DNA of 64,000 nucleotides, taken from positions 186,001 to 250,000 of the IMG/VR virus record IMGVR_UViG_3300017991_005548; one strand, given 5' to 3'. Shown piece by piece: positions 1 through 64,000 of this stretch. The notes below the pieces were generated by a model that did no database searches, was not told the DNA's origin, and was given only the letters and a program-made list of their open reading frames with translations. The position numbers were made by a program, and so were the translations under genes. Within the stretch, counting starts at the first letter, position 1. Each line of letters opens with the position of its first letter.

Positions 1-524
1 TTTGAATATTTACTGAGGATTCTCATGCCCTCTTCCGTTTCAACTGATTGCCCATAAACAGTAACTGTTATTCTGGACTCTTCTGATAATCCACCTTGAA
101 GGTAAATCCATTCATTCGAAATACTGACAGGTTCAACAGTAATTGCTACAGCATCTGTTGGAATAACTTCTCTATCCCCAAAAAGAACATTCTCTTCATA
201 AAGAGGATCATGACCTATTGTCTTCTGTATAAAAGCTCCATCAGAAACCAACCAATTATCGATAACATCAGTTGTTAACGTAATCGTTGTCGTATCAACA
301 ATCTCTTTAATAACCGCATACTCAAATCTTTGATAATGAGGAGATGTTTCGTCATTGTAACCATAGTCAATAAGAACTATCTCTTGATTAGGATGGAAGT
401 GAAAAGAGTTCTCTACACTAAGAGTAGTATCGCCAGTTGTCGCATCTGTTGTTAACTTAGTTTTGGCGATCAATTCTTCTTTGATCAAATCAATTATAGC
501 ATCAACTACTCCAGTAATTTCCAT
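1..524 (-). CDS. Probable virion neck/tail-completion-type protein, 3' end runs off the window
   Basis: Not in the ORF track. ATG at 524 overlaps the upstream stop (TAATG). Reads MEITGVVDAIIDLIKEEL...RILSKYS open to position 1. Follows the head-tail adaptor-like gene. Confidence 0.55.
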   Translation of the reverse strand, partial: MEITGVVDAIIDLIKEELIAKTKLTTDATTGDTTLSVENSFHFHPNQEIVLIDYGYNDETSPHYQRFEYAVIKEIVDTTTITLTTDVIDNWLVSDGAFIQKTIGHDPLYEENVLFGDREVIPTDAVAITVEPVSISNEWIYLQGGLSEESRITVTVYGQSVETEEGMRILSKYS

Positions 525-739
525 TATCCAGAATATCCCGTTTTTATATCGCGATACCAATCGCCAAGTCGCAATTCCATATCACCACTTTTCTCTTTTT
601 CAATCTCTTCCATGTTTTTTCTAAGTCTAGACATTGGTTTCAAACGCCCCTGATCCAATGTATCAAAAGATCCATTGACACAAGATTTGTAAATTTCCAT
701 TTTTCTAGCATATCTAGCGAATCTGTTCTTTATCCTCAT
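524..739 (-). CDS. Hypothetical protein, 71 aa
   Basis: Translationally coupled to both neighbours. Confidence 0.55.
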   Translation of the reverse strand: MRIKNRFARYARKMEIYKSCVNGSFDTLDQGRLKPMSRLRKNMEEIEKEKSGDMELRLGDWYRDIKTGYSG

Positions 740-1434
740 GGAGACTCCCTTCCAAATTGAATATCATCAGTAGGTGTTTTGTAAGAATCAAATAAACTAT
801 GTCTTGCGAATCTCTTGCCAACATGTTCTTGACCCATCAAGATCACATTTCCAGTAATAATACTGTCCATAGAAAACATAGCAAGCTTTCTTTGCTCTGT
901 TCCGTACTGAGAGACATCTGGAGACTGTTCTGCGGCAAATAGGCGGTCATACGCATACGATACGGCCAATCTAGCTGTAACCAAAGGAATAGGATCTGGA
1001 TATTCCAATATGCTGATTAAACTATCAGCGTCATAACTGGAAGTAACTGAGTTCAGAATCAATTGATCTAAATTAGGAATTGATTCAATAACCGCTTCTT
1101 CATAATCACATTCACTTTGAAGTCTAACTAACTGACCTTTGGCGAATGGCCCAGTATCATGAACTGAAACTTTTACATTTGTTCCAGAAGAAACATTATT
1201 GAGGATCTCTGTTTCATGGATTTTGATTCGCCTCAATGGACATACATATATTGGGCGAAGTCTTGCGTCAACTTCCTGTTGGGCAAACTTAATGAATTCG
1301 CAAATCTGATCTGGAGTAAATTTACTCCTATTTGTATTATCACATTTGCCAGGAACAGGAGTTCCTATGTTTCTGTCGCCAACTGTAACATTCTCAGGTA
1401 GTAATGTGATGGCATTTTGAACTGTACAATACAT
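736..1434 (-). CDS. Head-tail adaptor-like protein (DUF1320/Mu gp36-like with an insertion)
   Basis: N-terminal MYCT, FAQQEVDARLRPIYVCPL and C-terminal IPLVTARLAVSYAYDRLF pattern; position in the structural module. Confidence 0.55.
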   Translation of the reverse strand: MYCTVQNAITLLPENVTVGDRNIGTPVPGKCDNTNRSKFTPDQICEFIKFAQQEVDARLRPIYVCPLRRIKIHETEILNNVSSGTNVKVSVHDTGPFAKGQLVRLQSECDYEEAVIESIPNLDQLILNSVTSSYDADSLISILEYPDPIPLVTARLAVSYAYDRLFAAEQSPDVSQYGTEQRKLAMFSMDSIITGNVILMGQEHVGKRFARHSLFDSYKTPTDDIQFGRESP

Positions 1435-1444
1435 ACTTCACTCC

Positions 1445-1488
1445 AAAAAAAAGCACTCTTGTTATTTATTTCAATAACAGGAGTGCTT
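1445..1488 (-). terminator. Rho-independent terminator ending the actin operon; loop is GAAATA
   Basis: 16-bp stem AAGCACTCCTGTTATT/AATAACAAGAGTGCTT with 1 mismatch, followed by a T run. Confidence 0.8.
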
Positions 1489-1514
1489 TTCCCTATGGAG
1501 CTAGGTCTATAGTT

Positions 1515-1730
1515 TTATAGATCGTACAGATAATCCCCGATATTTATGAACTCAAAAGCTACATCATTTACTCTGTTCACTTTATCGGTTGTTTCTGAAT
1601 TCCTTTCACTACATTCACAAATTCCATCATACCAAGGAAAAGTACATTGCGTACATAATCCATTCGCTTTTGCCCAAGCGATATGATCTTTAAGATACTT
1701 TCGTTTCTCTTTCCGTTCTTGTTTAGTCAT
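1515..1730 (-). CDS. Small Cys-rich (zinc-binding) protein
   Basis: CTQC and GICEC motifs; coupled to the actin-like gene. Confidence 0.6.
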   Translation of the reverse strand: MTKQERKEKRKYLKDHIAWAKANGLCTQCTFPWYDGICECSERNSETTDKVNRVNDVAFEFINIGDYLYDL

Positions 1731-2818
1731 TATTTGTTTTTCTTTTGGAAATCTGCTTGCGCTCTAATGCAAGAACCCTGAGAAACAGAATAAAATGGAC
1801 TTTTGGAATGCCTTACTTGCCAGACATCAAATGGAAACTCAGAATCGTCCAAGCATTCCTTAAACATCTTACAATATCCCTTAGGCATCGAAGTCCCCCC
1901 AGAAATTACAATTTCAATTTCACCATCAATCTCTGCGTCTTTGGACCTAAATTCCTGAGACATATGATGGATAATACGATTGATTGTCTCTTGGTAGTAA
2001 ATTCTTAAAGCCGCGAGAACTCTATCACTCATATCAAATGATCCAAGATCAAGTTTCTTTTCTTTTTGCTTCAGAACTTTACTTGGAGCTACTCCTGTTA
2101 CTTTTGACGCTTGTTCGTCAATATAATCTCCACTCTTCGTAATTGAGAATGTGTTTAGACTCATTCCTTTCAAGCAAAGAGCAACATTTGTCATTCCACC
2201 TCCGCAACTAATTGCAACGCCAGTCAAAGGCATTTCACCGTCATCAGTTTTAGCAATAGGAGCGCAGTCATAGGCAACGGCCATACCTTCATTTACAGGT
2301 TTGGCATCATATCCCATTTGATCAAAGAAACTTTTAAGAACCATTTCGTGGAATCTGTTGTCCATATCTCGATCAAGAGGATTGGCAGGAACTGAGAACC
2401 TAAGTGGTTCGTTATCTACAATTGGTTCTCCAACAACAGCTTTGATAATGTAGAACAACAACTCAGAGGATTCTTTAAGATTTGGATTAAGAATACCATC
2501 TTTCATTGGTCGAACAACTTCACCTTTACCAATTGCATTTACAAGTCTCAAAGCGTCTTCGCCAACGATATAATATTTCTTTCCGACTTTTACATAAAGA
2601 TAGTCACTTCTATCCAAAAGATCGACAGCTTCTTCTGAAACGTCCAGTGGATAAAGCATATCTCTATGGAATCTGTTGACAAAAGTTCCATCTTCGGTTT
2701 GTCTTGCTACAACGATGTTGCTTGTTCCAACATCAACACCTACTCCAGGCTTGTACTTCTTTTTACCAGCCTTTTTCTCAACGGGAGTCTCATCTACATC
2801 AAGTATATCATCGCTCAT
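1730..2818 (-). CDS. Actin-superfamily ATPase (MreB/ParM-like)
   Basis: Phosphate-1 VGVDVGTSNIVV, connect VNEGMAV, phosphate-2 ISCGGGMTNV, adenosine ISGGTSMPKG. Confidence 0.85.
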   Translation of the reverse strand: MSDDILDVDETPVEKKAGKKKYKPGVGVDVGTSNIVVARQTEDGTFVNRFHRDMLYPLDVSEEAVDLLDRSDYLYVKVGKKYYIVGEDALRLVNAIGKGEVVRPMKDGILNPNLKESSELLFYIIKAVVGEPIVDNEPLRFSVPANPLDRDMDNRFHEMVLKSFFDQMGYDAKPVNEGMAVAYDCAPIAKTDDGEMPLTGVAISCGGGMTNVALCLKGMSLNTFSITKSGDYIDEQASKVTGVAPSKVLKQKEKKLDLGSFDMSDRVLAALRIYYQETINRIIHHMSQEFRSKDAEIDGEIEIVISGGTSMPKGYCKMFKECLDDSEFPFDVWQVRHSKSPFYSVSQGSCIRAQADFQKKNK

Positions 2819-2820
2819 TT

Positions 2821-3210
2821 TTAGTCCTCCAGATCAGTTAGTAAATCGATTGTATTGTTAGTCTGATCATTATCTTTCTTTGTTTCTTTGACTCCACCCA
2901 AATCATCAAAGTTAGATGATTTATCACCTCTTTGTATCGTCATTGTTTTTGCCAATTGGTCCATTGAGGAAGTGTCATCAAATTCATCTTCTTCTTTGGA
3001 AGAATCCTTATATATTATACCAGAATTCTTGGGTAAATCTATACCTTGGGACACTTTATTTGCTATTAAATTAGCCAAAGCTTCGAGGTCAACATTATTG
3101 CCCTGTTGATCTTCTTTTGGCAGTTCCGCTGGTTTAGACCTTTTTCTATAATCAGCCATTAGAATATCTTTGTTTGTGGTAGTGGGGATTGTTTCTGTTT
3201 TTTCTGCCAA
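2821..3210 (-). CDS. Hypothetical acidic protein, 129 aa (TTG start)
   Basis: Fills the operon directly upstream of the actin-like gene. Confidence 0.6.
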   Translation of the reverse strand: MAEKTETIPTTTNKDILMADYRKRSKPAELPKEDQQGNNVDLEALANLIANKVSQGIDLPKNSGIIYKDSSKEEDEFDDTSSMDQLAKTMTIQRGDKSSNFDDLGGVKETKKDNDQTNNTIDLLTDLED

Positions 3211-3362
3211 CCACCAAAATCAAAAATATTTAGGTGATTGCATTTCTTGTTTCTACACTGGAACGAAAGTGTTTTTTGTTTAAAATCAAATTCTAGGCAA
3301 AGGTCATCATCTTTTTGCATAAAAAGATTTGTACAAGCTTCGCATCTACAAGCAATTTGCAT
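3159..3362 (-). CDS. Small zinc-finger protein
   Basis: MQIACRCEAC...CRNKKCNH; AAGGAG Shine-Dalgarno and TGTATAAT upstream favour the ATG at 3362. Confidence 0.65.
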   Translation of the reverse strand: MQIACRCEACTNLFMQKDDDLCLEFDFKQKTLSFQCRNKKCNHLNIFDFGGWQKKQKQSPLPQTKIF

Positions 3363-3395
3363 AAGGCATCTCCTTTTGGAGATATTATACAAATT

Positions 3396-6300
3396 TTACC
3401 AAGCCCCTTCGATACCAACATTCTCTTCTTCAGATGGTGTTTGATTTTCAGATGGTGTTTGATTTTCAGATGGTGTTTGATTTTCAGATGGTGTTTGATT
3501 TTGAGGGGGAGGTTGCTGTTGTTGTGGGTTCCAATAGTGATCATTAAGATATTTTTCAACAATATTGACCGATCTTTCTAATGTTTCAATCGATCCTTGA
3601 TTAAATGTAGAAGGATCTTTGCCCAAATAACTCTTTAACACATTCATATGAGATTTAAAATTCCCACTTTCCCCTGCTGAAATCTTTTTTAAGTTAAAAA
3701 TATGTCGATTTCCCTGAGCTTGATTTCCCTGAGCTTGGGTCAATGTTTTTAATAAAGCAACATATTCTTTTAAATCGTTAAATGATTCTTGAGTTACTTC
3801 ATTTATACGATTTGGATCTCCCAATATATCAACAACTTGTTGGGCAGATTGTCTTCGTGCAATTAGCTCATTATTTCCAGCCATTTGATTAGATCGTTGC
3901 TGTTGTTGTTGTTTAAATTCATTTAATTTAGCAATCACACCATTTCTGAAGTAATCTAGATTATTCTGGAATTCCTGAGAATTTACATCACCAAATATGT
4001 TGAGATTTTCTTGTACGATAGCATCCCCAAGAGTAAAATCGTTAGTCATATAATCTATCGCATCATCTGCACTATAACGTGGCATTACTTTTATATCTGT
4101 CGTAAACTCATTAAAAGATCTCATTATTAAATGATCTAAATTCTCGTCAATTATTCGTATAGGTGGCTGTTCTTCAGCAGTCTGCTCTTCAGCAGTCTGC
4201 TCTTCAGCAGTTTCTGCACCTTCTGTCACAACAGTAGCTCCATTATTGATCGCGGTAAAATATGAAAATAGCTTCTGAATTTCATTAAGGTCAAGATTCT
4301 GATAGCTACCCATTTTCTTAATAAGATTCTGCAACTCTGTAGTCAATTCTACTGTCTGACCGTTTTCAGCGGCCTCAACAATTCTTCTAATGGCACTGGC
4401 CGTTTGTTGGTTTGTTAATTTTTCACTGAGTTTATTTAAATAAGAAAGGACATAGCTTGCCTGCTGTTGATCAACACTCATCGTTGGGTTCTCTTCCAAC
4501 GTTTCAAGTAGTCTTGTACAATTTGCTTGTTGAGCTAGGGTAACATTTTCTGAAAGAACTTCAGCAGGAATACCACTTTCTTCTGGTTCAGTCTCAGATT
4601 CTGGTTCAGGTTCTGTCTCAACTGACTCAGGAATAGTATCTAAGAATCTCAAAATAGCATCTGCTTGAGACTTGGTGATCTTTGTAAATTCCCCTCTTAT
4701 GAAATCATCTAACCCTGCTACAGTTGAATCAGGAGTGTCTACTGGAGTTGTGCCAGTTGATCCAGATTCTTCTCCTCCCTCAGGAGCGGTAGGAGCAGTA
4801 GGAGTTGTGCCAGTAGATTCATTTCCTCCTGTTCCAGGAGTTGTGCCAGTAATCTCAGGAGCCGCAATTTTCTCTAACATTTCATTTGAAGACGCAACAT
4901 TAGGCATTATTCTTGTACCAGTAGGAGTAGATATTTGTTCAGGAGCCGCAGTGCCTCCAGGCAATGCGACTGGCATATCTGCTCCATCAACAGGTTCCGC
5001 TATAGGTATCGGATTATCAATAGTGTGTTTGATTTGTCCAAGGATCTTCTTGCAAAGCTCAATATTGGCCGCATTCATTCCTGTAACATTTGCACGATTG
5101 TTTTCCAAATCTGTCAATGCCGCTCTTATAGATGTTTCATCTGAACCGATTAGTTGTGCGATGTAATTCATGGTATTCTGGTCAGATCCAGACTCTTCTT
5201 CAACTTCTTCAGTACCTTCGGTTTCTTCAGCGCCTTCAGCACCTTCGGTTTCTTCTCTTTCCCCGCCAAATGTTTCCGCAAAATTCTCTCCCATCAATTC
5301 TTTGGTAAAATTGGTATTGAGAATCTTCTGAGCACTTGCTAACATAGCGTCTGCTTGTTGTTTTAGCTCTTGGATCTTTAATTCATATTCTTCGCCACCA
5401 TCTCTTCCATGCCATTCTCCTTCAAGGATACCTGCATCTCTAACATATCTACCAAAGAAATCAACAAGATTTTCCCAAGATCGTTTCAACCAATCAAGGT
5501 CTTCTGTGAATTGTTGATCAACATCCTCTTTATGCCATTGTTCGCCCTTCTGTTCACCTGGATCAACCAGTTGATAACCTTCTGGGACACCCTGCTTCCC
5601 TGTCAAGTTATCCCATGCCCCTCTAAGACGATCTCCGAGGCCCTGTGCGGTTCGAACGAACACTCTCGACTCTTGATTCAACTTAGCATGTCTAAGCAGA
5701 ATATTAATCTCCTTAGCGTCATAATAGGCTTGAGGATTGTTGTCTCTTAGATTCTTAGCATATGAAATGAGTTTCTCAGGTAAAAGTCCATAACCTTCAA
5801 GATTGGAAGAAAGACGAATTATGTCTTTTATATAAGCACTAGAAGGGACGAGGCTCTGCATGCCACCCATATTGGCCATGTATGCTTCAGCACTATTTAA
5901 TGTTTGCTCATAAATTACCCGAGCGGCATCGGCATTCTGATTCAACTGTTGAGCATTATTTTGAATTTCTTCTGTCTGAGTCATCAAAGTATTAACAATA
6001 TTTTGGAAGATTACTCTGTGCTGTTCTGTCATCATCTGAGCTTGAGGATATCTTTTCATGAAATCTGTTAATGTTTGGTCAACATTCAATGAGAAATCAT
6101 TCAAGCCTGTTTGCATTTCTTCCAATGCGTTATAAATATCTGTATTTTCTTGAATTGCCGCATCAATTTCACTAGATGGATCTGGCAAATTGGGCTGTTG
6201 AGCTATTTTTTTAATTTTCATATTTTTGTTCGCCTTCTTCCACTTTAAATTCTTGTATCTTGGCGGCAACTTGGTTTTAGCCTTATATCTTGCCTTAAAC

Positions 6301-6542
6301 TCTTCGTCTTTAACGCCATAATGGTCAATCAATTCCATAATCCGTCCAATCTCTGCACAAAGTAATTGAACTTCTCTTGGATTTGTATAAACCTTTGTTA
6401 ACTCTTCAGATGAAGGAAGTTGTCTAATTCTCTCATTAATGGTATCAAGTGCGTCCGTTTCAACAAAAGCCAATCCAGACATCTTCAGTCCATGAATAAT
6501 GGACATCATATCTTGTAAATCGATGTTTTGAATTGGCTCCAT
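3396..6542 (-). CDS. Large low-complexity/coiled-coil protein, 1048 aa, probable internal virion protein
   Basis: Long ORF with E/T/P/Q-rich tracts; internal MKIKKIAQQ and EKIAA motifs. Confidence 0.75.
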   Translation of the reverse strand: MEPIQNIDLQDMMSIIHGLKMSGLAFVETDALDTINERIRQLPSSEELTKVYTNPREVQLLCAEIGRIMELIDHYGVKDEEFKARYKAKTKLPPRYKNLKWKKANKNMKIKKIAQQPNLPDPSSEIDAAIQENTDIYNALEEMQTGLNDFSLNVDQTLTDFMKRYPQAQMMTEQHRVIFQNIVNTLMTQTEEIQNNAQQLNQNADAARVIYEQTLNSAEAYMANMGGMQSLVPSSAYIKDIIRLSSNLEGYGLLPEKLISYAKNLRDNNPQAYYDAKEINILLRHAKLNQESRVFVRTAQGLGDRLRGAWDNLTGKQGVPEGYQLVDPGEQKGEQWHKEDVDQQFTEDLDWLKRSWENLVDFFGRYVRDAGILEGEWHGRDGGEEYELKIQELKQQADAMLASAQKILNTNFTKELMGENFAETFGGEREETEGAEGAEETEGTEEVEEESGSDQNTMNYIAQLIGSDETSIRAALTDLENNRANVTGMNAANIELCKKILGQIKHTIDNPIPIAEPVDGADMPVALPGGTAAPEQISTPTGTRIMPNVASSNEMLEKIAAPEITGTTPGTGGNESTGTTPTAPTAPEGGEESGSTGTTPVDTPDSTVAGLDDFIRGEFTKITKSQADAILRFLDTIPESVETEPEPESETEPEESGIPAEVLSENVTLAQQANCTRLLETLEENPTMSVDQQQASYVLSYLNKLSEKLTNQQTASAIRRIVEAAENGQTVELTTELQNLIKKMGSYQNLDLNEIQKLFSYFTAINNGATVVTEGAETAEEQTAEEQTAEEQPPIRIIDENLDHLIMRSFNEFTTDIKVMPRYSADDAIDYMTNDFTLGDAIVQENLNIFGDVNSQEFQNNLDYFRNGVIAKLNEFKQQQQQRSNQMAGNNELIARRQSAQQVVDILGDPNRINEVTQESFNDLKEYVALLKTLTQAQGNQAQGNRHIFNLKKISAGESGNFKSHMNVLKSYLGKDPSTFNQGSIETLERSVNIVEKYLNDHYWNPQQQQPPPQNQTPSENQTPSENQTPSENQTPSEEENVGIEGAW
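3429..3502. repeat. 18-bp coding tandem repeat x4 (NQTPSE)
   Basis: TTCAGATGGTGTTTGATT repeated four times in frame. Confidence 0.95.
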
Positions 6543-6555
6543 CTCAATTCTCCTT

Positions 6556-6957
6556 TTATGGAAGTCTTGGGATCGAAGGAACGTTTACCATGCGAATTTT
6601 GCCAACTGAAGCGGCTTGAGGTCTGTCACTTACAATCTCTTCAATTGGTTCTTCATCTAACTCTTCGTCGTCTTCCACAACTTCGTCTTCAATAGCTTCT
6701 AACTGTCTTTTGGACTTAATACCGTCTGCGGCCATTGCCAAAAGGACTTCTGCCATTTCATCAAGTTTGTCATAGAATACTTCTAGTTGTTGTTTTCTAT
6801 CAGCCAAATCCTGAGCATCGATACAAGTCTGAACTTTGTCTTGGAAATCTCCCAACTCTTTCATAAGAGTCAAGACAGCGCTAGTACCCGCACCTTTTTT
6901 CTTCTTGCTTTCAGATCCAGCGATTGTGATAATATTACTGTTCATATTATTCTCCAT
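6556..6957 (-). CDS. Hypothetical protein, 133 aa
   Basis: ORF downstream of an AGG-N19-GAA motif. Confidence 0.7.
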   Translation of the reverse strand: MENNMNSNIITIAGSESKKKKGAGTSAVLTLMKELGDFQDKVQTCIDAQDLADRKQQLEVFYDKLDEMAEVLLAMAADGIKSKRQLEAIEDEVVEDDEELDEEPIEEIVSDRPQAASVGKIRMVNVPSIPRLP

Positions 6958-7004
6958 ACTAAATAATCATTTAGATTTTTTCTCAAAAATGCAAAGCCAT
7001 CCCT

Positions 7005-7154
7005 TCAAATTTCGATGAACTCTCCACAATTCTGACAGATTATAACGACATAACTGTCTTCGTCATCAGAGACTTCGTCATCAGAGACTTCCTCTCTAAC
7101 AACTTCTCTTCCACAATATGGGCATCCGTCTTTTACCCAGTTATCATCTTCCAT
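7005..7154 (-). CDS. 49-aa zinc-ribbon protein (not in the ORF track)
   Basis: MEDDNWVKDGCPYCGRE...ICQNCGEFIEI; ATG overlaps the upstream stop. Confidence 0.65.
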   Translation of the reverse strand: MEDDNWVKDGCPYCGREVVREEVSDDEVSDDEDSYVVIICQNCGEFIEI

Positions 7155-8653
7155 TAGTTACCACTCTTATAGAGGTATCTAAACCACCTACTCCTACCTC
7201 CAGGTAATGTGTATTCAGGAGTAACTGCAATAGCAATCCCTGGCAATCTCTTGGACTTCACATTCTCTGCAAACTTCTCCCAAGTATCTTTATAATCAGC
7301 ATAAAGATCTTTGAAAGTTTGTTGAGCCGCTCTGGCGGCTTCTTCAGAGTTAATGTTGTCTGGACCACCAAAAATCAACATAACTTCTTGGAAATTCAAT
7401 CCAAAAACGAGTCGTCTTAATGCAAGTATAGCCGCCCACAACAAGATTCCAGCATCCCACTCTAATGGAGCTTGCTCTAAATTAGCATAATTCTGACTAG
7501 CAGGAGGAACGCTGTTCATCATCTGCAATCCAAATTTAAGGAACGACAATAGTTCTTCCTCACTAAAATATGCCATACTGTAGCAAACGTTAATATAGTC
7601 CTCTGGGGCCATTAGACGATCAAGATAAATCTTCCCTTTATAGTCAGCATGCCAACCATCATCCACAATTCTCGTATTATTCAAACGAACAATTGGTCTA
7701 GGATCTTGATTCCAGTTACGATTCATATTGTAAATACCAAAATCAAAGATGGTTGAGAACTTACTTGTCTTTTTGGTTACATCTGTAAAATTAATCGATT
7801 GAGAACCACATCCTTCAACTAAAGTCAGTTTGCCAGAAGATTGTGGGTCTCCTGTTCCTACAGTTGTTAGGATACTCGTTGGGACATAAGTTTGATCAGA
7901 ATCATGATGAAGTCCCTGAGATGTTGAGGATGAAGTTGTTGTTGAGCTTGAGTCTAAACTAGAAGAACTACTAGATGTACTTGTGCTACTAGAACCGCTG
8001 GAATTACTTTGAGAGTTTGAGCTACTGGAATCGATGCTTGAAGAACTACTAGAGTCAGTTGACGAAGAAGATTCATTATATAAATCCTGGTGAACGGTAT
8101 ACTTTTGTCCATTGTGGAAGTATATATCTCCAGCCTGAGCATGATAGTTATTGCCATCCAACTCAAAATAATAGAAATGCTTTCTTCTTTTTTGCTGATT
8201 CTCTTGACGGATTCTTCTGCCTTGTTCCCAATAAACAGGAATGTGTTGGGCTTCATATATGAAGTCATTGTTCAGATCTAATAACAACTGCCTAGCTCTG
8301 TTTGATGTCTTAATCGAAAGCCCTTTGCTTAAAAAGTTGATATAAGAATTCAAAGAGAAAACACTAAATACATTTGTAATTTCTTGTACGCTGTCGTTCC
8401 CACTCCATTGAAAAGTCCATTTGTCATAATACTCTCCTAATGGGAGGTTTGCAGGAACATACCAGTCTACATAGTAAATACCTGTTGCCTCTAATTGAGC
8501 AGAAGCAACATCAAGTACTGTAACACCATCAGTGTCGATAATTTCTACCATTGGTTGCCCAGATGGGTTGGCCAAAAGCCCATCGCTAATAAAGCGGGTA
8601 TGCAACCTGACAATCTCATTCTGTAGTGCATTAGTTCTTGACTGAACGGACAT
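7154..8653 (-). CDS. Probable virion structural (neck/adaptor-like) protein with a Ser-rich linker
   Basis: Ig-like-looking N-terminus (GIYYVDWYVP), ~50-aa Ser/Thr tract, helical C-terminal domain. Confidence 0.6.
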   Translation of the reverse strand: MSVQSRTNALQNEIVRLHTRFISDGLLANPSGQPMVEIIDTDGVTVLDVASAQLEATGIYYVDWYVPANLPLGEYYDKWTFQWSGNDSVQEITNVFSVFSLNSYINFLSKGLSIKTSNRARQLLLDLNNDFIYEAQHIPVYWEQGRRIRQENQQKRRKHFYYFELDGNNYHAQAGDIYFHNGQKYTVHQDLYNESSSSTDSSSSSSIDSSSSNSQSNSSGSSSTSTSSSSSSLDSSSTTTSSSTSQGLHHDSDQTYVPTSILTTVGTGDPQSSGKLTLVEGCGSQSINFTDVTKKTSKFSTIFDFGIYNMNRNWNQDPRPIVRLNNTRIVDDGWHADYKGKIYLDRLMAPEDYINVCYSMAYFSEEELLSFLKFGLQMMNSVPPASQNYANLEQAPLEWDAGILLWAAILALRRLVFGLNFQEVMLIFGGPDNINSEEAARAAQQTFKDLYADYKDTWEKFAENVKSKRLPGIAIAVTPEYTLPGGRSRWFRYLYKSGN

Positions 8654-8655
8654 AC

Positions 8656-9666
8656 TTAGTCTTCCTTATCGTTTAACTTTTTTCTTTCTTGGTTTTTGAC
8701 TTTTTTGACACAACGCTCATATTTTTCAGGATCTTTGTCCTTATCGACTGTAGTGTGGCAAACTGCCCAAGGATTGTACTCAAAACTTTCAGCTTCTTCA
8801 GTTGACTTTTTCTTGGCGGTACAAACACTACATTGTCCAGCATCGCTCTCTTTCTTCTTTTTGCCTTTTCTTTTTCTTTTGGCGACATGTTGTGGGTCTT
8901 CTTTCTCAAGAAAAATTTGAGAATCGAGCTTACCTGATGGATTCTTGCCATGAGGTTGGTTCATGATCTTCCCAGGTTTACAAATTTTGATAATCCTGCC
9001 CTTACCACTCGCCAATGGGTAGTCTTCTACTCTTGGTGGAACATAAGATGCAAACTTATCTCTTATTGTTTTGAGTTTTTCAAGTAGGTTGGTGTATTTT
9101 TTGTCATACTCTTCCCAATGTTGGACGAACTTATCATCAACACCTCTCATCTCTTCCATTTCCTCATCAAGTCCTTCAGTCTCCTCACCAATACTTCTTT
9201 CAAGAAGTTTAATGAATTGATTCATGTCAACAAGTTTACTTGAGAAAAGGTCATAAAGATCTTTGTCGAATTTGTCCCCCATACTACTTTGAGAATGCCA
9301 AAGTCGATGATTATCTAGGAACAGAGCTTCTTCAAGAGGCTTCCCACTCAAAAGCTTGTAATAAATTCTTCTTGCAAGATAATCAGAACTTTCTGGTGCT
9401 TCATGAGAGAAGCCATTGAAGTATTCAGATTCTTGGGCTGTTTCAACAAATAACTTAATCAATTTGGTCATTTCTTCGTAAGACACAAACCTTTCCTGAC
9501 TATTAACCCAATTCTTGATAGTTCCTTCATCTACATACAAGTCACATTTTGGGCAATATCTCCCCTTCTCGTAACCATCACCCTCAGGGGTTTTCTTTTT
9601 AACCCAATAGGATTTATGATCAAGTATATTGCATCCAGAATCTTGTGCAGTTCTAATTAGCCTCAT
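8656..9666 (-). CDS. Hypothetical leader-bearing protein (MRLIRTAQ)
   Basis: CPKC and CSVC motifs, C-terminal NPWAVC...YERCV. Confidence 0.75.
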   Translation of the reverse strand: MRLIRTAQDSGCNILDHKSYWVKKKTPEGDGYEKGRYCPKCDLYVDEGTIKNWVNSQERFVSYEEMTKLIKLFVETAQESEYFNGFSHEAPESSDYLARRIYYKLLSGKPLEEALFLDNHRLWHSQSSMGDKFDKDLYDLFSSKLVDMNQFIKLLERSIGEETEGLDEEMEEMRGVDDKFVQHWEEYDKKYTNLLEKLKTIRDKFASYVPPRVEDYPLASGKGRIIKICKPGKIMNQPHGKNPSGKLDSQIFLEKEDPQHVAKRKRKGKKKKESDAGQCSVCTAKKKSTEEAESFEYNPWAVCHTTVDKDKDPEKYERCVKKVKNQERKKLNDKED

Positions 9667-9677
9667 TCCTGCACCTC

Positions 9678-10421
9678 TTAAGATAGAATTTCTTGATAAT
9701 CAACTGAGTAGTTGACAGTTAGCCCAGCCGTGTTGGTTTCAATCTTTATCGCTTCGTCCAAAGAAAGAAGGTGAGGGTCACTATTGTAATGAGACAAATC
9801 AGTATTGGCAGTTTCATCAATTATTGCCGTTTCTGCATCCAAGCCAGGAACCGCAGTATCACTTGTGATTGATGCGGCGAAGCTTGTGTTCTCATTAAGT
9901 CCGAAAAGATGTCCAGCTATACTATACTGATCTGGCAAAGTTCCGTGCTCGTTAAACTCCAAATATTTAATTGTTCCTGAGCTAGGGGTAACTGTATATT
10001 CCCCAGTTGCGGCATCATATGCTACTGTAAAAGTCAAGCCCAATGCACTAAATGCTGAATTAGCATCCATTTGAGTTTCGAGTTCAGTTGCAAGTTCAGT
10101 ACCTGTGTAGAATCCAGTGTCTAATGTGATCTTCTGAGGTAACGTTTGAGGTGTCTGGAACCAAAGAAAATCATTTAAGTTTTCAAGAACGCTCCTGCCA
10201 CCAATAATACTTGCAGAATAATCTTTTGCGTTAGCATTGCTGAAGGCAAACTTAATGCCAACCACTTTCCAGTCGAGATTAGGAGAAAGTACTGTATCAA
10301 TAGCTGAAGCAGTAATATCAGCAACACCTTTGAGACTTTTTACGGTATCTTTCTTAGTTATCGCATCGACAGGAGTTGGCAAAGCTCTGAACACTCTATT
10401 AGGATAATATTTTATGGCCAT
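9678..10421 (-). CDS. Probable virion structural protein, 247 aa
   Basis: Ala/Thr/Ser beta-rich composition; first gene after an AGG-N19-GAA motif. Confidence 0.65.
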   Translation of the reverse strand: MAIKYYPNRVFRALPTPVDAITKKDTVKSLKGVADITASAIDTVLSPNLDWKVVGIKFAFSNANAKDYSASIIGGRSVLENLNDFLWFQTPQTLPQKITLDTGFYTGTELATELETQMDANSAFSALGLTFTVAYDAATGEYTVTPSSGTIKYLEFNEHGTLPDQYSIAGHLFGLNENTSFAASITSDTAVPGLDAETAIIDETANTDLSHYNSDPHLLSLDEAIKIETNTAGLTVNYSVDYQEILS

Positions 10422-10502
10422 TATATACTCCTTAGGTTAAATGAAAATAATGTTCGGTATATATTTCAAGAGATCACCCCCTTTACCCTTCTAGATATTA
10501 TA

Positions 10503-10538
10503 AAAGAAAACCCCTCCTACGAATGCAGGAGGGGTTCC
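10503..10538 (-). terminator. Rho-independent terminator
   Basis: AACCCCTCCT/AGGAGGGGTT stem followed by TTCTTTT. Confidence 0.8.
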
Positions 10539-10542
10539 TATC

Positions 10543-10875
10543 TTACGCCAGTGGAAATCCTTTAAAGTATTGCTCACCTTGTTCTTTGGTCATCGGATAG
10601 AAGGCTACAGCAGTCCAGCCGAATTCTTCGGGATAGTAAGTGTCATAGAAGAAGCGCATTTTTACGCCATCTTCTTTGGCTTTCTCAACAATGAATTCGG
10701 CTCTTCTTTTCTTAGCCTGAACCATGACCAAAGTCTGATCATAATTCACCCATTGTCCCATCCCTTCGTCCTATCCGTAGTCAAAGGTCAGCTTAGCCAA
10801 AGCATGAGCACCTTGGACTTTTCGCTGATCTCGACTAAGTTCAGATTTCGTCAATACAAAAACACACGTATCCAT
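10543..10875 (-). CDS. Pth2-like peptidyl-tRNA hydrolase with an in-frame TAG at 10771-10773
   Basis: GGAGG SD then MDTCVFVLTKSELSRDQRKVQGAHALAKLTFDYG*DEGMGQWVNYDQTLVMVQ...WTAVAFYP. QxxHA, WxN-xTL and TAVAxxP motifs lie on both sides of the stop. Confidence 0.7.
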
Positions 10876-10876
10876 C

Positions 10877-11254
10877 TTAGTCCTCCAATCCAGGAATGGT
10901 TAAATTGTAGTCAGACAGGATCTTCTTAAGCTCTCGAACGGCGAAAGAGTTTTCCCATCGTTCTCCACTAAAATCCGTAAGGAATTCCTGGTCAGACTCA
11001 TAAGAGCCAGTATGGGGGCGATTATGGCGAAGACGATTGTGGATGATATGACAAACAGTGATCCATCCACTACCAGCATAACGATGCTTTTCAAAACCTT
11101 TTTTGAAATCTTCGCGTTGTTCTTTGGAGGATTCGTACTTACCATCGTTCTCAGTAATGTATCCAACGATACAACCTTTGAGATAATCGATAGCTTTTCT
11201 TTGGGCGAGTTCTTCTTCGGACAGGATTGGTTGTTCTTTAACTTCAGTAGTCAT
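10877..11254 (-). CDS. Hypothetical protein, 125 aa
   Basis: AAGGAG SD; lies between the tRNA and the Pth2-like gene. Confidence 0.75.
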   Translation of the reverse strand: MTTEVKEQPILSEEELAQRKAIDYLKGCIVGYITENDGKYESSKEQREDFKKGFEKHRYAGSGWITVCHIIHNRLRHNRPHTGSYESDQEFLTDFSGERWENSFAVRELKKILSDYNLTIPGLED

Positions 11255-11394
11255 TTTTAGTTCTCCTTAATTTGATTTGACTATCTTTCATTACTTCTTT
11301 TGAACGAAAACGATAACCAACTCAAGGAGGACCTCGAATTACCTACGTGAAACCTTTAATTGTAAGAACCTATGTCATACCTTATCCTTTTTTT

Positions 11395-11469
11395 TGGTGC
11401 CCCTGCTGGGACTCGAACCCAGATTAGCAAGGTTAGAGCTTGCCGCTTTTGCCTTTAAGCTACAGAAGC
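11395..11469 (-). tRNA. Amber suppressor tRNA, anticodon CUA
   Basis: GCTTCTG TA GCTT AAAGGCAA AAGC G GCAAG CT-CTA-AC CTTGC TAAT CTGGG TTCGAGT CCCAG CAGGGGC A CCA: full cloverleaf with encoded CCA. Confidence 0.92.
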
Positions 11470-11529
11470 ATCTTCTACAGCCTATTATAACTCATGATTA
11501 CTTGTTGTCAAACTACTTTAAGAGATTTT

Positions 11530-12738
11530 TTAGAATCTTCTCCTAGAGTGTCTGGAAGCAACTGTTTTGGCTCCTTTAGAGTTCCTTCTGGATTGAGTTG
11601 GAACCTGCCTGTCGCCTTCTCTAATCGCAAATTCTTCACTGGCATGAATGTCAGATGCATACTGAGTTTCCCCCGATCCATGAAAAGATCTTCTAGTGTT
11701 GCCAGACAAAGTATTAATACTTCCTCCACTGGCAGTTGCTGGTCTGGAATTTCCTCCAGCCATCCTTAACATACGCATCTCTTCAGAATCTCCAGCCAAG
11801 TCAGTCGCTTCAAGATCAAGCATGGTTGCATTTGTAACGCCTCTTTCCCCACTTACTGTCGTCCCGTGAGTATAAATGTCATCTTCAGCTTCATATCTTG
11901 AATCATAAATCTCTAAACCAGGAACATACACTTCGTTCATATCTCCCGCGTTCTTAAGTAAATGATTCGCTTCATTTGGAGAAATGATACGGATTAATTT
12001 TTGCTTGAACAAATGCCAAAGATCTCGACTACTGGCAAGCTTTCTAGCTGAAACTGTTCCAAGATTCTTAGGCATATTTAATGGAAGATCTAACCCAATA
12101 TCGTTAATGGTTAAAGAAGCACAGTTCTCATTAACAACATAAGCATCCATTCCAATGGATTCCTCCATTGCCTTTCTCTCCATTAGCATTGCCTTCTCTT
12201 TCTTTACATTAATAGGGTCATCAGCGAAGATTTCAACTTGAATGTCTGATCTTTTATCCTTTGAATCTTTCACTGCTGATATCAACTCTTGATACGTCTT
12301 GATATAAGATAAGAAACTTGGATCTTGTGTTTGTTCAAACTGTCTGGGAACTTCCAACTCATCAGGAGTATAATAAGACCTATTGTTTTGACCTGGCTCT
12401 GGGGGCTGAGTCGCCGCTAATCTGTCAACAGGAGTCCTCTGTTGGTTCGAAATAGCTCCAACACCTGCCGTTTGCTGTTGATTATTGGAAAATATGTGAG
12501 AAACCGATGCATTCATCCCACCCTGGTCAATTGATGTCGGGGTGATCATAATACTAGTTTCCTTACTCATTAAATCATCAGCATTAATCTGATTATTACT
12601 ATGGTCTGAGAGGATTAATGTCCCTTCTCCCTTACCAGAATTAATTGAGTCAGCAGTTAAGACAATACTTCCGCCGTTTTGTAAGATGTTTCTCATCTTT
12701 TTACTCAAACTTATTTTACACTTTAAAGCAATTTGCAT
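11530..12738 (-). CDS. Hypothetical protein, 402 aa
   Basis: Long ORF, no recognised motif. Confidence 0.75.
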   Translation of the reverse strand: MQIALKCKISLSKKMRNILQNGGSIVLTADSINSGKGEGTLILSDHSNNQINADDLMSKETSIMITPTSIDQGGMNASVSHIFSNNQQQTAGVGAISNQQRTPVDRLAATQPPEPGQNNRSYYTPDELEVPRQFEQTQDPSFLSYIKTYQELISAVKDSKDKRSDIQVEIFADDPINVKKEKAMLMERKAMEESIGMDAYVVNENCASLTINDIGLDLPLNMPKNLGTVSARKLASSRDLWHLFKQKLIRIISPNEANHLLKNAGDMNEVYVPGLEIYDSRYEAEDDIYTHGTTVSGERGVTNATMLDLEATDLAGDSEEMRMLRMAGGNSRPATASGGSINTLSGNTRRSFHGSGETQYASDIHASEEFAIREGDRQVPTQSRRNSKGAKTVASRHSRRRF

Positions 12739-12749
12739 AATTTTTCTCC

Positions 12750-14225
12750 TTAAGCTCCATTTAACTCCATGATTCTTTTATAGACATTATCTATGGCCTG
12801 ATCCCAGGTGTAGAACTCTTCTAAATCTGACCTTAAATTATCAGCTTTGTCCAAAGAATCCTCGTAGTTTTCAAACACATATCTCATATGTGCTTTAGTT
12901 TCTTCAATCGCATTCCTTCCAAAATTTGGGAAGGTTTGGTCTTCATAAAAACGGCAGTGTTTTGCTAGTTTTCTCAGATGACCATTTGTTTCTGCTGTTA
13001 CAAGACCGTCTGGTGCAACCATATATGCATTGCTGTCGTTTAAGAAATCTGAATGACCAGAACAATCGCTTGCAATTACGGGCATTCCACTTGCTCCAGC
13101 TTCTGCATATGGAAGTCCAAATCCCTCACCGCGAGAGATTAAAACAAAGGCATCAGCAGAACCATAGATATTGGGCATATACCTTTCTGGAATCTCGTTA
13201 TCATACAAAGCGATATGAGGCAACTCATCATCACTTTTATTTATAGATTCTCTAATTCCTGCGAAATCTTTCTGGATCTGGTTTTGATCATTAAAAGCTT
13301 CTGCTCTGGATACAAGAAGTAATGTGACATTGTCATCTGCCGAAAATTCTTCCATAAATGCTTTTAGAAGTATGTCGTAACCTTTTCTATATCCCCATTT
13401 GAATACACTTAGAAAGACAAAATCATTTAACTCCTGATTGAAATCGAAATCTTTTCTGTCAGGAGTGTATCTATCCACATCAACTCCTAAAGGCATAACC
13501 AAAACTGGGGGATGAACCCCATTTTGCTTAAACATTTCTTGAGCGAATCTAGTTGGAACCCATATCTCATCAAAGAGATTAAGCTTCCCAACATAATCTG
13601 GATGCAGAGAACCAGAAGTTTCCATCATTGTGTAAAGAATTCTCCTTCCACCATGGAACATATTCAAAGGTATCGTAGCTCCAAATATTTTTGGGGCATT
13701 GTCAGCAATGGCTGTTCTACTCATTCTTCGAATTTGCTTCTCAGTTTCTTCATTCACATGAACATCTGACTCCTGAATATCAAGCTTAACTCTTAATCCT
13801 CTATTAGCAAGTCCAAATGCAAAGGCTCTATTCATTCGACTAAACCCTGCATAACTGGTGAAATGCCCGTACCAATGAACACTTGGGTTATTACTCAGGT
13901 CATAATTTATGTTGTAGGACTCTTGCACTTTTACCTCCCGTATAGGAATTTTTTTGGGCTTTATCTCTCTACTCTCTTTAACTGTGGGTTTATGACCTTT
14001 TAAAGCATCATATTCTTCAATTAAAGACACTGTTCCATTTGACCCATCCGATTCAATAACTACTGTTTGAAATTCTTGAGGGCCATCTGGATGCTTCCAA
14101 CACTCAACAAAATCTGGCAGTTCAATATCTGGATCGTCATTTTCAGTATTTAGAATCTTCATCTCTGGCTTTGGCACTATGACTCTTTCACATGCCAATT
14201 CATATGCCGACTTAATTTTTGACAT
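12750..14225 (-). CDS. GT-B glycosyltransferase, family 4-like
   Basis: SRGEGFGLPYAEAGASGMPVIASD and KWGYRKGYDILLKAF motifs. Start uncertain (14225 or 14240); the ORF-track start at 14411 overlaps the divergent gene. Confidence 0.85.
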   Translation of the reverse strand: MSKIKSAYELACERVIVPKPEMKILNTENDDPDIELPDFVECWKHPDGPQEFQTVVIESDGSNGTVSLIEEYDALKGHKPTVKESREIKPKKIPIREVKVQESYNINYDLSNNPSVHWYGHFTSYAGFSRMNRAFAFGLANRGLRVKLDIQESDVHVNEETEKQIRRMSRTAIADNAPKIFGATIPLNMFHGGRRILYTMMETSGSLHPDYVGKLNLFDEIWVPTRFAQEMFKQNGVHPPVLVMPLGVDVDRYTPDRKDFDFNQELNDFVFLSVFKWGYRKGYDILLKAFMEEFSADDNVTLLLVSRAEAFNDQNQIQKDFAGIRESINKSDDELPHIALYDNEIPERYMPNIYGSADAFVLISRGEGFGLPYAEAGASGMPVIASDCSGHSDFLNDSNAYMVAPDGLVTAETNGHLRKLAKHCRFYEDQTFPNFGRNAIEETKAHMRYVFENYEDSLDKADNLRSDLEEFYTWDQAIDNVYKRIMELNGA

Positions 14226-14304
14226 AAGTAGAATTTGCATACCCTTTTGTGCATTATACATATTTTCAGGGTATAATTTAGTAAACCGCATAGGAGAACA
14301 GACA

Positions 14305-14628
14305 ATGAAAAGATGGGAAGCTGTAGGTAAAAATGATAGTGAGATCAATGAAGATGACATCAATTGGGAGTTGGTAAAAAACAGAGTCAAGTCTCTCCAA
14401 TTAAACAACAATGGTCAAATCATCCGTTTGCCTGACAATATGGAATATATACAAGGGAAGACTGCCAGTGCCAATCTTATGGGTGGAAAAGTTCAGATTG
14501 AATCTAGGTATGTTGGCATAAAAGTTGGAAATAATATAGTTAAGATACGAGTGGATGAAAAAACCAACGATATTTCCATAGAGGTAGAAGATGACCCCAA
14601 TTACATACCTAATCCAAAACAGGACTAG
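14305..14628 (+). CDS. Hypothetical protein, 107 aa
   Basis: GGAG SD before MKRWEAVGK; divergent TATAAT promoter at about 14273. Confidence 0.7.
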   Translation: MKRWEAVGKNDSEINEDDINWELVKNRVKSLQLNNNGQIIRLPDNMEYIQGKTASANLMGGKVQIESRYVGIKVGNNIVKIRVDEKTNDISIEVEDDPNYIPNPKQD

Positions 14629-15016
14629 AATTCCCATCAATACTTTGGATGCAAAGTCCTTAACATTTGGTATGGTGGCTCCAAACGAAACGGCCCAAAC
14701 CAATATCGTACAGCTTTATGTACCAGATGCCGCCGCAATTACCAATATTCGACTTGCATTAATCGATACTGGAGGTATAATGTTTGGATCTACTACTTTT
14801 GGAGTAGATAACAGATCGTTTATCGACAATAATGTAGTACCCGAATCATTTTTTCAAGGTGTTAGCGACAAAAGCGTAAATTCGCCTTACAATATATCAG
14901 TAGCAAACCTAAATAGATTAGCCAGTGAGTACATATATCTGAATGTGGATATCCCAATTGGTCAAACTTTTATCGCTGGAACAATAAGATATCAATGGCT
15001 TTTTGACTATGCATAG
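14591..15016 (+). CDS. Hypothetical beta-rich protein, 141 aa
   Basis: GAGGT SD; operon with the CCA enzyme. Confidence 0.65.
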   Translation: MTPITYLIQNRTRIPINTLDAKSLTFGMVAPNETAQTNIVQLYVPDAAAITNIRLALIDTGGIMFGSTTFGVDNRSFIDNNVVPESFFQGVSDKSVNSPYNISVANLNRLASEYIYLNVDIPIGQTFIAGTIRYQWLFDYA

Positions 15017-15023
15017 GGGTAAT

Positions 15024-17030
15024 ATGAGAGTACAAATACAACCAACAAAAGACGAACAAGAGCTTTTTGAACTATTAAGGAATACAGTTAAGAAAGTGGC
15101 CCCTGGAACTTCATTAAGAGTTGCAGGCGGGTGGGTTCGTGACAATCTTCTAGGGAAGAAGTCAAATGACATTGATTTCATGGTTGACAACATGTCTGGA
15201 GAGCAAATTGCTCGATTAATCACAAATGAGCTTGGTCTAAGTGGACCCCATGTTGTTCAAGCAAACCCAGATGCCTCCAAACATTTGGAAACCGCTGGAG
15301 CAGAAATCCCCATATCAAATGGCAAGGTGTTTGATCTTGATTTTGCCATCGCAAGACAAGAAATTTACCATGATGACTCAAGAATTCCTGAGATCAAACC
15401 AGCGACTCCAGAAGAAGACGCTTTCAGAAGGGATTTGACCATTAATTCTATGTTCTACAATATTATGACTGGAGAACTGGAAGATTTCACTGGAAGAGGA
15501 ATGGAAGATCTTAAGAGTAGAACAATTAAAACTCCTGAAGACCCACTGAAAACATTCAAAGATGACCCTTTAAGAATTTTCAGAACTATTCGTTTCGCTT
15601 CAAGGTACAATGGTAATATTGACCCAGAAACACTTTCTGCTATGAATAATCCAGAATTACATAGCGAAATTAGAGAAAAAGTGTCAAAAGAGAGGATTCA
15701 AGAGGAACTCTTCAAAACAATGAAGGGACCAAATCCTCTGATGGCCATCAATTTGCTGAAAGAAACTGGCATATTCAGAGACATCATAGAAGATGCTGTC
15801 AAAGGTAGTAAATTTGAAGGAAAAATCGCTCCACTTGACATGGAGCAGAACAATCCTCATCATGAGCTAACGGTTTGGGGTCACACCCTAAAAGTTGTCG
15901 AAAATCTGTTGATGTACTATCCAGACACAGATCCTGAGAAACGTGCTATCATGATCCTAACAGCGGTTATGCATGATTTAGGGAAGCTTTATTACGACAT
16001 TCATGTCGATAAGGGGGATCAAACTTCTTACTATGGACATGCAGACGCTAGTGGTGAAATTGCTGAGATGATTATGCGTTACTTGAAGTTTAATAACAAA
16101 ATGATTGATCAAGTCTCCAAGATGTCAAAGCATCATATGAGAGTTCACTTGGTTGAAAATGACAAAAACTTAAGTGGCGAAGGAAAACGTTTGGCATTTT
16201 TCAGAAAATTTATTAGAAAGATGCTGGCTGAAGGTATCGATGCGATGGACATAATGAATCTTTCTATTGCTGATGCTTATAGCAAAGGTCACAAAATTGT
16301 TGATCCTTCAGTAGTTAAAAACTATCAACTTTTAAAAACTCAACTTGAGCAGGCTTTGGCTTCAATAAGTGTTGACCAAAATCAAAAGAAAGTTGTCCCA
16401 GTGTTGAATGGACGAGAAATTATGACTATTCTAAACATTAATCCTGGGTGCATGGTTGGTGATGCGACTAGATTTGTTTATGAGTTAATGGATGAGAATC
16501 CTAAAATCACCAAAGATGAGGCCGCAGAAAGATTAGTTGAAGAGTTCGCACACAAAATTGACAACGAAGAAAAAATTAGGCAAGCTTCTGCATGTCCAAA
16601 GCATCTTCTGTTTAGCAAGATTGATGAAATAAAAGAAGCGATTAATGATGAGAATTGTGACAGAGCAATTACAATTATGACCACTCTCAAGAAAGAGAAT
16701 GAAGATGACGAAAGTGTATATGCAGAAATTGCGAACCGTATGCTTGATGTCTTGCTTATAGACCGTTCGAAAAGGAACTTTGAACTTCTAGGTTATGTAT
16801 TTGACAAAGCAATAGATAACTTCTTTGATGTAGAAGTTTGCATACCTGTTCTTGGAATCTTGTTACTCTTAAAGACAGGTACAAAAGAAGAGCATATAGA
16901 AACATTATGTGAAAGAATGAAGAACATGGCGAATGATAAATTACAAGTCATGTTAAAGAAATTACCTGATGATGCTTATCATAAGAAATTCATAAAAAGG
17001 TTAAAGAATGGAAGATGTAACTGCAAATGA
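15024..17030 (+). CDS. cca: Class II tRNA nucleotidyltransferase (CCA-adding/poly(A) polymerase family) with HD domain
   Basis: VAGGWVRD..DIDF, EDAFRRDLTINS, DDPLRIFRTIRF, SKERIQEEL, then HHELTVWGHT and MHDLGK. Confidence 0.88.
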   Translation: MRVQIQPTKDEQELFELLRNTVKKVAPGTSLRVAGGWVRDNLLGKKSNDIDFMVDNMSGEQIARLITNELGLSGPHVVQANPDASKHLETAGAEIPISNGKVFDLDFAIARQEIYHDDSRIPEIKPATPEEDAFRRDLTINSMFYNIMTGELEDFTGRGMEDLKSRTIKTPEDPLKTFKDDPLRIFRTIRFASRYNGNIDPETLSAMNNPELHSEIREKVSKERIQEELFKTMKGPNPLMAINLLKETGIFRDIIEDAVKGSKFEGKIAPLDMEQNNPHHELTVWGHTLKVVENLLMYYPDTDPEKRAIMILTAVMHDLGKLYYDIHVDKGDQTSYYGHADASGEIAEMIMRYLKFNNKMIDQVSKMSKHHMRVHLVENDKNLSGEGKRLAFFRKFIRKMLAEGIDAMDIMNLSIADAYSKGHKIVDPSVVKNYQLLKTQLEQALASISVDQNQKKVVPVLNGREIMTILNINPGCMVGDATRFVYELMDENPKITKDEAAERLVEEFAHKIDNEEKIRQASACPKHLLFSKIDEIKEAINDENCDRAITIMTTLKKENEDDESVYAEIANRMLDVLLIDRSKRNFELLGYVFDKAIDNFFDVEVCIPVLGILLLLKTGTKEEHIETLCERMKNMANDKLQVMLKKLPDDAYHKKFIKRLKNGRCNCK

Positions 17031-17616
17031 AGTCGCTTCATACGTTGAGGCATTAAATGTAGCCAATATGGATGGCGAGATAAAGAAACCAGAAGTGCTT
17101 GGAGTTTTGCAATCTCTTCCATCCCCAAATCACATCAAAAGATACTTATCAAATGAAGAAGCAAGAGTCTTGTTTGAAAGCATCCGATGGATTTGGAAAG
17201 AAACAAGTGGTAAAGATATTAGTGAGACATTTAATTTCGAGCCTGCTCCAGAATCATTGCTAGGAAATTACTGGATGCTAAGGAATGGTCTGATCTTTCA
17301 TGGTATCAACCATTATGGCATCATTAAAAGAAATATGACGCTCTTTTCTAACGTCCTGAAGTTAGAGCCGTTTGTACTGCATCAGAAGCTTGCAGGCATA
17401 CCACAAGACCTAATTAAGTACGTTATAGACAATGGGGGGATGAGAATCTTCGTTACGGCTGACAAAAGAGCATATTTCCAAATGAATGATCAGGTTTATG
17501 CCAATTGGGGTAGGGCCAAAGTTAAAGGACTGGACTTCGGAAACAAAGTGGTCAAACTTGTTGACCCCACTACCCGATTTGACGGTTGGAACTCTGGAAT
17601 TACCTTAAAACTCTAG
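17008..17616 (+). CDS. Hypothetical protein, 202 aa
   Basis: Coupled to cca; convergent stop overlaps the next gene (CTAG). Confidence 0.7.
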   Translation: MEDVTANEVASYVEALNVANMDGEIKKPEVLGVLQSLPSPNHIKRYLSNEEARVLFESIRWIWKETSGKDISETFNFEPAPESLLGNYWMLRNGLIFHGINHYGIIKRNMTLFSNVLKLEPFVLHQKLAGIPQDLIKYVIDNGGMRIFVTADKRAYFQMNDQVYANWGRAKVKGLDFGNKVVKLVDPTTRFDGWNSGITLKL

Positions 17617-19370
17617 TTCATAAAGAACGGGTCATCATCATCGTCGTCGTCATCAAATTCTACAGGTGGCAGATCTTCCTCAGGATGTTTTCTCTTAGGT
17701 GGCAATGGTTCGTCTTTCGTTGAAGGGCCAAACAATGATGCAAGTTCTGCTTCAAAATCTACATCATCCCATATCAACTCATCAAGATCTTCTTCTGCAC
17801 CAGGAGAAAGTGGGTCTGATGGATCAACTTCTGCACCATCGATAGCATCTCCAGTACCTTCATCAATGTCACCAGCATCTTTGTCTTCTTCATCTGTTTC
17901 GGTTTCCCAGAAACCAGTTTCATCCAACTGATCTTTGAATCGATTCAGAATTTCTTTCGCTTCTTCTTGATCACTAATAATATAACTTGATGCTTCGAAA
18001 AGCTCTTGTACTGGTCCAGCACCCATATATCCAACCAATCCTAATCCAACGATATCTTCTGGTTTACATTGCATGAATCTTCTGAAGTTCTCAGGACCAA
18101 TCTGCATTTGCATTTGCTCATTTACCAATTCATCTGATTCTTTTAGAATGGCAATCGCCTCTTCCATCTCCAAAGGACGTTGTCCTCTGCTTGCTCTAGA
18201 CTCATTGTCCAATTGGTGATCAGTTGCTTTTGAGAAAATACCCTTGGTAAGTTCCTGACAAATAATAATAAAGTTCATACCTTGAGCTACAGTGTTACCT
18301 TCATCATCATTATGACTCCAACCAGTTCCTTTTTGGCCTAACTGATCAGCCATCATCCTAACCATCTCTGGATCGATGTAATAAAAATGCTGACACATCA
18401 AATTAGAGAACTTTTCATAAAGTCCTAAGAGTTGAGGATTAATGTCATTGATCGCACCTTGGACTTCTTCCATCTCAGTTACATCAAATAATTCATTAAG
18501 TCCTGCGCCTTGAGCCAATGAATTCATGATGATGCGTTTGTTAATTTCACCTTCAAGTTCTGGAGTTATTTCAATATCTACTTCTGGGAAGTCTTCTTCA
18601 CCTGAAGGACCCATCTCTTCCATATATTTGATTTCTAACTCATCCCTATCAACATTCCATTTACGAGAGATAACGTCTTTTGCGAGGTCCATCAACTGCT
18701 CTTCATTTCCTTGTTCCAAAGCTTGGATTTCTCTAAGGAGTCCAAGAATCTGCATCATAACTTGTTGAATGTTAGTGTTTACAGGGATATCCTTCTCTTC
18801 TGCAATATTCGTAATATATTCATAGTTTGCGCGAGCTAGTTCATCACCATAATGAGAAAGCACTGGATTTTGAGAAAGGATATTGTTTTGAGGAATATCT
18901 TGCCAGAAATTTCTTACACCTCTTTGTACTGAGGCATCGTAATCAGCGGCGGCGACCTTCTGTTCAAGAAGACGGATTTCGTAACCACTTATCTTTTTTT
19001 TTAACTCCGAAGTAATGGTCGGCAAGTTATCAGGGGATACTTGTGCGGCCAATGGAAGATCTTCTTCTGGTTCTTCAGCTTTAGGTTTTGGTTGTACGAT
19101 AGGTTTAGGATTACGTGGTCTTCTTTTCCCAGGTTTTCCAGGCTTAGTCTTTTCTCCTGGTGTAGTTCTGGGTTTGGTTGTTGGAGCGGCTGGAGCAGGT
19201 CCTGATCTTTCGGTTGATGGAGCAGGTTCAGCTTCTCTTACCATATCTTCTGCTTGAACAACTAAATTGCCATCTTCGTCTAGCCATCCAGCTTTTTTAC
19301 CAAATTCTTCCCAATCTTTTTGAGACAATTTAACGGTCTTTTTGCCATTGGCGTTTTTTATAATTTTCAT
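17613..19370 (-). CDS. Leader-bearing protein, 585 aa (MKIIKNAN), Pro/Lys-rich linker, acidic tail
   Basis: Long ORF after an AGG-N19-GAA motif. Confidence 0.8.
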   Translation of the reverse strand: MKIIKNANGKKTVKLSQKDWEEFGKKAGWLDEDGNLVVQAEDMVREAEPAPSTERSGPAPAAPTTKPRTTPGEKTKPGKPGKRRPRNPKPIVQPKPKAEEPEEDLPLAAQVSPDNLPTITSELKKKISGYEIRLLEQKVAAADYDASVQRGVRNFWQDIPQNNILSQNPVLSHYGDELARANYEYITNIAEEKDIPVNTNIQQVMMQILGLLREIQALEQGNEEQLMDLAKDVISRKWNVDRDELEIKYMEEMGPSGEEDFPEVDIEITPELEGEINKRIIMNSLAQGAGLNELFDVTEMEEVQGAINDINPQLLGLYEKFSNLMCQHFYYIDPEMVRMMADQLGQKGTGWSHNDDEGNTVAQGMNFIIICQELTKGIFSKATDHQLDNESRASRGQRPLEMEEAIAILKESDELVNEQMQMQIGPENFRRFMQCKPEDIVGLGLVGYMGAGPVQELFEASSYIISDQEEAKEILNRFKDQLDETGFWETETDEEDKDAGDIDEGTGDAIDGAEVDPSDPLSPGAEEDLDELIWDDVDFEAELASLFGPSTKDEPLPPKRKHPEEDLPPVEFDDDDDDDDPFFMN

Positions 19371-19432
19371 AATATCAATATCCTCTAAAAACTAATTGAT
19401 GTTTAATTCCAATTAAGGTAGTAATAATCCTT

Positions 19433-20383
19433 TTATGGATTTACTTCTAGCCCCATTCTTGCATATTCTTCTAGATTTATCGCTGGATTTGAGGCTTTGA
19501 CTTTTACAAAAGTCGAATGGTCACATTCTTTCCACAAATCTTCTCTATCCTCTCCCCCTTCAAAGATTATCATATCATAATCTATGTGTGCGGGAGTCAT
19601 CCACTCTCCATTATGCCAAATCTGGAAATCCACATCTGCATCTCTATATTGGTTCAACTTGTTGATATGGACTTCTGCATAAAGGAAATCTGGTGGTTTT
19701 TCAATTTTTAATGTATATTTATTATAGCCTGCTGGGACTATCCAAGGGTTTTGGAAAACAAAATACAAATCTTTTGAAACTTTTAACAAATCACCTCTTT
19801 GTTGAACCCAATTCCCCTTTTCATACCAATTCTTATTTTGAGAGAATGAAACAATTCCCCTTCTAACAACATTTTGCTTATCCTTATATGTCCCATAATA
19901 TCCTGATTTAGCAATGGGACTGTAAAAAGTCAGATGACTTCCATCGGCCTCCACTTGTCTTCGAGCGTTATTAAAGGCTCTAACTTCTTCATCTTCCTCT
20001 TCTTCAATAGGATCAGCTTCTTGAGGAGCGTTCGGATCAGCTTCTTGAGGAGCGTTCGGATCAGCTTCTTGAGGAGCGTTCGGATCTATCCCTGCCAGAA
20101 GTTGAGCATTTCGTTCTCTCTCCAATAATTCAAAAAGATCATCTGGTTCATCTATGTCTGGAATTTTCATTTTTCCATCTTTCAACGCATCGTCTATTTG
20201 TTCTGGAGTTAGAGGTTTTTTATAACCTTTTATCTTCCCTTGTTTATCAAGTACTGGTTGCCTTTCTTCTTGCGTCCAGCCTATTTCTTTTAGCCTATTC
20301 TGATATTCTTTACATTCTATATAGTCTGCTCTTTGAGCCTCTTTAAGAAAAGAATAAAATTCAAATTGCTTGTACCAACTCAT
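19433..20383 (-). CDS. Hypothetical protein, 316 aa (MSWYKQ...KEAQ)
   Basis: GGAG SD; internal tandem repeat. Confidence 0.75.
   Translation of the reverse strand: MSWYKQFEFYSFLKEAQRADYIECKEYQNRLKEIGWTQEERQPVLDKQGKIKGYKKPLTPEQIDDALKDGKMKIPDIDEPDDLFELLERERNAQLLAGIDPNAPQEADPNAPQEADPNAPQEADPIEEEEDEEVRAFNNARRQVEADGSHLTFYSPIAKSGYYGTYKDKQNVVRRGIVSFSQNKNWYEKGNWVQQRGDLLKVSKDLYFVFQNPWIVPAGYNKYTLKIEKPPDFLYAEVHINKLNQYRDADVDFQIWHNGEWMTPAHIDYDMIIFEGGEDREDLWKECDHSTFVKVKASNPAINLEEYARMGLEVNP
20010..20086. repeat. 24-bp coding tandem repeat x3 (DPNAPQEA)
   Basis: GGATCAGCTTCTTGAGGAGCGTTC repeated three times. Confidence 0.95.
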
Positions 20384-20399
20384 AGAATCTCCTAAAAAC

Positions 20400-20807
20400 T
20401 TATAACATCATTAAATCACTAAAATCTGTATCTTCTCTTTCAGGTGGGTTACAAAGTTCCTCAAGCTGTTCTACAGAAAGGCTTGGCTTAATATTGTCAA
20501 GTCCTCTGAACTCAACAACTTGATCGGTCCCCTTGTTTTTAAGAACTATGGCGTAAAGATCTCCACTAATGAAGTAAACGGATATATCATTTCTAGCAAG
20601 ATATTCTCTGGCATAAGATTCTGACTGGACACTCCAACCACCTTCTTGACCCAGTTCCATTAGTCTTTTTACACCTGTAACATCTTCTTTCGTAAAATTG
20701 AAGTTTCTGTTTGCAGTTTTTAGCCAACCAGATTTCTGACCCATGACCAACCACTCTTTTTTAGACATTTGAACTGTTGTCTTTCCAGCTTTTCTAACTA
20801 GTTTCAT
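20400..20807 (-). CDS. Leader-bearing protein, 135 aa (MKLVRKAG...WLKTAN)
   Basis: Extended leader shared with 17613-19370 and 24815-25213. Confidence 0.75.
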   Translation of the reverse strand: MKLVRKAGKTTVQMSKKEWLVMGQKSGWLKTANRNFNFTKEDVTGVKRLMELGQEGGWSVQSESYAREYLARNDISVYFISGDLYAIVLKNKGTDQVVEFRGLDNIKPSLSVEQLEELCNPPEREDTDFSDLMML

Positions 20808-20810
20808 TAT

Positions 20811-21092
20811 TTACTCCTCAACATTAGCAACATCTTTTTCAGATGGTGCTTGGCCATGTTCCAGATGCATTTTCATTGCATCACGTAGCTTGAATTTATC
20901 TGTATATCTAACAGTAATTACTCCACCTGGATAAATGAGGTCCCAGCAGATTTCACCATCACAATCTTTATTCCTAATCATCCCTCCAGCATCACGCCAT
21001 CTGTCGATTAGTTCTTCCATTTCTCTTCTAAAAACAAAGACATCATTCTCTCTTTGTAAAAATGGCATCGCTATTTTAATAATCTTCATCAA
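20811..21092 (-). CDS. Leader-bearing protein, 93 aa (MMKIIKIA)
   Basis: First gene after an AGG-N19-GAA motif. Confidence 0.7.
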   Translation of the reverse strand: MMKIIKIAMPFLQRENDVFVFRREMEELIDRWRDAGGMIRNKDCDGEICWDLIYPGGVITVRYTDKFKLRDAMKMHLEHGQAPSEKDVANVEE

Positions 21093-21160
21093 ATATCCCC
21101 AAATGAATTGCTTATTCTAATTTATTCTTCAATATCAACCATCTAACCTTCATTAACACA

Positions 21161-21186
21161 AAAAAAGCCCCTTGATTTCAAGGGGC
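21161..21186 (-). terminator. Rho-independent terminator
   Basis: GCCCCTTGA/TCAAGGGGC stem plus T run. Confidence 0.8.
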
Positions 21187-21266
21187 AGAAATAATGCTCT
21201 GTCATTCAGGGAAGCAAAAATAATGCCTTATTCCCAAACAGCATCCATAAGTTCATATATTTATTT

Positions 21267-21842
21267 TTATTTATTCTCGCAGACATCTATTAACTCATAG
21301 ATTAAATCTTTTTGATCATCTGTGAATTTCCATCGGACATTAACATTTTTGTCTGCCCAGTCTTTTGCGCTATTACCTTTCTCTTGCCCCATACTGACCC
21401 AATCAGCCACCATTTCAGCTATGTCAATGTCCCCCATCTTAGTGCCATCAATCATTTTTTCGGGTGGTTTGTCTCTATCATTTCTGTTGATGAGATCGAC
21501 CGTTTCAGATGAATGAAACTCTGGATGATGCCTATTACTTTTTACATGATGCTCAGTAGCTTTATTCATCTTTTCATCCATCCCATCTGGCGGTTCCCAG
21601 TCTACACCATCATCTTTGCATTTATAACTCCATGTTACATAAAGATATGGTTCATACTCTGGATCTTCAAATTTACTATCGTCATGATGACTGGCCTGTT
21701 CGATAAGGTCTTCGAATTTGTCATCGTAGTCAGCAATCTTTTTGCAGTATTTCTGAACTCGCTTGATATGTTCTCTAGTTCTTTTTTCAAAGAACTCTTC
21801 TATTTCTTTCTTCTCACTTTTCGCTGTCCTGATTAATTTCAT
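21267..21842 (-). CDS. HD-like metal-binding protein (DUF5662-like) with MKLIRTAK leader
   Basis: REHIKRV, HHDDSKF, HHVKSNRHHPE, EMVADW; GGAGG SD. Confidence 0.7.
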   Translation of the reverse strand: MKLIRTAKSEKKEIEEFFEKRTREHIKRVQKYCKKIADYDDKFEDLIEQASHHDDSKFEDPEYEPYLYVTWSYKCKDDGVDWEPPDGMDEKMNKATEHHVKSNRHHPEFHSSETVDLINRNDRDKPPEKMIDGTKMGDIDIAEMVADWVSMGQEKGNSAKDWADKNVNVRWKFTDDQKDLIYELIDVCENK

Positions 21843-21864
21843 TGTAATACCTCCATGATTATTA

Positions 21865-21897
21865 TACAAAAAACCCCTTGTAGAGACAAGGGGTTTA
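21865..21897 (-). terminator. Rho-independent terminator with TGTATAAT immediately downstream
   Basis: AAACCCCTTGT/ACAAGGGGTTT stem. Confidence 0.75.
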
Positions 21898-21913
21898 GAT
21901 GTACACAGAAAGC

Positions 21914-22228
21914 TTATTTTTCTGGTTTGGGTTGTGGAGGTTGGGGTCTGCCTTTTCCATGGCCTCTCATGCCTTTTCCAGGGCCATTACCATGTCTTCC
22001 CCTCATGCCTTCACGATGACGCTTCATCCTTTCTTTCATCATAGCAGTTAACTCTGAACGATCTAACTTACCATCTTTGTCAACGTCAAAGTTTTCCATG
22101 ACTCTGTCCAATACCTTTTCCAAACACTTCTCTGGACTTGGACGTTCAGGGCGTTCGGGTCTCTCGGTTTCTTGGGCTGAAAGAGTGCAGGCAAAAACTA
22201 GGGCGAGTAATACGATTAATGCTTTCAT
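21914..22228 (-). CDS. Secreted EF-hand protein, 104 aa
   Basis: Signal peptide MKALIVLLALVFACTLSA-QE; EF-hand loop DVDKDGKLDRSE; AAAGGAG SD. Confidence 0.75.
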   Translation of the reverse strand: MKALIVLLALVFACTLSAQETERPERPERPSPEKCLEKVLDRVMENFDVDKDGKLDRSELTAMMKERMKRHREGMRGRHGNGPGKGMRGHGKGRPQPPQPKPEK

Positions 22229-22354
22229 AATAAGATCTCCTTTATTAAGCAATGAATTTGTTAACGCAAGTGCTGTGCCAAATGTTTTATTGGGTAAATG
22301 GTCACTATAGTGCGCAAATATTAGAATTTTGGTAAAAATAGTGCGCAAAATATG

Positions 22355-22684
22355 CTATCTAAACTCATTTCCCCATTTGTCGAGGTTTTCGTATGGTATT
22401 GTAAACAAATAATCTTCAACTTTGCTTGAACGTGTCCCAAAAGAGACATCATAATATATCCCATCACATTTGACTAAAGCGTGGTTAACTCCATCCTTTC
22501 TACAAACAACAACATCTGCTTTGTATCCCGCTTCTCTTAATGCTTTGCAATACCTTCCACACAGATTACTGCAATCATTGGCATTGGGAATCTTCTTTTC
22601 TTTATTAAGTGACCAGAAAATATCTGGTAATGGTATTTTTTGAAAATTTAGTAATTTGTATAAGAACGATTTGAACCATTTCAT
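22355..22684 (-). CDS. Small transglutaminase/papain-fold protein
   Basis: NDCSN...NHAL...YYD Cys-His-Asp pattern. Confidence 0.55.
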   Translation of the reverse strand: MKWFKSFLYKLLNFQKIPLPDIFWSLNKEKKIPNANDCSNLCGRYCKALREAGYKADVVVCRKDGVNHALVKCDGIYYDVSFGTRSSKVEDYLFTIPYENLDKWGNEFR

Positions 22685-22690
22685 GATCAC

Positions 22691-23107
22691 TTAACATTCG
22701 TATGATGTCCTCTTTTCATACTCTGGGCTTCTAGAATAGCTCGTTATAAATACATCAGGGTAATTAGCACCGAATTGATCTGCCGTAATGTCAATTATTA
22801 CCTTATTGTTTAATTCAACCCAGCAATGGTAACTCTTCATACAGTTCCCGCAAACTTTTTTGGCATCGAACCCTCTTTTATTAAGTTCTGCGCACAATTC
22901 TTCGCTCATCATTTCACAGAATGGAGGAGATAGGAATTTTCCCCCGCTAAGAATTTCGTCTAACCGTTCTCTTTTTTCATCATCGTTGTCATAATCTTCA
23001 TTAACTTCTTCAAGTAGCTCTGAAACATATTCATCCATCATTCTTTCTCTGATCTCTGAAGCGATCTCAAAAATAATCCCCATTCTTGCTACTTTAATGA
23101 TTTTCAT
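22691..23107 (-). CDS. Leader-bearing (MKIIKVAR) transglutaminase/papain-fold protein
   Basis: FCEMMS...YHCWVE...IDITADQF. Confidence 0.6.
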   Translation of the reverse strand: MKIIKVARMGIIFEIASEIRERMMDEYVSELLEEVNEDYDNDDEKRERLDEILSGGKFLSPPFCEMMSEELCAELNKRGFDAKKVCGNCMKSYHCWVELNNKVIIDITADQFGANYPDVFITSYSRSPEYEKRTSYEC

Positions 23108-23108
23108 A

Positions 23109-23390
23109 TTAACCAAGAGTATCTTGAACTCTGTCCTCTCGTAACCAAAATTCTCCACTTCCACCAACAGGTTTCAATTTATATTGTGTCCTGCCGAACA
23201 TTTTACGTTTACTAAGAACTTCAACAGGAAAGAAAACAGAAGTTGACCCTCTTCCAATTTCATAAAACTGAGCATATTTTATTTGTCCAACTTCGCTCTC
23301 ATCCAGTTCCATCTCTTCTGGCACTTTTCTTTCTGGCTCTTCCTTCTGTGGCATAGGAGGAATTACTTGAGCCGCCTTCATTATTTTCAT
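23109..23390 (-). CDS. Leader-bearing protein, 93 aa (MKIMKAAQ)
   Basis: Coupled ORF. Confidence 0.7.
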   Translation of the reverse strand: MKIMKAAQVIPPMPQKEEPERKVPEEMELDESEVGQIKYAQFYEIGRGSTSVFFPVEVLSKRKMFGRTQYKLKPVGGSGEFWLREDRVQDTLG

Positions 23391-23815
23391 TATCCATCTC
23401 CTTTTATTATCTCGAATCCATTATCTAACCAACCTGCAACTGGAACTCCTTCAACAGGAGAGATGCCCATGCCAAATTTCAAAGAGACGACATCATATCC
23501 AAGCATTCTCAAAAGAACCAAAGCTTGACTGGAAGTATGACCAACATAACAAACAAGAAGAATCTTTTTGTCTTTAGGTAATTTATCCAGGTTCTCTTTT
23601 TCTAATAAATCTAGCCAGAAAATGTTCTCTGCTCCTTCGATATGCCCTTCAGCAAAGTCTTCGGGCTTTCTTATGTCTAAGATGAAGAAGTTATCCAAGC
23701 CTTTTTCCTTCAACTCAACAGGAGTGATGTAGTTCCAAGTATCGTCTGTTTTGTCAATGAACTCTTTCAGCTTTTCCGTGAAAGTTAGATCGCATGATAT
23801 TTTTATGAGCTTCAT
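23390..23815 (-). CDS. Rhodanese-domain protein with MKLIKIS leader
   Basis: ILDIRKPEDFAEGHIEGAENI and active-site loop CYVGHTS. Confidence 0.85.
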   Translation of the reverse strand: MKLIKISCDLTFTEKLKEFIDKTDDTWNYITPVELKEKGLDNFFILDIRKPEDFAEGHIEGAENIFWLDLLEKENLDKLPKDKKILLVCYVGHTSSQALVLLRMLGYDVVSLKFGMGISPVEGVPVAGWLDNGFEIIKGDG

Positions 23816-23880
23816 TCACCCTTCCTTAATTCATAAGTATAGTCTTATTATACTTCTAAATAAGGTGTTAGTATCCCTAC

Positions 23881-23965
23881 ACAAAAATACCCCCTGAGGC
23901 GAACCTAAGCAAGTCCATCGCAAGCGATATACTCGCTTTGAGACGAATCCCAAGGGGCAAATACT
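23881..23965 (-). repeat. Repeated terminator-like element, chimeric copy
   Basis: Left half matches 25867-25890, right half matches 24757-24779, with an inserted mini-hairpin. Confidence 0.75.
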
Positions 23966-23968
23966 AAG

Positions 23969-24322
23969 TTACCTGTTGGGTTTTATGACTATTACATCAA
24001 AAACTCCACTATTTTGATCATTAGCTTCATCTAATGAATCTATGTCAGGGGACATTCGCTCTACGGAATCTATGTGTCGCTCATCAGGTGTTATTTCCTC
24101 TAAGGAATCGACATACTGCTCATCAAACTCTTCTAAACTATCTGTAACTTTCATGACAACTTGGCGATTTTCTATTTCATCCCAAATGTCACTAAGATCG
24201 TTATGACTTTCTACGAAACCTAAGCTTCCAACTCTCATTTGGGTATTAGTATCAGTATTGTGTATGTAAATTACCCCAGTTTCATAAACCCTCAGTTCAC
24301 AATTCCTAATGATTATTTCCAC
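23969..24322 (-). CDS. Hypothetical protein, 117 aa (GTG start)
   Basis: AGGAG SD. Confidence 0.65.
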   Translation of the reverse strand: MEIIIRNCELRVYETGVIYIHNTDTNTQMRVGSLGFVESHNDLSDIWDEIENRQVVMKVTDSLEEFDEQYVDSLEEITPDERHIDSVERMSPDIDSLDEANDQNSGVFDVIVIKPNR

Positions 24323-24352
24323 TTTTGGCTCCTAGTTTATTACAGTAATCCT

Positions 24353-24604
24353 TTATTCACCTTCTCTGTACCTTCTTCTTTCCAAACATCTATTGTAATT
24401 GTCTCGATAATTTAACTCTATGTCAGGATTTGGCAACAATCTAAGATTGACACTAATCTGGGTTATAATATCCTCTATGCTATCCCCAATTAGTACTTGC
24501 TTACCTTGTTCAACATTGCACGCAATATAATCTTCCACCAAATTTTCCTCTATCTCGCCAAGAACCTGAAATCCATTAAAAATAGTTACTAGCGTCTTCT
24601 TCAT
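24353..24604 (-). CDS. Hypothetical protein, 83 aa
   Basis: GAGGT SD; TGTATAAT upstream. Confidence 0.65.
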   Translation of the reverse strand: MKKTLVTIFNGFQVLGEIEENLVEDYIACNVEQGKQVLIGDSIEDIITQISVNLRLLPNPDIELNYRDNYNRCLERRRYREGE

Positions 24605-24740
24605 GATTTAACCTCTTTATGCTACTTACCATAAGGACATTATACAGATAACCTTGATTCATTTTTCTCTTGTAAAAAGCAACATTTTTCCACCTGGACT
24701 CTTACTATCAGAGATTCTGGTTTTCAAGCAAAATCGACAA

Positions 24741-24796
24741 AAAAAATGCCCCTTGGGACGAATCCCAAGGGGCAAATATCTTTTACGAAATATCTA
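24741..24796 (-). terminator. Repeated terminator element
   Basis: TGCCCCTTGGGA-CGAA-TCCCAAGGGGCA on the + strand (UUCG loop on the - strand) plus T run. Confidence 0.8.
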
Positions 24797-24814
24797 CAGA
24801 GTAGGTGTAAATAA

Positions 24815-25213
24815 TTAGCTGTCTTGAATTCCTTCTCTTGCTTTTTGGAGTTTGTCCATTAGCATTTGGTGTTCTTCAGGAGTAGGTTCCTCTGGAACTA
24901 TGTCTTCCATTTCGTCATGCTCAAACAAATCCCAAAGCCCTTGCCTTTTTAATTGCTCTTCTATTATAGCCGCACGGAATTTATTGCATTTACCTTCGAA
25001 ATAATCATCTACTTCAGCCAAATCAAGTGGTTGGTTTATAGCATCTTGGAAAATTTTTCTGAACCTGGCTAATACAGCTTCTGTACCTCCATCCCAATCT
25101 CCTTCCAAATCGTTTGCTTTTTTCATCCACCCAGCCTTCTTCCCCATATCAGTCCACTCTTTGCGAGTCATCTTAATCCTAGTTTTTCCACCAGCAGTTT
25201 TAACTATTTTCAT
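24815..25213 (-). CDS. Leader-bearing protein, 132 aa (MKIVKTAG...WMKKAN)
   Basis: GGAG SD; AGG-N18-GAA motif upstream. Confidence 0.75.
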   Translation of the reverse strand: MKIVKTAGGKTRIKMTRKEWTDMGKKAGWMKKANDLEGDWDGGTEAVLARFRKIFQDAINQPLDLAEVDDYFEGKCNKFRAAIIEEQLKRQGLWDLFEHDEMEDIVPEEPTPEEHQMLMDKLQKAREGIQDS

Positions 25214-25292
25214 TTTAATCTCTCCATTAAGGTCTTAATTCTAATTTATTCAAAATCTTTTCTTTTGATCCTTTAATCAGCAGTAATTGTTA

Positions 25293-25820
25293 TTAAGCCT
25301 TTGCCCAAGCCAAGCCTACCCCATTTACACCTAAAGCATTTTTACATGCTTCTATCGTTGTACCTTTAGTTATTACATTATCAACAAAATAAACATTCTT
25401 GTTGTCTAAATCCATAACGTCTGCATCATCTCTGACAATCATATTGTGCTCTTCAACCGTGTAATTAGGAAGATTTTGCTTTCTCCTTTGATGAGATGGT
25501 TCTATACTAGAAGACCGACCCAATGGATCATATATCTCAGATCCAGTTATTTTAGCAATTGCCTCGCATAAAAGCATGTTTGACCCCCTATCCCCTGATG
25601 ATGATGGAACTGGTACTAAGAGGCTATTAGATGCAACATATTTCGCCATAGTATCAGCCGCTATCTTAATGGCATCTGAATTTTTGTTCTTTATTTCGTA
25701 AGATATCTTTCTAACAAAAGCTTCTTGCTGTGATAGTTCTCTTCTTCTAGGAGAAATATATTGATAAATGGCTATATTTTTGCCATCATTTAAAAATTGA
25801 GCTTTTTTATACCAGTTCAT
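25293..25820 (-). CDS. ComF-like phosphoribosyltransferase with MNWYKKAQ leader
   Basis: LVPVPSS and PRPP-binding VYFVDNVITKGTTIEAC. Confidence 0.75.
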   Translation of the reverse strand: MNWYKKAQFLNDGKNIAIYQYISPRRRELSQQEAFVRKISYEIKNKNSDAIKIAADTMAKYVASNSLLVPVPSSSGDRGSNMLLCEAIAKITGSEIYDPLGRSSSIEPSHQRRKQNLPNYTVEEHNMIVRDDADVMDLDNKNVYFVDNVITKGTTIEACKNALGVNGVGLAWAKA

Positions 25821-25860
25821 AACAATATTAATTCAAAAATCTGTTCTTCTGACCCTTTGT

Positions 25861-25921
25861 AAACACAAAAATATCCCCTGAGGCGAACCTCAGGGGATAA
25901 ATACTTTCTACGAGATATCTA
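25861..25921 (-). terminator. Repeated terminator element after the major capsid gene
   Basis: TATCCCCTGAGG-CGAA-CCTCAGGGGATA on the + strand. Confidence 0.85.
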
Positions 25922-25930
25922 AGCTTTCGC

Positions 25931-26794
25931 TTAGCTACCAGCGGTAACTGTGACCTTGGCTACTGCGTAGGTATTGATGATTACAATACCAACTTCCTCA
26001 TAAATTACCCAACCGAGGCGGAGCTTCTTTGGATCGTCTGCTGGGAGGACGGTGATATCCTGACGAATCGGGAATGCACCAACGTACTCAGCAGGAGCGA
26101 GCAAGAAGACGGTATCGGTAGGCATCTTTGAAGATACGTGAATATCAGCAGTAAAGAGATGTCCGAACAAACCAGTTGTAAGAACTTCTTTCTGTGTTGC
26201 TTCATCATAGACAGTCTTACCAAATCCACGAATGTCAGCGTAACGAAGAGCATGCATAACAAGCTTACCTACTGTGAGGTCGTGCTGTTCGATGGTTGCG
26301 AAAGCTTGGTTCAAGGCGTTAAGGGTAAGAGCACCACCAGTTGAAACAACGGTATGTGCGGCATCAATTGCGGCGGCGATAGCGTTGAAGATGTTAAGAT
26401 CTTCTTCCTTCTGAATCGCTTCTTTAGCTTTGATCTGAGCACGGTCTACAATGTAGAATCTACGAGCTTTAATCTCACTCAAGCGAATAGTAGGATTGGT
26501 TGCAATCTCGAACGTAGGAACGAGAATTTCTTCACCTTCGGTAATACCATCAGGTACAGCGCCACGACGAGGAATAACCTGGGCGGTCTGGCGAACGTCT
26601 TTCTCGTAACGTGCATAAGCGCCCTGAGGAAGCTCATCCACCATGAGAAGTTTACGTCCAACTGCTTGATATTCCAATGCTCTACGAATTGGCTCGACCA
26701 TGGCCTGAGCCAATGCTACTCTACCTTCAGGTGTCTCAAGCGCCTGAGCGATAAGAGCTTCTCTTTCTGCATTAACAGATCTTTTATTAATCAT
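25931..26794 (-). CDS. Major capsid protein, HK97 fold, 287 aa
   Basis: E-loop/P-domain pattern (GRKLLMVDELPQG, VPTFEIATNP, GWVIYEEVG); strong GGAG SD; downstream of protease and decoration genes. Confidence 0.85.
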   Translation of the reverse strand: MINKRSVNAEREALIAQALETPEGRVALAQAMVEPIRRALEYQAVGRKLLMVDELPQGAYARYEKDVRQTAQVIPRRGAVPDGITEGEEILVPTFEIATNPTIRLSEIKARRFYIVDRAQIKAKEAIQKEEDLNIFNAIAAAIDAAHTVVSTGGALTLNALNQAFATIEQHDLTVGKLVMHALRYADIRGFGKTVYDEATQKEVLTTGLFGHLFTADIHVSSKMPTDTVFLLAPAEYVGAFPIRQDITVLPADDPKKLRLGWVIYEEVGIVIINTYAVAKVTVTAGS

Positions 26795-26864
26795 TTTGTT
26801 TCTCTCCTAATTAGTTGTTCTATAGGGGGTAATAGCCTATAAAATAAACCTTTTTTACTATACC

Positions 26865-27386
26865 TTATACAAGAAGCTTGTATTCGATATAAGTGTTAGA
26901 GTTATCGCCAGCAAGGGCCTGATCGCCATTGATGTCGATGCCAGGTACGCCACTTGGGTATGAGCCAGCGGCACGAGTCAAACGAGCAACAGGAGTTCCA
27001 GTGGTCAAACCACCTTCATCTGTAGTGTCGAGTACACCAAGGGCATTACCATAAAGCAATGCGCCAGGATTGGCGGATGATACGTTTGAAGCGAACTGGT
27101 CGGTTGCAAACTCACCACCTGAGTGATAGACAGTCATTTTACCTGAAGCTTTGGTTTCGTCAAAATAATCGGAAACCCTGTTCTGCCATCCTGCTGAGAT
27201 GCCAGGCATTGCTGAAGCGCTAGTTGACTTGGTGTCACCAGCTACACCGTAAACGGCGGCGTTGGTGCTTGCAAGTACTACTTCGCCAGATGTATTAAGA
27301 GAGACAAGCTGTCCTTCTTTAATAGTTTCGCCAGAGGCGACATCCTGTTCAGCGGCTACTACATGAAATTTTTCTACAAGAGCCAT
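26865..27386 (-). CDS. Capsid decoration/cement-like protein
   Basis: Small G/A/T-rich beta protein immediately upstream of the MCP. Confidence 0.65.
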   Translation of the reverse strand: MALVEKFHVVAAEQDVASGETIKEGQLVSLNTSGEVVLASTNAAVYGVAGDTKSTSASAMPGISAGWQNRVSDYFDETKASGKMTVYHSGGEFATDQFASNVSSANPGALLYGNALGVLDTTDEGGLTTGTPVARLTRAAGSYPSGVPGIDINGDQALAGDNSNTYIEYKLLV

Positions 27387-27675
27387 TTTTTGTTTCTCCT
27401 TTTAGAGTTAATTTTTTGTCAATTTTCATTGACGGTTTTTTAACCAATTTGGTAAACGAAAACCAGCTTAACGCTACGATCTTTCTTCATTGATTTACTG
27501 AAAAAGTTGCCGTCATCTTATTAATCAAAACTGCAAACATTGAATTACTTACCAACTTGTTATATCCCTTTGTTCTATATTAATAAGGTGATTTCCTGCT
27601 TACTATACAAAAAAACCACGAAATATTGCTGATAAAAGCCATATTTCGTGGTTTTGGCACAAAAATGATTGTTGT

Positions 27676-27909
27676 TTATTCTTTTAGAGACTTTCTTCTT
27701 TGCAATTCTTTTTTCATAGCATCTCTGGTTTTATCTAACTCTTCTAAGTCATATCCCCAATCGATACCATAATTTTCCTGTTCAATAATTTGATTATCAT
27801 AATAAAGCCAAGCCAACTCATTTTCTAATTCTTCTGTTGGAATTTCTTCTATTGGTTCTTTAGATATAATGTATTTATGTTCTTTGTTAGACACTCTTAT
27901 TAATTTCAT
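27676..27909 (-). CDS. Leader-bearing protein, 77 aa (MKLIRVSN)
   Basis: Coupled ORF. Confidence 0.65.
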   Translation of the reverse strand: MKLIRVSNKEHKYIISKEPIEEIPTEELENELAWLYYDNQIIEQENYGIDWGYDLEELDKTRDAMKKELQRRKSLKE

Positions 27910-28157
27910 AATTTCCCCAATATTTCATCTAATCTTGTTGAAATCTCGACATCTGATAATTGTCTGAATGGAGCCTTAAATACAGTCCCAGACGGCAATG
28001 TAACCTGCACCTTGTCTCCACCTCCCAACACCTCTCTAAACTCATGATAAGTTAATCTATTGGGCTTGGCTCTTAATCCCTTGACATATACGACATTGTT
28101 GTTTGAGTCTACCCAAACAATCGATGGAATTTTAGAAGATATCTTGATTATTTTCAT
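27906..28157 (-). CDS. Leader-bearing protein, 83 aa (MKIIKISS)
   Basis: First gene after an AGG-N19-GAA motif. Confidence 0.65.
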   Translation of the reverse strand: MKIIKISSKIPSIVWVDSNNNVVYVKGLRAKPNRLTYHEFREVLGGGDKVQVTLPSGTVFKAPFRQLSDVEISTRLDEILGKL

Positions 28158-28200
28158 AACAATTAATTCACTAATATAAAAAGAACTTCCTTTAAGAATA

Positions 28201-28250
28201 CAAAAAAAAGCCGCTCCGGTTTGCTTGCGAACAAGCAGAAGAGCGGCTTT
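28201..28250 (-). terminator. Terminator with a nested UUCG hairpin
   Basis: AAGCCGCTC...GAGCGGCTT enclosing TGCTTG-TTCG-CAAGCA, then T run. Confidence 0.75.
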
Positions 28251-28265
28251 TAGAGTTAACCGAAC

Positions 28266-31200
28266 TTAACGTTGGTCGTTGTCAATCAAGTTGTCATTTA
28301 ACAACTTGGAACCAATCGTAAACGCTCCAGCGATTTTGTCCTGGAAGCTAGGCTCCTGGGCAGGCTGTGATTGAATTACGATAGCTGGAAGACCAGTTCC
28401 AGCAGTTTTAACTTGCTGTTCAGTAGAAGCAGTTTTAACGGCCTTAACTGGGAACATAGTTTCCGCAACTGAAGCAATTTTATCAACTTCAAACTGAGCT
28501 AATGCAGTAACAACATTATCAAATGTGCTCTTATCAGAAGCAATTCTGTTGTTAGCGGCTAACCATGAAGCAGTACGAAGAGCTTCCTCTTTACGTGCTT
28601 CCTTGATTCTAGCAAGTTGTTCTTCTCTTTTCTGTTGTACCTGTTTGAGATACTTATCATTGATGCCAGGCATATCTGACTGAGTTTCCTTCTCAACGCC
28701 CATATAAGCGTTATCGATAGGTACATCAGGCTTAGGTGCGTTAACGTCGATGTTATCTGGTCCTTCCTGTCCCATAGTAGCTTTTGCTCTAGGAACGTCT
28801 GGATTTGCCATCTTTACATCGATGTTGTCAGCGCCTTCATGACCCAAAGAAGCATCGGCTCTAGGAACTCCAGCTTCAACATCACCCTCAACGGTGTCAA
28901 CTTCTTTCATCTTTTTCGCTAATGCAAGCTGTCTCTGAGCCTCTTTGAGGTTTTTCTCAGCTTCAGCAATTACAGTACCTTTAATCTCATTATTGATTGC
29001 AGGCATATCTGATTGAGTAGCTTTCTCAATTCCCATGTAGGAACTATCAACAGCTACGTCTGGCAGACCAGCAGGTGGATTAATGTTATCTGCGCCTTCA
29101 TGGCCCATGGTAGCATTAGATCTAGGAACCTGAGGTTTGGCCATAGGAACGTCAATATTATCTGCTCCTTCATTCATCATAGTTGCCTTACTACGAGGTA
29201 CTCCAGCTTCAACGTCTTTCTCAATAGTTTTGATGAGCTTAGGCTTACCTGCCAACTTAATGTTGGACTCAGCGCCAGAGCGTCTTACTCTTGAGGAATT
29301 CATTGCCAAAGCCTCTGCAAGTGCGTCGGTATCAAATGTTTCCATATCTTCTCCTTCTGGAACTTCTTCAGCTTCAAATGCAACGTCCTCTGCGATGTCC
29401 TCTTCCAAGGCTTCATCACCAGTATTTTCAACAACTTCGAGGTTGTCTCCAGTGATGGTTACAGATTCAACTGCGACTTCTTCTGGTTCTTCAATAATCT
29501 CATCAACCTCTACATCGACTGAGTCGAGTGGTTCGAGATCATCTCCGATTTCAACTTCTTCCAAGATAGCCTGAGCTTTCTTGGCTAAGTTTTCTTCTTT
29601 CTGAATGAACAATTCGTTCATTGTAGCGAGATCGTATTGGCTAAGTGCAATCTTTCCTTCTTTTGCTTCATCAGCAAAAGCTTGGACGTAAATGTTATCA
29701 GATTCTTCTTTAGCGAACTTCTTCTTAATGCAGTTGCAAATTGAAGTTGCTTGAACAACATCATGTCCTTTGCTCTTTTGATCTTCAATACATTCATCCA
29801 TTGGATCTACTTGCATTAAAGTGTCAGCCAATTTTTTCATTTGACGGACTTTGGTAAAACCAAGTCTCTTCAGTTCTTTGCATACGCATTCAGCCAATGG
29901 CTTATCTTTGCAAGGACCGAATCTAGCTACAGTGTTTCCACCATAAGTTCTAGCAATTCTTTCAACGCAGTTAGCAGTTGGGAACGTATCGGCGTTAGCC
30001 TGAGCAGTCTTCAACATTCCAACAACCTTAAGCTTAGAAGCGAACTTCCTTGCTTCTTCTTTGCATTCTGGGCAACTATTGTCAGGAGAAAGATCCCATT
30101 CAACTCTTAACAAGCCGTTTGAAGGATTCTTACTACTAACAATGAGGTTCTTCTCGAAAGAAGTTCCGCATTGTCCGCATTCGCATTTGGTGCGACCATC
30201 GCCGCTTGCGATGACATCACATTTCTTATTTCCGCAAGCTGGGCAGACATCGCCATGGGCCTCTCTGTTAGCGGCAATACGAACAATAGAATCTTTATCA
30301 ATTCTAGTTTGAGCGGCAACTGGAAGTGCTGGCATTTCTTCAGGCTCTTCAGGGCCTTCAACGTCTTCCATACCTTCTTCGCCAACGCTTTTGGTAGGTT
30401 TGATGATTCTAAATTCAATTTCTTTCTTAATGAGAGCTTCGTATTCGGCTCCGCAATTCTGGCAGTTACCGATAATTCCACCGTCATCTTCTTTAGTTAC
30501 ATCAACATCAGATGAACCACACTCTGGGCAAATGCTCCAAGGAGCTTGCTTTTCGCCAACAGTTGGGATCTCATCCTCTAACTCATCCTCATTACCAGTG
30601 GTGAGAGCTTGAAGAGCAGGATCTTCTCCCATTGGAGGAGCGTCAAGACCTTCCTCAGGAGCGCCTGGAGCGGCGACTTCGCCTGCGGCCCCTGGCATTC
30701 CGCCACCCATTGGTGACTGAGCAGTTCTTTTCATCTTCTTATTATTATAGGCAACCTGATTAAGGTTTTCCATTTCAATATCAGCGTCAAGTCCGTCCTC
30801 AATGCCTTCTCCTACGAGATCGCCTTCAGGAACGATTTCTTCTTCAATTGGTGCTACTTCTTCGCCAATCGGAATTTCAACTGACTCTTCGCCAGCATCA
30901 GTCTGGACAGCGATTTGAATGGTATTACCATCAATAGTAACATTAGTGATAGAAGCAAGCTTCATATTTTCAGTTGCTAAAGCGCCTTTAGCAAACTTAA
31001 CGATATCTTTCTTGAAAGTGGCAGAAGTCTTTTGAGAACCAAGTTCTTCGAAATCGGTTTCAATTACGATGTCTGCTCCATCAAGTTTTTCAGGATTAAG
31101 AATTTCTTCCTGAGCCTGGACTCGCTTTCTTGATTCCAAAGAAGCTAGAATTTCTTCTCTTTCAGCATCTCTTTTAGCCTTTTCGTTTTTAACGACAGCT

Positions 31201-33836
31201 TTGGTTGATGCTTCTTTAGTTTCTTTCTTCTCTTCTTTTTCTTCGCATTCTTCATCCTCTTCGTCACACTCTTCTTCTCCAGCGACAGCTTGCTTCAGAG
31301 CATTTCTAAGTTCGTCCTTAACGTTAACTTTTGCTACTGTAGAGGCTTCAGCAAGTTTTTCATCAACTTTCTTACTGATACTCTGTTCACCAAGTTCGCC
31401 ATCTGAGAGAACATCAACAGCATCAATAATAGTATCTGGATTAATAGTGTCATCAGATGCAATTACTCTCAACTTGTTAACAAGACAGTGTTCGACTTCA
31501 GTTGGGGAAGCAGTTGCAACTTTTACGTTTTTGGCGTTCCAATAGGATGATCGCTTCGAAAAAGAAGCAGATTCAGAAGATTGAGGTTCTTCTAACAAAG
31601 ATCCTGCTAATCTTACACGTTCCTTAGTGGTTGCAACGCAGTTGTTCGCAATTTCTTGCAATTCTTGTGGGGTTGCTCCAGTTTCAAGGGAAACCTCTGC
31701 AAACGCTTCAACGACAGCATCCATGTGTTCCTTAGCGGACTTAAATAGAGATGCATCTCTGTTGGCCTGACGTGCCCATGCAGGATCGACATTGTCTAAC
31801 TGCTTCTGGGTGATTACTTCAGGCTCATTGTTGGTACGATAGCCTTCACTATCCAATTGTTTTTGGGTGACAGTATGTTTGTCCTCATCCTTACGGGGAG
31901 ATACACCATTACTATCATTATCCAATTGTTTTTGGGTAATGACTTCAGGTTCGTCATCCTGTCTGGGGTTCAGCTTCAACTCGCTGTCATCCAACTGTTT
32001 CTCAGTGATAACTTCTTTTTCACCTTTTCTTGGACTCGCGTTATCATTGCTGTCCAGTTGTTTTTGTGTGATGACCTGCTGTTCTTCCCCAGTGCGACCG
32101 TGATACAACTCGGATCTGTGATCTTCGAGTTGTTTCTGAGTGATCACTTCTGGAGTTGCAAGAACGGTATTGGCACCAGCCTCTTTAGTTTCTTTACTCA
32201 TTCTTTCTACTCCTTCTCTTGGATTTGTTTTGGCGAATAAATCTAAAAATTGATGAGCCGCTACTTTTGGCGACTCACTGATTAAATTCTTATCTTGATC
32301 TGACAGATCGTCATAGGTCCAAATTTGCATTCTGTCAGAGTTAGTGTCCTCCGCGACGATGATAAATGAATCGTCTCTATTTTTCACTGCGAGTTTTAAA
32401 TTACCAATTTGCATTGATGGTACTTCTTTTATATACTCAAAAAAGCTTTGTTTTTCCTGCCACGAGTCAGATAAAACTTGCATAGCTTTTTCACGTTGTT
32501 TTTCTTTACTAGCTACGGTTCGTCTTTTTCCCATAGATTTAACTCCCGTTTTATTCATTTTATCGCACAGACTCGCGGCCTTTTGCAAAACAGAAGCTCC
32601 GAACTCATAATGATCTACGGCCTCATCTGCGACTCTCCTAATTAAATGTGAACTCTGGGCGGCTGGACGCATAGGTGCGGTAATAGGCATCTGCGGTGTA
32701 TTTACTGGAGGTTGCCCTGGCGCTCCAGTTGTCGTTCCAACTTCCATCGCTTGTTCTGAAGCAACTGGCATTGGTGCGGCATCTCTTGGAGCCGTTTCCA
32801 ATCCCCCTCCTGGTGTTGGTGGTACTTCCCCTGTTGGAGGCATACCTTCTTCTGGAGCGTTACCCTCGGTTCCAGGAACCTGAGATTCAACACTTCCATA
32901 TCCAGCCCCTACTAATTCATCTGACCAAGTTTGTAGACTAGCAATAATATCTACTAAATCACTTGCAAATTCAACTTCAACTTGTTGTCGGTTCTTAATC
33001 AAGTTAACAGCAATGTTCTCTAATGTTTCAAGAACCTGATTAATCTGATCAATTTCTTCCTGACTTGCATTTTTCTCAAGTGCCGCAGTCTTAATCATTC
33101 TAAGGTAATTCTCAACATTGGCAACTCTTGCAAGATAATCATCGTTTGGAATTATACCTTCAATATGGCAACTTGGGCAAGCAGGATCAACAACTCCACT
33201 TAACTCAATAAACTTGATCCCATAATTATGTTCAAATACTGGTTCGTCTTTGAATTCCTTCACTTCGCCAGTTCTAACGTTTCTGGCCCTACCAGTAAAT
33301 TTTCTGCTCTTTCTATTTCTAATATGTTCGCAGTAATCTTCAGTTCTCTCAGCTTTGTTTTCGCAAATACTGCAAGTACTGTATTCAACTGAAGCACCCA
33401 TGGAGACTCCAGTCATATATCCTTGTTCAATACCGCGACAAATATGAGGATAAGCATCTCTATCTACAAAAGCTATTGTATAAACAGCATTATCATCTTC
33501 GTTCCATTCGGCCCAGATGATCTTACCTTTAGCCTTTTCTATATCTTGATTTTCATGATTGGTAAAGAAAGGGACACCTTCGAAACTCTTATAAGCTTTA
33601 AGCAATTCTTCTTTCGAAAATGAATCACCATTACTATTAGGTTCGTCAGCTTTGATTGCTTTAGCCCTGAAAAATAAAGCATTTGGATGCTTTGTAATTT
33701 CTGCTTGAACAATCTTTTCTTTCTCTGAACCAGGCTCTATCAAAACTCTGCCAGAGGCAGTTTTAATCATAACCTCGTCTTCCTTAGAAATTTGCTCTAC
33801 AGGACAAGGTTCGGTTAAAGCAACTTTTATTAACAT
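28266..33836 (-). CDS. Giant prohead protease/scaffold protein, 1856 aa
   Basis: N-terminal assemblin/HK97-type protease (NGDSF, FTNHEN, GVSMG, IELSGVVDPA) with CSIC insert; then repeats, zinc ribbons and acidic tracts; lies between portal and MCP. Confidence 0.8.
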   Translation of the reverse strand: MLIKVALTEPCPVEQISKEDEVMIKTASGRVLIEPGSEKEKIVQAEITKHPNALFFRAKAIKADEPNSNGDSFSKEELLKAYKSFEGVPFFTNHENQDIEKAKGKIIWAEWNEDDNAVYTIAFVDRDAYPHICRGIEQGYMTGVSMGASVEYSTCSICENKAERTEDYCEHIRNRKSRKFTGRARNVRTGEVKEFKDEPVFEHNYGIKFIELSGVVDPACPSCHIEGIIPNDDYLARVANVENYLRMIKTAALEKNASQEEIDQINQVLETLENIAVNLIKNRQQVEVEFASDLVDIIASLQTWSDELVGAGYGSVESQVPGTEGNAPEEGMPPTGEVPPTPGGGLETAPRDAAPMPVASEQAMEVGTTTGAPGQPPVNTPQMPITAPMRPAAQSSHLIRRVADEAVDHYEFGASVLQKAASLCDKMNKTGVKSMGKRRTVASKEKQREKAMQVLSDSWQEKQSFFEYIKEVPSMQIGNLKLAVKNRDDSFIIVAEDTNSDRMQIWTYDDLSDQDKNLISESPKVAAHQFLDLFAKTNPREGVERMSKETKEAGANTVLATPEVITQKQLEDHRSELYHGRTGEEQQVITQKQLDSNDNASPRKGEKEVITEKQLDDSELKLNPRQDDEPEVITQKQLDNDSNGVSPRKDEDKHTVTQKQLDSEGYRTNNEPEVITQKQLDNVDPAWARQANRDASLFKSAKEHMDAVVEAFAEVSLETGATPQELQEIANNCVATTKERVRLAGSLLEEPQSSESASFSKRSSYWNAKNVKVATASPTEVEHCLVNKLRVIASDDTINPDTIIDAVDVLSDGELGEQSISKKVDEKLAEASTVAKVNVKDELRNALKQAVAGEEECDEEDEECEEKEEKKETKEASTKAVVKNEKAKRDAEREEILASLESRKRVQAQEEILNPEKLDGADIVIETDFEELGSQKTSATFKKDIVKFAKGALATENMKLASITNVTIDGNTIQIAVQTDAGEESVEIPIGEEVAPIEEEIVPEGDLVGEGIEDGLDADIEMENLNQVAYNNKKMKRTAQSPMGGGMPGAAGEVAAPGAPEEGLDAPPMGEDPALQALTTGNEDELEDEIPTVGEKQAPWSICPECGSSDVDVTKEDDGGIIGNCQNCGAEYEALIKKEIEFRIIKPTKSVGEEGMEDVEGPEEPEEMPALPVAAQTRIDKDSIVRIAANREAHGDVCPACGNKKCDVIASGDGRTKCECGQCGTSFEKNLIVSSKNPSNGLLRVEWDLSPDNSCPECKEEARKFASKLKVVGMLKTAQANADTFPTANCVERIARTYGGNTVARFGPCKDKPLAECVCKELKRLGFTKVRQMKKLADTLMQVDPMDECIEDQKSKGHDVVQATSICNCIKKKFAKEESDNIYVQAFADEAKEGKIALSQYDLATMNELFIQKEENLAKKAQAILEEVEIGDDLEPLDSVDVEVDEIIEEPEEVAVESVTITGDNLEVVENTGDEALEEDIAEDVAFEAEEVPEGEDMETFDTDALAEALAMNSSRVRRSGAESNIKLAGKPKLIKTIEKDVEAGVPRSKATMMNEGADNIDVPMAKPQVPRSNATMGHEGADNINPPAGLPDVAVDSSYMGIEKATQSDMPAINNEIKGTVIAEAEKNLKEAQRQLALAKKMKEVDTVEGDVEAGVPRADASLGHEGADNIDVKMANPDVPRAKATMGQEGPDNIDVNAPKPDVPIDNAYMGVEKETQSDMPGINDKYLKQVQQKREEQLARIKEARKEEALRTASWLAANNRIASDKSTFDNVVTALAQFEVDKIASVAETMFPVKAVKTASTEQQVKTAGTGLPAIVIQSQPAQEPSFQDKIAGAFTIGSKLLNDNLIDNDQR

Positions 33837-33837
33837 A

Positions 33838-36800
33838 TTATCTTCCTTTTCTAAGATTCTTCGAGAACTTCTTTGCTAACCTTAAGAGTTCTAAAGATTC
33901 ATGTGATTTTCCTTCATTGTCCAATTCTTGGGACAACTTTATGATGTTTTTAAGAGCGTCAGTCGATGCCTGTGGGCCATCATCATCGTCATCATCCACA
34001 TCAAAATCTTCTTGAAGACCATCAAGAAGTCCAGGCAATGCAGGTGTTGCAGGTTGTTTTGCAGGAGGTTGCTCCCTTCTTTCCCCAGGTTGTTCTACGA
34101 CATCGACTTCTCTGTCAATAACAACCTCTGGCAAATCAGGTGTTACTTCTTCAGGACCTTCAGGACCTTCAGGAACAACCTCTTCAGCGCCATCACCAAC
34201 ATCATTTATTTCGAAATCTTCTTGATCCAACAAATCTCCTTCATCAAGTACCTGTTCAAGCTCAAGTGCAACCTGATCCAACATATCTTGATCAACATCA
34301 TGAACTCCTCTCATATAAGCGAGGTCTTCTGTGTTAATTCTAATCATTGCTTCGTCACCATATATCTCTTCGAAATATTTTCTCATGGTTTCATCACTTC
34401 TGATTGTTCTGTATAACTTTCTTTGAGCAGGTGTTCTGGCATAGAATTCATATGCCAATTGATTTGAAGTTACATTGTCTGCTGGAGGTCTCTGGAATAC
34501 CAACGCAATTCTTTGAATATTCTTGTCCCCATTCTCATCCATAGATATCAGTGGAGTCTTGGTCCCTGGATCTGTAAGTCTCGTTCCTTTCTCAACAAAC
34601 TCAAAAGCCATTGTTTCAGTTATTTCTCCAACATCAAGAAATGCATCTAACAAACTATTATGAACTCCAAATTGACTCATTTCTTGTTTATCTTCATCCC
34701 AAACAATACTAACAGCATTGCCAACATCTTCATCGGCACCTTTCTTTGTTCTCTTGCCATCAATTTGTTTTTGTCGTCTATAAACCTTTTCCATTTCATG
34801 AGCATAACTTCTTGCTTTCTTGGCTATGTCTTTTATTTCAGAATCAATTTGAATTTGTTCCCCATTTTCCCCTTCTTCAACATATGGTCTAAATGGCTCC
34901 AATTCTTTTATTTGTAAAGGTACATCTAATTGCCTTGCTCGAATAGCCCTTGTCATCATTGCTCTAACCTGACTTGGGAGAAACTTATTGGCATGTCCAT
35001 TCTCATTAAGGAAGATTCGGCCCCTTTCTACAGAATCTTTATCTATCTGTTCTCTGGTGGTAATATTGTTCTCACCCATGAACTCAGCCAAAGTGTCTAA
35101 AGCATTTTTCTTATCGAAGAATTGCAATACTTTCTCCATAGGAGTTCTAACTGTATTCTCATTAAAGCATCTTGGGAAACCATTGGCATCCAAAAATCGG
35201 ACTACAGTTTCGGCAGTACCTTGACCAACATGAGCAAAGTTATTTGCCTCCATACACTCAGCAACCTTCTTTTTAACAACTCTGTCCAAAACTTTAATCA
35301 TTAATGGCTTTACATTACCCTTATTAAATAATGGAGTATAATTGTTAAACTCATCTTTGTGTTTCTTTCTCTTACCCCTACCACTAGCACTTCCACCTGG
35401 GCCTTTGGGATCTCCACCAGCATTTAAGAAATCAACTACAACTTGCATTGAGTCTTCACTTATCTCTTCTATATTTCTAGAAGCCATAAATTCAGCAATT
35501 TCAGCAATAAGATTCTTCTCATTCTTCACATTTGATTTAATCTGAAGGGCTGAGTTTCTTAAAGCGCTACTAGGTTTAATGAATGCATGAGTCTCACTCA
35601 TTCTTTTGAAGTTCTTTCGCATAACATCAATACTTAATAACTTATCAATGTCTTCTTCTGCCAATTCTCTCTCTTCTTCTGTAGAGTCAGGGTCGCTAAT
35701 AATATCTTTGCGGTTTTTGATTTTTTCTTCAATTATGTTTTCATAGAAAGCAAATATATGAGTGACTAACTTATTAAAGATTCTGTTCCCACTATATCCA
35801 TTAAGAGCGCCATCTTTAGAGAAGTTAAAGTTATCTAGGTTAAGAACTCCACCATTAGTAACCTGTTGTCTTGGATCTGGGTTATCTGCCTGTCGTTGAC
35901 CTTCTTCCCATTCGTTCAGAGCTTCCTGCCTATCTTCAGAAACGCCACCAATTCCAGTTAGGAAATTAACAAATGTTCTAAAATCACTTGTAAAATCAAA
36001 CCCTGCTTGACCTGCTTGAGGGATTCCCCCAAGAAGTCTGTATCGGTATCTCTCTCCACCAGTTATATTTTGATCTTGGAGATAGGATCTCACATAATGT
36101 AAAAGATCTTCATTGTATTGTTTGAACTCTTCCATTCCCATCATGTTAGCCAAAAGTTTCCTTAAACCATTTCTATTTAAGAACATTCTTGTTCCATTTG
36201 GAGAAATGATCATGTTATTCTCAGCGGCTTGATTGTAATTAGCGAAAGAATAGATCTGACAATCAGGATCATTCATATAATTTGCGGGTAAAGTAGAATC
36301 TCTTTTAAGAAGACGATTGTCTACCATAGGACCAACAGCTTTTTTCTGGAAGAATCTTGGACCTTCTGTCTTCTTATCAAGATTATAAATAGTTCTATAG
36401 TTAAAGATGTAGGAATAGTCATCCAATCCGAACTTCTGAATAAGAGGTGATGGACTCTCGGGATTGGTTAAGCTTTCCACTTGTTGTTCCTGAGTAACAT
36501 GATCTTCTCCTAGATCTTGGAACATATCAAGTTTATGAATTTTGAGATTCTTTTCTAATTCTTCATTCTCTCTGTTTGGAGCAGGGACTGGATAGGATCT
36601 ATGGAATGCTTGGAATTTCCCAAATGCGTCTGCGTAATACAAACCTGCTAGGTTAAGAACTTGATCTCCTTGTATCTTTTTCCCTCTAACTTTTGCAAAT
36701 GCGGCATCCTTAGCTTTTCTTTTAGCCACTTCATCGGCGGCTTCCTGATCTTCATGTTTTGGATTTCTACGTTCTTCTTCTTGAATGTTTGGCAATAACA

Positions 36801-37755
36801 TTTGATAGAAGTGATCTTGAACCATCCCTTGAATTTGTCCAGATGACTTTTTGAGAAGTTGTATGATTGTTCCCATAGGGATATCTTCCCCATTTTCTGC
36901 ATGGGGGTACATTCCCATAATACGCAATGCGTCACACAATCTACCGTTATCCTCTGGGGCCATTAAATAAGGCCCAACATAAATAGCATGAAGACCATGA
37001 TGTTTACTAAATCCGACATAAGTCTTAAAAATCTTTCTCATTTCTGCGGCACCAGCAGGATCAACTAATTCATCATCTTGACCCTCTTTCGCATCTCCAT
37101 ATCCATACTTTCTTTTATAGTATGCATATCTCTTCCTCTTCTCATCTTTGATGTCTTGTAATGCGCCTTCGAATGACGGGTTGTCTGCTATAAACTCTTT
37201 CAAGTCATCAGCTTCGTCTAGCATAATCGCTTCATATGGAACCCAAATATAATCGACTCTGTATCTAAGAGCGTCTGCGCCCATAGCTTCTTTAATAATT
37301 ACATCGATATTGAACGATTCTAGTTTCTTTTCTCTCTCTTCTTCCCTCTCTTCCTTTTTCTCTCTCTTGGCTTTCCAATCATTCACTTTCTGAGAAAGTC
37401 CATGGAGTTGTTTTGAGGTATAAGGTTTCAAGCTACTGGGGGTGGGGACTCCCCAAGTTTCTTTAGCATATTTAGCGGCTGAGTCTAAACTGTCGAAATA
37501 TTTTCCACCAGCAGAGTAAGTAGCGGGTAGCTTTCTTACGCCTGCGAAGAATTTAGCTCTAGGAGCGTGTACTTTAGCTGGTCCAATAATACAATAGTAT
37601 CCGTCACCATTTGGGGCTTGCCCTTCAAAACGGAAATAACTGCCTGGACCGACAACATCTTCAAACTGATCTTTGAGAAATTGGGTTTTATCAGTATATT
37701 TCTCGCCCCACTTGATGTTTTTCTCAACGAGTTTTTCTTTGGATTCTTTGCGCAT
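33838..37755 (-). CDS. Hypothetical head-module protein, 1305 aa
   Basis: Long ORF between portal and protease. Confidence 0.8.
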   Translation of the reverse strand: MRKESKEKLVEKNIKWGEKYTDKTQFLKDQFEDVVGPGSYFRFEGQAPNGDGYYCIIGPAKVHAPRAKFFAGVRKLPATYSAGGKYFDSLDSAAKYAKETWGVPTPSSLKPYTSKQLHGLSQKVNDWKAKREKKEEREEEREKKLESFNIDVIIKEAMGADALRYRVDYIWVPYEAIMLDEADDLKEFIADNPSFEGALQDIKDEKRKRYAYYKRKYGYGDAKEGQDDELVDPAGAAEMRKIFKTYVGFSKHHGLHAIYVGPYLMAPEDNGRLCDALRIMGMYPHAENGEDIPMGTIIQLLKKSSGQIQGMVQDHFYQMLLPNIQEEERRNPKHEDQEAADEVAKRKAKDAAFAKVRGKKIQGDQVLNLAGLYYADAFGKFQAFHRSYPVPAPNRENEELEKNLKIHKLDMFQDLGEDHVTQEQQVESLTNPESPSPLIQKFGLDDYSYIFNYRTIYNLDKKTEGPRFFQKKAVGPMVDNRLLKRDSTLPANYMNDPDCQIYSFANYNQAAENNMIISPNGTRMFLNRNGLRKLLANMMGMEEFKQYNEDLLHYVRSYLQDQNITGGERYRYRLLGGIPQAGQAGFDFTSDFRTFVNFLTGIGGVSEDRQEALNEWEEGQRQADNPDPRQQVTNGGVLNLDNFNFSKDGALNGYSGNRIFNKLVTHIFAFYENIIEEKIKNRKDIISDPDSTEEERELAEEDIDKLLSIDVMRKNFKRMSETHAFIKPSSALRNSALQIKSNVKNEKNLIAEIAEFMASRNIEEISEDSMQVVVDFLNAGGDPKGPGGSASGRGKRKKHKDEFNNYTPLFNKGNVKPLMIKVLDRVVKKKVAECMEANNFAHVGQGTAETVVRFLDANGFPRCFNENTVRTPMEKVLQFFDKKNALDTLAEFMGENNITTREQIDKDSVERGRIFLNENGHANKFLPSQVRAMMTRAIRARQLDVPLQIKELEPFRPYVEEGENGEQIQIDSEIKDIAKKARSYAHEMEKVYRRQKQIDGKRTKKGADEDVGNAVSIVWDEDKQEMSQFGVHNSLLDAFLDVGEITETMAFEFVEKGTRLTDPGTKTPLISMDENGDKNIQRIALVFQRPPADNVTSNQLAYEFYARTPAQRKLYRTIRSDETMRKYFEEIYGDEAMIRINTEDLAYMRGVHDVDQDMLDQVALELEQVLDEGDLLDQEDFEINDVGDGAEEVVPEGPEGPEEVTPDLPEVVIDREVDVVEQPGERREQPPAKQPATPALPGLLDGLQEDFDVDDDDDDGPQASTDALKNIIKLSQELDNEGKSHESLELLRLAKKFSKNLRKGR

Positions 37756-37841
37756 TTGGTAATCTCCAACAAAAAAGATCTATTATCATTTTTTCTCTTT
37801 TCTAAAAAAATGACACAGATCCCTTTTTTATGATAAAAATG

Positions 37842-40070
37842 TTACTCTTTTGGTGCTTGATTTTGAATAGCCATTTCCTTTTTCATAATTGTCTGCACAA
37901 TTTTACTCATTGCCTGCTGTGGCTGTTTCTCTATCTCACTATCTTTAAACCTTAAAACAGTCCAGCCCATCTGGGCAAGTTGCCTATCTCTTTCTTGGTC
38001 TTTTTGAATCTGTTTTGGAGAATTGTGAAAAATCTCTCCATCTGCTTCAATAATAAGTCTCAAATGAGGGAGGGCAAAGTCTACAGGATGTTCCATATTT
38101 CCTATCATAATCTTATACTGAGGGATAATAGGATATTTAATAATCCCGTCTTTTTGATGTTGAACCATATGATCCATCAATTCTCTTTCAATTTTTGTAA
38201 AAGCGATTCTCCCCTTCTCATCTCTTACCTGTCCATCTTTCCCTTGCGAATAGGAAGATGGTTTTGCGGTCTCTGAACGCATTTTCTTTTGCTCAGAAAC
38301 TAATTTATCTCTGGTTTTCTTTTTCAAAACCTTTCCGCCAAATTGTGATGGATCAGCAACTTCCGCAGTCAATGGCCCTGTTTTTGCCAATACGGGTTCT
38401 CCACCTGTTGGTGCGGCTGGCGCTCCACCGAGATCTCCTCCTGGCTCAATAGGGGGTTCTCCCCCCATACCTCCCATTCCACCTCCAAGATCCATGCCTC
38501 CTGGCATTCCGCCGAAGCCACCACCCATGTCTCCTCCAGGCTGTTGCCCCATACCTTGTCCAAGGGCCATCATTTGAACGGCATCATAGCGTTTTCTTTC
38601 AATTTCTTGATCTGGGTCAATATCAAATGCTTCAAGAACAGTCTGCGCACTAACAAGACCCTTCTCGTACAATTGAATAATAAATGTTCTGTATTGCTGT
38701 TGATCTCTAAGATGCATGGAGTTCCATTTAATCTTAGGAACCAGATACTCTTCTTCTCCCGTCTCAGGATTTGTATCAATAAACCCTTGTCGTTTAGCTT
38801 CTGGGAGATATAGGAAATCTGTTATCCAATCAGCTATTTGACTTCTAAATGTGTCCAACCTGTGAATCATAGCTTCAATACCAACAGAAGCGCTTGCAAA
38901 TGTTGGACCTTCACCATTAAGAAGAGCATTGTTAATCATCATACCATCAAGGACTTCCTGATTGATGAATTCAAACTCATTACTAAGAGTAAGAACTTTG
39001 CCAGAAGCACCCACCCAGTCAAAATCAAATGCATGGTGTGTGACAATGGTAAGGTTAGGGTCATTAGCAGTTTCGGCAAGCTGTGCTTGTACAGCGGCAA
39101 TATCGGCAGGTCCAGCAGGACGTTCATCACTACCGACTTTAACAATCTTAATAGGAACGATTAGACGTTCTGCAACGATCCACTGAGCTACCATGAGCTT
39201 AGTTTTATATGAAAGTATAGGGAATAATCTACGGACCATTCCGATTCCATAACGAGTATATCCACTTTCACCATATTTCAAGTGAGAAACGTTACGATTA
39301 TCTAATCGGATAGGCTGACCTGACGAAACAAGTGCGATTACATCTGGAGAAAGTTTCTCATATCCAGGTGTTTTTCTCTGGACCATATTGATGAGTTCTT
39401 CATCTGGTTTCAAAGCGATAATCGGGTCAGGATTTAAAGGTGGGGTATAGACATCTACAAAGTCAGGGTTAAGGATGACCATTCTTCTGACCGTTCCTCC
39501 CTCATGATCGCAAATAATATCTCCGACCATTCCAGAGCCTCCACAATGCTCACAATGGATTTCTGCAAATGGGAAGCAATCGCCAAGCAAATGGACTTCA
39601 TGACTTATCAAACGACACCATTTAGTCAGTTCGAGTCTTTTTTTGAATTTATCAAAGTATAACTTAATCTCTCTATCTTTACACTCATGTTCCCAATCAC
39701 TCATTGGAAAATAACTGTAGAAATCAATTGCAGAAGCTACCTTGGGTTCGTTTTCATAGAAGAATCTTGCCCATTGATATTGTTCTATTCTTTTACTTGG
39801 GATCTGCCAGTTGATTGGAGTATGAACTGGGGAGAAAAATTGAGGCTGACCATAAATAGTTCCTGCACTTGCTACGGAACTAAATTTCGCCATACCATTT
39901 CCCCATTGGGTACTGGCACCAGTCGTTGGGGCATAGTTTTGTCTTGGGATAGGTCGATATGATTGGTGCTGTGGAACCTCGCTGGTAGCGAGTTTAGCGG
40001 GATCTCTATTTCTTAATGCTCTAAAAGTCTCTTCTAGATTGGTAGTTTGTAGGTGAACTTGCATGCACAC
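37842..40070 (-). CDS. Portal protein fused to a C-terminal DUF559/Vsr-like endonuclease-fold domain
   Basis: VASAIDFYSYFP, LNPDFVDV, LYEKGLVSAQTVLEAFDID portal-like pattern; G/M/P linker; VDFALPHLRLIIEADGEIFH...RDRQLAQMGWTVLRF. Confidence 0.75.
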   Translation of the reverse strand: MCMQVHLQTTNLEETFRALRNRDPAKLATSEVPQHQSYRPIPRQNYAPTTGASTQWGNGMAKFSSVASAGTIYGQPQFFSPVHTPINWQIPSKRIEQYQWARFFYENEPKVASAIDFYSYFPMSDWEHECKDREIKLYFDKFKKRLELTKWCRLISHEVHLLGDCFPFAEIHCEHCGGSGMVGDIICDHEGGTVRRMVILNPDFVDVYTPPLNPDPIIALKPDEELINMVQRKTPGYEKLSPDVIALVSSGQPIRLDNRNVSHLKYGESGYTRYGIGMVRRLFPILSYKTKLMVAQWIVAERLIVPIKIVKVGSDERPAGPADIAAVQAQLAETANDPNLTIVTHHAFDFDWVGASGKVLTLSNEFEFINQEVLDGMMINNALLNGEGPTFASASVGIEAMIHRLDTFRSQIADWITDFLYLPEAKRQGFIDTNPETGEEEYLVPKIKWNSMHLRDQQQYRTFIIQLYEKGLVSAQTVLEAFDIDPDQEIERKRYDAVQMMALGQGMGQQPGGDMGGGFGGMPGGMDLGGGMGGMGGEPPIEPGGDLGGAPAAPTGGEPVLAKTGPLTAEVADPSQFGGKVLKKKTRDKLVSEQKKMRSETAKPSSYSQGKDGQVRDEKGRIAFTKIERELMDHMVQHQKDGIIKYPIIPQYKIMIGNMEHPVDFALPHLRLIIEADGEIFHNSPKQIQKDQERDRQLAQMGWTVLRFKDSEIEKQPQQAMSKIVQTIMKKEMAIQNQAPKE

Positions 40071-40105
40071 ATTCCTGATTTAGATTTTTTTTATTATACA
40101 AAATC

Positions 40106-41437
40106 TTAGAGTTCATCAATTTCGAATGTGTCTACCTCTTCAACCTCTTGAACATCTTGAACACCCATTTCTTCGCCAACTTCATTTAGACCAATCTCAT
40201 CTGCCGCATCCTGAATTGATTCAACTTCACCATTCTCGTCAAGTGCATCAAGGGCTTCAGTAAGATTTGAAATGTCAGTTTTGATAATGACAGTTTGACC
40301 GACCCCTTTCCCAGAAGCAATATCATAATTGCCTTGTGGAGTATTTGGGTCATCTACAAGAATTGTTCCCTGTAAAAGATTGACAGGAACATTCCCACCA
40401 TCTCCCATTGTTTCAGCCGCAAGGTCACTTAACAATCTGTAGGTTGACCTTGAATTTGCTGTTTTGACAGGTTTAACATCAAATGCATAAGCAATTTGAT
40501 CATGTTTCTTCACCATCGTATCAGCAAACTTTCCGATCTGTGCTACGTTCGTTATTGAAGTGTCGTAATGCTCAGAGATCAAATCCAACATATTCTCATA
40601 TCCGATGCCTGCCGCTTTCATATCCATGTAATCAGTAAAGATGCTATAAACAATATCATCAAACCTATTTACAGGGGTCTTACTAGCTGTTTTAACCAAT
40701 TTATTAAAAGAATTGGCAGTCGTCGTTACTTCAAGATCATAAGTCTCATTGCCTCTGGCCTCTTCCAGTCTTCTTTCAGTTGAATACTGATGAGGTCTTG
40801 GCTTTCTGGTCCTTTCATTCAGACCTAATTCCATTTGGTTTCCGCCATCTCTTGGAGCGTCTGGATTGGCAGGAGTACCAGCAGTAGGGTAAACATGGAA
40901 TCTGTCATTGATATATCCACCAACCCATTGTCCTTCTTCTGTTTTATACTCTCTGTAGAATTTGTCCATGACATACATTCTCCAGATAGCTTCCCCACTA
41001 TAAACACGATCAGGATCAGCGTCAAAAGAAATGGCATCTGGAGCATAATGAGTGAAATCAAAAAACTGATCTCTGTCAACTCTCCAAGGAGTGTCTTCAT
41101 TATAAGCATCTACTGCTCTATTCCATTTATTACGCTCTCCTCGCATCCAACCGTTTCTCTGTCTGCTTTGAGCTTTCTTTTCCATATAAACACCTTTATT
41201 TAATGCCTCTGTTAAATTGTGTTTGGACAAAATTTTATACAATACATTAGACGCATCTTCGTCATCATCATTATAGATCGCTGTACAAGCGTCTTTAATG
41301 TCCAACTCATCCTCAATAAAGTCAATGTCAGTAGTTATCTTCACTACCTTCATTAACTCGTTAAATGCATCTCCTAACGTATCTTTATCTCTAATCCAAT
41401 CATTAAGATCATTTGGATTTTTGAAAAAATTCGCCAC
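40106..41437 (-). CDS. Hypothetical protein, 443 aa (GTG start), with KKAQ/KTAS/KTAN motifs
   Basis: Long ORF adjacent to portal. Confidence 0.75.
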   Translation of the reverse strand: MANFFKNPNDLNDWIRDKDTLGDAFNELMKVVKITTDIDFIEDELDIKDACTAIYNDDDEDASNVLYKILSKHNLTEALNKGVYMEKKAQSRQRNGWMRGERNKWNRAVDAYNEDTPWRVDRDQFFDFTHYAPDAISFDADPDRVYSGEAIWRMYVMDKFYREYKTEEGQWVGGYINDRFHVYPTAGTPANPDAPRDGGNQMELGLNERTRKPRPHQYSTERRLEEARGNETYDLEVTTTANSFNKLVKTASKTPVNRFDDIVYSIFTDYMDMKAAGIGYENMLDLISEHYDTSITNVAQIGKFADTMVKKHDQIAYAFDVKPVKTANSRSTYRLLSDLAAETMGDGGNVPVNLLQGTILVDDPNTPQGNYDIASGKGVGQTVIIKTDISNLTEALDALDENGEVESIQDAADEIGLNEVGEEMGVQDVQEVEEVDTFEIDEL

Positions 41438-41441
41438 AAAA

Positions 41442-42470
41442 TTATCCTAAATGTTTCTTCAACTCTTCAGTGAAGTGGTCACTAACCATTCTAGAAGGAG
41501 CGGCCTTGGTTTCTTCCCAAGTCCTATTTTCAGATTTAGTTTCTCTCTGAATAGAAGCTTTTCTAGTTTCGTTCTGCTGAGCTAAACTCTCACCAGCAGT
41601 TTTCTCAGGAAGATTTTTGAGGTCAGCTTCGCTATAAGCTCCCATGAAGCTACTACTAACTCCAGAGCCAACGTTCCCAACCTCAGTTGGGAAGACAACA
41701 CCTTGAGCCTCAAATCCATCAGCTTGCATTTCAGCGACCTTTTCTTCCTGCCAAGCTTGATGCTCTCTTTCTCTTTTCTTGGATCTTTCAAAATTATCAA
41801 AGACAAGCTTTTCGCCAGGAGTGAATGTTTCACTTTCTTCAAGCCTTTCAATGGCCCCAGGATCGGCAATAGAATTCTGATTAGGAGCAAGGCTAGGTTG
41901 ATTAGCAATTCTGTAATCCTCTCCACCTCTAATAGGACAAATACCTCCAAGCATAGCAACACCTGGAGCATCGCCTAATTTAGCCTCAGGAGCAACCTGT
42001 TGCCAATTTGCTTCTTTCATGTGGTCCATATTTGTTCTTTCATCGATATGGAACGGATCGCCAAGAACTTCTTTCAGAGCTTCTTCCATTGTGGAAGTCT
42101 GAGGTTCTGCACTGGCAGTCTTAACCATTTGTTCAGATGAAGCCGTTCTCTCTACTACGGATGTAGGATCAATTCCAACAATTCGGTCTGTACCAAGTCC
42201 ACATACAGAAGCGAACTCTTTAAGATGACGAACGTCTCTTTCAGACCAAGTTGAGTTATAGTAATAAGGTTGGTTGTTGGACGCACATTTCTCTATTTGT
42301 TCACATTCTTCGAACAAGCACATCTCATCAACCTTAGAAGCGGCTGTGACATTAAGCCTATCAATGCCAGCTTGAAGCAGTCTTTCATTCTCTTCTACTG
42401 CTTCTAAGTATGTTCCTGCGGTAACCCAATCAGGGACGTTATGAACATCTTGTGTTCTATTAATTTTCAT
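41442..42470 (-). CDS. Hypothetical protein, 342 aa, with several KxAS motifs
   Basis: Two AGG-N19-GAA motifs upstream. Confidence 0.75.
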   Translation of the reverse strand: MKINRTQDVHNVPDWVTAGTYLEAVEENERLLQAGIDRLNVTAASKVDEMCLFEECEQIEKCASNNQPYYYNSTWSERDVRHLKEFASVCGLGTDRIVGIDPTSVVERTASSEQMVKTASAEPQTSTMEEALKEVLGDPFHIDERTNMDHMKEANWQQVAPEAKLGDAPGVAMLGGICPIRGGEDYRIANQPSLAPNQNSIADPGAIERLEESETFTPGEKLVFDNFERSKKREREHQAWQEEKVAEMQADGFEAQGVVFPTEVGNVGSGVSSSFMGAYSEADLKNLPEKTAGESLAQQNETRKASIQRETKSENRTWEETKAAPSRMVSDHFTEELKKHLG

Positions 42471-42586
42471 GTTAATATCATCCTGTAATTAATGACTTTT
42501 CGAACTTATTCGTTAAAAATAAACAAAAGTCCTATTCCCATGTCATACTTAGTTCAACAAATATTATACACAAACCTTCATAAAAC

Positions 42587-42616
42587 ACAAAAAAAGACCA
42601 CCCGAAGGGGTGGTCC
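42587..42616 (-). terminator. Rho-independent terminator
   Basis: GACCACCC/GGGTGGTC stem plus T run. Confidence 0.8.
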
Positions 42617-42646
42617 TTAATGGTACATTAGTATGTTAGAAAACGG

Positions 42647-42850
42647 TTACCAGTCGAAGTTTAACAGTACTTCTTCTTCAGGTTCGCATCCTATTGAAGT
42701 TAACCACTCTTCAATAGAACCTCCTATTTCTCCAACTGTTGTCCTAACGGCTGTTCTGTTCAAATCTCCGAGCCAACCGCCAATTTCTTTTCTAACTTCT
42801 TTTGGAGCGTCATTGACATCAACGACTTTCATTATTTGTACAGTACCCAT
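42647..42850 (-). CDS. Hypothetical protein, 67 aa
   Basis: Coupled to the AAA ATPase. Confidence 0.6.
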   Translation of the reverse strand: MGTVQIMKVVDVNDAPKEVRKEIGGWLGDLNRTAVRTTVGEIGGSIEEWLTSIGCEPEEEVLLNFDW

Positions 42851-42852
42851 GA

Positions 42853-44877
42853 TTATTCCTCTTGAAATCCTTTGGTCTCTTTGAGCTTCTCAACATCCGT
42901 GACAGAGTCCTCGAACTCAACCTGGATTTCTTCAGGATCATCCTTGTAATAATCCCTATCGCCAAGTTTAAGCTCTCCAGTCGTTGCTCCCTTGACAGAA
43001 CCTTCGCTGTTCTCAAGAACCTTGACGAATGATTCAGTTGTCCATGGAATACCTCGGTCATCACCGTACTTATTGAAGTAGTAACGATGAGCCGCCATTT
43101 CAATCATAAGCATCTCAACATCACGAACGGTGAACTTCTTAGTCATTGCCAATTCAGACAACTTTTCGAGATCCAGACCGTTGATTGCTCTCTGGAAGTC
43201 TTCTTGATCCTCAAAACCAATAACATCAACGCCTCGATTGTGCATTCTTCTTGCGCAAGTCTCAAATGTTTCCATCATACTTGCGGAATCGAAGTTACCA
43301 ATGTCAATGGCAAGGTCAGTACGACCAGAACGAAGCAGAGGTCCAGTGAAATTCTCAAGATGGTTCGTAGTCAAAACGAGGAAGATATTTCTTTTAACAA
43401 AAAGATTCTCTTCCTGATTGTTCTGAAGCCAGTTCATGAACTCACTCTCAACCTGCTTATGAGCTTCATGCATTCCGCCACCTCGATCATTGGTGGAACC
43501 CATAGCTCTGTCATACTCATCAATTCGAATGATAATATGACTGGTTGAAGCGATTTTATCCAAAGACTTTCTCATCTGTTCGGAACCCTGACCAATCCAC
43601 TTTGAATGACATGCATTGATGTTGAAGTCCCAAACATCAATATCAAGCAATCCAGCCAAGTGAACGGGAAATGCAGACTTACCAACACCGCCCTGACCAT
43701 ACAGAACAATAACATGAGGCATTCTGGTTCGAAGATCCTCAATGCTTTTATCGAGGACAGACATTTGGTCTCTTGCCTCATTAATCTTCTTGGCTGATTT
43801 ATTCTTGCTCTTCTGATGGATCTCTTTCTTCTCGTCAGAAAGAAGATCAACCTCATCAAAATCACGCATCAACTTCTGAACATCATAGGTGAAGTTACTG
43901 TTCTTTGGACAGATATAGTCTTCCCAAGGTCTTCCCTGCAACTGAGTCAAACCAAAGCCATCCTTCATCAGGTTCTTATTGATCTTTGTTCTCAGAAGTC
44001 TCAGGGCTTCTCCCATGTCAATGTAGTCCTGACCGTTTGCATCTGTTGTAATCGCCCTTGGAAGGCAATATCCAAGAACATCACAAGCTTCACTGTAATT
44101 CAGACCAGCGAGTTTGCGGATTGTCTGGTTCATCTGAGATTCGGTGATCGAAAGACGAATGTTCTTTGCGCTGTAGCTCTTGACGTAAACATTGAAAAGG
44201 TGTTTAACCTCAAACTCGTCAACAGTACCAATCTCAACAACATCGACTTTAAAAGGGAACTTGAGTGGGACATTCGAAATCAGAACCAAAACACATCCAA
44301 GACGAACGGTTGGGTTTCTGAATTTATCAAACAGGAACAAAGCTCTGGTGTCTACAACTCCTGGCTCTTCTGGTTTGCAGAAATCAAGGCAGAAATCGAC
44401 ATTACTAATCAACAGAATTTTATCTCTGCACCCACCAGCTTCAGACTTTTTGCGAAGATCCTTTCTGGTTACAAGGCCATTCTCTTTTCTCCTGATCTCA
44501 CCAGTTTGTTCATTGATATCTGGCTCAGGATCTCCATTTGGCCCATTCTTGATTTTGTAAGCGCCATAGATCAACTCATCAAAGAAACGAACACTTGCTC
44601 CTTTCCCAGGTCTACCATGCTGTAACTCAACAGCATCAAATTTGGTTGTTCCATTGAAGAGTTGCTCTACACAGAACGTTTTCTTCAGGATGGACTGAAC
44701 GAGGTAAGGATTTTCATGATTGACAACGAAATTGACGATACCAGTTATAGAGATGGAGCAAGTAGACTTCATCTCTTTAATTACCTTATTAATACCTGGG
44801 CTGTTTTCCAGCAGGTAAGGCATTCCAGTTTTCTTCTGCTTGTTGTCTTCTGTGGCACTTTTCTTGTCTTCGCTCAT
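42853..44877 (-). CDS. AAA+ ATPase, Ycf46-like (degenerate N-terminal plus active C-terminal domain)
   Basis: LYGQGGVGKS, KWIGQGSE, IIRIDEYDRA, LTTNH...LLRSGRTD. Confidence 0.8.
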   Translation of the reverse strand: MSEDKKSATEDNKQKKTGMPYLLENSPGINKVIKEMKSTCSISITGIVNFVVNHENPYLVQSILKKTFCVEQLFNGTTKFDAVELQHGRPGKGASVRFFDELIYGAYKIKNGPNGDPEPDINEQTGEIRRKENGLVTRKDLRKKSEAGGCRDKILLISNVDFCLDFCKPEEPGVVDTRALFLFDKFRNPTVRLGCVLVLISNVPLKFPFKVDVVEIGTVDEFEVKHLFNVYVKSYSAKNIRLSITESQMNQTIRKLAGLNYSEACDVLGYCLPRAITTDANGQDYIDMGEALRLLRTKINKNLMKDGFGLTQLQGRPWEDYICPKNSNFTYDVQKLMRDFDEVDLLSDEKKEIHQKSKNKSAKKINEARDQMSVLDKSIEDLRTRMPHVIVLYGQGGVGKSAFPVHLAGLLDIDVWDFNINACHSKWIGQGSEQMRKSLDKIASTSHIIIRIDEYDRAMGSTNDRGGGMHEAHKQVESEFMNWLQNNQEENLFVKRNIFLVLTTNHLENFTGPLLRSGRTDLAIDIGNFDSASMMETFETCARRMHNRGVDVIGFEDQEDFQRAINGLDLEKLSELAMTKKFTVRDVEMLMIEMAAHRYYFNKYGDDRGIPWTTESFVKVLENSEGSVKGATTGELKLGDRDYYKDDPEEIQVEFEDSVTDVEKLKETKGFQEE

Positions 44878-44947
44878 TGTTTACTCCAGTAATTGATGGT
44901 CGCCTTCTAGGTTTTCAAGTTAAACTAATATTAGTATATCCCCCTAA

Positions 44948-44990
44948 AACAAAAAAGCAAGCCGATAAATGCATATCGACTTGCTTTTTT
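44948..44990 (-). terminator. Rho-independent terminator (possibly bidirectional)
   Basis: AAAAAAGCAAG.CGATA...TATCG.CTTGCTTTTTT. Confidence 0.7.
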
Positions 44991-45012
44991 TCGAGATTCT
45001 TGGGATTACGAC

Positions 45013-45687
45013 TTATTTTTCGTAATCTTTTACCATTAACTTGACAAAGTCTTTGGGGTATCCAAGCTGTCTTGACCAGTAATCGTAGATCTTCTTACGA
45101 TTCTTTGGACTGATCTCAGCAAGCTTTACCCAATCATCAGCGGAAGCTTCAACAACTTCATCTTCTTCGTCTTCGGCTTCTACCACTTCATCTTCTTCGG
45201 AAGCTTCAACAGTTTCTTCGGAAGCTTCAACAGTTTCGTTTTCATCAGTTGCACATTTTTGAGTTGGACACTCTTCGCCACCTTCGATAACTTCTTCCTC
45301 AACTTCCATTTCGAATTCCTCTACAGGAGCATCTTCAGTTTCTCCACCAAGACACTCAACAGCATCTTCAATGGCATCCTGTGCTCTTTCGAGACATTCA
45401 ACTGCGGCATCTTCGCCTTCAGCTACTTCTTCGACTTGACCTTCGAATTCAACACCGTCAGTTTCAACAGCATCAGTCTCTGCAAGCTCATCGCCACCCA
45501 TAGCCATGCCACAACCTTGTGCGGCTTCTTTTTCTTCGTAATTAGCCACTACTTGTTTTGCGGCTTCGAAAAGATCATCTCTATATTGTTCCTGTTCGGA
45601 AACTTCTCCTTCATTATTTGAAGCGGTTTTCACCATAACTTTGGGAAGCCAATCCGTAGAACCTTTTCCAGAAGGCATAATTCTCAT
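45013..45687 (-). CDS. Acidic hypothetical protein, 224 aa (scaffold-like)
   Basis: VKTASN near the N-terminus; E-rich repeats. Confidence 0.75.
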   Translation of the reverse strand: MRIMPSGKGSTDWLPKVMVKTASNNEGEVSEQEQYRDDLFEAAKQVVANYEEKEAAQGCGMAMGGDELAETDAVETDGVEFEGQVEEVAEGEDAAVECLERAQDAIEDAVECLGGETEDAPVEEFEMEVEEEVIEGGEECPTQKCATDENETVEASEETVEASEEDEVVEAEDEEDEVVEASADDWVKLAEISPKNRKKIYDYWSRQLGYPKDFVKLMVKDYEK

Positions 45688-45749
45688 TTTAAACTCTCCT
45701 TATCTATGTTTTGTTGGTTTACACACTTGAAAAAGTATGGAATTCTCTC

Positions 45750-45953
45750 TTATTCTAAATAAGAGTCCTTTTTCCCTACATCTTTCTTGTCATATTTGTC
45801 TTGGCAGGTTTGCCATGCATCTTGAGGACTGTCCCCTTCATCAAGACACTCTTTCTGACAGTCCATCTTTTTCCTTTCTGGACGCATCAATTCTTGAGCA
45901 CCTTCATAAAAGGCTTTCTTTTTTAAATGCCTTTTCAAATTGAAAATAGCCAT
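45750..45953 (-). CDS. Hypothetical protein, 67 aa
   Basis: In operon context. Confidence 0.55.
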   Translation of the reverse strand: MAIFNLKRHLKKKAFYEGAQELMRPERKKMDCQKECLDEGDSPQDAWQTCQDKYDKKDVGKKDSYLE

Positions 45954-45956
45954 AAT

Positions 45957-46871
45957 TCACCTAATAATGTTTTTTAACCTGTCCCACAAATTTTGTGGTT
46001 CTTCTATTGTTTGTTCTTGTTCTGGAGAGGTTTCTCCTTCATCAACTTTTATTTCTAGACTGATTATGTTATCAATCAAGAAGTTCTTTGGCGTTCCCCC
46101 TTCAATACTCCATCCACTTCCATTAATAGTAGGAGAAGCATCATAAGCCGTAAAATATCTTCCGTTAGGTCCAGACTTAATTGGATACCCTTCACCTGGA
46201 ACTGGCATCAATCTTCTTGGTGGTAAAACCCTTCCGCTCAAAGTCCAGTAGACGATATCCATCTCCTGGTTATTTTGTTCTGCATACTTGATCTTAGCTG
46301 TCTGGTTCATGTTGTACTCAACAACTTGATTGGGCTGTGGAGGCTGTTCATACATTTGTTGTTGTTCAGGAGTAACTGGTATTTCTTCCATTGGGGCTTC
46401 TTGAAGAACTTGCTCTTCTTCGGGAGTTAACTCACCCTCTAAATCATTCGGCTCCATCAAAGGATCTTCATTCTCAACATTAACTTGAGCAAATCTTGAA
46501 AGATTCTTGTAAGTAACATTGCTTTTAAGAGTTCTCACCCAATCATCTCCATCAAACATCTGGAAACCAACATCAATATTGTTTTTGGAAAACCACCCTT
46601 TATTAACTTCAACAGCATATTGGCATGGGCTTGAGGAAGTCGTCATTCTTGTACTCATTGGGGCCATGGATTCTATTTGCATAATCTTTCCACTATCATC
46701 AAGAAAAGCAATATCCAATGGAATATAGGTGTTCTGCATCCAAAAACTTTGGGGATGCTTTCTAGGAAAGATGAATATCATTCCATCATTTTCCCCCAGT
46801 GTTTTACGATCCATTAAACCATAAGATCGTTTATGGGGAGTATCCGCTATTTCCAAACTCAAATAAGCCAT
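45957..46871 (-). CDS. DUF192 domain fused to a WYL-like C-terminal domain
   Basis: EIADTPHKRSYGLMDR, FWMQNTYIPLDIAF, AVEVNKG; C-terminal IVYWTLSG...RRLMP...YFTAYD...KNFLIDNIISL. Confidence 0.7.
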   Translation of the reverse strand: MAYLSLEIADTPHKRSYGLMDRKTLGENDGMIFIFPRKHPQSFWMQNTYIPLDIAFLDDSGKIMQIESMAPMSTRMTTSSSPCQYAVEVNKGWFSKNNIDVGFQMFDGDDWVRTLKSNVTYKNLSRFAQVNVENEDPLMEPNDLEGELTPEEEQVLQEAPMEEIPVTPEQQQMYEQPPQPNQVVEYNMNQTAKIKYAEQNNQEMDIVYWTLSGRVLPPRRLMPVPGEGYPIKSGPNGRYFTAYDASPTINGSGWSIEGGTPKNFLIDNIISLEIKVDEGETSPEQEQTIEEPQNLWDRLKNIIR

Positions 46872-47127
46872 ATCTTACCTCTTCATCCCAAGGGATTCCG
46901 CTTTGATCCAAAGCATCGCAAAGCACTTCGGAAATTTCTCTATCCTCACACTCAAATTGGAGAACCTTAGAACCTGCTTTGTTGGTCATTTCAACTCCAC
47001 TAGGAATTTCTAAAGTTGCCAGACCATGAATTAGCATATTGTAATGTCTTCTTGACAATACAGCCCTAATAGCTACTGGTCCGTTTCCTGGTTCGTGTTT
47101 TTTATTCCTGATCAGCATCTTTGACAT
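46831..47127 (-). CDS. Hypothetical protein, 98 aa
   Basis: In operon context. Confidence 0.6.
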   Translation of the reverse strand: MSKMLIRNKKHEPGNGPVAIRAVLSRRHYNMLIHGLATLEIPSGVEMTNKAGSKVLQFECEDREISEVLCDALDQSGIPWDEEVRYGLFEFGNSGYSP

Positions 47128-47572
47128 TAAGATTGTTTGATGTGTTAGAGCAGAATTTTGGAATGCGATATCCTTCCTTCCCTCTCTTATCCATGCTTGC
47201 CATGATTTCTAAATAACTCTTATCCGATTTACCTTTCTCGAACTTATTACCTTCACCAAGGGCCATAACAGTAATAACCTGTCTCCCTCGTTCAGTTATT
47301 CTAACTTCAGAAGAATCACCAGAAACCAACCCATAGGTTTTCAGTCTCATGATATCTCGGTTACTAAGACCCATATCAGAAGAAATCACAAACTTATCAT
47401 CATTGTTCTCTGCTTCGAGCCAAATTCTCATCAAAATCTCTGCGTCTTTATTACTAGCAGTGATTTTCTTTCTTTTCTCATCACTCTTAATGACTTCTTG
47501 TGCAAGAAACGAATAATCAACAAAACGATTGTTTTCTTGTGGATCTTGCATTGGTCTAATAGGTATAGGCAT
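47102..47572 (-). CDS. Hypothetical protein, possible winged helix
   Basis: RLKTYGLV...VRITERGRQVI. Confidence 0.6.
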   Translation of the reverse strand: MPIPIRPMQDPQENNRFVDYSFLAQEVIKSDEKRKKITASNKDAEILMRIWLEAENNDDKFVISSDMGLSNRDIMRLKTYGLVSGDSSEVRITERGRQVITVMALGEGNKFEKGKSDKSYLEIMASMDKRGKEGYRIPKFCSNTSNNLNVKDADQE

Positions 47573-47574
47573 AA

Positions 47575-49959
47575 TTACTCTCCAAAATCCAATATTTTAT
47601 CTAATTCATACTTCTTAAAAAGTTCCTGGGCTTCCTCTTCATTGAGTGACTCTATCTTTGCCTTCGCAAACTGCAAGAAGTCAACAGAATACTTTTCCAA
47701 AAGAACGGGAGCGTATTTTCCAATAGCTTCCTCTAATTCACTATCAATATCAAGACCAAGCTTGATTGACAAATACAACGCTCTCAATATAATGAATGGG
47801 TTGAATGACAATACATCATCTGCATCCATGACCGTTTCGATATAATTATCTCCATTAAAAGGAGTGATGAACGATCCAGTGTAAGGGTTATATCCTCTAG
47901 CATTAATAGTGAAATCCTTGTTGCAAATATCATGCAATACATGGCTGGAAGAATCAAGATCCTGTTTTTTCATCCATCTCTCGATAGTTGGGATCTTTTG
48001 TCCTCCATTGAAACAAATCTTCACGCCTTTGTGATTAAAACAAAAACATCTAGTTGCTGGATCAATCTCAGAGACCTGTTCTCCCAATTCTTCAGCCAAC
48101 AAACTTCCGAATTTATGGCAGTTTTGGGATGAATCACTTGTAAATTCAAGTTCCTCAACTTCTGGAGATCTGTTCCCAAAAGATTTCTCTCTTGCATAAG
48201 AACCGATAGCATAAACATCTTTGATATCGTATTCATGAGCCACACTCTTTGCGGCATCCATAATGCAACTAATAGCATCTTCAAGCGTTGGTCTGCAACC
48301 AACAACCTTTGACATAATCTCTCTTAGTTGTTCATCATTGTTCTGAATAGCATCTTCGACTTTTTCAATTTCTTCACTACCAACTCCCCTATGAATCCAG
48401 CAGGAGTATATCTCTTCTCCATCGGACTCTCCCAAAGAAAACATATCGACTCCAATAGGACTGCGCCCCATTGACTTTTCAATAACTGACAACATATCTT
48501 CACTACAAACAATCCTAGTTGCCTTCATATCGCCCCTAAGAATGATTGATCGTATTTTTCTCAACATATCAACAATATGTCCAAGCCCACCCGAAGCAAA
48601 ACGTTTTGCAGGATGAGTGTTGCTTAAGTCTCTTGTTGAATCAAACCAACTCTCTGGTTTGAACCTTGGCTCGATCCATCTGTAATAAAACCCCTTGATG
48701 TCATATGTTGGGTTATATCTAGGTTGTGACTTTATCCAGTCCTCTTCTTCTGAAAAACATTCATCTCTGTCATCCCAGGCCATGACTCTGTCACCTAACC
48801 CAGGAATAGTTGATCCATCAGAAATTTCGAGATTATTGTACCACCCAAAAACTGTCGCCATCTTTGTCATCTTTGATGCTTGCTTTAAAGGCATCATCAA
48901 TGGTTGTGGTCTAGTATCTTCCAGAAGATCTTCAGTGATTCTATATCCAGTATCGTCTTTGAGCCTGTCTTTGTCAAGCAATTCTTCAAAAATGAGATCA
49001 GGATCTAATTCCCAATCACCTTCAGTAAATTTCCTCAACTGAACTTCATAGATGTCATGTTCTGGAGATAGGTCTGGAGGGAGTGGAGCCTGATACTGTC
49101 TGCCAAGCATTTCTTCGATTGCTCGATTTTGATATTGATGGGCGATCATACCCCAATCTGGTTGGGCCTGGAAATTTGCTCCATGATCACCATATCTTCC
49201 TGACAAATCAGATCCTGAGGGAGGATAGAATGGAAAGTGGCTTTGAGCTTCTTTATACCAATTATTTGAGGCTCCTTGCCTTAAACTTAGTTCACCCTCT
49301 ATGCTGTATTTCTGCTGAATCTCTCTCATGGCAGATTCAAGTAATGCTGTCTCAACTTGAGTTGGACCTGCTTCGTCTTCTGCCCCTTTAGCATGAGTGG
49401 CTTCGTGAGCCATTGTAGCGGCCATGTGAGCTATCATAAGATCTTGTCTTAGCTCTGCATGCATTTCTGGTGGAACGATGTCCTGAAGGTTCCTAAAGGA
49501 TTGCTCCATCTCATTACGAGTGTCTGCTACATTCAGTCCTAGAACTGATCCTCCTTTACTTTCTAGATCAGCATATACTTGCTGGATTTCATTACGGATA
49601 GTTTCTTGGTCTTTCTCTTCTTTAGTGTCATACGCTCGAAGCATTCCATCTTCTTCGACAATTTCATAACCTCTTGATTCAAGTCTTTTTTGAAGTTCTT
49701 GGGTTTTGACTGCCCTATCTAGTGACGGAACATAAACTCCATAAACACCAGCTTTCGCGAAGTTGAACATATAAACAATATTCTGCAAAAGATTTGAGTC
49801 GAATCGATTGACTAAGTCAACTGATTTCTGGGCATCGCCAAATTGGGAAGAGATGTTGGAGATGTTAACACTTGGGCTTCCGATCAAACTACCTTTATAC
49901 TCTGGAGCATCACCAGAGTAATACCCTCCGTAGTCTTGAGATACTTTTATGATTTTCAT
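47575..49959 (-). CDS. Leader-bearing (MKIIKVSQ) zincin-like metallopeptidase fused to a degenerate CCA/PAP-like nucleotidyltransferase
   Basis: AHEATHAKGAEDE; C-terminal YAIGSYARE..ELEF, NKDFTINA, FNPFIILRA. Confidence 0.7.
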   Translation of the reverse strand: MKIIKVSQDYGGYYSGDAPEYKGSLIGSPSVNISNISSQFGDAQKSVDLVNRFDSNLLQNIVYMFNFAKAGVYGVYVPSLDRAVKTQELQKRLESRGYEIVEEDGMLRAYDTKEEKDQETIRNEIQQVYADLESKGGSVLGLNVADTRNEMEQSFRNLQDIVPPEMHAELRQDLMIAHMAATMAHEATHAKGAEDEAGPTQVETALLESAMREIQQKYSIEGELSLRQGASNNWYKEAQSHFPFYPPSGSDLSGRYGDHGANFQAQPDWGMIAHQYQNRAIEEMLGRQYQAPLPPDLSPEHDIYEVQLRKFTEGDWELDPDLIFEELLDKDRLKDDTGYRITEDLLEDTRPQPLMMPLKQASKMTKMATVFGWYNNLEISDGSTIPGLGDRVMAWDDRDECFSEEEDWIKSQPRYNPTYDIKGFYYRWIEPRFKPESWFDSTRDLSNTHPAKRFASGGLGHIVDMLRKIRSIILRGDMKATRIVCSEDMLSVIEKSMGRSPIGVDMFSLGESDGEEIYSCWIHRGVGSEEIEKVEDAIQNNDEQLREIMSKVVGCRPTLEDAISCIMDAAKSVAHEYDIKDVYAIGSYAREKSFGNRSPEVEELEFTSDSSQNCHKFGSLLAEELGEQVSEIDPATRCFCFNHKGVKICFNGGQKIPTIERWMKKQDLDSSSHVLHDICNKDFTINARGYNPYTGSFITPFNGDNYIETVMDADDVLSFNPFIILRALYLSIKLGLDIDSELEEAIGKYAPVLLEKYSVDFLQFAKAKIESLNEEEAQELFKKYELDKILDFGE

Positions 49960-50028
49960 ATTTTAACTCAGGAAAATTGTACAATTGCATTTTTATTCTC
50001 ACTTTTCCGTTGAATGTCCTATTTGGGC

Positions 50029-50057
50029 ACAAAAAAACGGGACTATTTCTAGTCCCG
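50029..50057 (-). terminator. Rho-independent terminator
   Basis: ACGGGACTA/TAGTCCCGT stem plus T run. Confidence 0.8.
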
Positions 50058-50088
50058 TATATTATACATTTTATTGTGGGCCGAAAAC

Positions 50089-50436
50089 TTAGATGCCAAA
50101 ACCTCCTGCATCATAAGGATCAACGGCCATTGGGGAGTCGTCCAGAGGATTGTAGCCGTCCTCTTCCTCTTCTTCGTCATTTTCAAGTGGATTGAAAGTG
50201 ACAGAGGCTTGGCGATGCACCATCTCCCCCTTCTTTGTTAATTCTGGTTCCCCAGAAGATCCGCCAATTTGTTCAGCGATGTACTTCACAATTTTGGCAT
50301 TGATGTTTTCACCGTTTTCATCAATCGCAGTACATGAGACTTGCTCCCCATGGTCCAAGATTGTAACGGTGTACTTTCCTGTCAATTTGTCGATTTTTAC
50401 TTCGACATCGAGATGAGTTCCAAAAAGGTCAGCCAT
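50089..50436 (-). CDS. DUF2997-like protein
   Basis: VEVKIDKLTGKYTVTI..GEQVSC...IGG...ELTK pattern; follows the DUF1257-like gene. Confidence 0.55.
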   Translation of the reverse strand: MADLFGTHLDVEVKIDKLTGKYTVTILDHGEQVSCTAIDENGENINAKIVKYIAEQIGGSSGEPELTKKGEMVHRQASVTFNPLENDEEEEEDGYNPLDDSPMAVDPYDAGGFGI

Positions 50437-50446
50437 TGTTATACTC

Positions 50447-50890
50447 CTAAACCATTCCGTTCAAAATGTCGTCACCATCGATCTTGAACTTGAAGATGAA
50501 GTTATCATCATCTTCTTCCTCGGTGAAGCCCAGTACGTCCAAACGATTGACCATCGTCTTGGCTTTGTACCTTCCGATTTCACCTGGGAGTTCATCTTCG
50601 AACTTCTTCTGGCGCTTTCCAGCGACAGAGCTATGACCACCCAAAGCAACAATCCATTTATTGCCTTCCCGTCTCATACCGAATTCCTCGTAGCAAACTC
50701 CTTTTGCTCCGACTGGAACGCGAATGTGATAGGTTGACTTGGCTTGTTGATAGCCACTTCTCAAAGAAATGTTTCCAGATTCAGAAGTGTCGATTTGACC
50801 TTTCCATTCTGGGACCATGTTTTCGAGAACTCTGGCCATTGTTTGGACATCGCAATTTGCTTGCACTTCACCATAAACATAGTGACTCAT
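50447..50890 (-). CDS. DUF1257 (Ycf35)-like protein
   Basis: MSHY start, EFGMRREGNKW, GFTEEE; GGAG SD before ATG 50890. Confidence 0.6.
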   Translation of the reverse strand: MSHYVYGEVQANCDVQTMARVLENMVPEWKGQIDTSESGNISLRSGYQQAKSTYHIRVPVGAKGVCYEEFGMRREGNKWIVALGGHSSVAGKRQKKFEDELPGEIGRYKAKTMVNRLDVLGFTEEEDDDNFIFKFKIDGDDILNGMV

Positions 50891-50916
50891 TGCTCTTCTC
50901 CTTGGTTGTTTTTGTT

Positions 50917-51978
50917 TTATCTTGCTACTTGAATACCATTCTTTTCGCAAAATTCGATGGCGTATATTGAGAATACTCCAGCACTCAATCCGTAGTTGTC
51001 GTTGTCTCCAACAATTGCAGTTATTACTCCGATAACCTTACCATCATGACGATTGATAATTGGACCGCCACTGTTTCCTGGTAATATTGCGAGATCTAAA
51101 AACATGTATAGAGGTGCTCCATTATGAGAATAGATCTCCCTGTCAAGAGAGCTAACATAACCGAAAGTTGTGTTGTTTTCGAATCCATGAGGACTTCCAA
51201 CTGCAAAAATTTCATCTCCGACATTAACGATTTGATCGAATTCAAAAGGTTTTGCATTGATATCGGCCTTCAGTAAAGCTAGGTCTTTAGCTCCATCAAA
51301 GGCTATAACCTCTGCGTTAACCATCTGATCTCCATCTTTGATCAGTACCCTTATCATATCCTCATATTCAGAGAAGTCAAGCGAGCTTTCAGTATTTTTG
51401 TTGTAATTTTTTACGACATGGGCGCAAGTAAGGAAATAATTAGGGGCTACGCAGAAAGCAGAACCCGTTTCCTCAGTATTCGTGCTGAAGTTCTGTGACT
51501 TTACAACAAACGTCTTTTCAAGAGCCTCATCAACTTGATTTGGTTCTGGTTCAGCTTGCGCTACTCTAGAGATCCATTTGACAAGAACTCCCCTCTCTTC
51601 CATCTTTCTTCGATATTGTTGAGCCGATTCCAAAGATGGGAAAGTTTTATAGCCACCTCTAACCTTTAACTTCCAAACCTCTTTATCACCAGAATTATTA
51701 GTAAGGTTTCTGAAGATGTCTAAATCTCTTTCTCTTCTTTTGTAATCGTCACCCTCATCTTTGTAAGATCCAGGTTGAGATTCTTCGTTCCTTGACCAAT
51801 CTCCCCAATCACCTTGTTGACCTGGGAGTTTATATTGTTTGCCAGTCAATACATCCCATATGGTATGCACATTATTGAAGGGCATAACGGATTTTGGAGT
51901 AGTGGGACTTAAGCCAGAGCCTGGATATAGAATCTCAGGCATTGTTGTGCGATAAGCTTTTTTCTTTTGTTTGCCCAT
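50917..51978 (-). CDS. Trypsin-like (HtrA-type S1) serine protease with N-terminal extension
   Basis: GSAF, LTCAHVV, DLALLK, AVGSPHG, GNSGGPI. Confidence 0.88.
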   Translation of the reverse strand: MGKQKKKAYRTTMPEILYPGSGLSPTTPKSVMPFNNVHTIWDVLTGKQYKLPGQQGDWGDWSRNEESQPGSYKDEGDDYKRRERDLDIFRNLTNNSGDKEVWKLKVRGGYKTFPSLESAQQYRRKMEERGVLVKWISRVAQAEPEPNQVDEALEKTFVVKSQNFSTNTEETGSAFCVAPNYFLTCAHVVKNYNKNTESSLDFSEYEDMIRVLIKDGDQMVNAEVIAFDGAKDLALLKADINAKPFEFDQIVNVGDEIFAVGSPHGFENNTTFGYVSSLDREIYSHNGAPLYMFLDLAILPGNSGGPIINRHDGKVIGVITAIVGDNDNYGLSAGVFSIYAIEFCEKNGIQVAR

Positions 51979-52036
51979 TTTTGATACCTAAATTAAGTGT
52001 ACTCTAACTTATTCAAAAAAAGTACACTTTGAACCT

Positions 52037-52867
52037 TTAGACTTCAATAAAGGCATCTCCAAGTTGATCTTCTTCATCAACTTCATCTGGAATGAAGGCA
52101 TTTTCCACATCTTCATCTACAGGTTCTTCTTCATCGATAAAAGCATCTTCTACATCATCTCCGAAGATTTCATCAACATCTAGGAAATTTGCATCTGGTC
52201 TATCACCGAAAGCATTGTTTTTCATTTCAACCTGGGTTGCCTTGCCATTGCCAGCGCCAATAACAGCGGTTGTTCCCATTCTTTCAGATGGATCTAACAA
52301 AGATTCATCGATGGGTGTTTCTTCCTCAACCTCTTCCCCTGCCTCTTCTGCATCAAGCTTTGCGGCGGCTTTCATGGATGCCTCACAACGAGGCTCATTT
52401 TCATCAATTTCCCCATTCATCTTGTGAACCATCTCTTGAGTCTTAGGCCCTACATCAGTCATTACAACCACTTTCTCTTTTGGTTTTTCTTCCTTTTCAG
52501 CCTTCTTTTCAGTTTTCTTGCTTTTGCTCTTGCCTCTTCTTGACTTAGGCTTCCTTTTGGGCTTCTCTTCTTCAGCCTTTTCTTCAGGCTTTTCTTCAGG
52601 CTTTTCTTGGGGAGGTTCAGTGGTCAGAATCTCTTCTACCTTTTCTGCTTCTTTAGGTTTTTCTTCGATCACTTCCATACGAATCAAACCATAGTTGGCA
52701 ACTTGTCTGAGTTCACTTGCTTGCGCTTCGTTTTCAACTTCGATATTTAAAGCGTAACTACATCCATCACATTTTTTAGGATTGGGGTCATATTTACCCC
52801 TAAGCATCATGCCAATAGTGTTGAAGGAAATTGTAGCTTCTGTCAAACCATATACGTTAACTTTCAT
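52037..52867 (-). CDS. Hypothetical protein, 276 aa, K/E-rich
   Basis: GGAG SD; TGTATAAT upstream. Confidence 0.75.
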   Translation of the reverse strand: MKVNVYGLTEATISFNTIGMMLRGKYDPNPKKCDGCSYALNIEVENEAQASELRQVANYGLIRMEVIEEKPKEAEKVEEILTTEPPQEKPEEKPEEKAEEEKPKRKPKSRRGKSKSKKTEKKAEKEEKPKEKVVVMTDVGPKTQEMVHKMNGEIDENEPRCEASMKAAAKLDAEEAGEEVEEETPIDESLLDPSERMGTTAVIGAGNGKATQVEMKNNAFGDRPDANFLDVDEIFGDDVEDAFIDEEEPVDEDVENAFIPDEVDEEDQLGDAFIEV

Positions 52868-52910
52868 AATAAAACTCCCAATTTAGTCTTGGTGTTGTTT
52901 ATTATACAAA

Positions 52911-54046
52911 TTAACCGAGCAGATCTAACCCTATGTTTTTGTCTTGCATAAAGGTGTTGATGTGTTTAAGGAAAAGAGCTTTCTCTTGTGGAGTAAAAAA
53001 TGCAGATGCAAGTAAACTACTCAACTCATCACTTGTCGCAGGGATATCATCCTCGTCAAACGATCTTTTGAATGAAACAAATGCTCGACTTACTTTCTGG
53101 TCATCTACTTTTTTTTTGTAGCTTCAACGATTTGACGGTTTTTGAAATAATTGGATGCAAAGAGTCTATCTTCCTCATCCATTAGATCTTCTTCGTCTAA
53201 GTCAGTTACTTCAAAATCCTCACCCACTTCGTCAAGACCGATTTGGTAAGTTACAATGCCCTGACTAAGTTTTGAATCATCAAATGAAGCTAATGAAAAT
53301 GGAATTTCGCCATGATGTTTGGACATGAAGTATTCCAAATCGTCAGCGATATCTTCCAAAGTCAAACTACTTGTATCGTTTGTACCAGTTATTTCAAGTT
53401 TACCAACAGCGGTAGGGGTTCCACCTATGTCAATCTCTTCGTAGTAGACTTCTTTAACAGCTTCTAGAACATCATCGTCGTCTCCGAGGTCTTCTATTGG
53501 AAAATCAGGATCGATTTCATTAATTTCAAAGTCCTGTCCATAAGGATCATCTAGGATATCATCCATATTGTCTTCAAGACTACGATCACGTTCCACATAA
53601 TCCCAATCAATATCCATTGACTGAGCTTTCTTCTCGAAAGCTATTTTAAGGCCATCTTCGCTTTTGATTTCCCACCATCTTTGTCGCTTGGGAGTTTCTG
53701 AGGCTGTCTCATACTCCTCTCCTTCGATATTGTAATCGGCCAATCGTTTCTCTTCAAGCTTATTCATATCACCTTCATAAGCTTGAGCATTTCTGTGTTT
53801 AGAACCAAATTCATCTTTGGCTTCATCTAGGTTTTTCTCAATAACAACTTCTGCACTACCAGTTCTGTTGTTTTCAAGAAGCTTTTCCATAACTGAATCT
53901 TTGTCACCTACGTGATGAGGATCTAACTGCTTATCTGTAATTTCCTCTGGAATGTCGCCATGGGATTCTGACAACATGCGATCAGTATGGGCATCTTCAT
54001 CTAATTTTTCATAGACTACAAATTTATATTCAGACATTTTATGCAC
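52911..54046 (-). CDS. Acidic head-module protein, 313 aa, with a predicted -1 frameshift extension of 65 aa
   Basis: ACA AAA AAA AAG TAG at 53105-53119; the -1 frame is open from 53108 to TAA at 52911. Confidence 0.7.
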
Positions 54047-54096
54047 TCTCCTGAAGAATATTTCTTATTTGTTCTTCTTCTATTATAAAAAATCCT

Positions 54097-55932
54097 CTAA
54101 AATCTCATCCTAACAGTTACAGGTTCTGGAAGAGCAGGGTTCAGTCCATCAGTAGCAGAAGAAACAGCCCCTACTAAGCAATCAACTACATCATCTGTCT
54201 TCACATCTGCATTTTTATCTGGCAGAAGAGAAATTCCTCTTGCAATTCTTTTGAATTTTAAGTGTTGCATCTCTGCTAACATATATGAAGCATGTCCATC
54301 ATCATCATAAAGATAAATTTCAGGATTTGGTTGATACTCCATCATCATCTTCATATTTCTATATAATTTCTGTTTAACACTTCTGTTATATTGAATCTTT
54401 TGACAATTTACTCCATGACTCCTCAAAAACTGCAAACTGTGTACAGACTGAAAGTCATCATAAGTAACTCTCAATGGTCTAAAGATTTTGCAAATAGTTA
54501 GAACATCTCTATCAATCTCATGGAATTGTAATCCAATACCTGGAACTGGTTTCCAGATCCATACGCCAGCTAATTCAACCATCCATCTCTTTTCCCCCTG
54601 ATTGTTTCTATATTTCTTAGCGGCAATCAAAACCATACTGAAGTTATTTCCGCCATTGGCTGGATCAACATGAGCATAATAATTGTATCCTGGTGCTGGT
54701 TTGGCATGAGGGCCAAGATCTGCCCTTACACATCTTTCAAGCAATCCTTCCTCAAAATAGTTACCATAAATACCGCCACTAGCCCATTGAGCGCCATACT
54801 CAATAGCAAACATTTCTGGGTTACTCTCTCTATCACCAACCATCTCTTTGTTATAAAAATCAATATCATCATTTACACACCAAGTTGGCAACTGAAACGA
54901 TAAGATAGAATCATCTTCTAATGATCTTCGATACATATCATAGAAAATACCCATCCTATTGTTCGGTGATGATATCATCACTATTCGAGCCGCATTATAT
55001 TTGTAGAATTTAGATAATGATGGCTTTAATCTGTTGAAGAAATAGGTCCCTGTTACCTTACCACTCTCATCATAGAATGCAATCTCGTCAAACAGAATAA
55101 GAATAGCACTATATCCAGCAAGTGAGTCTGGATTACTATGACCACAAAGAAGTAGAATAGATCCCGCAACTTCAATGTCAACTCCCTGACTTTTCTTTTC
55201 TAAGTCAGAGTCAGTATACAAACGAATCTCCGAAGAAATTGATTTAGCGATTCGTCCTTTGAAAAAAGGAGAGTTTCTAATTCTAGCCTGAATCTGTCCA
55301 AACAAACGTCCAGCCTGAGATTGTGACAAGGCAACATTAATAATTGCAATTTCATCATCACTAGGTAGATTATAGTAGCTATGGGGATTACCCTCATTAA
55401 TAACTAGTAACTTGTACGCTTCATACACAGTTATGATTGAAGCCATCAAGGTTTTACTTCCACGTCTACCTAAGACAAGATGCAACATACTAAAATATTC
55501 AGGTCGTCTGTCTTCTGGCTTCTTCCCCTCATTTTCATCATTCCCCTTGGCCTTCTCATCGTGGAACCTGTCCATCTCGATCATTTTTTTGATAACCTCT
55601 TTGATGTTCCTTTCATAAGTAACACCTTCAAGAGTCTCATCTTCTTCATTACCGTAAAGCCACTCCCACTCTTCTTTATTGAGATGAAGGTCTTCATTTC
55701 CTATAGTGTTCTTGTAGAAGCACTTAAGGATAACTCTTTGGGAAGTCCAGAGATCAAGCTGATTCTCTTCTGATGGTAAGTTTAGGTAGTCTGGATGATC
55801 ACAAAACGTTATGATATCGACTATCTCTTTGTAACCCTTGTTCTTTTTCAGAATCGGGTTTTTGGTATTAATCTGAAGTATTGCTTCTTCAAGTGGATTA
55901 ATAGCTTTCTGCTTCTTCTGGCGACTCGACAT
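54097..55932 (-). CDS. terL: Terminase large subunit
   Basis: Walker A GRRGSKT, Walker B ILFDEIAF, MISSP, nuclease HVDPA and DDVVDC. Confidence 0.9.
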   Translation of the reverse strand: MSSRQKKQKAINPLEEAILQINTKNPILKKNKGYKEIVDIITFCDHPDYLNLPSEENQLDLWTSQRVILKCFYKNTIGNEDLHLNKEEWEWLYGNEEDETLEGVTYERNIKEVIKKMIEMDRFHDEKAKGNDENEGKKPEDRRPEYFSMLHLVLGRRGSKTLMASIITVYEAYKLLVINEGNPHSYYNLPSDDEIAIINVALSQSQAGRLFGQIQARIRNSPFFKGRIAKSISSEIRLYTDSDLEKKSQGVDIEVAGSILLLCGHSNPDSLAGYSAILILFDEIAFYDESGKVTGTYFFNRLKPSLSKFYKYNAARIVMISSPNNRMGIFYDMYRRSLEDDSILSFQLPTWCVNDDIDFYNKEMVGDRESNPEMFAIEYGAQWASGGIYGNYFEEGLLERCVRADLGPHAKPAPGYNYYAHVDPANGGNNFSMVLIAAKKYRNNQGEKRWMVELAGVWIWKPVPGIGLQFHEIDRDVLTICKIFRPLRVTYDDFQSVHSLQFLRSHGVNCQKIQYNRSVKQKLYRNMKMMMEYQPNPEIYLYDDDGHASYMLAEMQHLKFKRIARGISLLPDKNADVKTDDVVDCLVGAVSSATDGLNPALPEPVTVRMRF

Positions 55933-56749
55933 AATATTCCTCCAATATATAAACACAACCATTGTCTGATGGACAAAAGGTCAGAATTTTATTTCCAACC
56001 TTATATATTTCAAACAAATGAGTCGCATCTCCTTCAGAGGAAAGCATATGCACAGTATTGTCACTTAAAAAGAAAAGTTTGTTCTTGACATAATATATGT
56101 CTTTTAGGTCTTTGCAGTCATCGATAATTGTGTACGTTGAGTTTTTTCGTATCCCCCTTAAGCAATTGTTACCACTGTCTGCAAAACAGACAGTTTTTCC
56201 CATTATTGCAACTCCAGTTGGTTTAGAAATCCTCGTATTTTTTAAATTTGATATTGAGAATCCAGCCTTACCACAACCTATAAGTGGAAAGGCGTTCTCC
56301 TCATTCATTATAAAGCATCTGTGACAATTTGTAGTGCTCCAGATGACTTGATTTTCTAATGAAGTTACATAAGTCCTTGAGTCGCTTCTTCCAAGGACTT
56401 TTCTTCTAAATTGTTTAGCACTGTTTTTTGAGATCAAATTCTCAAAATCCATCAACTCCAAATCGACTTTGTGAATTCGGCTACCACCTTCTGAAACTAT
56501 ATATAAACAATCATAACTGGAATTATAGCATATCGAACTGAAAGTTGAAAAGTCTGGCTTCTCAGTATATGTGAGTTCATAACGCCAATCAGGATTGCAG
56601 TCGCCATTATTCATCTTTCCTATGCCATCATCATGTAGGAAAAACAGATTATCCCCAACACAACAAAAATCCTTGATCTCGAAGTTGATCTCGAAATTTC
56701 GTTGTTTTCGGGTGGTAAGGTTCTTTTCTGTAAGTTTATAGATCATCAA
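55898..56749 (-). CDS. Beta-propeller (NHL-like) protein
   Basis: KPTGVAI...FADSGNNCLRGI. Confidence 0.6.
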   Translation of the reverse strand: MMIYKLTEKNLTTRKQRNFEINFEIKDFCCVGDNLFFLHDDGIGKMNNGDCNPDWRYELTYTEKPDFSTFSSICYNSSYDCLYIVSEGGSRIHKVDLELMDFENLISKNSAKQFRRKVLGRSDSRTYVTSLENQVIWSTTNCHRCFIMNEENAFPLIGCGKAGFSISNLKNTRISKPTGVAIMGKTVCFADSGNNCLRGIRKNSTYTIIDDCKDLKDIYYVKNKLFFLSDNTVHMLSSEGDATHLFEIYKVGNKILTFCPSDNGCVYILEEYYVESPEEAESY

Positions 56750-58103
56750 TGATTTCGAACTGATCTTCTACCATTCTACAAATGTGATTACCAAAGTTAA
56801 TATCAACTTCCAAATGATCACCAAATGGTATAACTTGGACAACATGTCCTGTTTGTTGATAATAGCTTTCCAAAGTTGGATCAGTGCAAACAACAATTGC
56901 GCCTTTTCCATTTTGGTAGTAATCCTGTTCAGAGTATTTTGATCCTGCTTCTTTCGTCATTGAAGATGGATTAACAAACCAAGCAGGTTTGTCTCCTTTA
57001 AAAGAAACAGTAAAAGTTGATGCCGCCTTAGATTCTTTATCTATTGTTTCGAAAGTAGGGCTTTCATAGGGAAAGTCTTTAGGTATGTCTGGTAAACTAC
57101 GTCCCTCTAAATGTAATACAGATGAATTGTCTCCTACACAGCAATGCCCTATCTTCTCCACAATTGGCTTCCAATATGCTTGATAGAACTCCAGGGAGTG
57201 ATATGGATACATATCCCTGATTTTGCCCCCAGGTCTTATGTCTTGCAAAAACAAATCTTTCCCAATATCTAATGCGATTACAATATCGTCACCATCAAAT
57301 AAATCAATACCATGGGAATGTTTTACCCATACTGCACTTGGATGATTATTTTCAACTGCTGAACAAGCACGTTTGCCATACTCATTCATCAACTCTTGGA
57401 TTGCATCAGCGTCGATGTCTCCCCAAGCATCTTGATAAGAAGTAAGAGATTGGGCTTGCTTTATTAAAGACTTAGATGAGGCCATCGGCATTTCCATTGG
57501 ATCGGCCATTGGCATCCCTCCCATCGGATCGGCCATCGGATCAGCCATTGGATCAGCCATTGGGACATCTTCCTCTTCTTCACTTTCTTTTTTGTCCTTG
57601 GCTAAATCCTCAGAATAATATTTGTGGACAAGTTCCTTTATTTTAGAAATAATTCCGTTCAGTCTTTCTTCGCTTTTTTCTTTATCTTCTTCTTCAGCGA
57701 GTTCATCTTCGTCCATGTTGTCTATCACAAACAAAATTTCACTAACAACAGCTTTTGCTTCGAAGTAATTTACTTTCTTCTGATTCTTATCCTCTTCATC
57801 CATGCCATCCGCCGTATCCACGAGACCATCATAAATTTCTTCATAATGATCTGCTAATCTCGTCTCTGCCGAAACATCTTCTACTAATGGCTTTTGCAAA
57901 TCCTCTATAGCGAATTTTTCTAAAGCGTCAATGTGATAAGAATGTTTCTCCGCAATTTGTTTGGCATCGCTATATGCTTCCCAGGCGTAACGATACAAAG
58001 GTTCTGAGAATTTTGTAAGGTTACTGTGATGGATGGATGAGAATTTGTTTATTGTAAAACAATATCTGTCTTTTATCTTGAAAACTTTAATGTGTTTGTT
58101 CAT
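56736..58103 (-). CDS. Hypothetical protein, 455 aa, with MADP repeats and KxA motifs
   Basis: First gene after an AGG-N19-GAA motif. Confidence 0.75.
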   Translation of the reverse strand: MNKHIKVFKIKDRYCFTINKFSSIHHSNLTKFSEPLYRYAWEAYSDAKQIAEKHSYHIDALEKFAIEDLQKPLVEDVSAETRLADHYEEIYDGLVDTADGMDEEDKNQKKVNYFEAKAVVSEILFVIDNMDEDELAEEEDKEKSEERLNGIISKIKELVHKYYSEDLAKDKKESEEEEDVPMADPMADPMADPMGGMPMADPMEMPMASSKSLIKQAQSLTSYQDAWGDIDADAIQELMNEYGKRACSAVENNHPSAVWVKHSHGIDLFDGDDIVIALDIGKDLFLQDIRPGGKIRDMYPYHSLEFYQAYWKPIVEKIGHCCVGDNSSVLHLEGRSLPDIPKDFPYESPTFETIDKESKAASTFTVSFKGDKPAWFVNPSSMTKEAGSKYSEQDYYQNGKGAIVVCTDPTLESYYQQTGHVVQVIPFGDHLEVDINFGNHICRMVEDQFEIIDDL

Positions 58104-58114
58104 AGCTAAAACCT

Positions 58115-58158
58115 AAAAAAGGCTGTATCGTGTTTATTTCCACAAATACAGCCTTTTT
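58115..58158 (-). terminator. Terminator after RNR; loop is GAAATAAA
   Basis: AAAAAGGCTGTAT-T-TGTG/CACG-ATACAGCCTTTTT stem. Confidence 0.8.
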
Positions 58159-58171
58159 ACCTTTTATATGA

Positions 58172-61100
58172 TTACGAGTCTTTTTCGCTTAGCTTCTCAC
58201 GTATGGATACTCCAAGTGCTCCGCTTTCACAATGACCGCCTGAGCAAGCGTCTCCAGCCCCGCCACCATAATTGTCTAAATTGCCATATTCATCTTCATA
58301 ACATCCTGACCAGTCAACATCAATATATGTTCTAGTCAGATCTAACCACTTCTTCCAGTTCGCGACATCTTTAAGGCAATATGTCATTTTTCTAACATCA
58401 CCTTCAAAATAGCGATCTGCAAATTGTTTTGCCCTTCTGACCCAATCCAATTTTTCTTTGTAGTTTTCTACATTATGGTTAAGCCAAGCTTCAAGTAGTT
58501 TGTCTGGAGAGTCAGGGGACAATCCTTCGTTTTTCCACTTGATCCCATTTGTTTCAAAATCTCTGGAGATCTTATTTCTTAAAGGATCAACATAGATAAT
58601 CTCTCCAATGCCAAGCAAACAATCACAAGCTTCCCAAAGATTGTCTTTAAATACTCTCAATCCGTCAACAATAAGACCGCTGGCGAATAAACTGCCATCC
58701 CCATACTCTCTGACGATCTCTGTGATGGTCATAACTGCCGTAAAAGGCGCTTGAGGGTAATCTTTGTCCCCAGACATAGGTAACATAGAAATTCCCGCAT
58801 AATACCTTCTATTGCGATAAATGTGGTTAGCAACATCATCCCATTCATGTGGCTTGATGTTAATAGTGTTTGATACATTATGTCTTAGCCAAGGATAAAT
58901 AGCCGTATCATGTCTTGTCCCTGACTCAACCCAATTCTGTTGAGTAAGCTTAACATTCTCAAGAAGAGTTATGGCACCGACCTGATTTTTGGTTTTGGCT
59001 CCATCAGGAACTTCGCATAAGAAGGTAATAACAACATCAGTGTTATTATTTGACCATACTGATTCTTCGATAGCATCTGGGTTATGTTTTTCAAAATATT
59101 TCAGCGGAGTCTCAAGTTTGTTTGCTTGAACTCTCCTGAAATATCTTTTGGCATGATGAGGATGAATCCCAGATGCAGTTCCCAAAACACAACTCGTAGA
59201 TCCAGCAGGCTTAACACATGTAGCTCTTGCACATAAATTGATGCCAAGTATTCCTGCAATCTTCTCATTAGTTTTAAGAATAAGTTTAGCACCCTTCCTT
59301 TGTAATGCAGGATCAAAGGCCATATCAGGATTATCTGCCATACCTGTCATAGAAACACCGAGAAGTGCCTCAAGCTTTACGATTTCCTGAGTGATGTTGC
59401 CCAAATAATGAAAGGTATCATACGAAGCTTGAATAGTGCCAATGATTGCCGCCGCTTTACAAGAGTCAAGAAAATCCTCTTCGGTTTTAACCTTCTTTAC
59501 ATTGATCTCACATAAATTGCAAAATTGCCATCCGCTAAGATATTCATTATTGTCCTGAGCGATAACAGCAGAGGCAAATTCTTTGCGGAATTGATCATTC
59601 AAAGGGAGCTTTGGGACCATGCCGATTTCAACACAGTTATGTACATAAACTCCGTTTCCATCGAACGCATGAACAACGGGAACAGTACAATCATATACTT
59701 TTTCAATCCCCTTACTCTCTTTAGAGGCAACTGTAGCTATGAATTTACTCTTATTTGGTTTTCTTTTATATTGACTCAACAAACTATCAAGTTTTTGAAT
59801 TTTATATGGTTCTGAAAACCCGATCCTATTTCTATAAACCCAAATAGATTCATTTGAAATAACAAGTTCATGGGCCGTTTGGCAAAAATAATCTTTTTTA
59901 CCACCTTTTCCGTCAGGCATTGGTTTAAAACCCTCACCTCTACGGTTTTTATAAACTTTAGACACAATACCAAGGCGGAGGAGCATCCTTTGTACAGTTT
60001 TTAAATTGTTAAGAGAGATGCTGTGTAAACGTATTGACATCCCCTTCTTTAAATCGCCCTGGACAGATCCATCTGCATCAAAATACCCCTGAAGGAACCC
60101 TCTATACATATCTGAAGAACTTCCCTCTATTTTACACCCTATCTCCTTTTCACCACGTTTTATTCCGTAGTATTCTGCCATCTTTTTTAACCCAGAAGAA
60201 TATAACCTTAATTTACCGACATTTGACGTTTGTTTTCCTCCTGTCATTTCTTTATATGTATGAAGTCCTGACATTTTTATTCTTTTGATAGCCATCTTCA
60301 TCATATGAGACCTTGACTCTCCCCAATAGTCAAGCAATGCACTATTTTTAGTAAAGGTTCCGTCCCCAAGCAAACTGCCCAACAACCAACCTTTATCAAA
60401 GGTTTCATGAAACCCTTCTCCCTTCCATGTAAGATTTTGGTGATTATGTAAAACTATTTGATCTCCAACGTTTAGGTCTTTCAGTTCAACCCAACCCTCT
60501 GGAGTCATTATCTGGTGATTACTGGTCGCCTCTATGCAAAATCCCTCTTTAGTTTCTAAACCAAAAAGCTCTTTTTCCCCAGTTTCAAACATCCCCTTTT
60601 TTGTAGTAGGATATACTTGACCATCAACTATTGCTCCAAACTGTTTGCCCAAAAGATTTTTTGCTTTCTTCGGGCCATGATCTGTCATAACCCAAGTGTC
60701 ACCACTAACACATGGATTATAAACGATGTCATTACTTTCTGCCCAAACGAAGCCTGGTTCACCAAATTCTTTGTTCAATTCAATGAATTTCATGAACTGC
60801 TCTTTGGAGGTTTCGCTTCGCACTAAAATAACAGAATTATTTGATCTTCCTCTTTGAGGATTCTCTTTGCGCCAAGCGCCAGTTTTGGCTTTTGCCATCT
60901 CTTCGTCTTCAGGAGAGAATAAACAAATAGATGCACTGCGGCGAATTCCACCAGACAAAACAGCATCAGAGGAATGCATCATGATATCATAAGCATCAAT
61001 TGGCCTAAGACAGTCACCAAACTTACAACATCTATTAAGCAGAACATTGATATTATATAGTGATATTTTCAGTCCATCTGGTCCAGGGGCCTTGCTTCCT

Positions 61101-61675
61101 GAGGAAATTGGAGCACCTTCTGGTCGAATTTGGGAAAAATCGAAGATCACTTCATATCCTTGATATTCTGGGAAAGGAACGTCATCTCCAATAAAAAATG
61201 AAGATAACAAAACCCCGACAGAATCGGCCCATCCTTCGATGCTGTCTGGGATTACGAAAGTCTTAGTCCCTTTAGTCGGGTTGGCTATGCCAGGAAGCTT
61301 CGCGACATGGTGGGTTTGAACTGAAAATCCGATTCCACAACCACAAAGTAAAAGGAACATACCTTCTTGAAAAAATCTTGGTCTGTCACAATACGAGACC
61401 GTACAATTGTATAACTTCTCATGCTTGTCTAGAATTGGTTTCCCCCCAAACTGCAATGCCCTTTGAGATCCAAGAACCCTTTTTCTTCGAACCATTCGTT
61501 CTGCGAAATCCATTTCTTCTTTTAATTGCTCACAAATCTCTGGCCCAAGCTTCTTTCGATGCATGTCAAATACTCTAGTGACTTGTTCTTCCCAAGTCTC
61601 TCGTCTTTTCATCTCAGGTAGGTATTTGGCATACTTCGAAAAACGTGTATATTCTTGAAGTGCTCTGACGGACAT
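58172..61675 (-). CDS. nrdJ: Class II (B12-dependent) ribonucleotide reductase with intein
   Basis: GSQRALQFGG, YNCT, GGIRRSA, split active site NP|CVE, TCVKPAGSTS. Confidence 0.88.
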   Translation of the reverse strand: MSVRALQEYTRFSKYAKYLPEMKRRETWEEQVTRVFDMHRKKLGPEICEQLKEEMDFAERMVRRKRVLGSQRALQFGGKPILDKHEKLYNCTVSYCDRPRFFQEGMFLLLCGCGIGFSVQTHHVAKLPGIANPTKGTKTFVIPDSIEGWADSVGVLLSSFFIGDDVPFPEYQGYEVIFDFSQIRPEGAPISSGSKAPGPDGLKISLYNINVLLNRCCKFGDCLRPIDAYDIMMHSSDAVLSGGIRRSASICLFSPEDEEMAKAKTGAWRKENPQRGRSNNSVILVRSETSKEQFMKFIELNKEFGEPGFVWAESNDIVYNPCVSGDTWVMTDHGPKKAKNLLGKQFGAIVDGQVYPTTKKGMFETGEKELFGLETKEGFCIEATSNHQIMTPEGWVELKDLNVGDQIVLHNHQNLTWKGEGFHETFDKGWLLGSLLGDGTFTKNSALLDYWGESRSHMMKMAIKRIKMSGLHTYKEMTGGKQTSNVGKLRLYSSGLKKMAEYYGIKRGEKEIGCKIEGSSSDMYRGFLQGYFDADGSVQGDLKKGMSIRLHSISLNNLKTVQRMLLRLGIVSKVYKNRRGEGFKPMPDGKGGKKDYFCQTAHELVISNESIWVYRNRIGFSEPYKIQKLDSLLSQYKRKPNKSKFIATVASKESKGIEKVYDCTVPVVHAFDGNGVYVHNCVEIGMVPKLPLNDQFRKEFASAVIAQDNNEYLSGWQFCNLCEINVKKVKTEEDFLDSCKAAAIIGTIQASYDTFHYLGNITQEIVKLEALLGVSMTGMADNPDMAFDPALQRKGAKLILKTNEKIAGILGINLCARATCVKPAGSTSCVLGTASGIHPHHAKRYFRRVQANKLETPLKYFEKHNPDAIEESVWSNNNTDVVITFLCEVPDGAKTKNQVGAITLLENVKLTQQNWVESGTRHDTAIYPWLRHNVSNTINIKPHEWDDVANHIYRNRRYYAGISMLPMSGDKDYPQAPFTAVMTITEIVREYGDGSLFASGLIVDGLRVFKDNLWEACDCLLGIGEIIYVDPLRNKISRDFETNGIKWKNEGLSPDSPDKLLEAWLNHNVENYKEKLDWVRRAKQFADRYFEGDVRKMTYCLKDVANWKKWLDLTRTYIDVDWSGCYEDEYGNLDNYGGGAGDACSGGHCESGALGVSIREKLSEKDS
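59636..60712 (-). mobile_element. Intein with LAGLIDADG homing endonuclease, 359 aa
   Basis: Starts CVSGDT, ends VHN before Cys+1; blocks LLGSLLGDG and LQGYFDADGS. Confidence 0.92.
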
Positions 61676-61686
61676 AAAGTGTCTCC

Positions 61687-62907
61687 TTATTTCTCTATTA
61701 AATCTTCTACAAAACTACTGACAACTTCGAACATAAACTGCTTTACATCCCCCCTAAAGTCATCCACATCATCGATTGGTTGATCCAATCGTTTCAATAA
61801 CTCTCTCCCATCTTCAACAATGTCTTCTGTGTCATCAAACGTTTGCAGTTTTATCAGAGCATCTTTGATTTCATCATGCACTTGCAATCTCCAGGGTTCT
61901 TTGCGATAAATATCACTACAATTTAACAATCTCAAGTCATGAACTTGGTTTTTGTCTGAAAAATTTCTGGAGATATGATAGCTATGAGTTGTTGTGATGA
62001 TTTGACTATCCTCAAAACATCTTTTCATAGCCCTGATTAAAGGTAAATGTCTTCCACTTTCAACATGCATTTCTACATTATCTATTAGGATTATAGATGG
62101 GACGTATTCTAAATTCAAAAGAGAAGAAAATGTTTTCATGATTTTCCTCTCTCCATCGCTACATTCTTTATAGTGAATTGTTTCATTGGGTTTGTGTACG
62201 TAGAACCCGAACACATACTCTTTTTTAATTCTGGAGTTTCCGACAGAGAATTCCGTTTCTTCTTCTTCTATCTCAAATCCAGTTACAGCTTCAAACAATT
62301 CTTTGAAGATCACCCATTTACCTCTGTCCAATTGGAACTTTCTTAGCTCCTGATCAAATCGAGTGAAGTAACATAATCTCATTACGAGATTTCTGATTTT
62401 TTCAGGGTGTCCTTTCTTAAATCCCTCCTTAGTGAGTATAACTTCATAATCTCCCAAAGATGTCCCCAGAGTTGCCCTAATGCAGAAGTCGGCATCCCCA
62501 TAAACACCTGACTTATCCCCTCCTTCCACATGACGAACAGCCTTACCAAGTATGGATTTTAGACGAACTTCATCATATTGTTCGTAATTAGTAAAAAGGG
62601 AGTAAATAATTTCAAGGGTTGTTGACTTTCCACAGCCATTGGGTCCGATAAAACAGGCAAAATTGCTGGTTTCATCTTTATAAGTAAAGTCTATTAAGAA
62701 GTCATGGAAGATTTTATAGTCTCTTATGTAGAGACGCTTCACTTTGACGTAAGGAAAATCTTTCTCTGAGAAATTGGGCATAGCAGAAATGAGCTTCTGA
62801 AGGTCATCAGTGACATTTGTCTCATTGGTTACCTGATCTTCGGCACAATCAAACTCAGTTTTGTTCTCTATGAAAAAATCTTTACCTTTTGTCGTCACTT
62901 CGTCCAT
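61687..62907 (-). CDS. ABC-type ATPase (AAA_15/AAA_21-like)
   Basis: GPNGCGKST, signature CSDGERK, LIDNVEMH, TTHS. Confidence 0.8.
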   Translation of the reverse strand: MDEVTTKGKDFFIENKTEFDCAEDQVTNETNVTDDLQKLISAMPNFSEKDFPYVKVKRLYIRDYKIFHDFLIDFTYKDETSNFACFIGPNGCGKSTTLEIIYSLFTNYEQYDEVRLKSILGKAVRHVEGGDKSGVYGDADFCIRATLGTSLGDYEVILTKEGFKKGHPEKIRNLVMRLCYFTRFDQELRKFQLDRGKWVIFKELFEAVTGFEIEEEETEFSVGNSRIKKEYVFGFYVHKPNETIHYKECSDGERKIMKTFSSLLNLEYVPSIILIDNVEMHVESGRHLPLIRAMKRCFEDSQIITTTHSYHISRNFSDKNQVHDLRLLNCSDIYRKEPWRLQVHDEIKDALIKLQTFDDTEDIVEDGRELLKRLDQPIDDVDDFRGDVKQFMFEVVSSFVEDLIEK

Positions 62908-63070
62908 ACTTGCCTCCGCATAACTTCTTTGTTACTGTTCTATCAATAATCATTCGTCGTTTTTCATATTCAGTTTCAGGTTCAGGTGCAGGTTTATTTT
63001 CTGTATTTACTCTTGCACCATCTGGCACATGGACATAGAATCCACCCAATTCATATTTTTCATCATTCAT
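62882..63070 (-). CDS. Hypothetical protein, 62 aa
   Basis: In operon context. Confidence 0.5.
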   Translation of the reverse strand: MNDEKYELGGFYVHVPDGARVNTENKPAPEPETEYEKRRMIIDRTVTKKLCGGKYGRSDDKR

Positions 63071-63074
63071 TCTA

Positions 63075-63545
63075 TTACCAATCCAAAGATCTGAGTTCTT
63101 CAGTAAGTATTCTGGGCAGTAGACTTATGTGAAATTTAAATTTTGCAACATTTCCGAGAACTGTTACACCAAACTTTCTATGAGTTTTTGACGATATCGC
63201 CTCAATATAATCTTGTGCTTCTAATTTAGAGGTTAACTCTACAAATTGGCTGATATTCTCTCTTACCAAGAACTCTCCCAAGAAGTCGATCATGAAAGTG
63301 GAGAAGAACTCTTTCTCATATTTGATGTAGGTTTCTCTATCAAACCCCATATCATCCATGAATACTGAGAAAGTGATATCTTCGGTATCAATCGCTTCTT
63401 CATTTTCATTTTGAGACTGGACAAAAGAAAGAGATCTGATTTGAGGCTTCGTTTTTATAAAGCGCTCAATCATTTCTCGACAATGAAAACACTTGCCTCC
63501 ATTCGAGTCTTGAAACAACTTATTGTTTGTTTGCTCTTTATTCAC
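63075..63545 (-). CDS. Hypothetical protein, 156 aa
   Basis: In operon context. Confidence 0.65.
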   Translation of the reverse strand: MNKEQTNNKLFQDSNGGKCFHCREMIERFIKTKPQIRSLSFVQSQNENEEAIDTEDITFSVFMDDMGFDRETYIKYEKEFFSTFMIDFLGEFLVRENISQFVELTSKLEAQDYIEAISSKTHRKFGVTVLGNVAKFKFHISLLPRILTEELRSLDW

Positions 63546-63612
63546 TTAATCTTGCCCTTGTTAGATTATGGTTATAAGCCTTTGATATTATAACCTGAGA
63601 CGACCCAAAATC

Positions 63613-64000
63613 CTAGAACTTTATTGTCATTTTTAGGCCGACCTTTAAATTTTTCTTAAGTTTATCTCCGATTTCTTGGATATCGTCGTTCATATAGTCT
63701 GGACCTTCGCCTTCTTTGAAAGGTGTAAGTCCAATATCTGGTCTGACATGTTTCTTTATAAAATTACCTATTCTTCCCAATCTCGTCTTGGGTCTTTTGT
63801 CGAATTCTGTCTCTTGAACTGGCTCAACACTCTCTAAAATTTCTTTCTTTTCTTCGTCTGTAAGTCTAAATATCTCGGTTTTAGTTGGCGGTTTTGAGTC
63901 TTCCGTTTCGACTATTTCCACCTTATCCTCTGAAGTTCCAAAAAGAGAGTTCAAATCGTCTTGGACATCTTCCAGTTTTTCCGTCTCTTTTTGTTTTTGA
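63613..64000 (-). CDS. Hypothetical protein, 5' end beyond the window
   Basis: Frame stays open upstream of the listed TTG (QKQKETEKLEDVQDDLNS) to the window edge. Confidence 0.65.
   Translation of the reverse strand, partial: QKQKETEKLEDVQDDLNSLFGTSEDKVEIVETEDSKPPTKTEIFRLTDEEKKEILESVEPVQETEFDKRPKTRLGRIGNFIKKHVRPDIGLTPFKEGEGPDYMNDDIQEIGDKLKKNLKVGLKMTIKF

What the first reader, a model, noticed from the sequence alone, without database searches (positions are those of the whole stretch)
1465..58162. Strict AGG-N19-GAA bipartite promoter class marking the morphogenesis genes
Seen: 19 minus-strand copies (18 with a 19-nt spacer, 1 with 18) just upstream of TerL, decoration/MCP, the 1305-aa/protease unit, neck-like genes and most leader-bearing genes. 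It was not found before CCA, GT4, the actin operon or the AAA ATPase. Established: the Bacillus sigma-H consensus (AGGA...GAAT) has an 18-19 nt AGG-to-GAA spacing. Inference: late promoters read by a phage-encoded or host sigma-H/ECF-like factor.
Basis: partly seen in the sequence, partly recalled or inferred. Interest (0 to 1): 0.68.

Follow-up and report, generated by a model that had tools for sequence, protein, structure and literature searches.

The report
Sigma-H-type late promoters of huge phage
The repeated AGG-19 nt-GAA signal is a real family of late-gene promoters in a roughly 524-kb bacteriophage; it matches the Bacillus sigma-H promoter consensus, and the phage carries its own sigma-H-like factor that most likely reads it.

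Summary
The window holds 18 minus-strand AGG-N19-GAA copies and one N18 copy, upstream of start codons. In the window's 5.2 kb of non-coding DNA, N19 occurs 17 times against 0-4 at every other spacer from 14 to 24. Coding DNA shows no excess. An unbiased dyad scan of 296 upstream regions ranks AGG-N19-GAA first.

The extended consensus is R-n-AGG-a-WWW, a T-rich stretch, then GAA-t-W-A. This equals the Bacillus sigma-H consensus RNAGGAWWW / RNNGAATWW. A purine lies 7 nt after the -10-like hexamer in 83% of sites. That position is 20-29 nt before the start codon in 30 of 52 sites, and on the start codon itself in several.

The motif sits at orthologous sites in phages whose TerL is 50-76% identical. 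No sigma gene lies in the 296-kb record, but that record is a fragment. An overlapping 476-kb contig of the same phage carries four sigma genes. One is a 280-aa sigma-H-like protein between the clamp-loader and sliding-clamp genes. Two distant phages with this sigma show the same spacer-specific enrichment.

A minority of sites are embedded in terminator hairpins. No transcript data could be obtained, so the start sites and the sigma assignment are inferred.

The parts
1467..1494 (-). Promoter-like site (AGG-N19-GAAnWA) upstream of the 232-aa gene 736-1434. It is embedded in a strong hairpin followed by a U-run.
   Evidence: PWM score 21.8, predicted +1 26 nt before the ATG. Hairpin -23.5 kcal/mol, z -5.3.
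6977..7004 (-). Promoter-like site upstream of the 129-aa gene 6556-6945, which is followed by the 1048-aa gene.
   Evidence: PWM score 19.7, +1 25 nt before the start codon.
10462..10489 (-). Promoter-like site upstream of the 247-aa gene 9678-10421, followed by the 336-aa and 499-aa genes.
   Evidence: PWM score 17.1, +1 34 nt before the start codon.
14506..14533 (+). Candidate plus-strand site upstream of the 141-aa gene and the CCA/poly(A)-polymerase operon (14591-17616). It is a weaker match and lacks the purine at -2.
   Evidence: PWM score 15.4, +1 51 nt before the start codon. PolyA_pol and HD domains in 15024-17030.
19404..19431 (-). Promoter-like site upstream of the 585-aa gene 17613-19370.
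   Evidence: PWM score 23.0, +1 27 nt before the start codon.
21122..21149 (-). Promoter-like site upstream of the 92-aa gene 20811-21089 and the genes downstream of it.
   Evidence: PWM score 21.3, +1 26 nt before the start codon.
23851..23878 (-). Promoter-like site upstream of the 141-aa gene 23390-23815.
   Evidence: PWM score 22.0, +1 29 nt before the start codon.
25246..25272 (-). The single N18 copy, upstream of the 132-aa gene 24815-25213. It matches the flanking consensus well, but N18 is not enriched in this genome.
   Evidence: N18 is enriched in relatives.
25829..25856 (-). Promoter-like site whose predicted +1 lies 2 nt before the ATG of the 175-aa gene 25293-25820. The transcript would be leaderless or nearly so.
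   Evidence: PWM score 19.2, +1 to start distance 2 nt.
27570..27597 (-). Promoter-like site 177 nt upstream of the 173-aa gene 26865-27386. That gene is followed by a protein resembling the HK97 Phage_capsid family (25931-26794).
   Evidence: PWM score 16.9. Phage_capsid E = 3.8e-5 over 2-279 of 280 model positions.
28164..28191 (-). Promoter-like site whose predicted +1 is the A of the ATG of the 83-aa gene 27906-28157. The transcript would be leaderless.
   Evidence: PWM score 22.7, +1 to start distance 0 nt.
37797..37824 (-). Promoter-like site upstream of the 1305-aa gene (33838-37755) and the 1856-aa protein with a protease domain. It is embedded in a hairpin followed by a U-run, just after the portal gene.
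   Evidence: PWM score 19.9. Hairpin -18.2 kcal/mol, z -4.1. Protease domain.
42506..42533 (-). Proximal of two tandem promoter-like sites upstream of the 342-aa / 443-aa / portal operon (41442-42470, 40106-41437, 37842-40064).
   Evidence: PWM score 19.6, +1 29 nt before the start codon. Portal identified.
42550..42577 (-). Distal tandem site for the same operon. Its spacer contains a TGTGTATAAT sequence, which resembles a sigma-A extended -10 element.
   Evidence: PWM score 23.5. Sequence shown.
45750..45777 (-). Promoter-like site upstream of the 224-aa gene 45013-45687.
   Evidence: PWM score 20.5, +1 56 nt before the start codon.
49993..50020 (-). Promoter-like site upstream of the 794-aa gene 47575-49959.
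   Evidence: PWM score 15.1, +1 27 nt before the start codon.
52009..52036 (-). Promoter-like site upstream of the 353-aa protease-like gene 50917-51978. A moderate hairpin spans the -10 element.
   Evidence: PWM score 22.6. Hairpin -11.7 kcal/mol, z -2.3. Protease match to a PHROG family.
54069..54096 (-). Promoter-like site just downstream of TerL, upstream of the 310-aa gene 53105-54037. A site at the same position is kept in relatives, with an N19 or N18 spacer.
   Evidence: PWM score 16.3. Orthologous sites in L009, L012, L013 and L015 (N19) and in L007 and L011 (N18).
56006..56033 (-). Promoter-like site 67 nt upstream of TerL (54097-55932), inside the 3' end of the upstream ORF. It is kept only in the closest relatives.
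   Evidence: PWM score 21.8. TerL identified. L006 and L007 keep the site.
58135..58162 (-). Promoter-like site upstream of the 455-aa gene 56736-58103, embedded in a terminator hairpin that follows the ribonucleotide-reductase gene. AGG and GAA are invariant at N19 in all nine orthologous sites, while the stem sequences differ.
   Evidence: PWM score 15.8. Hairpin -21.4 kcal/mol, z -4.4. Alignment A2. All nine orthologues fold at -17.6 to -25.8 kcal/mol.

Best explanation
These elements are bipartite promoters of the late (virion and packaging) gene class of an uncultivated phage of about 524 kb.

Anatomy. The -35 element is R-n-A-G-G-a-W-W-W, with AGG at about -34 to -32. A T-rich stretch precedes the -10 element G-A-A-t-W-A, at about -12 to -7. 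Transcription is predicted to start at a purine 7 nt further on. This gives leaders of about 20-30 nt that carry the Shine-Dalgarno sequence, or leaderless mRNAs.

Mechanism (inferred). Host core RNA polymerase is redirected to these promoters by a phage-encoded sigma-H-like sigma factor of 280 aa. Its gene lies outside the window, at G001 163344-164186 on the minus strand, between dnaX-like and dnaN-like genes. That gene is itself preceded by sigma-A-type promoters. The result would be an early-to-late cascade.

Subset. A few sites (window 1494, 37824, 58162, and weakly 52036) place the promoter spacer in the 5' arm and the -10 element in the loop of an intrinsic-terminator hairpin. Read-through from upstream would stop there, and late transcription would restart inside the hairpin.

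Shown: the motif, its strict spacing, its position, its conservation, and the presence of the sigma gene. Inferred: the start site, the late timing, and which sigma reads the motif.
For: 1. The enrichment is specific to one spacer, one strand and non-coding DNA. AGG-N19-GAA is the top dyad in an unbiased scan of 296 upstream regions: 51 against 9.6, z = 13.

2. The weight matrix gives R at -2 (90%), A-G-G, then W-W-W. It gives GAA, T (56%), W (96%), A (91%). Position +34 is A or G in 86% of the 47 PWM training sites; over the 52 GAAnWA sites of the composite the figure is 43 of 52, 83%.

3. The predicted +1 is 20-29 nt from the start codon in 30 of 52 sites, and 0-2 nt in three. In two other phages many sites place +1 exactly on the start codon.

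4. The motif matches the sigma-H consensus RNAGGAWWW / RNNGAATWW as quoted from DBTBS in PMC8510167.

5. The motif is conserved at orthologous positions in phages with TerL 50-76% identical, while the spacer varies.

6. The sigma-H-like gene. Its five best NCBIfam hits are SigH-group models (PRK08295 and TIGR02859; three are named SigH), at 2e-25 to 2e-17, against 3e-8 for the generic sigma-70/ECF model. The only solved structure matched by the family profile is the sigma-H factor 3MZY, at 2e-13, including the K-x-[IV]-D-N-x-x-x-R-I-R-K-K helix of region 4.

7. G012 and G014 carry this sigma at 56% and 54% identity. Both show AGG-GAA enrichment in upstream regions only at N19 and N18: 17 and 10 against 4.0, and 12 and 6 against 2.5.

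8. The class is concentrated in the structural region, composite coordinates 375-475 kb. A TTGACA...TATGTT class dominates the region that holds the sigma genes.

9. No phage RNA polymerase family was found in the 296-kb record (G000) searched; the left 212 kb of the composite was not screened.
Against: - No transcript or 5'-end data exist.
- The sigma-H-like protein scores well below the curated SigH cut-offs (89.5 against 212 bits). Pfam does not detect its region 4.
- The phage carries three other sigma-70-family genes. G012 and G014 each carry at least one other sigma. Co-occurrence therefore does not single out the sigma-H-like protein.
- The host is unknown, so a host sigma-H cannot be excluded.
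- The R of the RNNGAAT consensus is not kept (39% purine).
- Some structural genes, such as the portal gene, are preceded by TGTATAAT-type sequences instead.
- Whole-record pattern counts in G012-G015 were not above the reversed-pattern control. The signal appears only when the analysis is restricted to upstream regions.
Confidence: 0.6

Rival explanations
1. The promoters are real, but one of the other three phage sigma-70-family proteins reads them. These proteins are 276, 271 and 282 aa and resemble RpoD, RpoS and RpoH. The sigma-H-like protein would serve another purpose, such as manipulating host stationary-phase or sporulation genes.
For: Three more sigma genes lie on the same phage. G012 and G014 each also carry another sigma. 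An AGG-N19-GAA site lies upstream of the operon that contains the 276-aa sigma, which could reflect autoregulation. Published work reads phage 'sporulation-like' sigmas as tools for manipulating the host (PMC9429907).
Against: The motif equals the sigma-H consensus at both elements. Only the 280-aa protein is sigma-H-like; the sigma-H model gives at most 20 bits against any of the others. Only two strong promoter classes were found. The second is sigma-A-like and would suit RpoD-like sigmas.
Confidence: 0.17
2. The promoters are read by the host's own sigma-H, which the phage would induce or stabilise. The phage would need no dedicated late sigma.
For: The motif is a near-perfect match to the Bacillus sigma-H consensus. 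Strong Shine-Dalgarno sequences and TGnTATAAT-type promoters are compatible with a Firmicute-like host.
Against: The host is unknown. A scan of bacterial genomes found no relatives. The phage clade conserves its own sigma-H-like gene in a fixed position within the replication module. From general knowledge, host sigma-H is scarce in growing cells, and no lytic phage is known to rely on it.
Confidence: 0.12
3. The element is not a pair of sigma-contact sites. It would be the binding site of a late activator or repressor, for example a dimer on the partly palindromic TTATT-n-GAATAA. Alternatively it would be an RNA or DNA hairpin signal for termination, processing or a hairpin-type promoter.
For: Several sites lie within strong hairpins followed by U-runs, and that hairpin is conserved across nine phages. 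The -10 region is often flanked by short inverted repeats.
Against: Taken over all sites, folding energy equals that of random intergenic DNA: -11.2 against -11.7 kcal/mol. Most sites have no hairpin. The two conserved blocks sit at -35/-10 geometry, with a purine at +1 and leaderless start codons exactly at +1. No conserved TATAAT-type -10 element accompanies the AGG box. No Rfam family matches.
Confidence: 0.06

Closest known systems
Bacillus sigma-H (Spo0H) promoters: -35 RNAGGAWWW and -10 RNNGAATWW (DBTBS consensus as quoted in PMC8510167). From my own memory of Britton et al. 2002, 11-12 nt separate the two elements.
   Same: The AGG core is preceded by R-n and followed by A/T. The GAAT core is followed by A/T. 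AGG and GAA are 19 nt apart here and 18-19 nt apart in relatives. A purine start is predicted a few nt downstream.
   Different: These promoters lie in a phage genome upstream of virion genes. The spacing is fixed at 19 in this phage. The R of RNNGAAT is not kept. The third base after GAAT is A in 91% of sites. Dependence on any sigma-H is untested.
Bacillus phage SPO1 middle promoters read by the phage sigma gp28 (AGGAGA-N17/18-TTTnTTT; from my own knowledge, not checked here)
   Same: A phage-encoded alternative sigma redirects host core polymerase. The -35 element starts with AGG and is followed by a T-rich stretch before the start site.
   Different: Here the -10 element is GAAtWA. The candidate sigma resembles sigma-H. 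No similarity to gp28 was tested.
T4 late transcription: gp55, gp33 and the gp45 sliding clamp acting on TATAAATA promoters (review PMC2988020, listed)
   Same: It is a dedicated late promoter class placed close upstream of virion genes. In this phage the candidate late sigma is encoded between the clamp-loader and clamp genes, and it ends in a conserved hydrophobic tail.
   Different: T4 late promoters have no -35 element, whereas these have a strict one. Clamp binding here is only a conjecture. The complex prediction gave no answer.
Phage-encoded 'sporulation-like' sigma factors, such as the SigF/G-like proteins of SP10, Goe3 and Eldridge (PMC9429907)
   Same: They are sigma-70-family genes in phages that annotate as sporulation sigmas. 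JGI names this family 'sporulation-specific sigma factor'.
   Different: Those were interpreted as manipulating host dormancy and were dispensable for lytic growth. Here about 50 matching promoters sit upstream of the phage's own structural genes, which points to a role in the phage's own programme.

Membership tests
Sigma-H-type promoter | -35 element RNAGGAWWW | tested here: met
   Weight matrix of 47 sites: R 90%, A 93%, G 97%, G 97%, then A/G/T mixed, then W 86%, 84% and 78%. Consensus taken.
Sigma-H-type promoter | -10 element RNNGAATWW | tested here: met
   GAA 95-97%, T 56%, W 96%, A 91%. The leading R is not kept (39% purine).
Sigma-H-type promoter | Fixed spacing, with AGG and GAA 18-19 nt apart | tested here: met
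   Only N19 is enriched in this phage. N19 and N18 are enriched in G012 and G014. The reference spacing comes from memory and was not verified in a paper.
Sigma-H-type promoter | Transcription starts a few nt downstream and depends on sigma-H | not testable with these tools
   Support is indirect only: a purine at +34 and start codons that coincide with it.
SigH (Spo0H) protein family, for the 280-aa phage protein | Score above the curated SigH equivalog cut-off | tested here: not met
   Best score 89.5 bits against a cut-off of 212; TIGR02859 gives 68.7 against 294.8. The protein is sigma-H-like, not an orthologue.
SigH (Spo0H) protein family, for the 280-aa phage protein | Closer to sigma-H than to other sigma groups, with sigma regions 2 and 4 present | tested here: met
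   The five best NCBIfam hits are SigH-group models. Pfam Sigma70_r2 scores 25.4 bits against a cut-off of 24. The only solved-structure hit is the sigma-H factor 3MZY, aligned through region 4.
Sigma-A (sigma-70) housekeeping promoter | TTGACA-N17-TATAAT, or the extended TGnTATAAT | tested here: not met
   The sites lack both hexamers. A separate TTGACA...TATGTT / TGTATAAT class exists elsewhere in the genome.
Intrinsic terminator, for the hairpin-embedded subset | Stable stem-loop followed by a U-run | tested here: met
   Window sites 1494, 37824 and 58162 fold at -18 to -23.5 kcal/mol, z -4.1 to -5.3, and are followed by U-runs. Nine orthologues were folded. This does not hold for most sites.
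T4-type late promoter | A -10-only TATAAATA element with no -35 element | tested here: not met
   A strictly spaced AGG box is required, and the -10 element is GAAtWA.

The most novel reading that the evidence does not exclude
The sigma-H-like late sigma may be tethered to the phage's own sliding clamp through its conserved C-terminal tail. The tail is [LIVM]-P-[LIVM]-F-[LIVM], 0-2 residues from the end, in 116 of 119 family members. The gene always lies between the clamp-loader and clamp genes. If so, late transcription from the AGG-N19-GAAT promoters would be coupled to DNA replication. That would be a convergent, sigma-70-family version of the T4 gp55/gp33-gp45 mechanism in a widespread clade of huge phages.
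Probability: 0.15. Interest if true: 0.8.

Novelty: new member of a known kind. Interest (0 to 1): 0.5.

Why it matters
- It gives a testable regulatory map for an uncultivated phage of about half a megabase. Most of its virion proteins match no known family. Genes that carry this promoter can be provisionally labelled late or structural.
- It links a large metagenomic protein family (more than 440 members, annotated 'sporulation-specific sigma factor') to a cognate promoter in the phages' own genomes. These sigmas may therefore run the phage programme rather than manipulate host sporulation.
- It shows that the 296-kb 'provirus' record is a fragment. The absence of a regulator from such a record is not evidence that the phage lacks it.
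- The terminator-embedded promoters and leaderless starts are compact design features that could serve as regulatory parts.

Tried and rejected
- Unrestricted weight-matrix iteration drifted onto the coding-sequence GAA periodicity. I redid it with training on non-coding DNA only.
- Searches of the 296-kb record for Sigma70_r2, Sigma70_r4, Sigma70_r4_2, TIGR02937, RNA polymerase beta and T7-type polymerase found nothing useful. The weak r4_2 hit at G000 90106 is an HTH/endonuclease-like protein, not a sigma.
- PHROGs and Pfam give no hit for most downstream genes.
- I tested the idea that the hairpin is a general feature of the sites and rejected it. Mean folding energy equals that of random intergenic DNA.
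- The genome-contig scans with the TerL alignment and with the sigma alignment found no bacterial relatives, so there is no clue to the host.
- The TerL-related contigs are too fragmentary to contain the sigma gene.
- Whole-record pattern counts in G012-G015 did not exceed the reversed-pattern control. The enrichment appeared only after gene calling and restriction to upstream regions.
- tblastn of the other sigmas against cultured phages gave at most 28% identity and no clue to the host.
- Complex prediction for the clamp with the C-terminal 66 residues of the sigma gave 'no answer' (score 0.00). This counts neither for nor against binding.
- Rfam finds only the tRNA in the window.
- The 11-12 nt spacer of the sigma-H consensus could not be confirmed in the paper library. 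It rests on my memory.

Full report
**1. The observation**

The bare pattern AGG-N19-GAA occurs 51 times in the window. Shuffled sequence gives 45 +/- 6, so taken as a whole it is not unusual. The signal appears once position is taken into account.

I called genes with a simple codon-usage-filtered ORF caller. With those calls, the window has 5,204 nt of non-coding DNA.
- In that non-coding DNA, the minus strand holds 17 N19 copies. Every other spacer from 14 to 24 gives 0-4.
- Coding DNA shows no excess: 28 copies against 15-40 at other spacers.
- In the whole 296-kb record the non-coding minus-strand counts are 47 at N19 against 8-16 at other spacers.
- Adding the extension GAAnWA gives 38 against 1-6. 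Ten control dyads of similar composition show nothing.

N18 is not enriched in this genome. The minus-strand negatives are correct for the GT4 gene, the Volactin-type actin operon and the AAA ATPase.

**2. Anatomy**

A weight matrix trained only on non-coding hits gives three conserved parts:
- R (90%), n, A (93%), G, G, then a mixed base, then W-W-W.
- An unconserved stretch that becomes T-rich.
- G-A-A, then T (56%), W (96%), A (91%).

Seven nucleotides after that last A the base is A or G in 86% of the 47 PWM training sites, and in 43 of 52 sites (83%) when all GAAnWA sites of the composite are counted. If GAAtWA is read as a -10 hexamer at -12 to -7, this purine is +1 and AGG lies at -34 to -32.

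The predicted +1 is 20-29 nt from the start codon in 30 of 52 sites. This leaves room for the Shine-Dalgarno sequence. At window sites 28191 and 25856 the predicted +1 falls on, or 2 nt before, the ATG.

An unbiased scan of all trinucleotide pairs and spacers over 296 upstream regions ranks AGG-N19-GAA first: 51 against 9.6, z = 13. A second class, TTGACA-N~16-(TGC)TATGTT, resembles sigma-A promoters and comes next.

**3. The genome context changes the picture**

The 296-kb record holds no sigma-70-family gene, no RNA polymerase beta subunit and no T7-type polymerase. However, it is a fragment.
- TerL and the 443-aa protein are 100% identical to a 476,248-bp IMG/VR record, G001.
- Base 1 of the 296-kb record corresponds to G001 base 212,354.
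- The composite is 508.7 kb, with uniform GC content and strand bias, 60 tRNA genes and a tmRNA gene.
- The same phage was assembled elsewhere as contigs of 523,871 and 524,692 bp.

I joined the two records only in scratch space, for counting.

The left part carries three sigma-70-family genes of 276, 271 and 282 aa. They resemble RpoD, RpoS and RpoH.

It also carries a fourth sigma gene, found with the SigH model. This 280-aa protein has the following properties:
- Its five best NCBIfam hits are SigH-group models (PRK08295 and TIGR02859; three of them are named SigH), at 2e-25 to 2e-17. The generic sigma-70/ECF model gives only 3e-8.
- A profile of 15 family members matches exactly one solved structure in the whole Protein Data Bank, the sigma-H factor 3MZY, at 2e-13. 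The alignment runs through the recognition helix of region 4.
- It scores far below the curated SigH cut-offs. It is therefore sigma-H-like and not an orthologue.
- Its gene lies between a dnaX-like clamp-loader gene (3e-106) and a dnaN-like clamp gene. This order is kept in homologues of 55-57% identity.
- The operon is preceded by sigma-A-type sequences.

**4. Match to a known specificity**

DBTBS gives the Bacillus sigma-H consensus as RNAGGAWWW (-35) and RNNGAATWW (-10), as quoted in PMC8510167. The phage matrix reproduces both, except for the R of the -10 element.

I recall that gap from Britton et al. 2002 but could not confirm it in the paper library.

**5. Comparative evidence**

Ten IMG/VR contigs encode a TerL that is 50-76% identical.

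Upstream of the homologue of the 455-aa gene, all nine distinct contigs keep AGG and GAA exactly 19 nt apart. The bases between them differ freely.

The site just after TerL is kept with an N19 spacer in four contigs and an N18 spacer in two.

Two much more distant records, G012 (186 kb) and G014 (161 kb), carry the sigma-H-like gene at 56% and 54% identity. In their upstream regions AGG-GAA is enriched only at N19 and N18:
- G012: 17 at N19 and 10 at N18, against a mean of 4.0.
- G014: 12 at N19 and 6 at N18, against a mean of 2.5.

In both records many sites place the predicted +1 exactly on the start codon. This independently supports the inferred start position.

Both records also carry another sigma gene. 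Co-occurrence therefore supports the link between promoter and sigma but does not single out which sigma.

**6. Distribution and gene content**

The class is concentrated at composite coordinates 375-475 kb, which includes the window. The TTGACA class dominates 0-175 kb and 275-325 kb.

Downstream genes that could be identified:
- TerL.
- The operon ending in the portal gene, which has two tandem sites.
- Two protease-domain proteins.
- A tail tube protein and beta-helix, NHL-repeat and DUF285 proteins.
- Two homing-endonuclease-like genes and a glycosyltransferase.

Most of the other downstream genes match nothing. The label 'late/structural' fits. 'Strictly morphogenesis' is too narrow.

**7. 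Hairpins**

Several sites looked as if the spacer pairs with the sequence downstream. Over all sites this is not general: mean energy is -11.2 kcal/mol, against -11.7 for random intergenic windows.

A subset is clear. Window sites 1494, 37824 and 58162 fold at -18 to -23.5 kcal/mol (z -4.1 to -5.3) and are followed by U-runs. Site 52036 is weaker.

At the site orthologous to 58162, all nine phages have a strong hairpin of -17.6 to -25.8 kcal/mol with unrelated stem sequences.

In these hairpins the 5' arm is the promoter spacer, the loop is the -10 element, and the 3' arm is the start of the transcript. The simplest reading is an intrinsic terminator for upstream transcription with a promoter nested inside. 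A transcript that starts inside the hairpin lacks the 5' arm and so is not terminated. This reading is inferred.

**8. Mechanism and rivals**

My best reading is an early-to-late cascade. Early sigma-A-type promoters express the replication module, which includes the sigma-H-like gene. That sigma then directs host core polymerase to about 50 AGG-N19-GAAtWA promoters.

Rivals:
- Another phage sigma reads them (0.17).
- The host's own sigma-H reads them (0.12).
- The element is an activator site or a structural signal (0.06).

**9. What could not be done**

The host is unknown. The complex prediction for a clamp-sigma contact gave no answer.

**10. Verdict**

This is a real and conserved promoter class. 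It is a new member of a familiar kind: phage late promoters read by a phage sigma. It adds three features of interest: sigma-H-type specificity, promoters nested in terminators, and leaderless starts. It also raises an untested possibility of coupling to the sliding clamp.

Noticed in passing
whole record; G000:1 = G001:212354: The 296-kb 'provirus' record is a fragment. Overlap with a 476-kb IMG/VR record gives a composite of 508.7 kb. Contigs of 523,871 and 524,692 bp carrying the same sigma gene exist elsewhere. The left 212 kb has the same GC content and strand bias, 14 further RNA genes (13 tRNAs and a tmRNA), and four sigma genes.
   Followed up: yes
window 11395-11469 (-): There is a suppressor-type tRNA with anticodon CTA, which reads TAG. 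TAG still ends 86 of 568 called genes. Several ORFs that end in TAG stay open for more than 100 codons beyond it, for example window 22355-22684. This may reflect selective read-through.
   Followed up: partly
L032:3347-4186 (-) and family P0001-P0120: 116 of 119 members of the sigma-H-like family end in [LIVM]-P-[LIVM]-F-[LIVM], 0-2 residues from the C-terminus. They also share an N-terminal extension of about 75 aa that bacterial sigma-H lacks. The gene always lies between dnaX-like and dnaN-like genes. This raises a possible clamp-binding tail; the complex prediction gave no answer.
   Followed up: partly
composite 0-175 kb and 275-325 kb; examples listed: A second promoter-like class, cTTGACA-N~16-(TGC)TATGTT, resembles sigma-A promoters but has an unusual -10 element. 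It dominates the region that encodes the sigma and replication genes. It may be read by host sigma-A or by one of the RpoD-like phage sigmas.
   Followed up: partly
window 1730-2818 (-): An actin-like protein matches the Pfam Volactin family (3e-63), a family I recall being defined from a haloarchaeon (not checked here). It is encoded by a phage that has bacterial-type Shine-Dalgarno sequences and promoters.
   Followed up: no
L008, L009, L011, L013, L015, directly after the terminator/promoter hairpin upstream of the 455-aa gene homologue: In five relatives the U-run of the hairpin runs straight into TTGTATAAT, which resembles an extended -10 element. That intergenic region therefore stacks a late promoter, a terminator and a sigma-A-type promoter within about 70 nt.
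   Followed up: no
window 56736-58103 (-) and 25931-26794 (-): The 455-aa protein has a weak Tubulin_3 hit (E = 0.0037). The 287-aa protein matches the HK97 Phage_capsid family over the full model length but just below the cut-off (3.8e-5). Which protein is the major capsid protein remains open.
   Followed up: no
window 58172-61675 (-): The ribonucleotide-reductase gene (PHROG match 6.6e-97 over residues 6-323) encodes 1167 aa. Unrelated short hits around residues 343-413 suggest an inserted element such as an intein.
   Followed up: no
five upstream regions of the composite that lack either promoter class: The sequence CAGTAGTACTCTTT recurs in five upstream regions. It may be another regulatory motif.
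   Followed up: no
G000 261791-274621 (-): A 4276-aa ORF is preceded by a good AGG-N19-GAA site (PWM score 21.8), with the predicted +1 29 nt before the start codon.
   Followed up: no

What the first reader, a model, noticed from the sequence alone, without database searches (positions are those of the whole stretch)
1515..3391. Actin-like ATPase operon with zinc-finger partners next to neck genes
Seen: all actin motifs are present, but the phosphate-2 Asp is replaced by Ser (ISCGGG). It is co-transcribed with two small Cys-rich proteins and an acidic 129-aa protein from a TGTATAAT promoter. Established: jumbo-phage positioning systems are best known for tubulin PhuZ, and plasmid ParM-type actins work with a small adaptor. 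Inference: an actin-based DNA or capsid positioning system.
Basis: partly seen in the sequence, partly recalled or inferred. Interest (0 to 1): 0.6.

Follow-up and report, generated by a model that had tools for sequence, protein, structure and literature searches.

The report
Megaphage actin operon beside neck genes
A very large uncultured phage carries a highly conserved bacterial-type actin gene, related to the filament-formers Mad28 and volactin, in a small operon with two partner proteins right in front of its neck and tail genes, which suggests that this phage lineage builds its own actin cytoskeleton late in infection.

Summary
Window 1730..2818 (-) encodes a 362-aa actin-fold protein. 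It matches Pfam PF25216 (Volactin) over the full profile (E 3e-63), and its nearest solved folds are BeeR, MreB, MamK and crenactin.

The Ser in place of the phosphate-2 Asp is not an oddity. It is invariant in this phage clade and present in 95 of 97 distant relatives. It is also the published hallmark of Mad28, the magnetotactic-bacteria actin that polymerises in vitro.

The gene is tightly packed with three others. A TGTATAAT motif lies upstream and a strong hairpin downstream. Two partners are conserved: a 67-aa four-Cys zinc ribbon and a 112-aa (not 129-aa) acidic protein. Both are present in 42 of 45 related loci that have enough flank. The second Cys-rich gene (71 aa) is an accessory gene in a variable slot.

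A complex prediction places the acidic protein's conserved C-terminal helix in the cleft between actin subdomains IA and IIA (ipSAE 0.73, best control 0.00).

The next gene downstream is a Mu gp36-like head-tail adaptor, and a tail-tube gene follows a few genes later.

Best reading: a filament-forming actin module of a phage genome of at least 0.5 Mb, co-located with neck and tail genes. The cargo is unknown. No centromere-like repeats were found. I found no paper that describes it.

The parts
3384..3391 (-). TGTATAAT extended -10-like promoter motif, 22 nt upstream of the first ATG of the operon
   Evidence: Sequence. There are 8 copies in the window, all on the - strand, against 2.4 expected. 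The 296-kb record has 29 on the - strand and 6 on the +, mostly just upstream of SD+ATG. Function is inferred.
3159..3362 (-). 67-aa basic (pI 8.8) four-Cys zinc-ribbon protein; a conserved partner
   Evidence: ATG at 3362 preceded by AAGGAG. In a 50-sequence alignment (A5), C7, C10, C36, C41, N45 and P62 are invariant and the tail W..K...SPLP is conserved. It lies directly upstream of the acidic gene in 42 of 45 loci with enough flank. No Pfam or PDB relative was found.
2821..3159 (-). 112-aa acidic (pI 4.4) partner with a conserved C-terminal amphipathic helix ...NTIDLLTDLED; predicted actin-cleft binder
   Evidence: The start overlaps the preceding stop as TAATG. In a 51-sequence alignment (A6) the C-terminal half is conserved, including F60, N83, F84, L87, G88, T103, I104, D105 and L107. 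Complex prediction gave ipSAE 0.73 against a best control of 0.00, with interface residues 87-111. A homologue is present even in the deepest clade member, L107.
1730..2818 (-). 362-aa actin-like ATPase of the Volactin/Mad28 family (PF25216) with Ser204 in phosphate-2
   Evidence: Pfam E 3.3e-63, profile positions 3-321 of 321. AF2 model pLDDT 86.7. Foldseek top hits are MamK, MreB and actin. VIA-align gives BeeR Z 24.3, MreB 23.1 and crenactin 22.8. There are 368 homologues and the top 120 are at least 62% identical. S204 is invariant.
1515..1730 (-). 71-aa Cys-rich (CxxC...CxC) accessory gene in a variable slot; not a conserved partner
   Evidence: The start overlaps the actin stop as TAATG. 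A homologue is found only in L026 (the same phage) and L028 (86% actin identity) among 85 loci. The same slot holds a LAGLIDADG gene in L009, and a thioredoxin-like gene (my reading of its CxxC motif) plus a Cys-rich gene in L071.
1441..1490 (-). Intrinsic-terminator-like hairpin plus U-tract ending the operon
   Evidence: 18-nt arms, 94% complementary. RNA fold -31.3 kcal/mol, z -6.33, with 0 of 200 shuffles folding as well.
736..1434 (-). 232-aa head-tail adaptor (neck) protein, Mu gp36/HK97 gp6-like with an inserted beta-barrel; the conserved downstream neighbour
   Evidence: AF2 model pLDDT 76.8. VIA-align Z 11.5 to the Mu neck subunit 5ydn_A, 11.5 to the JBD30 connector 8rka_B and 11.2 to the Mu neck 9khx_A. 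The Atlas gave a lead to Phage_Mu_Gp36. The gene lies downstream of the actin gene in nearly all loci.
3396..6957 (-). Conserved upstream neighbours: a 133-aa acidic protein (6556..6957) and a 1048-aa acidic repeat protein (3396..6542) with a conserved ~130-aa N-terminal domain. They may belong to the same module.
   Evidence: Both are found in the same order in most loci that have enough flank. The large protein's length ranges from 118 aa (L107) to 1048 aa. No family or Atlas hit. The repeats lie inside the coding sequence.

Best explanation
This is a phage-encoded actin cytoskeleton module of a lineage of very large phages. The same genes lie on contigs of 476, 508 and 525 kb.

The 362-aa protein belongs to the Volactin/Mad28 family of bacterial and archaeal actins. 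It most likely binds nucleotide and assembles into filaments. This is inferred from family membership, the fold, and very strong sequence constraint.

Its phosphate-2 Ser and the Met that follows the GGG replace the Asp and Thr that MreB has at these positions. They are family traits. They probably make hydrolysis slow or different, which would favour stable filaments (inferred).

The 112-aa acidic protein is predicted to insert its conserved C-terminal amphipathic helix (TIDLLxxL) into the cleft between subdomains IA and IIA, at the 'barbed' face. There it would act as an end-binding adaptor or as a regulator of assembly (predicted, not shown).

The 67-aa basic zinc ribbon is a third conserved component. 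Its contact is unknown, and it may link to the cargo.

The module always sits directly in front of the head-tail adaptor, neck and tail-tube genes. It probably acts late, organising or positioning virion assembly intermediates in the host cell (inferred from gene position only).
For: Family and fold:
- PF25216 full length, 214.6 bits, against MreB_Mbl 31.6 bits and partial.
- AF2 model pLDDT 86.7.
- The top structural neighbours are filament formers: MamK, MreB, actin, BeeR and crenactin.

The Ser is a family trait:
- Invariant in 29 clade members.
- Present in 95 of 97 representatives at 29-60% identity.
- The Mad28 genes of magnetotactic Nitrospirota fall in the same Pfam family (274.7 bits) with GISMGGGM.
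- The literature states that Mad28 has xxxSxGxGxx, polymerises with ATP-gamma-S and forms filaments in cells (PMC10653835).
- Volactin forms dynamic filaments (PMC10869688).

Constraint: in 26 loci that hold all four genes, median identity to the window is actin 66%, adaptor 51%, zinc ribbon 49% and acidic protein 38.5%. In the tree the clade has a long stem and short internal branches.

Partners:
- 42 of 45 loci have both upstream genes.
- The start and stop codons are coupled.
- Complex prediction gave ipSAE 0.76, 0.73 and 0.70 against a best control of 0.00. That mark was reached by 58 of 80 solved complexes and 2 of 110 mismatched pairs. The three runs agree in at least 44% of contacts and partner pLDDT is 44-46.
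- The interface joins acidic residues 87-111 to actin residues 128, 183, 186, 197-198, 217-219, 339-343 and 347-362.

Context: the adaptor fold of the next gene and the tube gene downstream.
Against: - No polymerisation, expression or localisation data exist. No RNA run holds this DNA.
- Fold comparison alone does not separate filament formers from Hsp70 nucleotide-binding domains: BiP scores Z 21.9 against 24.3 for BeeR.
- The complex prediction used my own alignments and three chains, unlike its calibration. The partner is mostly disordered (pLDDT under 50). A helix in an actin cleft could be drawn from memory of solved complexes.
- The zinc ribbon showed no confident contact with the acidic protein, the only chain scored.
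- Three related loci lack both partners (L070, L071, L088), so the actin can exist without them nearby.
- More distant homologues sit in other gene contexts, so the link to virion genes is clade-specific. L106 lies beside ClpP, resolvase and glycosyltransferase genes, and the neighbours in L010 are not recognisable.
- The same TGTATAAT motif precedes many genes across the genome, so it says nothing about timing.
Confidence: 0.55

Rival explanations
1. It is a ParMRC-type DNA segregation or positioning system. The actin pushes or positions phage genomes, for example in a plasmid-like carrier state. The zinc ribbon would be the DNA-binding adaptor and the acidic protein the link to the filament.
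For: - The arrangement of an actin plus small co-transcribed partners resembles ParMRC, and also the prophage AlpAC system, in which the adaptor AlpA binds DNA and AlpC (PMC4446434).
- The zinc ribbon is basic, pI 8.8.
- The helix-in-cleft prediction resembles ParR on ParM (the comparison is from my own knowledge).
- IMG/VR labels the record 'provirus'.
Against: - There are no iterated or inverted repeats in or around the operon that could serve as a centromere. All repeats lie inside the 1048-aa coding sequence or form the terminator, and the gap upstream of the operon is only 33 nt.
- No ribbon-helix-helix or HTH domain was found in either partner.
- The operon is fixed in the neck/tail module in more than 40 loci and does not sit near replication or partition genes.
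- The deepest clade member keeps the acidic protein but shows no zinc ribbon.
Confidence: 0.15
2. It is a non-filamentous actin-fold assembly factor, working like PilM, FtsA or an Hsp70-type chaperone. It would bind a peptide of a partner and help assemble the neck or tail of a very large virion.
For: - The gene sits at the head of the neck/tail module, directly before the head-tail adaptor.
- PilM, FtsA and Hsp70 nucleotide-binding domains score close to the top in the fold search, Z 20-22 against 24.3.
- Peptide-in-groove binding is also how PilM holds PilN (my own knowledge), and the partner's predicted interface is a short C-terminal segment.
Against: - Pfam gives no HSP70, FtsA or PilM hit at E<=0.1, while Volactin is full length.
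- Both characterised family members form filaments.
- At 62-89% identity across seawater, sediment and sludge phages, the protein is more conserved than the structural proteins next to it. That pattern is expected for a polymer with multiple self-contacts.
Confidence: 0.15
3. It is a host-directed cytoskeletal effector. A phage copy of a cell-shape or curvature-sensing actin would reshape the host or block its division, for example to enlarge it for a big burst.
For: - Volactin acts in cell-shape transitions, and Mad28 localises by cell curvature (PMC12713370).
- A cellular bacterial family member lies next to Peptidase_M23, bactofilin and MreB genes (L012).
Against: - The phage clade is separate from the Mad28/cellular clade in the tree.
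- The conserved partners are phage-specific and have no cellular counterparts among the loci seen.
- Placement with neck and tail genes does not suggest an early host-takeover role.
Confidence: 0.08

Closest known systems
Mad28 (actin-like protein of deep-branching magnetotactic bacteria)
   Same: - Same Pfam family, PF25216. The Ca. Magnetominusculus copy scores 274.7 bits.
- Same phosphate-2 Ser (S-x-G-x-G) and the same non-EEP connect-1.
- 30-32% identity over the full length.
- Mad28 polymerises in vitro and forms filaments in vivo.
   Different: - The phage proteins form their own strongly supported clade, apart from the Mad28/cellular clade.
- Mad28 has an N-terminal extension of about 90 aa. 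It sits in a locus with FeoB/FeoA and a ParA-like ATPase.
- Mad28 has no zinc-ribbon or acidic partner in the loci examined, and no link to virion genes.
Volactin (Haloferax volcanii HVO_2015)
   Same: It is the namesake of the Pfam family that the phage protein matches end to end. It forms dynamic filaments that span the cytoplasm.
   Different: Volactin keeps the phosphate-2 Asp (GVDFGAGT; supplementary Fig. 8b). It is a cellular archaeal protein acting in rod-to-disk shape change. No partner genes of the kind seen here have been described.
MamK with its acidic regulators MamJ/LimJ
   Same: MamK is among the nearest solved structures. Foldseek ranks 5ljw first (E 1.9e-14), and 5ljv has TM 0.63-0.69. 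It is an actin that positions an intracellular cargo and is regulated by acidic proteins (title of reference 44 in PMC12748827; otherwise my own knowledge).
   Different: Sequence identity is only about 19-20%. MamK has the canonical Asp. No sequence relation between the acidic partner here and MamJ was tested or seen.
ParMRC, and the prophage AlpAC system of Corynebacterium CGP3
   Same: An actin-like ATPase is encoded with a small adaptor in one operon, and AlpAC is phage-borne. The acidic partner's predicted C-terminal helix in the IA/IIA cleft parallels ParR on ParM (the parallel is from my own knowledge).
   Different: - A different actin family. ParM structures score lower than MreB or BeeR: Z 17-20 against 23-24.
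- No centromere repeats and no DNA-binding domain found.
- AlpAC are early genes needed for replication, whereas this operon sits with neck and tail genes.
- There are two partners here, not one.
PhuZ/TubZ tubulin spindles of nucleus-forming jumbo phages
   Same: A phage-encoded cytoskeletal polymer used to organise infection in large-genome phages (reviews listed; my own knowledge).
   Different: Tubulin fold, not actin. No tubulin was found in the 296-kb record, and the weak Tubulin_3 hit at 56736..58103 has no support.

Membership tests
Volactin/Mad28 family (Pfam PF25216) | Full-length match to the family profile above the curated cut-off | tested here: met
   E 3.3e-63, 214.6 bits (cut-off 35), residues 26-353 on profile positions 3-321 of 321. 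The same result was obtained on the genome.
Volactin/Mad28 family (Pfam PF25216) | Actin fold with four subdomains and the nucleotide-binding motifs | tested here: met
   AF2 pLDDT 86.7, pTM 0.85. Foldseek and VIA-align top hits are MamK, MreB, BeeR and crenactin. D29, E177, G206, G208 and G307-G308 are invariant even among relatives at about 30% identity.
Mad28-type branch | Phosphate-2 motif S-x-G-x-G in place of D-x-G-x-G, and connect-1 without the EEP motif | tested here: met
   The window protein has ISCGGGM and NEG. 95 of 97 representatives carry Ser. The definition comes from PMC10653835.
Mad28-type branch | Orthology: groups with the Mad28 proteins of magnetotactic bacteria in a tree | tested here: not met
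   The quick ML tree of 62 rows places the window clade (SH-aLRT 100) apart from the starred clade that holds Mad28 and a cellular bacterial member. It is a family member but not a Mad28 orthologue.
Volactin/Mad28 family (Pfam PF25216) | Nucleotide-dependent polymerisation into filaments | not testable with these tools
   Shown only for Mad28 and volactin.
ParMRC-type segregation system | Centromere-like repeats next to the operon | tested here: not met
   The repeat finder on window 1-7200 found repeats only inside the 1048-aa ORF, plus the terminator hairpin.
ParMRC-type segregation system | Adaptor with a DNA-binding domain (ribbon-helix-helix or HTH) | tested here: inconclusive
   No Pfam, PHROG or PDB-profile hit for either partner. 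A four-Cys zinc ribbon could bind nucleic acid, but this was not shown.
ParMRC-type segregation system | Adaptor C-terminal helix binds the cleft between subdomains IA and IIA of the actin | tested here: inconclusive
   Prediction only: ipSAE 0.73 against a best control of 0.00, with acidic residues 87-111 on actin 128, 183-186, 197-198, 217-219 and 339-362. The model supports binding but does not show it.
MreB/Mbl (PF06723) | Full-length match to the MreB profile | tested here: not met
   Only residues 80-237 match, on profile positions 37-184 of 327, at 31.6 bits. This is far below the Volactin score. The best PDB sequence hit to MreB has E 0.006.
Hsp70 / sugar kinases (non-filament actin-fold ATPases) | Sequence-profile match to HSP70 or kinase families | tested here: not met
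   No such Pfam family at E<=0.1. Structurally, however, BiP and Ssb1 score Z 21-22, close to the top, so the fold alone does not exclude them.
Head-tail adaptor (Mu gp36 / HK97 gp6-like), for the 232-aa neighbour | Adaptor fold spanning the whole protein | tested here: met
   VIA-align: 5ydn_A Z 11.5 with 99 of 109 residues aligned; 8rka_B Z 11.5; 9khx_A Z 11.2; 3jvo Z 8.2. An inserted beta-barrel occupies residues 70-144. Foldseek alone was weak.

The most novel reading that the evidence does not exclude
This megaphage lineage encodes, inside its virion-morphogenesis gene block, a dedicated actin filament system: the actin, a cleft-binding acidic adaptor and a zinc-ribbon protein. The system would serve as a track, scaffold or ruler for assembling or positioning very large capsids and necks. 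That would be the first actin-based counterpart of the PhuZ tubulin spindle, evolved independently and conserved from marine water to sediments and sludge.
Probability: 0.2. Interest if true: 0.85.

Novelty: new variant of a known kind. Interest (0 to 1): 0.6.

Why it matters
- Phage-built cytoskeletons are known mainly from the PhuZ tubulin of nucleus-forming jumbo phages and from one prophage actin, AlpC.
- Here a different actin family, so far studied only in magnetotactic bacteria (Mad28) and haloarchaea (volactin), is a core and unusually conserved gene of a widespread lineage of phages with genomes of about 0.5 Mb.
- It has its own conserved partners and a fixed place beside the neck genes.
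- A 2026 review of jumbo-phage biology and a 2021 comparative-genomics survey do not mention any phage actin. No paper in the library links Mad28 or volactin to phages.
- If the filaments are real, the system gives a simple three-protein model that can be expressed in other bacteria. It could test how actin-like polymers with a Ser in phosphate-2 work, and how very large virions are organised in a bacterial cell.

Tried and rejected
1. PHROGs gave no family for any of the operon proteins or its neighbours.

2. The weak Tubulin_3 hit at 56736..58103 has no PDB or PHROG support, and no tubulin is found in the record. I dropped the idea that the phage carries both an actin and a tubulin.

3. I asked whether the conserved acidic N-terminal peptide of the actin (DDILD..) co-varies with presence of the acidic partner. 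It does not: 41 loci have the partner without the motif, and only 3 loci lack the partner.

The closer alignment found only Mad28-like genes in magnetotactic MAGs and no close relative in any of the species genomes held, so there is no host clue.

5. Profile searches of the zinc ribbon and the acidic protein against PDB sequences gave nothing below E 0.2. The Atlas search of the 1048-aa protein's N-terminal part gave no usable hit.

6. There are no RNA runs for this DNA, so read laying was not used and the promoter and co-transcription could not be tested.

7. Structural ranking as a way to exclude Hsp70 is not decisive.

8. I considered stop-codon recoding because of the tRNA with anticodon CTA. 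TAG ends about 10% of the long ORFs on the coding strand, and those ORFs cover 77% of the record under the standard code. No other code was used.

9. The centromere search found none.
Full report
**What is there**

The finding covers four tightly packed genes on the minus strand.

- After the stop of a 1048-aa ORF (3396..6542) comes TGTATAAT (3391..3384), then AAGGAG, then an ATG at 3362. This opens a 67-aa protein with the pattern CxxC...Cx4C.
- Its stop overlaps, as TAATG, the ATG at 3159 of an acidic protein.
- Two bases after that stop, the 362-aa actin-like gene starts at 2818.
- Its stop overlaps, again as TAATG, the start at 1730 of a 71-aa CxxC...CxC protein.
- A long hairpin with a U-run follows at 1449..1490: -31.3 kcal/mol, z -6.3.

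The acidic protein is therefore 112 aa (pI 4.4). It is not 129 aa from an upstream TTG. All orthologues start at the same Met.

**Promoter motif**

TGTATAAT occurs 8 times in the window, always on the coding strand, against 2.4 expected. In the 296-kb record it occurs 29 times on the minus strand and 6 on the plus, mostly 10-50 nt before a ribosome-binding site. A promoter is plausible. Transcription itself could not be checked, because no RNA run holds this DNA.

**The actin**

- Pfam places the protein in PF25216 (Volactin) over the whole profile, at E 3.3e-63 and 214.6 bits. MreB_Mbl gives only a weak partial hit, and there is no HSP70 or kinase family.
- An AlphaFold model built on 29 homologues is confident, with pLDDT 86.7.
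- Foldseek ranks MamK, MreB and actins first.
- VIA-align gives BeeR Z 24.3, MreB 23.1 and crenactin 22.8. BiP follows at 21.9, so the fold alone does not exclude chaperone-type relatives.

- phosphate-1 DVGTSN;
- phosphate-2 ISCGGGM, with Ser204 aligned to the Asp of MreB;
- adenosine motif GGTS.

**The Ser is a family rule**

- Ser204 is invariant in 29 clade members.
- An exhaustive HMMER search found 761 cluster representatives, 271 of them at E<=1e-30. Of the 97 full-length ones among the best 150, 95 have Ser at this position, usually followed by x-G-x-G-M.
- H. volcanii volactin itself keeps Asp (GVDFGAGT).
- A scan of species genomes with the clade alignment returned almost only magnetotactic Nitrospirota. 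The Ca. Magnetominusculus xianensis gene lies beside FeoB/FeoA and a ParA-like ATPase. It scores 274.7 bits for PF25216 and is 30% identical to the window protein, with GISMGGGM. I take it to be mad28, from this magnetotactic host, the actin family and the shared Ser motif.
- The literature states that Mad28 differs from MamK exactly by Ser in phosphate-2 and by a changed connect-1. It also states that Mad28 polymerises with ATP-gamma-S and forms filaments in cells (PMC10653835).

The substitution is therefore compatible with filament formation. It marks a branch of the family and is not a defect of this gene.

**Distribution and constraint**

- The word search found 368 homologues. The best 120 are all at least 62% identical and all carry PF25216.
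- The identical protein lies on contigs of 476 kb and 525 kb, and a 66% relative lies on a 508-kb contig. The 296-kb 'provirus' record is thus a piece of a larger genome of megaphage size.
- Relatives come from sediment and seawater and activated sludge.
- In a quick maximum-likelihood tree the window clade is strongly supported (SH-aLRT 100), with a long stem and short inner branches. It is separate from the clade that holds Mad28 and a cellular bacterial member.
- GenBank huge phages LR745208 and LR756511 carry homologues at 32% identity. LR745208 also holds the nearest terminase in GenBank (25% identity).

**Partners and synteny**

I collected 85 related loci.

- Of 45 loci with at least 1.3 kb upstream, 42 have both the zinc ribbon and the acidic gene directly upstream of the actin. 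Three lack both.
- The usual order is: 133-aa acidic protein; large acidic repeat protein with a conserved N-terminal domain; zinc ribbon; acidic protein; actin; variable slot; 232-aa protein; a protein of about 75 aa; a protein of about 340 aa; two Ser-rich proteins; tail tube of the Phage_tube_2 family.
- The 71-aa Cys-rich gene is found only in this phage and one close relative. Elsewhere the same slot is empty, or holds a LAGLIDADG gene, or holds a thioredoxin-like gene with a Cys-rich gene.
- The zinc ribbon has four invariant Cys and a conserved W..K...SPLP tail.
- The acidic protein has a conserved C-terminal half ending in TIDLLxxLxD.
- The deepest clade member (51% identity) keeps the acidic protein, but no zinc ribbon was seen there.
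- Across 26 loci with all four genes, median identity to the window is actin 66%, 232-aa protein 51%, zinc ribbon 49% and acidic protein 38.5%.

**Predicted contact**

One complex job was run with the actin, the zinc ribbon and the acidic protein, scoring the acidic protein as the partner.

- It gave ipSAE 0.76, 0.73 and 0.70, against 0.00 for all three controls. That mark was reached by 58 of 80 solved complexes and by 2 of 110 mismatched pairs.
- The three runs agree in at least 44% of contacts, and the partner's pLDDT is 44-46.
- The confident interface joins residues 87-111 of the acidic protein to actin residues 128, 183, 186, 197-198, 217-219, 339-343 and 347-362. In the monomer model these lie on the helices and strands that line the cleft between subdomains IA and IIA.
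- From my own knowledge, this is where ParR's C-terminal helix sits on ParM and where many actin-binding proteins dock.

The tool's caveats apply. My own alignments were used, the three-chain job is unlike the calibration, and such a pose could come from memory of solved complexes. The result supports binding but does not show it. No confident contact between the acidic protein and the zinc ribbon was listed.

**Context**

- The 232-aa downstream protein models as a head-tail adaptor. VIA-align gives Z 11.5 to the Mu neck subunit 5ydn_A, 11.5 to the JBD30 connector, 11.2 to the Mu neck and 8.2 to HK97 gp6. It carries an inserted beta-barrel. Foldseek alone was weak, and the Atlas gave the same lead. 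'Next to neck genes' is therefore correct.
- No centromere-like repeats occur near the operon.
- The record holds no tubulin.
- More distant homologues sit in other contexts, such as beside ClpP, resolvase and glycosyltransferase genes. A cellular bacterial member sits beside a Peptidase_M23 gene, a bactofilin gene and MreB.

**Interpretation**

The best-supported reading is a filament-forming actin of the Mad28/volactin family with a cleft-binding acidic adaptor or regulator and a zinc-ribbon third component, encoded with the neck and tail genes of a megaphage lineage.

- Shown: family membership, the fold, the Ser as a family trait, the conserved gene order and the neck context.
- Predicted: the actin-acidic protein contact.
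- Inferred: polymerisation, late timing and a role in organising virion assembly.

Three rival readings remain open. They are a ParMRC-like DNA positioning system, a non-filament assembly factor, and a host-shape effector.

**Literature**

None of the 14 papers listed for 'volactin' (17 hold the term) has a title or abstract that concerns phages. Searches combining Mad28 or actin terms with phage terms found only the AlpC prophage work and general reviews. A 2026 review and a 2021 comparative survey of jumbo phages do not mention a phage actin. Absence from this library is not proof of absence elsewhere.

Noticed in passing
window 11395..11469 (-): A tRNA with anticodon CTA, which would read the amber stop (ARAGORN calls it tRNA-Pyl). 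TAG still ends about 10% of the long ORFs on the coding strand, and those ORFs cover 77% of the record under the standard code, so there is no sign of recoding here.
   Followed up: partly
whole record G000; L002, L026: The 296-kb record labelled 'provirus' is part of a contig of at least 524,692 bp (Ga0180433_10000003) and of a 476-kb IMG/VR contig. The phage genome is probably about 0.5 Mb, and the provirus label looks like a trimming artefact.
   Followed up: partly
relatives P0150, P0163, P0171 (not in the window): Some family members of 700-730 aa carry an intein with an HNH or LAGLIDADG endonuclease, inserted at profile positions ~173-182. This is in the phosphate-2 loop, at or next to the Ser motif.
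   Followed up: partly
window 1434..1515 / 1515..1730, and the same slot in L009 and L071: The gap between the actin gene and the adaptor gene is a hot spot for accessory or mobile genes. It holds the 71-aa Cys-rich gene here, a LAGLIDADG gene in L009, and a thioredoxin-like gene plus a 121-aa Cys-rich gene in L071. Several loci also have insertions between the acidic gene and the actin gene.
   Followed up: partly
window 3396..6542 (-): A 1048-aa very acidic protein (pI 4.5) with in-frame tandem repeats, such as 18 nt x4 at 3429..3518 encoding QTPSEN. Only its N-terminal ~130 aa are conserved, and its length ranges from 118 to 1048 aa among relatives. No family, PDB or Atlas lead was found.
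   Followed up: partly
window 28266..33836 and 33838..37755 (-): Two adjacent giant ORFs (1856 and 1305 aa) have no Pfam hit at E<=0.001.
   Followed up: no
window 58172..61675 (-): A ribonucleotide reductase-like gene is interrupted by an intein with a LAGLIDADG endonuclease.
   Followed up: no
window 14179..17616 (+): The only block of plus-strand genes in the window, marked by a GC-skew flip. It includes a CCA-adding / poly(A) polymerase-type enzyme with an HD domain at 15003..17030.
   Followed up: no
window 56736..58103 (-): A weak Tubulin_3 hit (E 0.0037, below cut-off) has no support from PDB sequences or PHROGs, and no tubulin family match exists in the record. It is probably spurious.
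   Followed up: yes
L012 (ENA contig of 631 kb, bacterial): A cellular member of the same actin family, with Asn in place of the Ser (GVNLGGGM), lies in a run with a response regulator, Peptidase_M23, bactofilin and MreB genes. This hints at a cell-shape role for the cellular branch.
   Followed up: no
window 54097..55962 (-) and GenBank LR745208.1: The large terminase's best GenBank phage match (25% identity, 91% coverage) is the 485-kb uncultured phage LR745208. That phage also carries a 32% identical actin homologue, with the actin and terminase genes on one strand in both genomes, 52 kb apart here and 72 kb apart there. The actin may therefore be old in this group of huge phages.
   Followed up: partly

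Follow-up and report, generated by a model that had tools for sequence, protein, structure and literature searches.

Organization of the tagged genes

The window, a 64,000-nucleotide stretch (positions 186,001 to 250,000) of the 476-kb IMG/VR contig IMGVR_UViG_3300017991_005548, contains 68 called genes. Its major capsid protein (MCP) is closest to that of Bacillus phage G, and we regard the contig as that of a phage-G-like megaphage. Around the MCP and prohead-protease genes lies a series of genes whose products share little but their first seven residues, the commonest form being M-K-I-I-K-x-A. Coordinates are given in Table 1.

Table 1. Features of the window that bear, or bear upon, the N-terminal tag (positions of the 64,000-nt window; phi, hydrophobic).
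Position	Strand	Feature	Detail
8656..9666	-	Tagged gene, 336 aa	MRLIRTA; no family hit
17613..19370	-	Tagged gene, 585 aa	MKIIKNA, then the K-L-S-x-K-D-W...G-K-K-A-G-W module
19433..20383	-	Gene with probable variant tag	MSWYKQFEFYSFLKEAQ; NWY-type start, core FLKEA at residue 12 (compare the extended NWY...LKxAQ variants of relatives)
20400..20807	-	Tagged gene, 135 aa	MKLVRKA plus the GW module, then a second core copy, WLKTA, at residue 29
20811..21089	-	Tagged gene, 92 aa	MKIIKIA
21267..21842	-	Tagged gene, 191 aa	MKLIRTA plus a DUF5662 body
22691..23107	-	Tagged gene, 138 aa	MKIIKVA
23109..23390	-	Tagged gene, 93 aa	MKIMKAA
23390..23815	-	Tagged gene, 141 aa	MKLIKIS plus a rhodanese domain (domain match starts at residue 41)
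24815..25213	-	Tagged gene, 132 aa	MKIVKTA plus the GW module, then WMKKA at residue 29
25293..25820	-	Tagged gene, 175 aa	MNWYKKAQ; weak phosphoribosyltransferase-like body
25931..26794	-	Major capsid protein	HK97-type, 287 aa, 55% identical to phage G gp27; N-terminus MINKRSV
27676..27909	-	Tagged gene, 77 aa	MKLIRVS
27906..28157	-	Tagged gene, 83 aa	MKIIKIS
28266..33836	-	Prohead-protease/scaffold-like polyprotein, 1856 aa	Starts MLIKVAL
28398..28439	-	Two motif copies in the polyprotein	AVKTAS and QVKTAG, 45-57 aa from the C-terminus, followed by a conserved tail
33078..33098	-	Motif copy 3 of the polyprotein	MIKTAAL, aa 247-253, just after the protease core at the end of helix 232-252, before a low-confidence break (253-256)
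33177..33695	-	Protease core of the polyprotein	aa 48-220; AF2 pLDDT about 90
33750..33770	-	Motif copy 2 of the polyprotein	MIKTASG, aa 23-29, just upstream of the protease core in a disordered segment; K-T-A-S conserved in all lineages
37842..40070	-	Portal protein	Untagged; C-terminal DUF559/HNH-like domain
40106..41437	-	443-aa protein next to the portal gene	Internal LVKTAS (248) and PVKTAN (324)
41442..42470	-	342-aa protein	Internal MVKTAS (116)
42853..44877		AAA ATPase	
45013..45687	-	224-aa protein	VMVKTAS at residue 19 (possible longer propeptide)
47575..49959	-	Tagged gene, 794 aa	MKIIKVS; internal NWYKEAQ at residue 234
50917..51978		Trypsin-like peptidase	

A preliminary description, made from the sequence alone, had listed 13 N-termini of this kind, and this observation is confirmed: all 13 are present on the minus strand. 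In one case (21092) the codon is TTG, and the ATG that gives MKIIKIA lies at 21089; in another (23107) the start is an internal ATG of the longest ORF, but one that abuts the stop of the upstream gene (ggttaATG). The gene at 25820, which carries the NWYK variant of the tag, had been overlooked, as probably had that at 20383.

To determine whether the shared start could arise by chance, the expression ^M[KR][LIVM][LIVM][KR].[AS] was compared to all called genes. It matches 12 of the 68, while the polyprotein and the gene at 25820 carry variants. Because the same core occurs only 3 times internally in 20,401 aa, 0.01 matches are expected at gene starts (binomial P about 1e-33). Only 1 of 2,586 ATGs that are not gene starts matches, and a scan of every ATG-started ORF of at least 30 aa found 14 true gene starts and only 3 other matches. 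Tagged genes are also clustered: 11 of 21 genes between 17.6 and 33.9 kb carry the tag, against 2 of 47 elsewhere (Fisher P = 1.3e-5).

The bodies behind the tag are unrelated by BLASTP, the exception being a module of about 30 aa (K-L-S-x-K-E-W-x3-G-K-K-A-G-W) shared by the genes at 19370, 20807 and 25213. Of the identities previously suggested for the bodies, rhodanese was confirmed by Pfam, which also identified DUF5662 (21842), whereas transglutaminase-like and zincin domains were not recovered. As had been claimed, the strict tag is absent from the N-termini of the actin-like Volactin, GT4, the CCA enzyme, the AAA ATPase, the ABC-type ATPase, RNR, the portal and the MCP, although the N-terminus of the MCP (clade consensus M-[AS]-phi-x-K-x-[GSA]) is a degenerate look-alike.

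The tag is a peptide-level feature

One alternative, named beforehand as a condition that would refute a capsid-targeting signal, is that the motif reflects a translation-initiation bias of AT-rich genomes. The genome is AT-rich (38% GC) and the second codon is AAA in 9 of 12 tags. However, information in the leader sits at codon positions 1 and 2, third positions vary freely and no upstream DNA motif is shared, so selection acts on the peptide. Moreover, the conserved position 7 is a GC-rich Ala or Ser codon and the NWYK variant uses TGG TAT. Across 78 related loci the tag occurs in 6.2% of 1,180 genes, against 0.4% of 1,466 genes in unrelated viral loci of about 35% GC (P = 7e-20); half of these control hits are the window's own genome, and the background in unrelated AT-rich viral loci is about 0.2-0.4%.

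In these relatives the tag persists as interchangeable lineage variants (MKIYRLA, MNWYKKA, MKIIKTAKY; KRLIKKA in phage G, where the tag-bearing proteins are gp10, gp13, gp17, gp20, gp38, gp53, gp56 and gp57). A search of all of IMG/VR with the exact DNA pattern of MNWYKKAQ hit 12 stretches, 8 of them on contigs already in this MCP clade. Modularity is evident among 120 DUF5662 orthologues with bodies 58-73% identical: 87 carry the tag, with Met exactly 6 residues before the Ala in 77 of the 87, while about 10 lack it. The phi-phi pair is interchangeable (WY/IY/II/IV/IF) and the linker varies from 8 to 18 aa. In the AF2 model of the window's DUF5662 protein the first 10 residues average pLDDT 57 (residues 1-3 are below 50) and the first helix starts at residue 7, indicating that the tag is a flexible tail.

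The motif recurs within the prohead-protease polyprotein

The protein at 28266..33836 shows prohead-protease homology: it matches phrog_18299 (head maturation protease) with E = 1e-18 over aa 63-220, the PHROG hits being phrog_18299 and phrog_2774, and is 43% identical to phage G gp19, annotated as head maturation protease (PMC12484599). No Pfam protease family, including the T4-type family, was hit. In 20 polyproteins H94 (in F-T-N-H) and M146 are invariant and S145 and G147 (S-M-G) are at least 90% conserved; a catalytic role for H94 and S145 is inferred. The four best Foldseek matches of the AF2 model in the PDB are HCMV protease (probability 0.89-0.98), but these matches are weak (E about 0.02, TM 0.25-0.37).

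The core of the tag, phi-K-(T/x)-A, is not confined to gene starts. The polyprotein contains 6 copies of phi-[KR]-T-A against 0.29 expected (0 of 2,000 shuffles reached 6). In the 20 relatives K4 is invariant, and A6 and A27 are at least 90% conserved, comparable with the putative catalytic residues. The phi-K-T-A-S copies before the core, after the core (aa 247-253), at about residue 1274 and near the C-terminus (aa 1800-1813) persist where flanking sequence is only about 30% identical. The motif is nonetheless short, and some internal matches (about residues 697, 945 and 1184) sit in conserved helices and may be structural coincidences. The free-standing phage G protease gp19 has copies at residues 8, 42 and 49 before the core and at 273 after it, and the Tunturi_5 protease starts MPIPLKTAN.

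Further internal copies lie in proteins encoded beside the portal and in the protein at 45013..45687. There are none in actin, GT4, CCA, the AAA and ABC-type ATPases, portal or MCP, and RNR shows no enrichment (2 copies against 1.86 expected).

A putative recognition motif of the prohead protease

We suggest that M-x-phi-phi-[K/R]-x-[A/S] is a short linear recognition motif of the head-assembly machinery of phage-G-like megaphages, and most probably the docking or cleavage site of their assemblin-like prohead protease; on present evidence we hold this to be only somewhat more likely than not. In this view the protease is made as the N-terminal domain of a giant scaffold-like polyprotein, and the positions of the motif within it – at its N-terminus, on both sides of the protease core, at further internal sites and about 50 aa before its C-terminus – would allow self-release and piecewise processing inside the prohead. 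At the extreme N-terminus of otherwise unrelated small proteins and enzymes the same motif would mark clients, which would be engaged by the protease/scaffold core during prohead assembly and trimmed by about 7 residues, or by about 33 in the three proteins whose G-K-K-A-G-W module ends in a second copy. What the analysis establishes is the motif, its statistics, its selection at the protein level, its modularity, its conservation across the clade and its placement around and within the polyprotein; that the prohead protease reads the motif, that cleavage occurs (and occurs after Ala) and that tagged proteins reside in heads are inferences, while ejection into the host is speculation.

Some features fit this view less easily. 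AF2 leaves residues 1-29 of the polyprotein undocked, and the residue after Ala is not conserved in the leaders. The rigid distance from Met1 is not required of a simple cleavage site, and hints that a free N-terminus is part of what is read. Tag-bearing arrays also lie more than 10 kb from head genes in relatives, and 65-82 kb from the head module in phage G; the link to head genes is therefore an enrichment, not a rule.

The preliminary description had proposed a modular tag, analogous to that of T4 internal proteins, that loads small enzymes into the head for ejection into the host, and this interpretation is partly supported. A modular, protein-level signal tied to the head module, carried by the prohead-protease protein and present on some orthologues but not others, is borne out, but the motif is more than a leader: its recurrence at conserved internal sites is the pattern expected of a protease recognition or cleavage site. 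That tagged proteins are in virions, that the tag is removed and that they are ejected are not supported by any of the present data.

Other readers of the tag can be envisaged. The motif might dock, uncut, to a head component (MCP inner surface, scaffold or portal) in the manner of an encapsulin cargo-loading peptide, with the repeats in the polyprotein providing multivalent attachment to the shell. The HK97-fold shell, the repetition along a scaffold-like protein, the look-alike N-terminus of the MCP, the fixed register and the flexible tail suit such an epitope, yet copies that tightly bracket the protease core in three architectures (fused, free-standing in phage G, and Tunturi_5) look more like self-processing sites, and phages whose MCPs are 93% identical use different variants (MKIIKxA against MKIYRLA), so that the MCP is an unlikely specific receptor. 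We consider docking alone unlikely, and slightly less likely still that the tag is read by an AAA+ unfoldase, a Clp-type protease or a chaperone that would time the degradation, folding or delivery of phage proteins independently of capsid loading. This would accord with the fixed N-terminal register, with the AAA ATPase and trypsin-like peptidase encoded in the window, with the ClpP/ClpX that phage G encodes and that are detected in particles (PMC12484599), and with arrays distant from head genes; it does not explain the conserved copies at the N-terminus and around the core of the prohead protease, the near-C-terminal copies, the enrichment in portal-adjacent proteins or the clustering around the MCP.

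A nucleic-acid-level feature (AT-rich early codons, a downstream box or a recombination boundary for gene cassettes) is effectively refuted by the codon and background data above and by conserved internal copies far from any start codon. A secretion or membrane-targeting signal (Sec, Tat, lipoprotein or pilin-like) is equally improbable: basic residues lie near the N-terminus, but no hydrophobic core of 10 or more residues follows, the downstream linkers being acidic or polar, and in the modelled DUF5662 protein the first soluble helix starts at residue 7. A bolder possibility, which we regard as doubtful although not excluded, is that the seven residues are a portable and sufficient loading signal by which these megaphages would pack dozens of freely swappable enzymes (tagged bodies include rhodanese, DUF5662, phosphoribosyltransferase-like proteins and P-loop kinases) into their very large heads and deliver them with the DNA. 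The tag would then be an address label for gene cassettes, defining a megaphage-specific injected proteome across a whole environmental clade.

Relation to known systems

No description of this tag was found in the papers searched, although comparable signals exist. The capsid-targeting sequences of T4 internal proteins, removed by prohead protease gp21 (PMC3012670; PMC9958956; Mullaney & Black 1996, cited in PMC10052503), are likewise short N-terminal peptides shared by unrelated proteins, with the same short motif present in the core/scaffold proteins that the protease processes and in the protease protein itself. The analogy of a targeting sequence that ends in the protease site, here a putative one inferred from the recurrence of the motif, fits mechanistically, but descent from the T4 module does not: the protease has no Pfam match, its PHROG hits are those given above, and the MCP is HK97-type and closest to that of phage G. 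The system works like that of T4 at most, and is not a member of it. The sequence also differs (basic-hydrophobic, ending in Ala/Ser), the tag is only about 7 residues in a fixed register from Met1, the protease is fused to a giant polyprotein, and its best (weak) fold match is to herpesvirus protease. In the giant phages phiKZ and SPN3US (PMC5694885; PMC7411985; PMC10052503) many head-internal or ejection proteins are marked by one short protease consensus; there, propeptides vary in length and the consensus differs, whereas here most copies sit at the very N-terminus and the clade is unrelated.

The layout of the motif copies in the polyprotein, putative cleavage sites only, mirrors that of the release and maturation sites of the herpesvirus assemblin-scaffold precursor (pUL26; PMC4498786), an N-terminal serine-protease domain fused to scaffold that is cut after Ala, with a hydrophobic residue upstream, at a release site just after the protease and a maturation site near the C-terminus. 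The register differs (phi-K-x-A here; YLQA-T and VQA-S in PrV), and here there are many more internal copies, a 1.6-kaa C-terminal part and N-terminal copies on dozens of accessory proteins. In staphylococcal phage 80alpha, capsid and scaffold proteins share an N-terminal motif that is removed after an Ala, but by the host cysteine protease that processes ribosomal protein L27; the motif is host-derived and only two phage proteins are known to carry it. Encapsulin cargo-loading peptides direct diverse enzymes into an HK97-fold shell by a short terminal peptide, as the tag may do here, but are usually C-terminal, differ in sequence and are not cleaved.

The N-terminal tag

To determine whether a short leader is shared by unrelated genes of the window – which is almost entirely minus-strand coding, at 38% GC – gene starts were compared with a strict pattern, ^M[KR][LIVM][LIVM][KR].[AS]. 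The pattern matches 12 of 68 called genes. The same core is found only three times internally in 20,401 residues, which gives 0.01 expected at gene starts (P about 1e-33), and just 1 of 2,586 other ATGs matches. A scan of all ATG-started ORFs found 14 genuine gene starts, including MLIKVAL on the protease protein and MNWYKKAQ, which the preliminary description had missed; a further start, MSWYKQFEFYSFLKEAQ, is a probable extended variant. The observation made in that description holds: every N-terminus it listed is present, with two small corrections (the position of the ATG for MKIIKIA, and a start that is coupled to the stop of the upstream gene).

Paralogy does not account for the shared leader. 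After removal of the first eight residues, all-against-all BLASTP shows the proteins to be unrelated, except for a module of about 30 aa (K-L-S-x-K-E-W-x3-G-K-K-A-G-W, or K-L-S-K-x-E-W-x3-G-K-K-A-G-W) that is shared by three of them. This second portable module follows the tag within the N-terminal ~33 aa, and in two of the three proteins ends in a second phi-K-x-A copy; in relatives (loci L006, L008, L009 and L091, where L-numbers denote individual loci of the comparison) it also occurs without the tag, in proteins that start MKIKLSKSQWEEMGKKAGW. Searches of the tagged proteins against Pfam, PHROG and NCBIfam gave only rhodanese, DUF5662 (the first two confirmed by Pfam) and a weak PRTase hit: the zincin and transglutaminase-like bodies proposed in the preliminary description were not recovered.

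The signal is at the protein level and not in the nucleic acid. Across the 12 strict tags Lys is encoded by AAA/AAG, Arg by AGA/AGG, Ile by ATT/ATA/ATC, Leu by CTA/TTA/CTC, Ala by all four GCN codons and Ser by TCA/TCT. Information content peaks at codon positions 1-2 and collapses at position 3, while the 60 nt upstream carry no shared motif beyond ordinary Shine-Dalgarno-like purine runs. A DNA-level signal or shared promoter was therefore rejected.

Coordinates of features in the window and in related loci (blank: strand not given)
Feature	Coordinates	Strand
Actin-like protein, Volactin family	1730-2818	-
1048-aa protein with clustered motif copies (aa 241-366)	3396-6542	-
tRNA, anticodon CTA	11395-11469	-
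Tagged protein with G-K-K-A-G-W module	17613-19370	
Probable extended tag variant, MSWYKQFEFYSFLKEAQ	start 20383	
Tagged protein with G-K-K-A-G-W module	20400-20807	
ATG of MKIIKIA	21089	
Tagged DUF5662 protein	21267-21842	
EF-hand ORF	21914-22348	-
111-aa ORF ending in TAG	22355-22690	-
Start coupled to the stop of the upstream gene	23107	
Tagged rhodanese protein	start 23815	
Tagged protein with G-K-K-A-G-W module	24815-25213	
Tagged gene, MNWYKKAQ	start 25820	
MCP	25931-26794	
Portal (DUF559 / MTES_1575 domain at aa ~630-734)	37842-40070	-
Portal-adjacent protein, two phi-[KR]-T-A copies	40106-41437	
Portal-adjacent protein, phi-[KR]-T-A copy	41442-42470	
Protein with phi-[KR]-T-A copy	45013-45687	
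Class II (B12-type) ribonucleotide reductase with intein	58172-61675	-
Tandem array of tagged genes in L010	11979-16092	
Tandem array of tagged genes in L011	12895-14190	
Tandem array of tagged genes in L064	12057-14350	
Tandem array of tagged genes in L085	6985-8820	

Genomic setting

The window is part of IMGVR_UViG_3300018080_008436, a 476-kb contig. Its MCP is of HK97 type and 55% identical to Bacillus phage G gp27. Upstream on the coding strand lie the portal, a 1305-aa protein, and an 1856-aa protein whose residues 48-220 are a head-maturation protease (phrog_18299, E = 1e-18; 43% identical to phage G gp19); a PDB sequence search with the N-terminus of the protease found nothing useful. 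Tagged genes concentrate around these head genes (11 of 21 genes in 17.6-33.9 kb, against 2 of 47 elsewhere; P = 1.3e-5). By contrast, actin-like Volactin, GT4, the CCA enzyme, the AAA ATPase, DUF192, a trypsin-like peptidase, the intein-bearing class II RNR and an ABC-type ATPase are all untagged.

Conservation of the tag among related phages

At least 170 IMG/VR loci encode this capsid type, and 80 loci around related MCPs were examined. The exact variant of the window is confined to its own genome and a near-identical one, but a broader tag, M-x-phi-phi-[K/R]-x-[A/S], is pervasive with lineage-specific flavours: MKIYRLAQ (L003), MKIFKISQ (L008), MNWYKKAQ in eight consecutive genes (L010) and in four (L011), MKIIKTAKY in four consecutive genes (L064), and MKI[IL][KR]TANY and MRVIRTAG. 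The pattern phi-[KR]-x-[AS] starts at residue 4 in 5.4% of genes, against 0.7% internally. A 398-kb megaphage of 50% GC uses MDHNRWKTA and MDQNRWKAA. In L010, L011, L064 and L085 the tagged genes form tandem arrays of 4-8 small, mutually unrelated genes that all start with the same tag variant (for example MNWYKKAQ), and look like a cassette region for tagged accessory genes.

In the first 100 kb of phage G, the part of that genome examined, KRLIKKA/S-type starts are found on gp5, 9, 10, 12, 13, 17, 20, 38, 53, 56 and 57, with fewer further along the genome (gp111, 123, 126, 141). Within the same 100 kb only MCP, protease core and portal match window genes, and tagged genes could thus not be compared one by one.

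A generic AT-rich start bias, which the preliminary description had named as a possible refutation, was tested against control loci. As a negative control we used loci from a loose scan of the collection for MKIIKx[AS], a scan that gave unrelated single matches and was in itself uninformative. With a register-fixed pattern, 73 of 1,180 clade genes match, against 6 of 1,466 in 119 unrelated viral loci of about 35% GC – and three of those six are the window's own genome (P = 7e-20). The bias was rejected. The exact MNWYKKAQ coding pattern occurs in 12 stretches of IMG/VR, 8 of them on contigs already in this MCP clade.

Modularity

Among 120 close homologues of the DUF5662 protein, 87 carry the tag, and in 77 of those 87 Met lies exactly six residues before the Ala/Ser. 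The hydrophobic pair is interchangeable (WY 50, IY 18, II 10, and others), an acidic linker of 8-18 residues precedes the conserved body, and about ten homologues start directly at the body. AF2 models the body at pLDDT 92, while the first 10 residues average 57: the tag is therefore an exposed, separately selected add-on. One tagged homologue (P0038) is deposited as a protein of a Candidatus Paceibacterota MAG; either a phage contig was binned into a CPR genome, or this hints at the host range of the clade.

Internal copies of the motif in the protease polyprotein

The new element is a set of internal copies tied to the protease. The giant protease protein almost always begins with the tag. 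In 20 aligned N-terminal regions K4 is invariant and A6 is at least 90% conserved, which is comparable with the presumed catalytic H94 (invariant) and S145 (at least 90%). A second copy (MIKTASG in the window, aa 23-29; 'K-T-A-S' in all lineages) lies just upstream of the core in a segment that AF2 leaves disordered, and a third (MIKTAAL, aa 247-253) ends the helix that follows the core, just before a low-confidence break. Further conserved copies lie at about residue 1274, a site that in distant lineages is an 'IKTAS...YKxA' doublet, and near the C-terminus, where AVKTAS and QVKTAG lie 45-57 residues from the end and are followed by a conserved tail. Several relatives (L020, L033, L059, L040 and L023; columns ~210-400 of the alignment of polyprotein N-terminal regions) carry an intein-like insertion exactly at the conserved S-M-G (putative catalytic Ser) motif.

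The polyprotein of the window has six phi-[KR]-T-A copies against 0.29 expected, a number reached by none of 2,000 shuffles; the window proteome has 15 against 2.4. The remaining copies are either tags or lie in two proteins beside the portal (one of which has two), in one further protein, or at the end of the G-K-K-A-G-W module. In addition, a 1048-aa protein with no family hit has five phi-phi-[KR]-x-[AS] copies clustered within 125 residues (0.8 expected for the whole protein).

Bracketing of the protease core holds in other architectures. Free-standing phage G gp19 has copies at residues 8, 42 and 49 before the core and at 273 after it. The protease of the distant Tunturi_5 phage starts MPIPLKTAN, and its MCP carries LLKSAAG at residue 18. 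MCP N-termini in the window and in L003-L081 follow M-[AS]-phi-x-K-x-[GSA], a degenerate version of the tag, while more distant relatives (Tunturi_5, L215; loci L214 and L215) have phi-phi-K-[ST]-A-A-G at residue about 16-18 of the MCP, which may be a short MCP propeptide boundary.

Interpretation

A short motif sits at the protease's own N-terminus, on both sides of its core, along the scaffold-like remainder, near the C-terminal tail, in portal-adjacent proteins and at the N-terminus of many accessory proteins. That is the pattern expected of a prohead-protease recognition/cleavage site. There are precedents for both placements. Herpesvirus proteases are N-terminal domains of scaffold precursors, and cut after Ala at a release site just behind the protease and at a maturation site near the scaffold C-terminus (YLQA-T and VQA-S in PrV; PMC4498786), while T4 internal proteins carry a short targeting sequence that ends in the site of the prohead protease. 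The AF2 model of the N-terminal 350 residues has HCMV protease as its four best PDB matches (probability 0.89-0.98), although the match is weak (E about 0.02 and low TM).

We consider it somewhat more likely than not that the motif is a docking/cleavage motif whose N-terminal copies act as ultra-short propeptides and targeting tags. The motif, its excess over chance, its selection at the peptide level and its positions around the protease follow directly from the sequences; recognition by the protease, cleavage and residence in the head are inferred from sequence alone, and ejection into the host is no more than speculation. The earlier proposal – a modular tag, analogous to that of T4, that loads many small enzymes into the head for ejection – is thus partly supported. 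Binding without cleavage, and a tag for an unfoldase or degradation machine, are the rival readings that remain; initiation bias and a secretion signal are effectively excluded. The strict distance from Met1 suggests that a free N-terminus is read, which a plain cleavage site would not need, tagged arrays also occur away from head genes, and some internal matches may be structural coincidences.

In its inferred mechanism the motif is like the T4 CTS and the herpesvirus release and maturation sites, but it is not a member of the T4 system. Searches of the literature accessible to us with the tag strings gave no relevant papers, and those on capsid-targeting or prohead-protease motifs in jumbo phages returned only T4 and SPN3US work; nothing of the sort was found described for this clade, and the text of a 2025 multi-omics study of phage G does not mention the tagged gps. 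If the tag marks prohead-protease clients, it gives a one-line sequence rule for predicting the head-internal, and possibly injected, proteome of an uncultivated megaphage clade, and the rule also applies to the only cultivated member, phage G, which grows on a laboratory Lysinibacillus host and where it can be tested directly. It would extend the T4 capsid-targeting principle to an unrelated HK97-type lineage that uses an assemblin-like protease-scaffold fusion, and would tighten the parallel between phage and herpesvirus capsid maturation. A tag of 7 residues would also be a very compact handle for loading cargo into very large capsids. If instead it serves another machine (an unfoldase or a degradation system), it would still be an unusually pervasive phage-encoded sorting signal.

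Other features of the window

The actin-like protein is of the Volactin family (Pfam E = 3e-63), here encoded in a phage-G-like megaphage. The portal protein carries a C-terminal DUF559 / MTES_1575 restriction-endonuclease-like (HNH-PHROG) domain, and the ribonucleotide reductase is interrupted by an intein with a LAGLIDADG endonuclease domain. ARAGORN calls a tRNA with anticodon CTA, an amber-reading suppressor type (labelled tRNA-Pyl), and 11 of 68 called genes end in TAG. The 111-aa ORF ends in TAG and is followed by a frame that stays open for 146 more codons, up to the stop of the EF-hand ORF, whose own start (TTG) is weak: the two may be one gene with an in-frame amber codon read by the suppressor tRNA.
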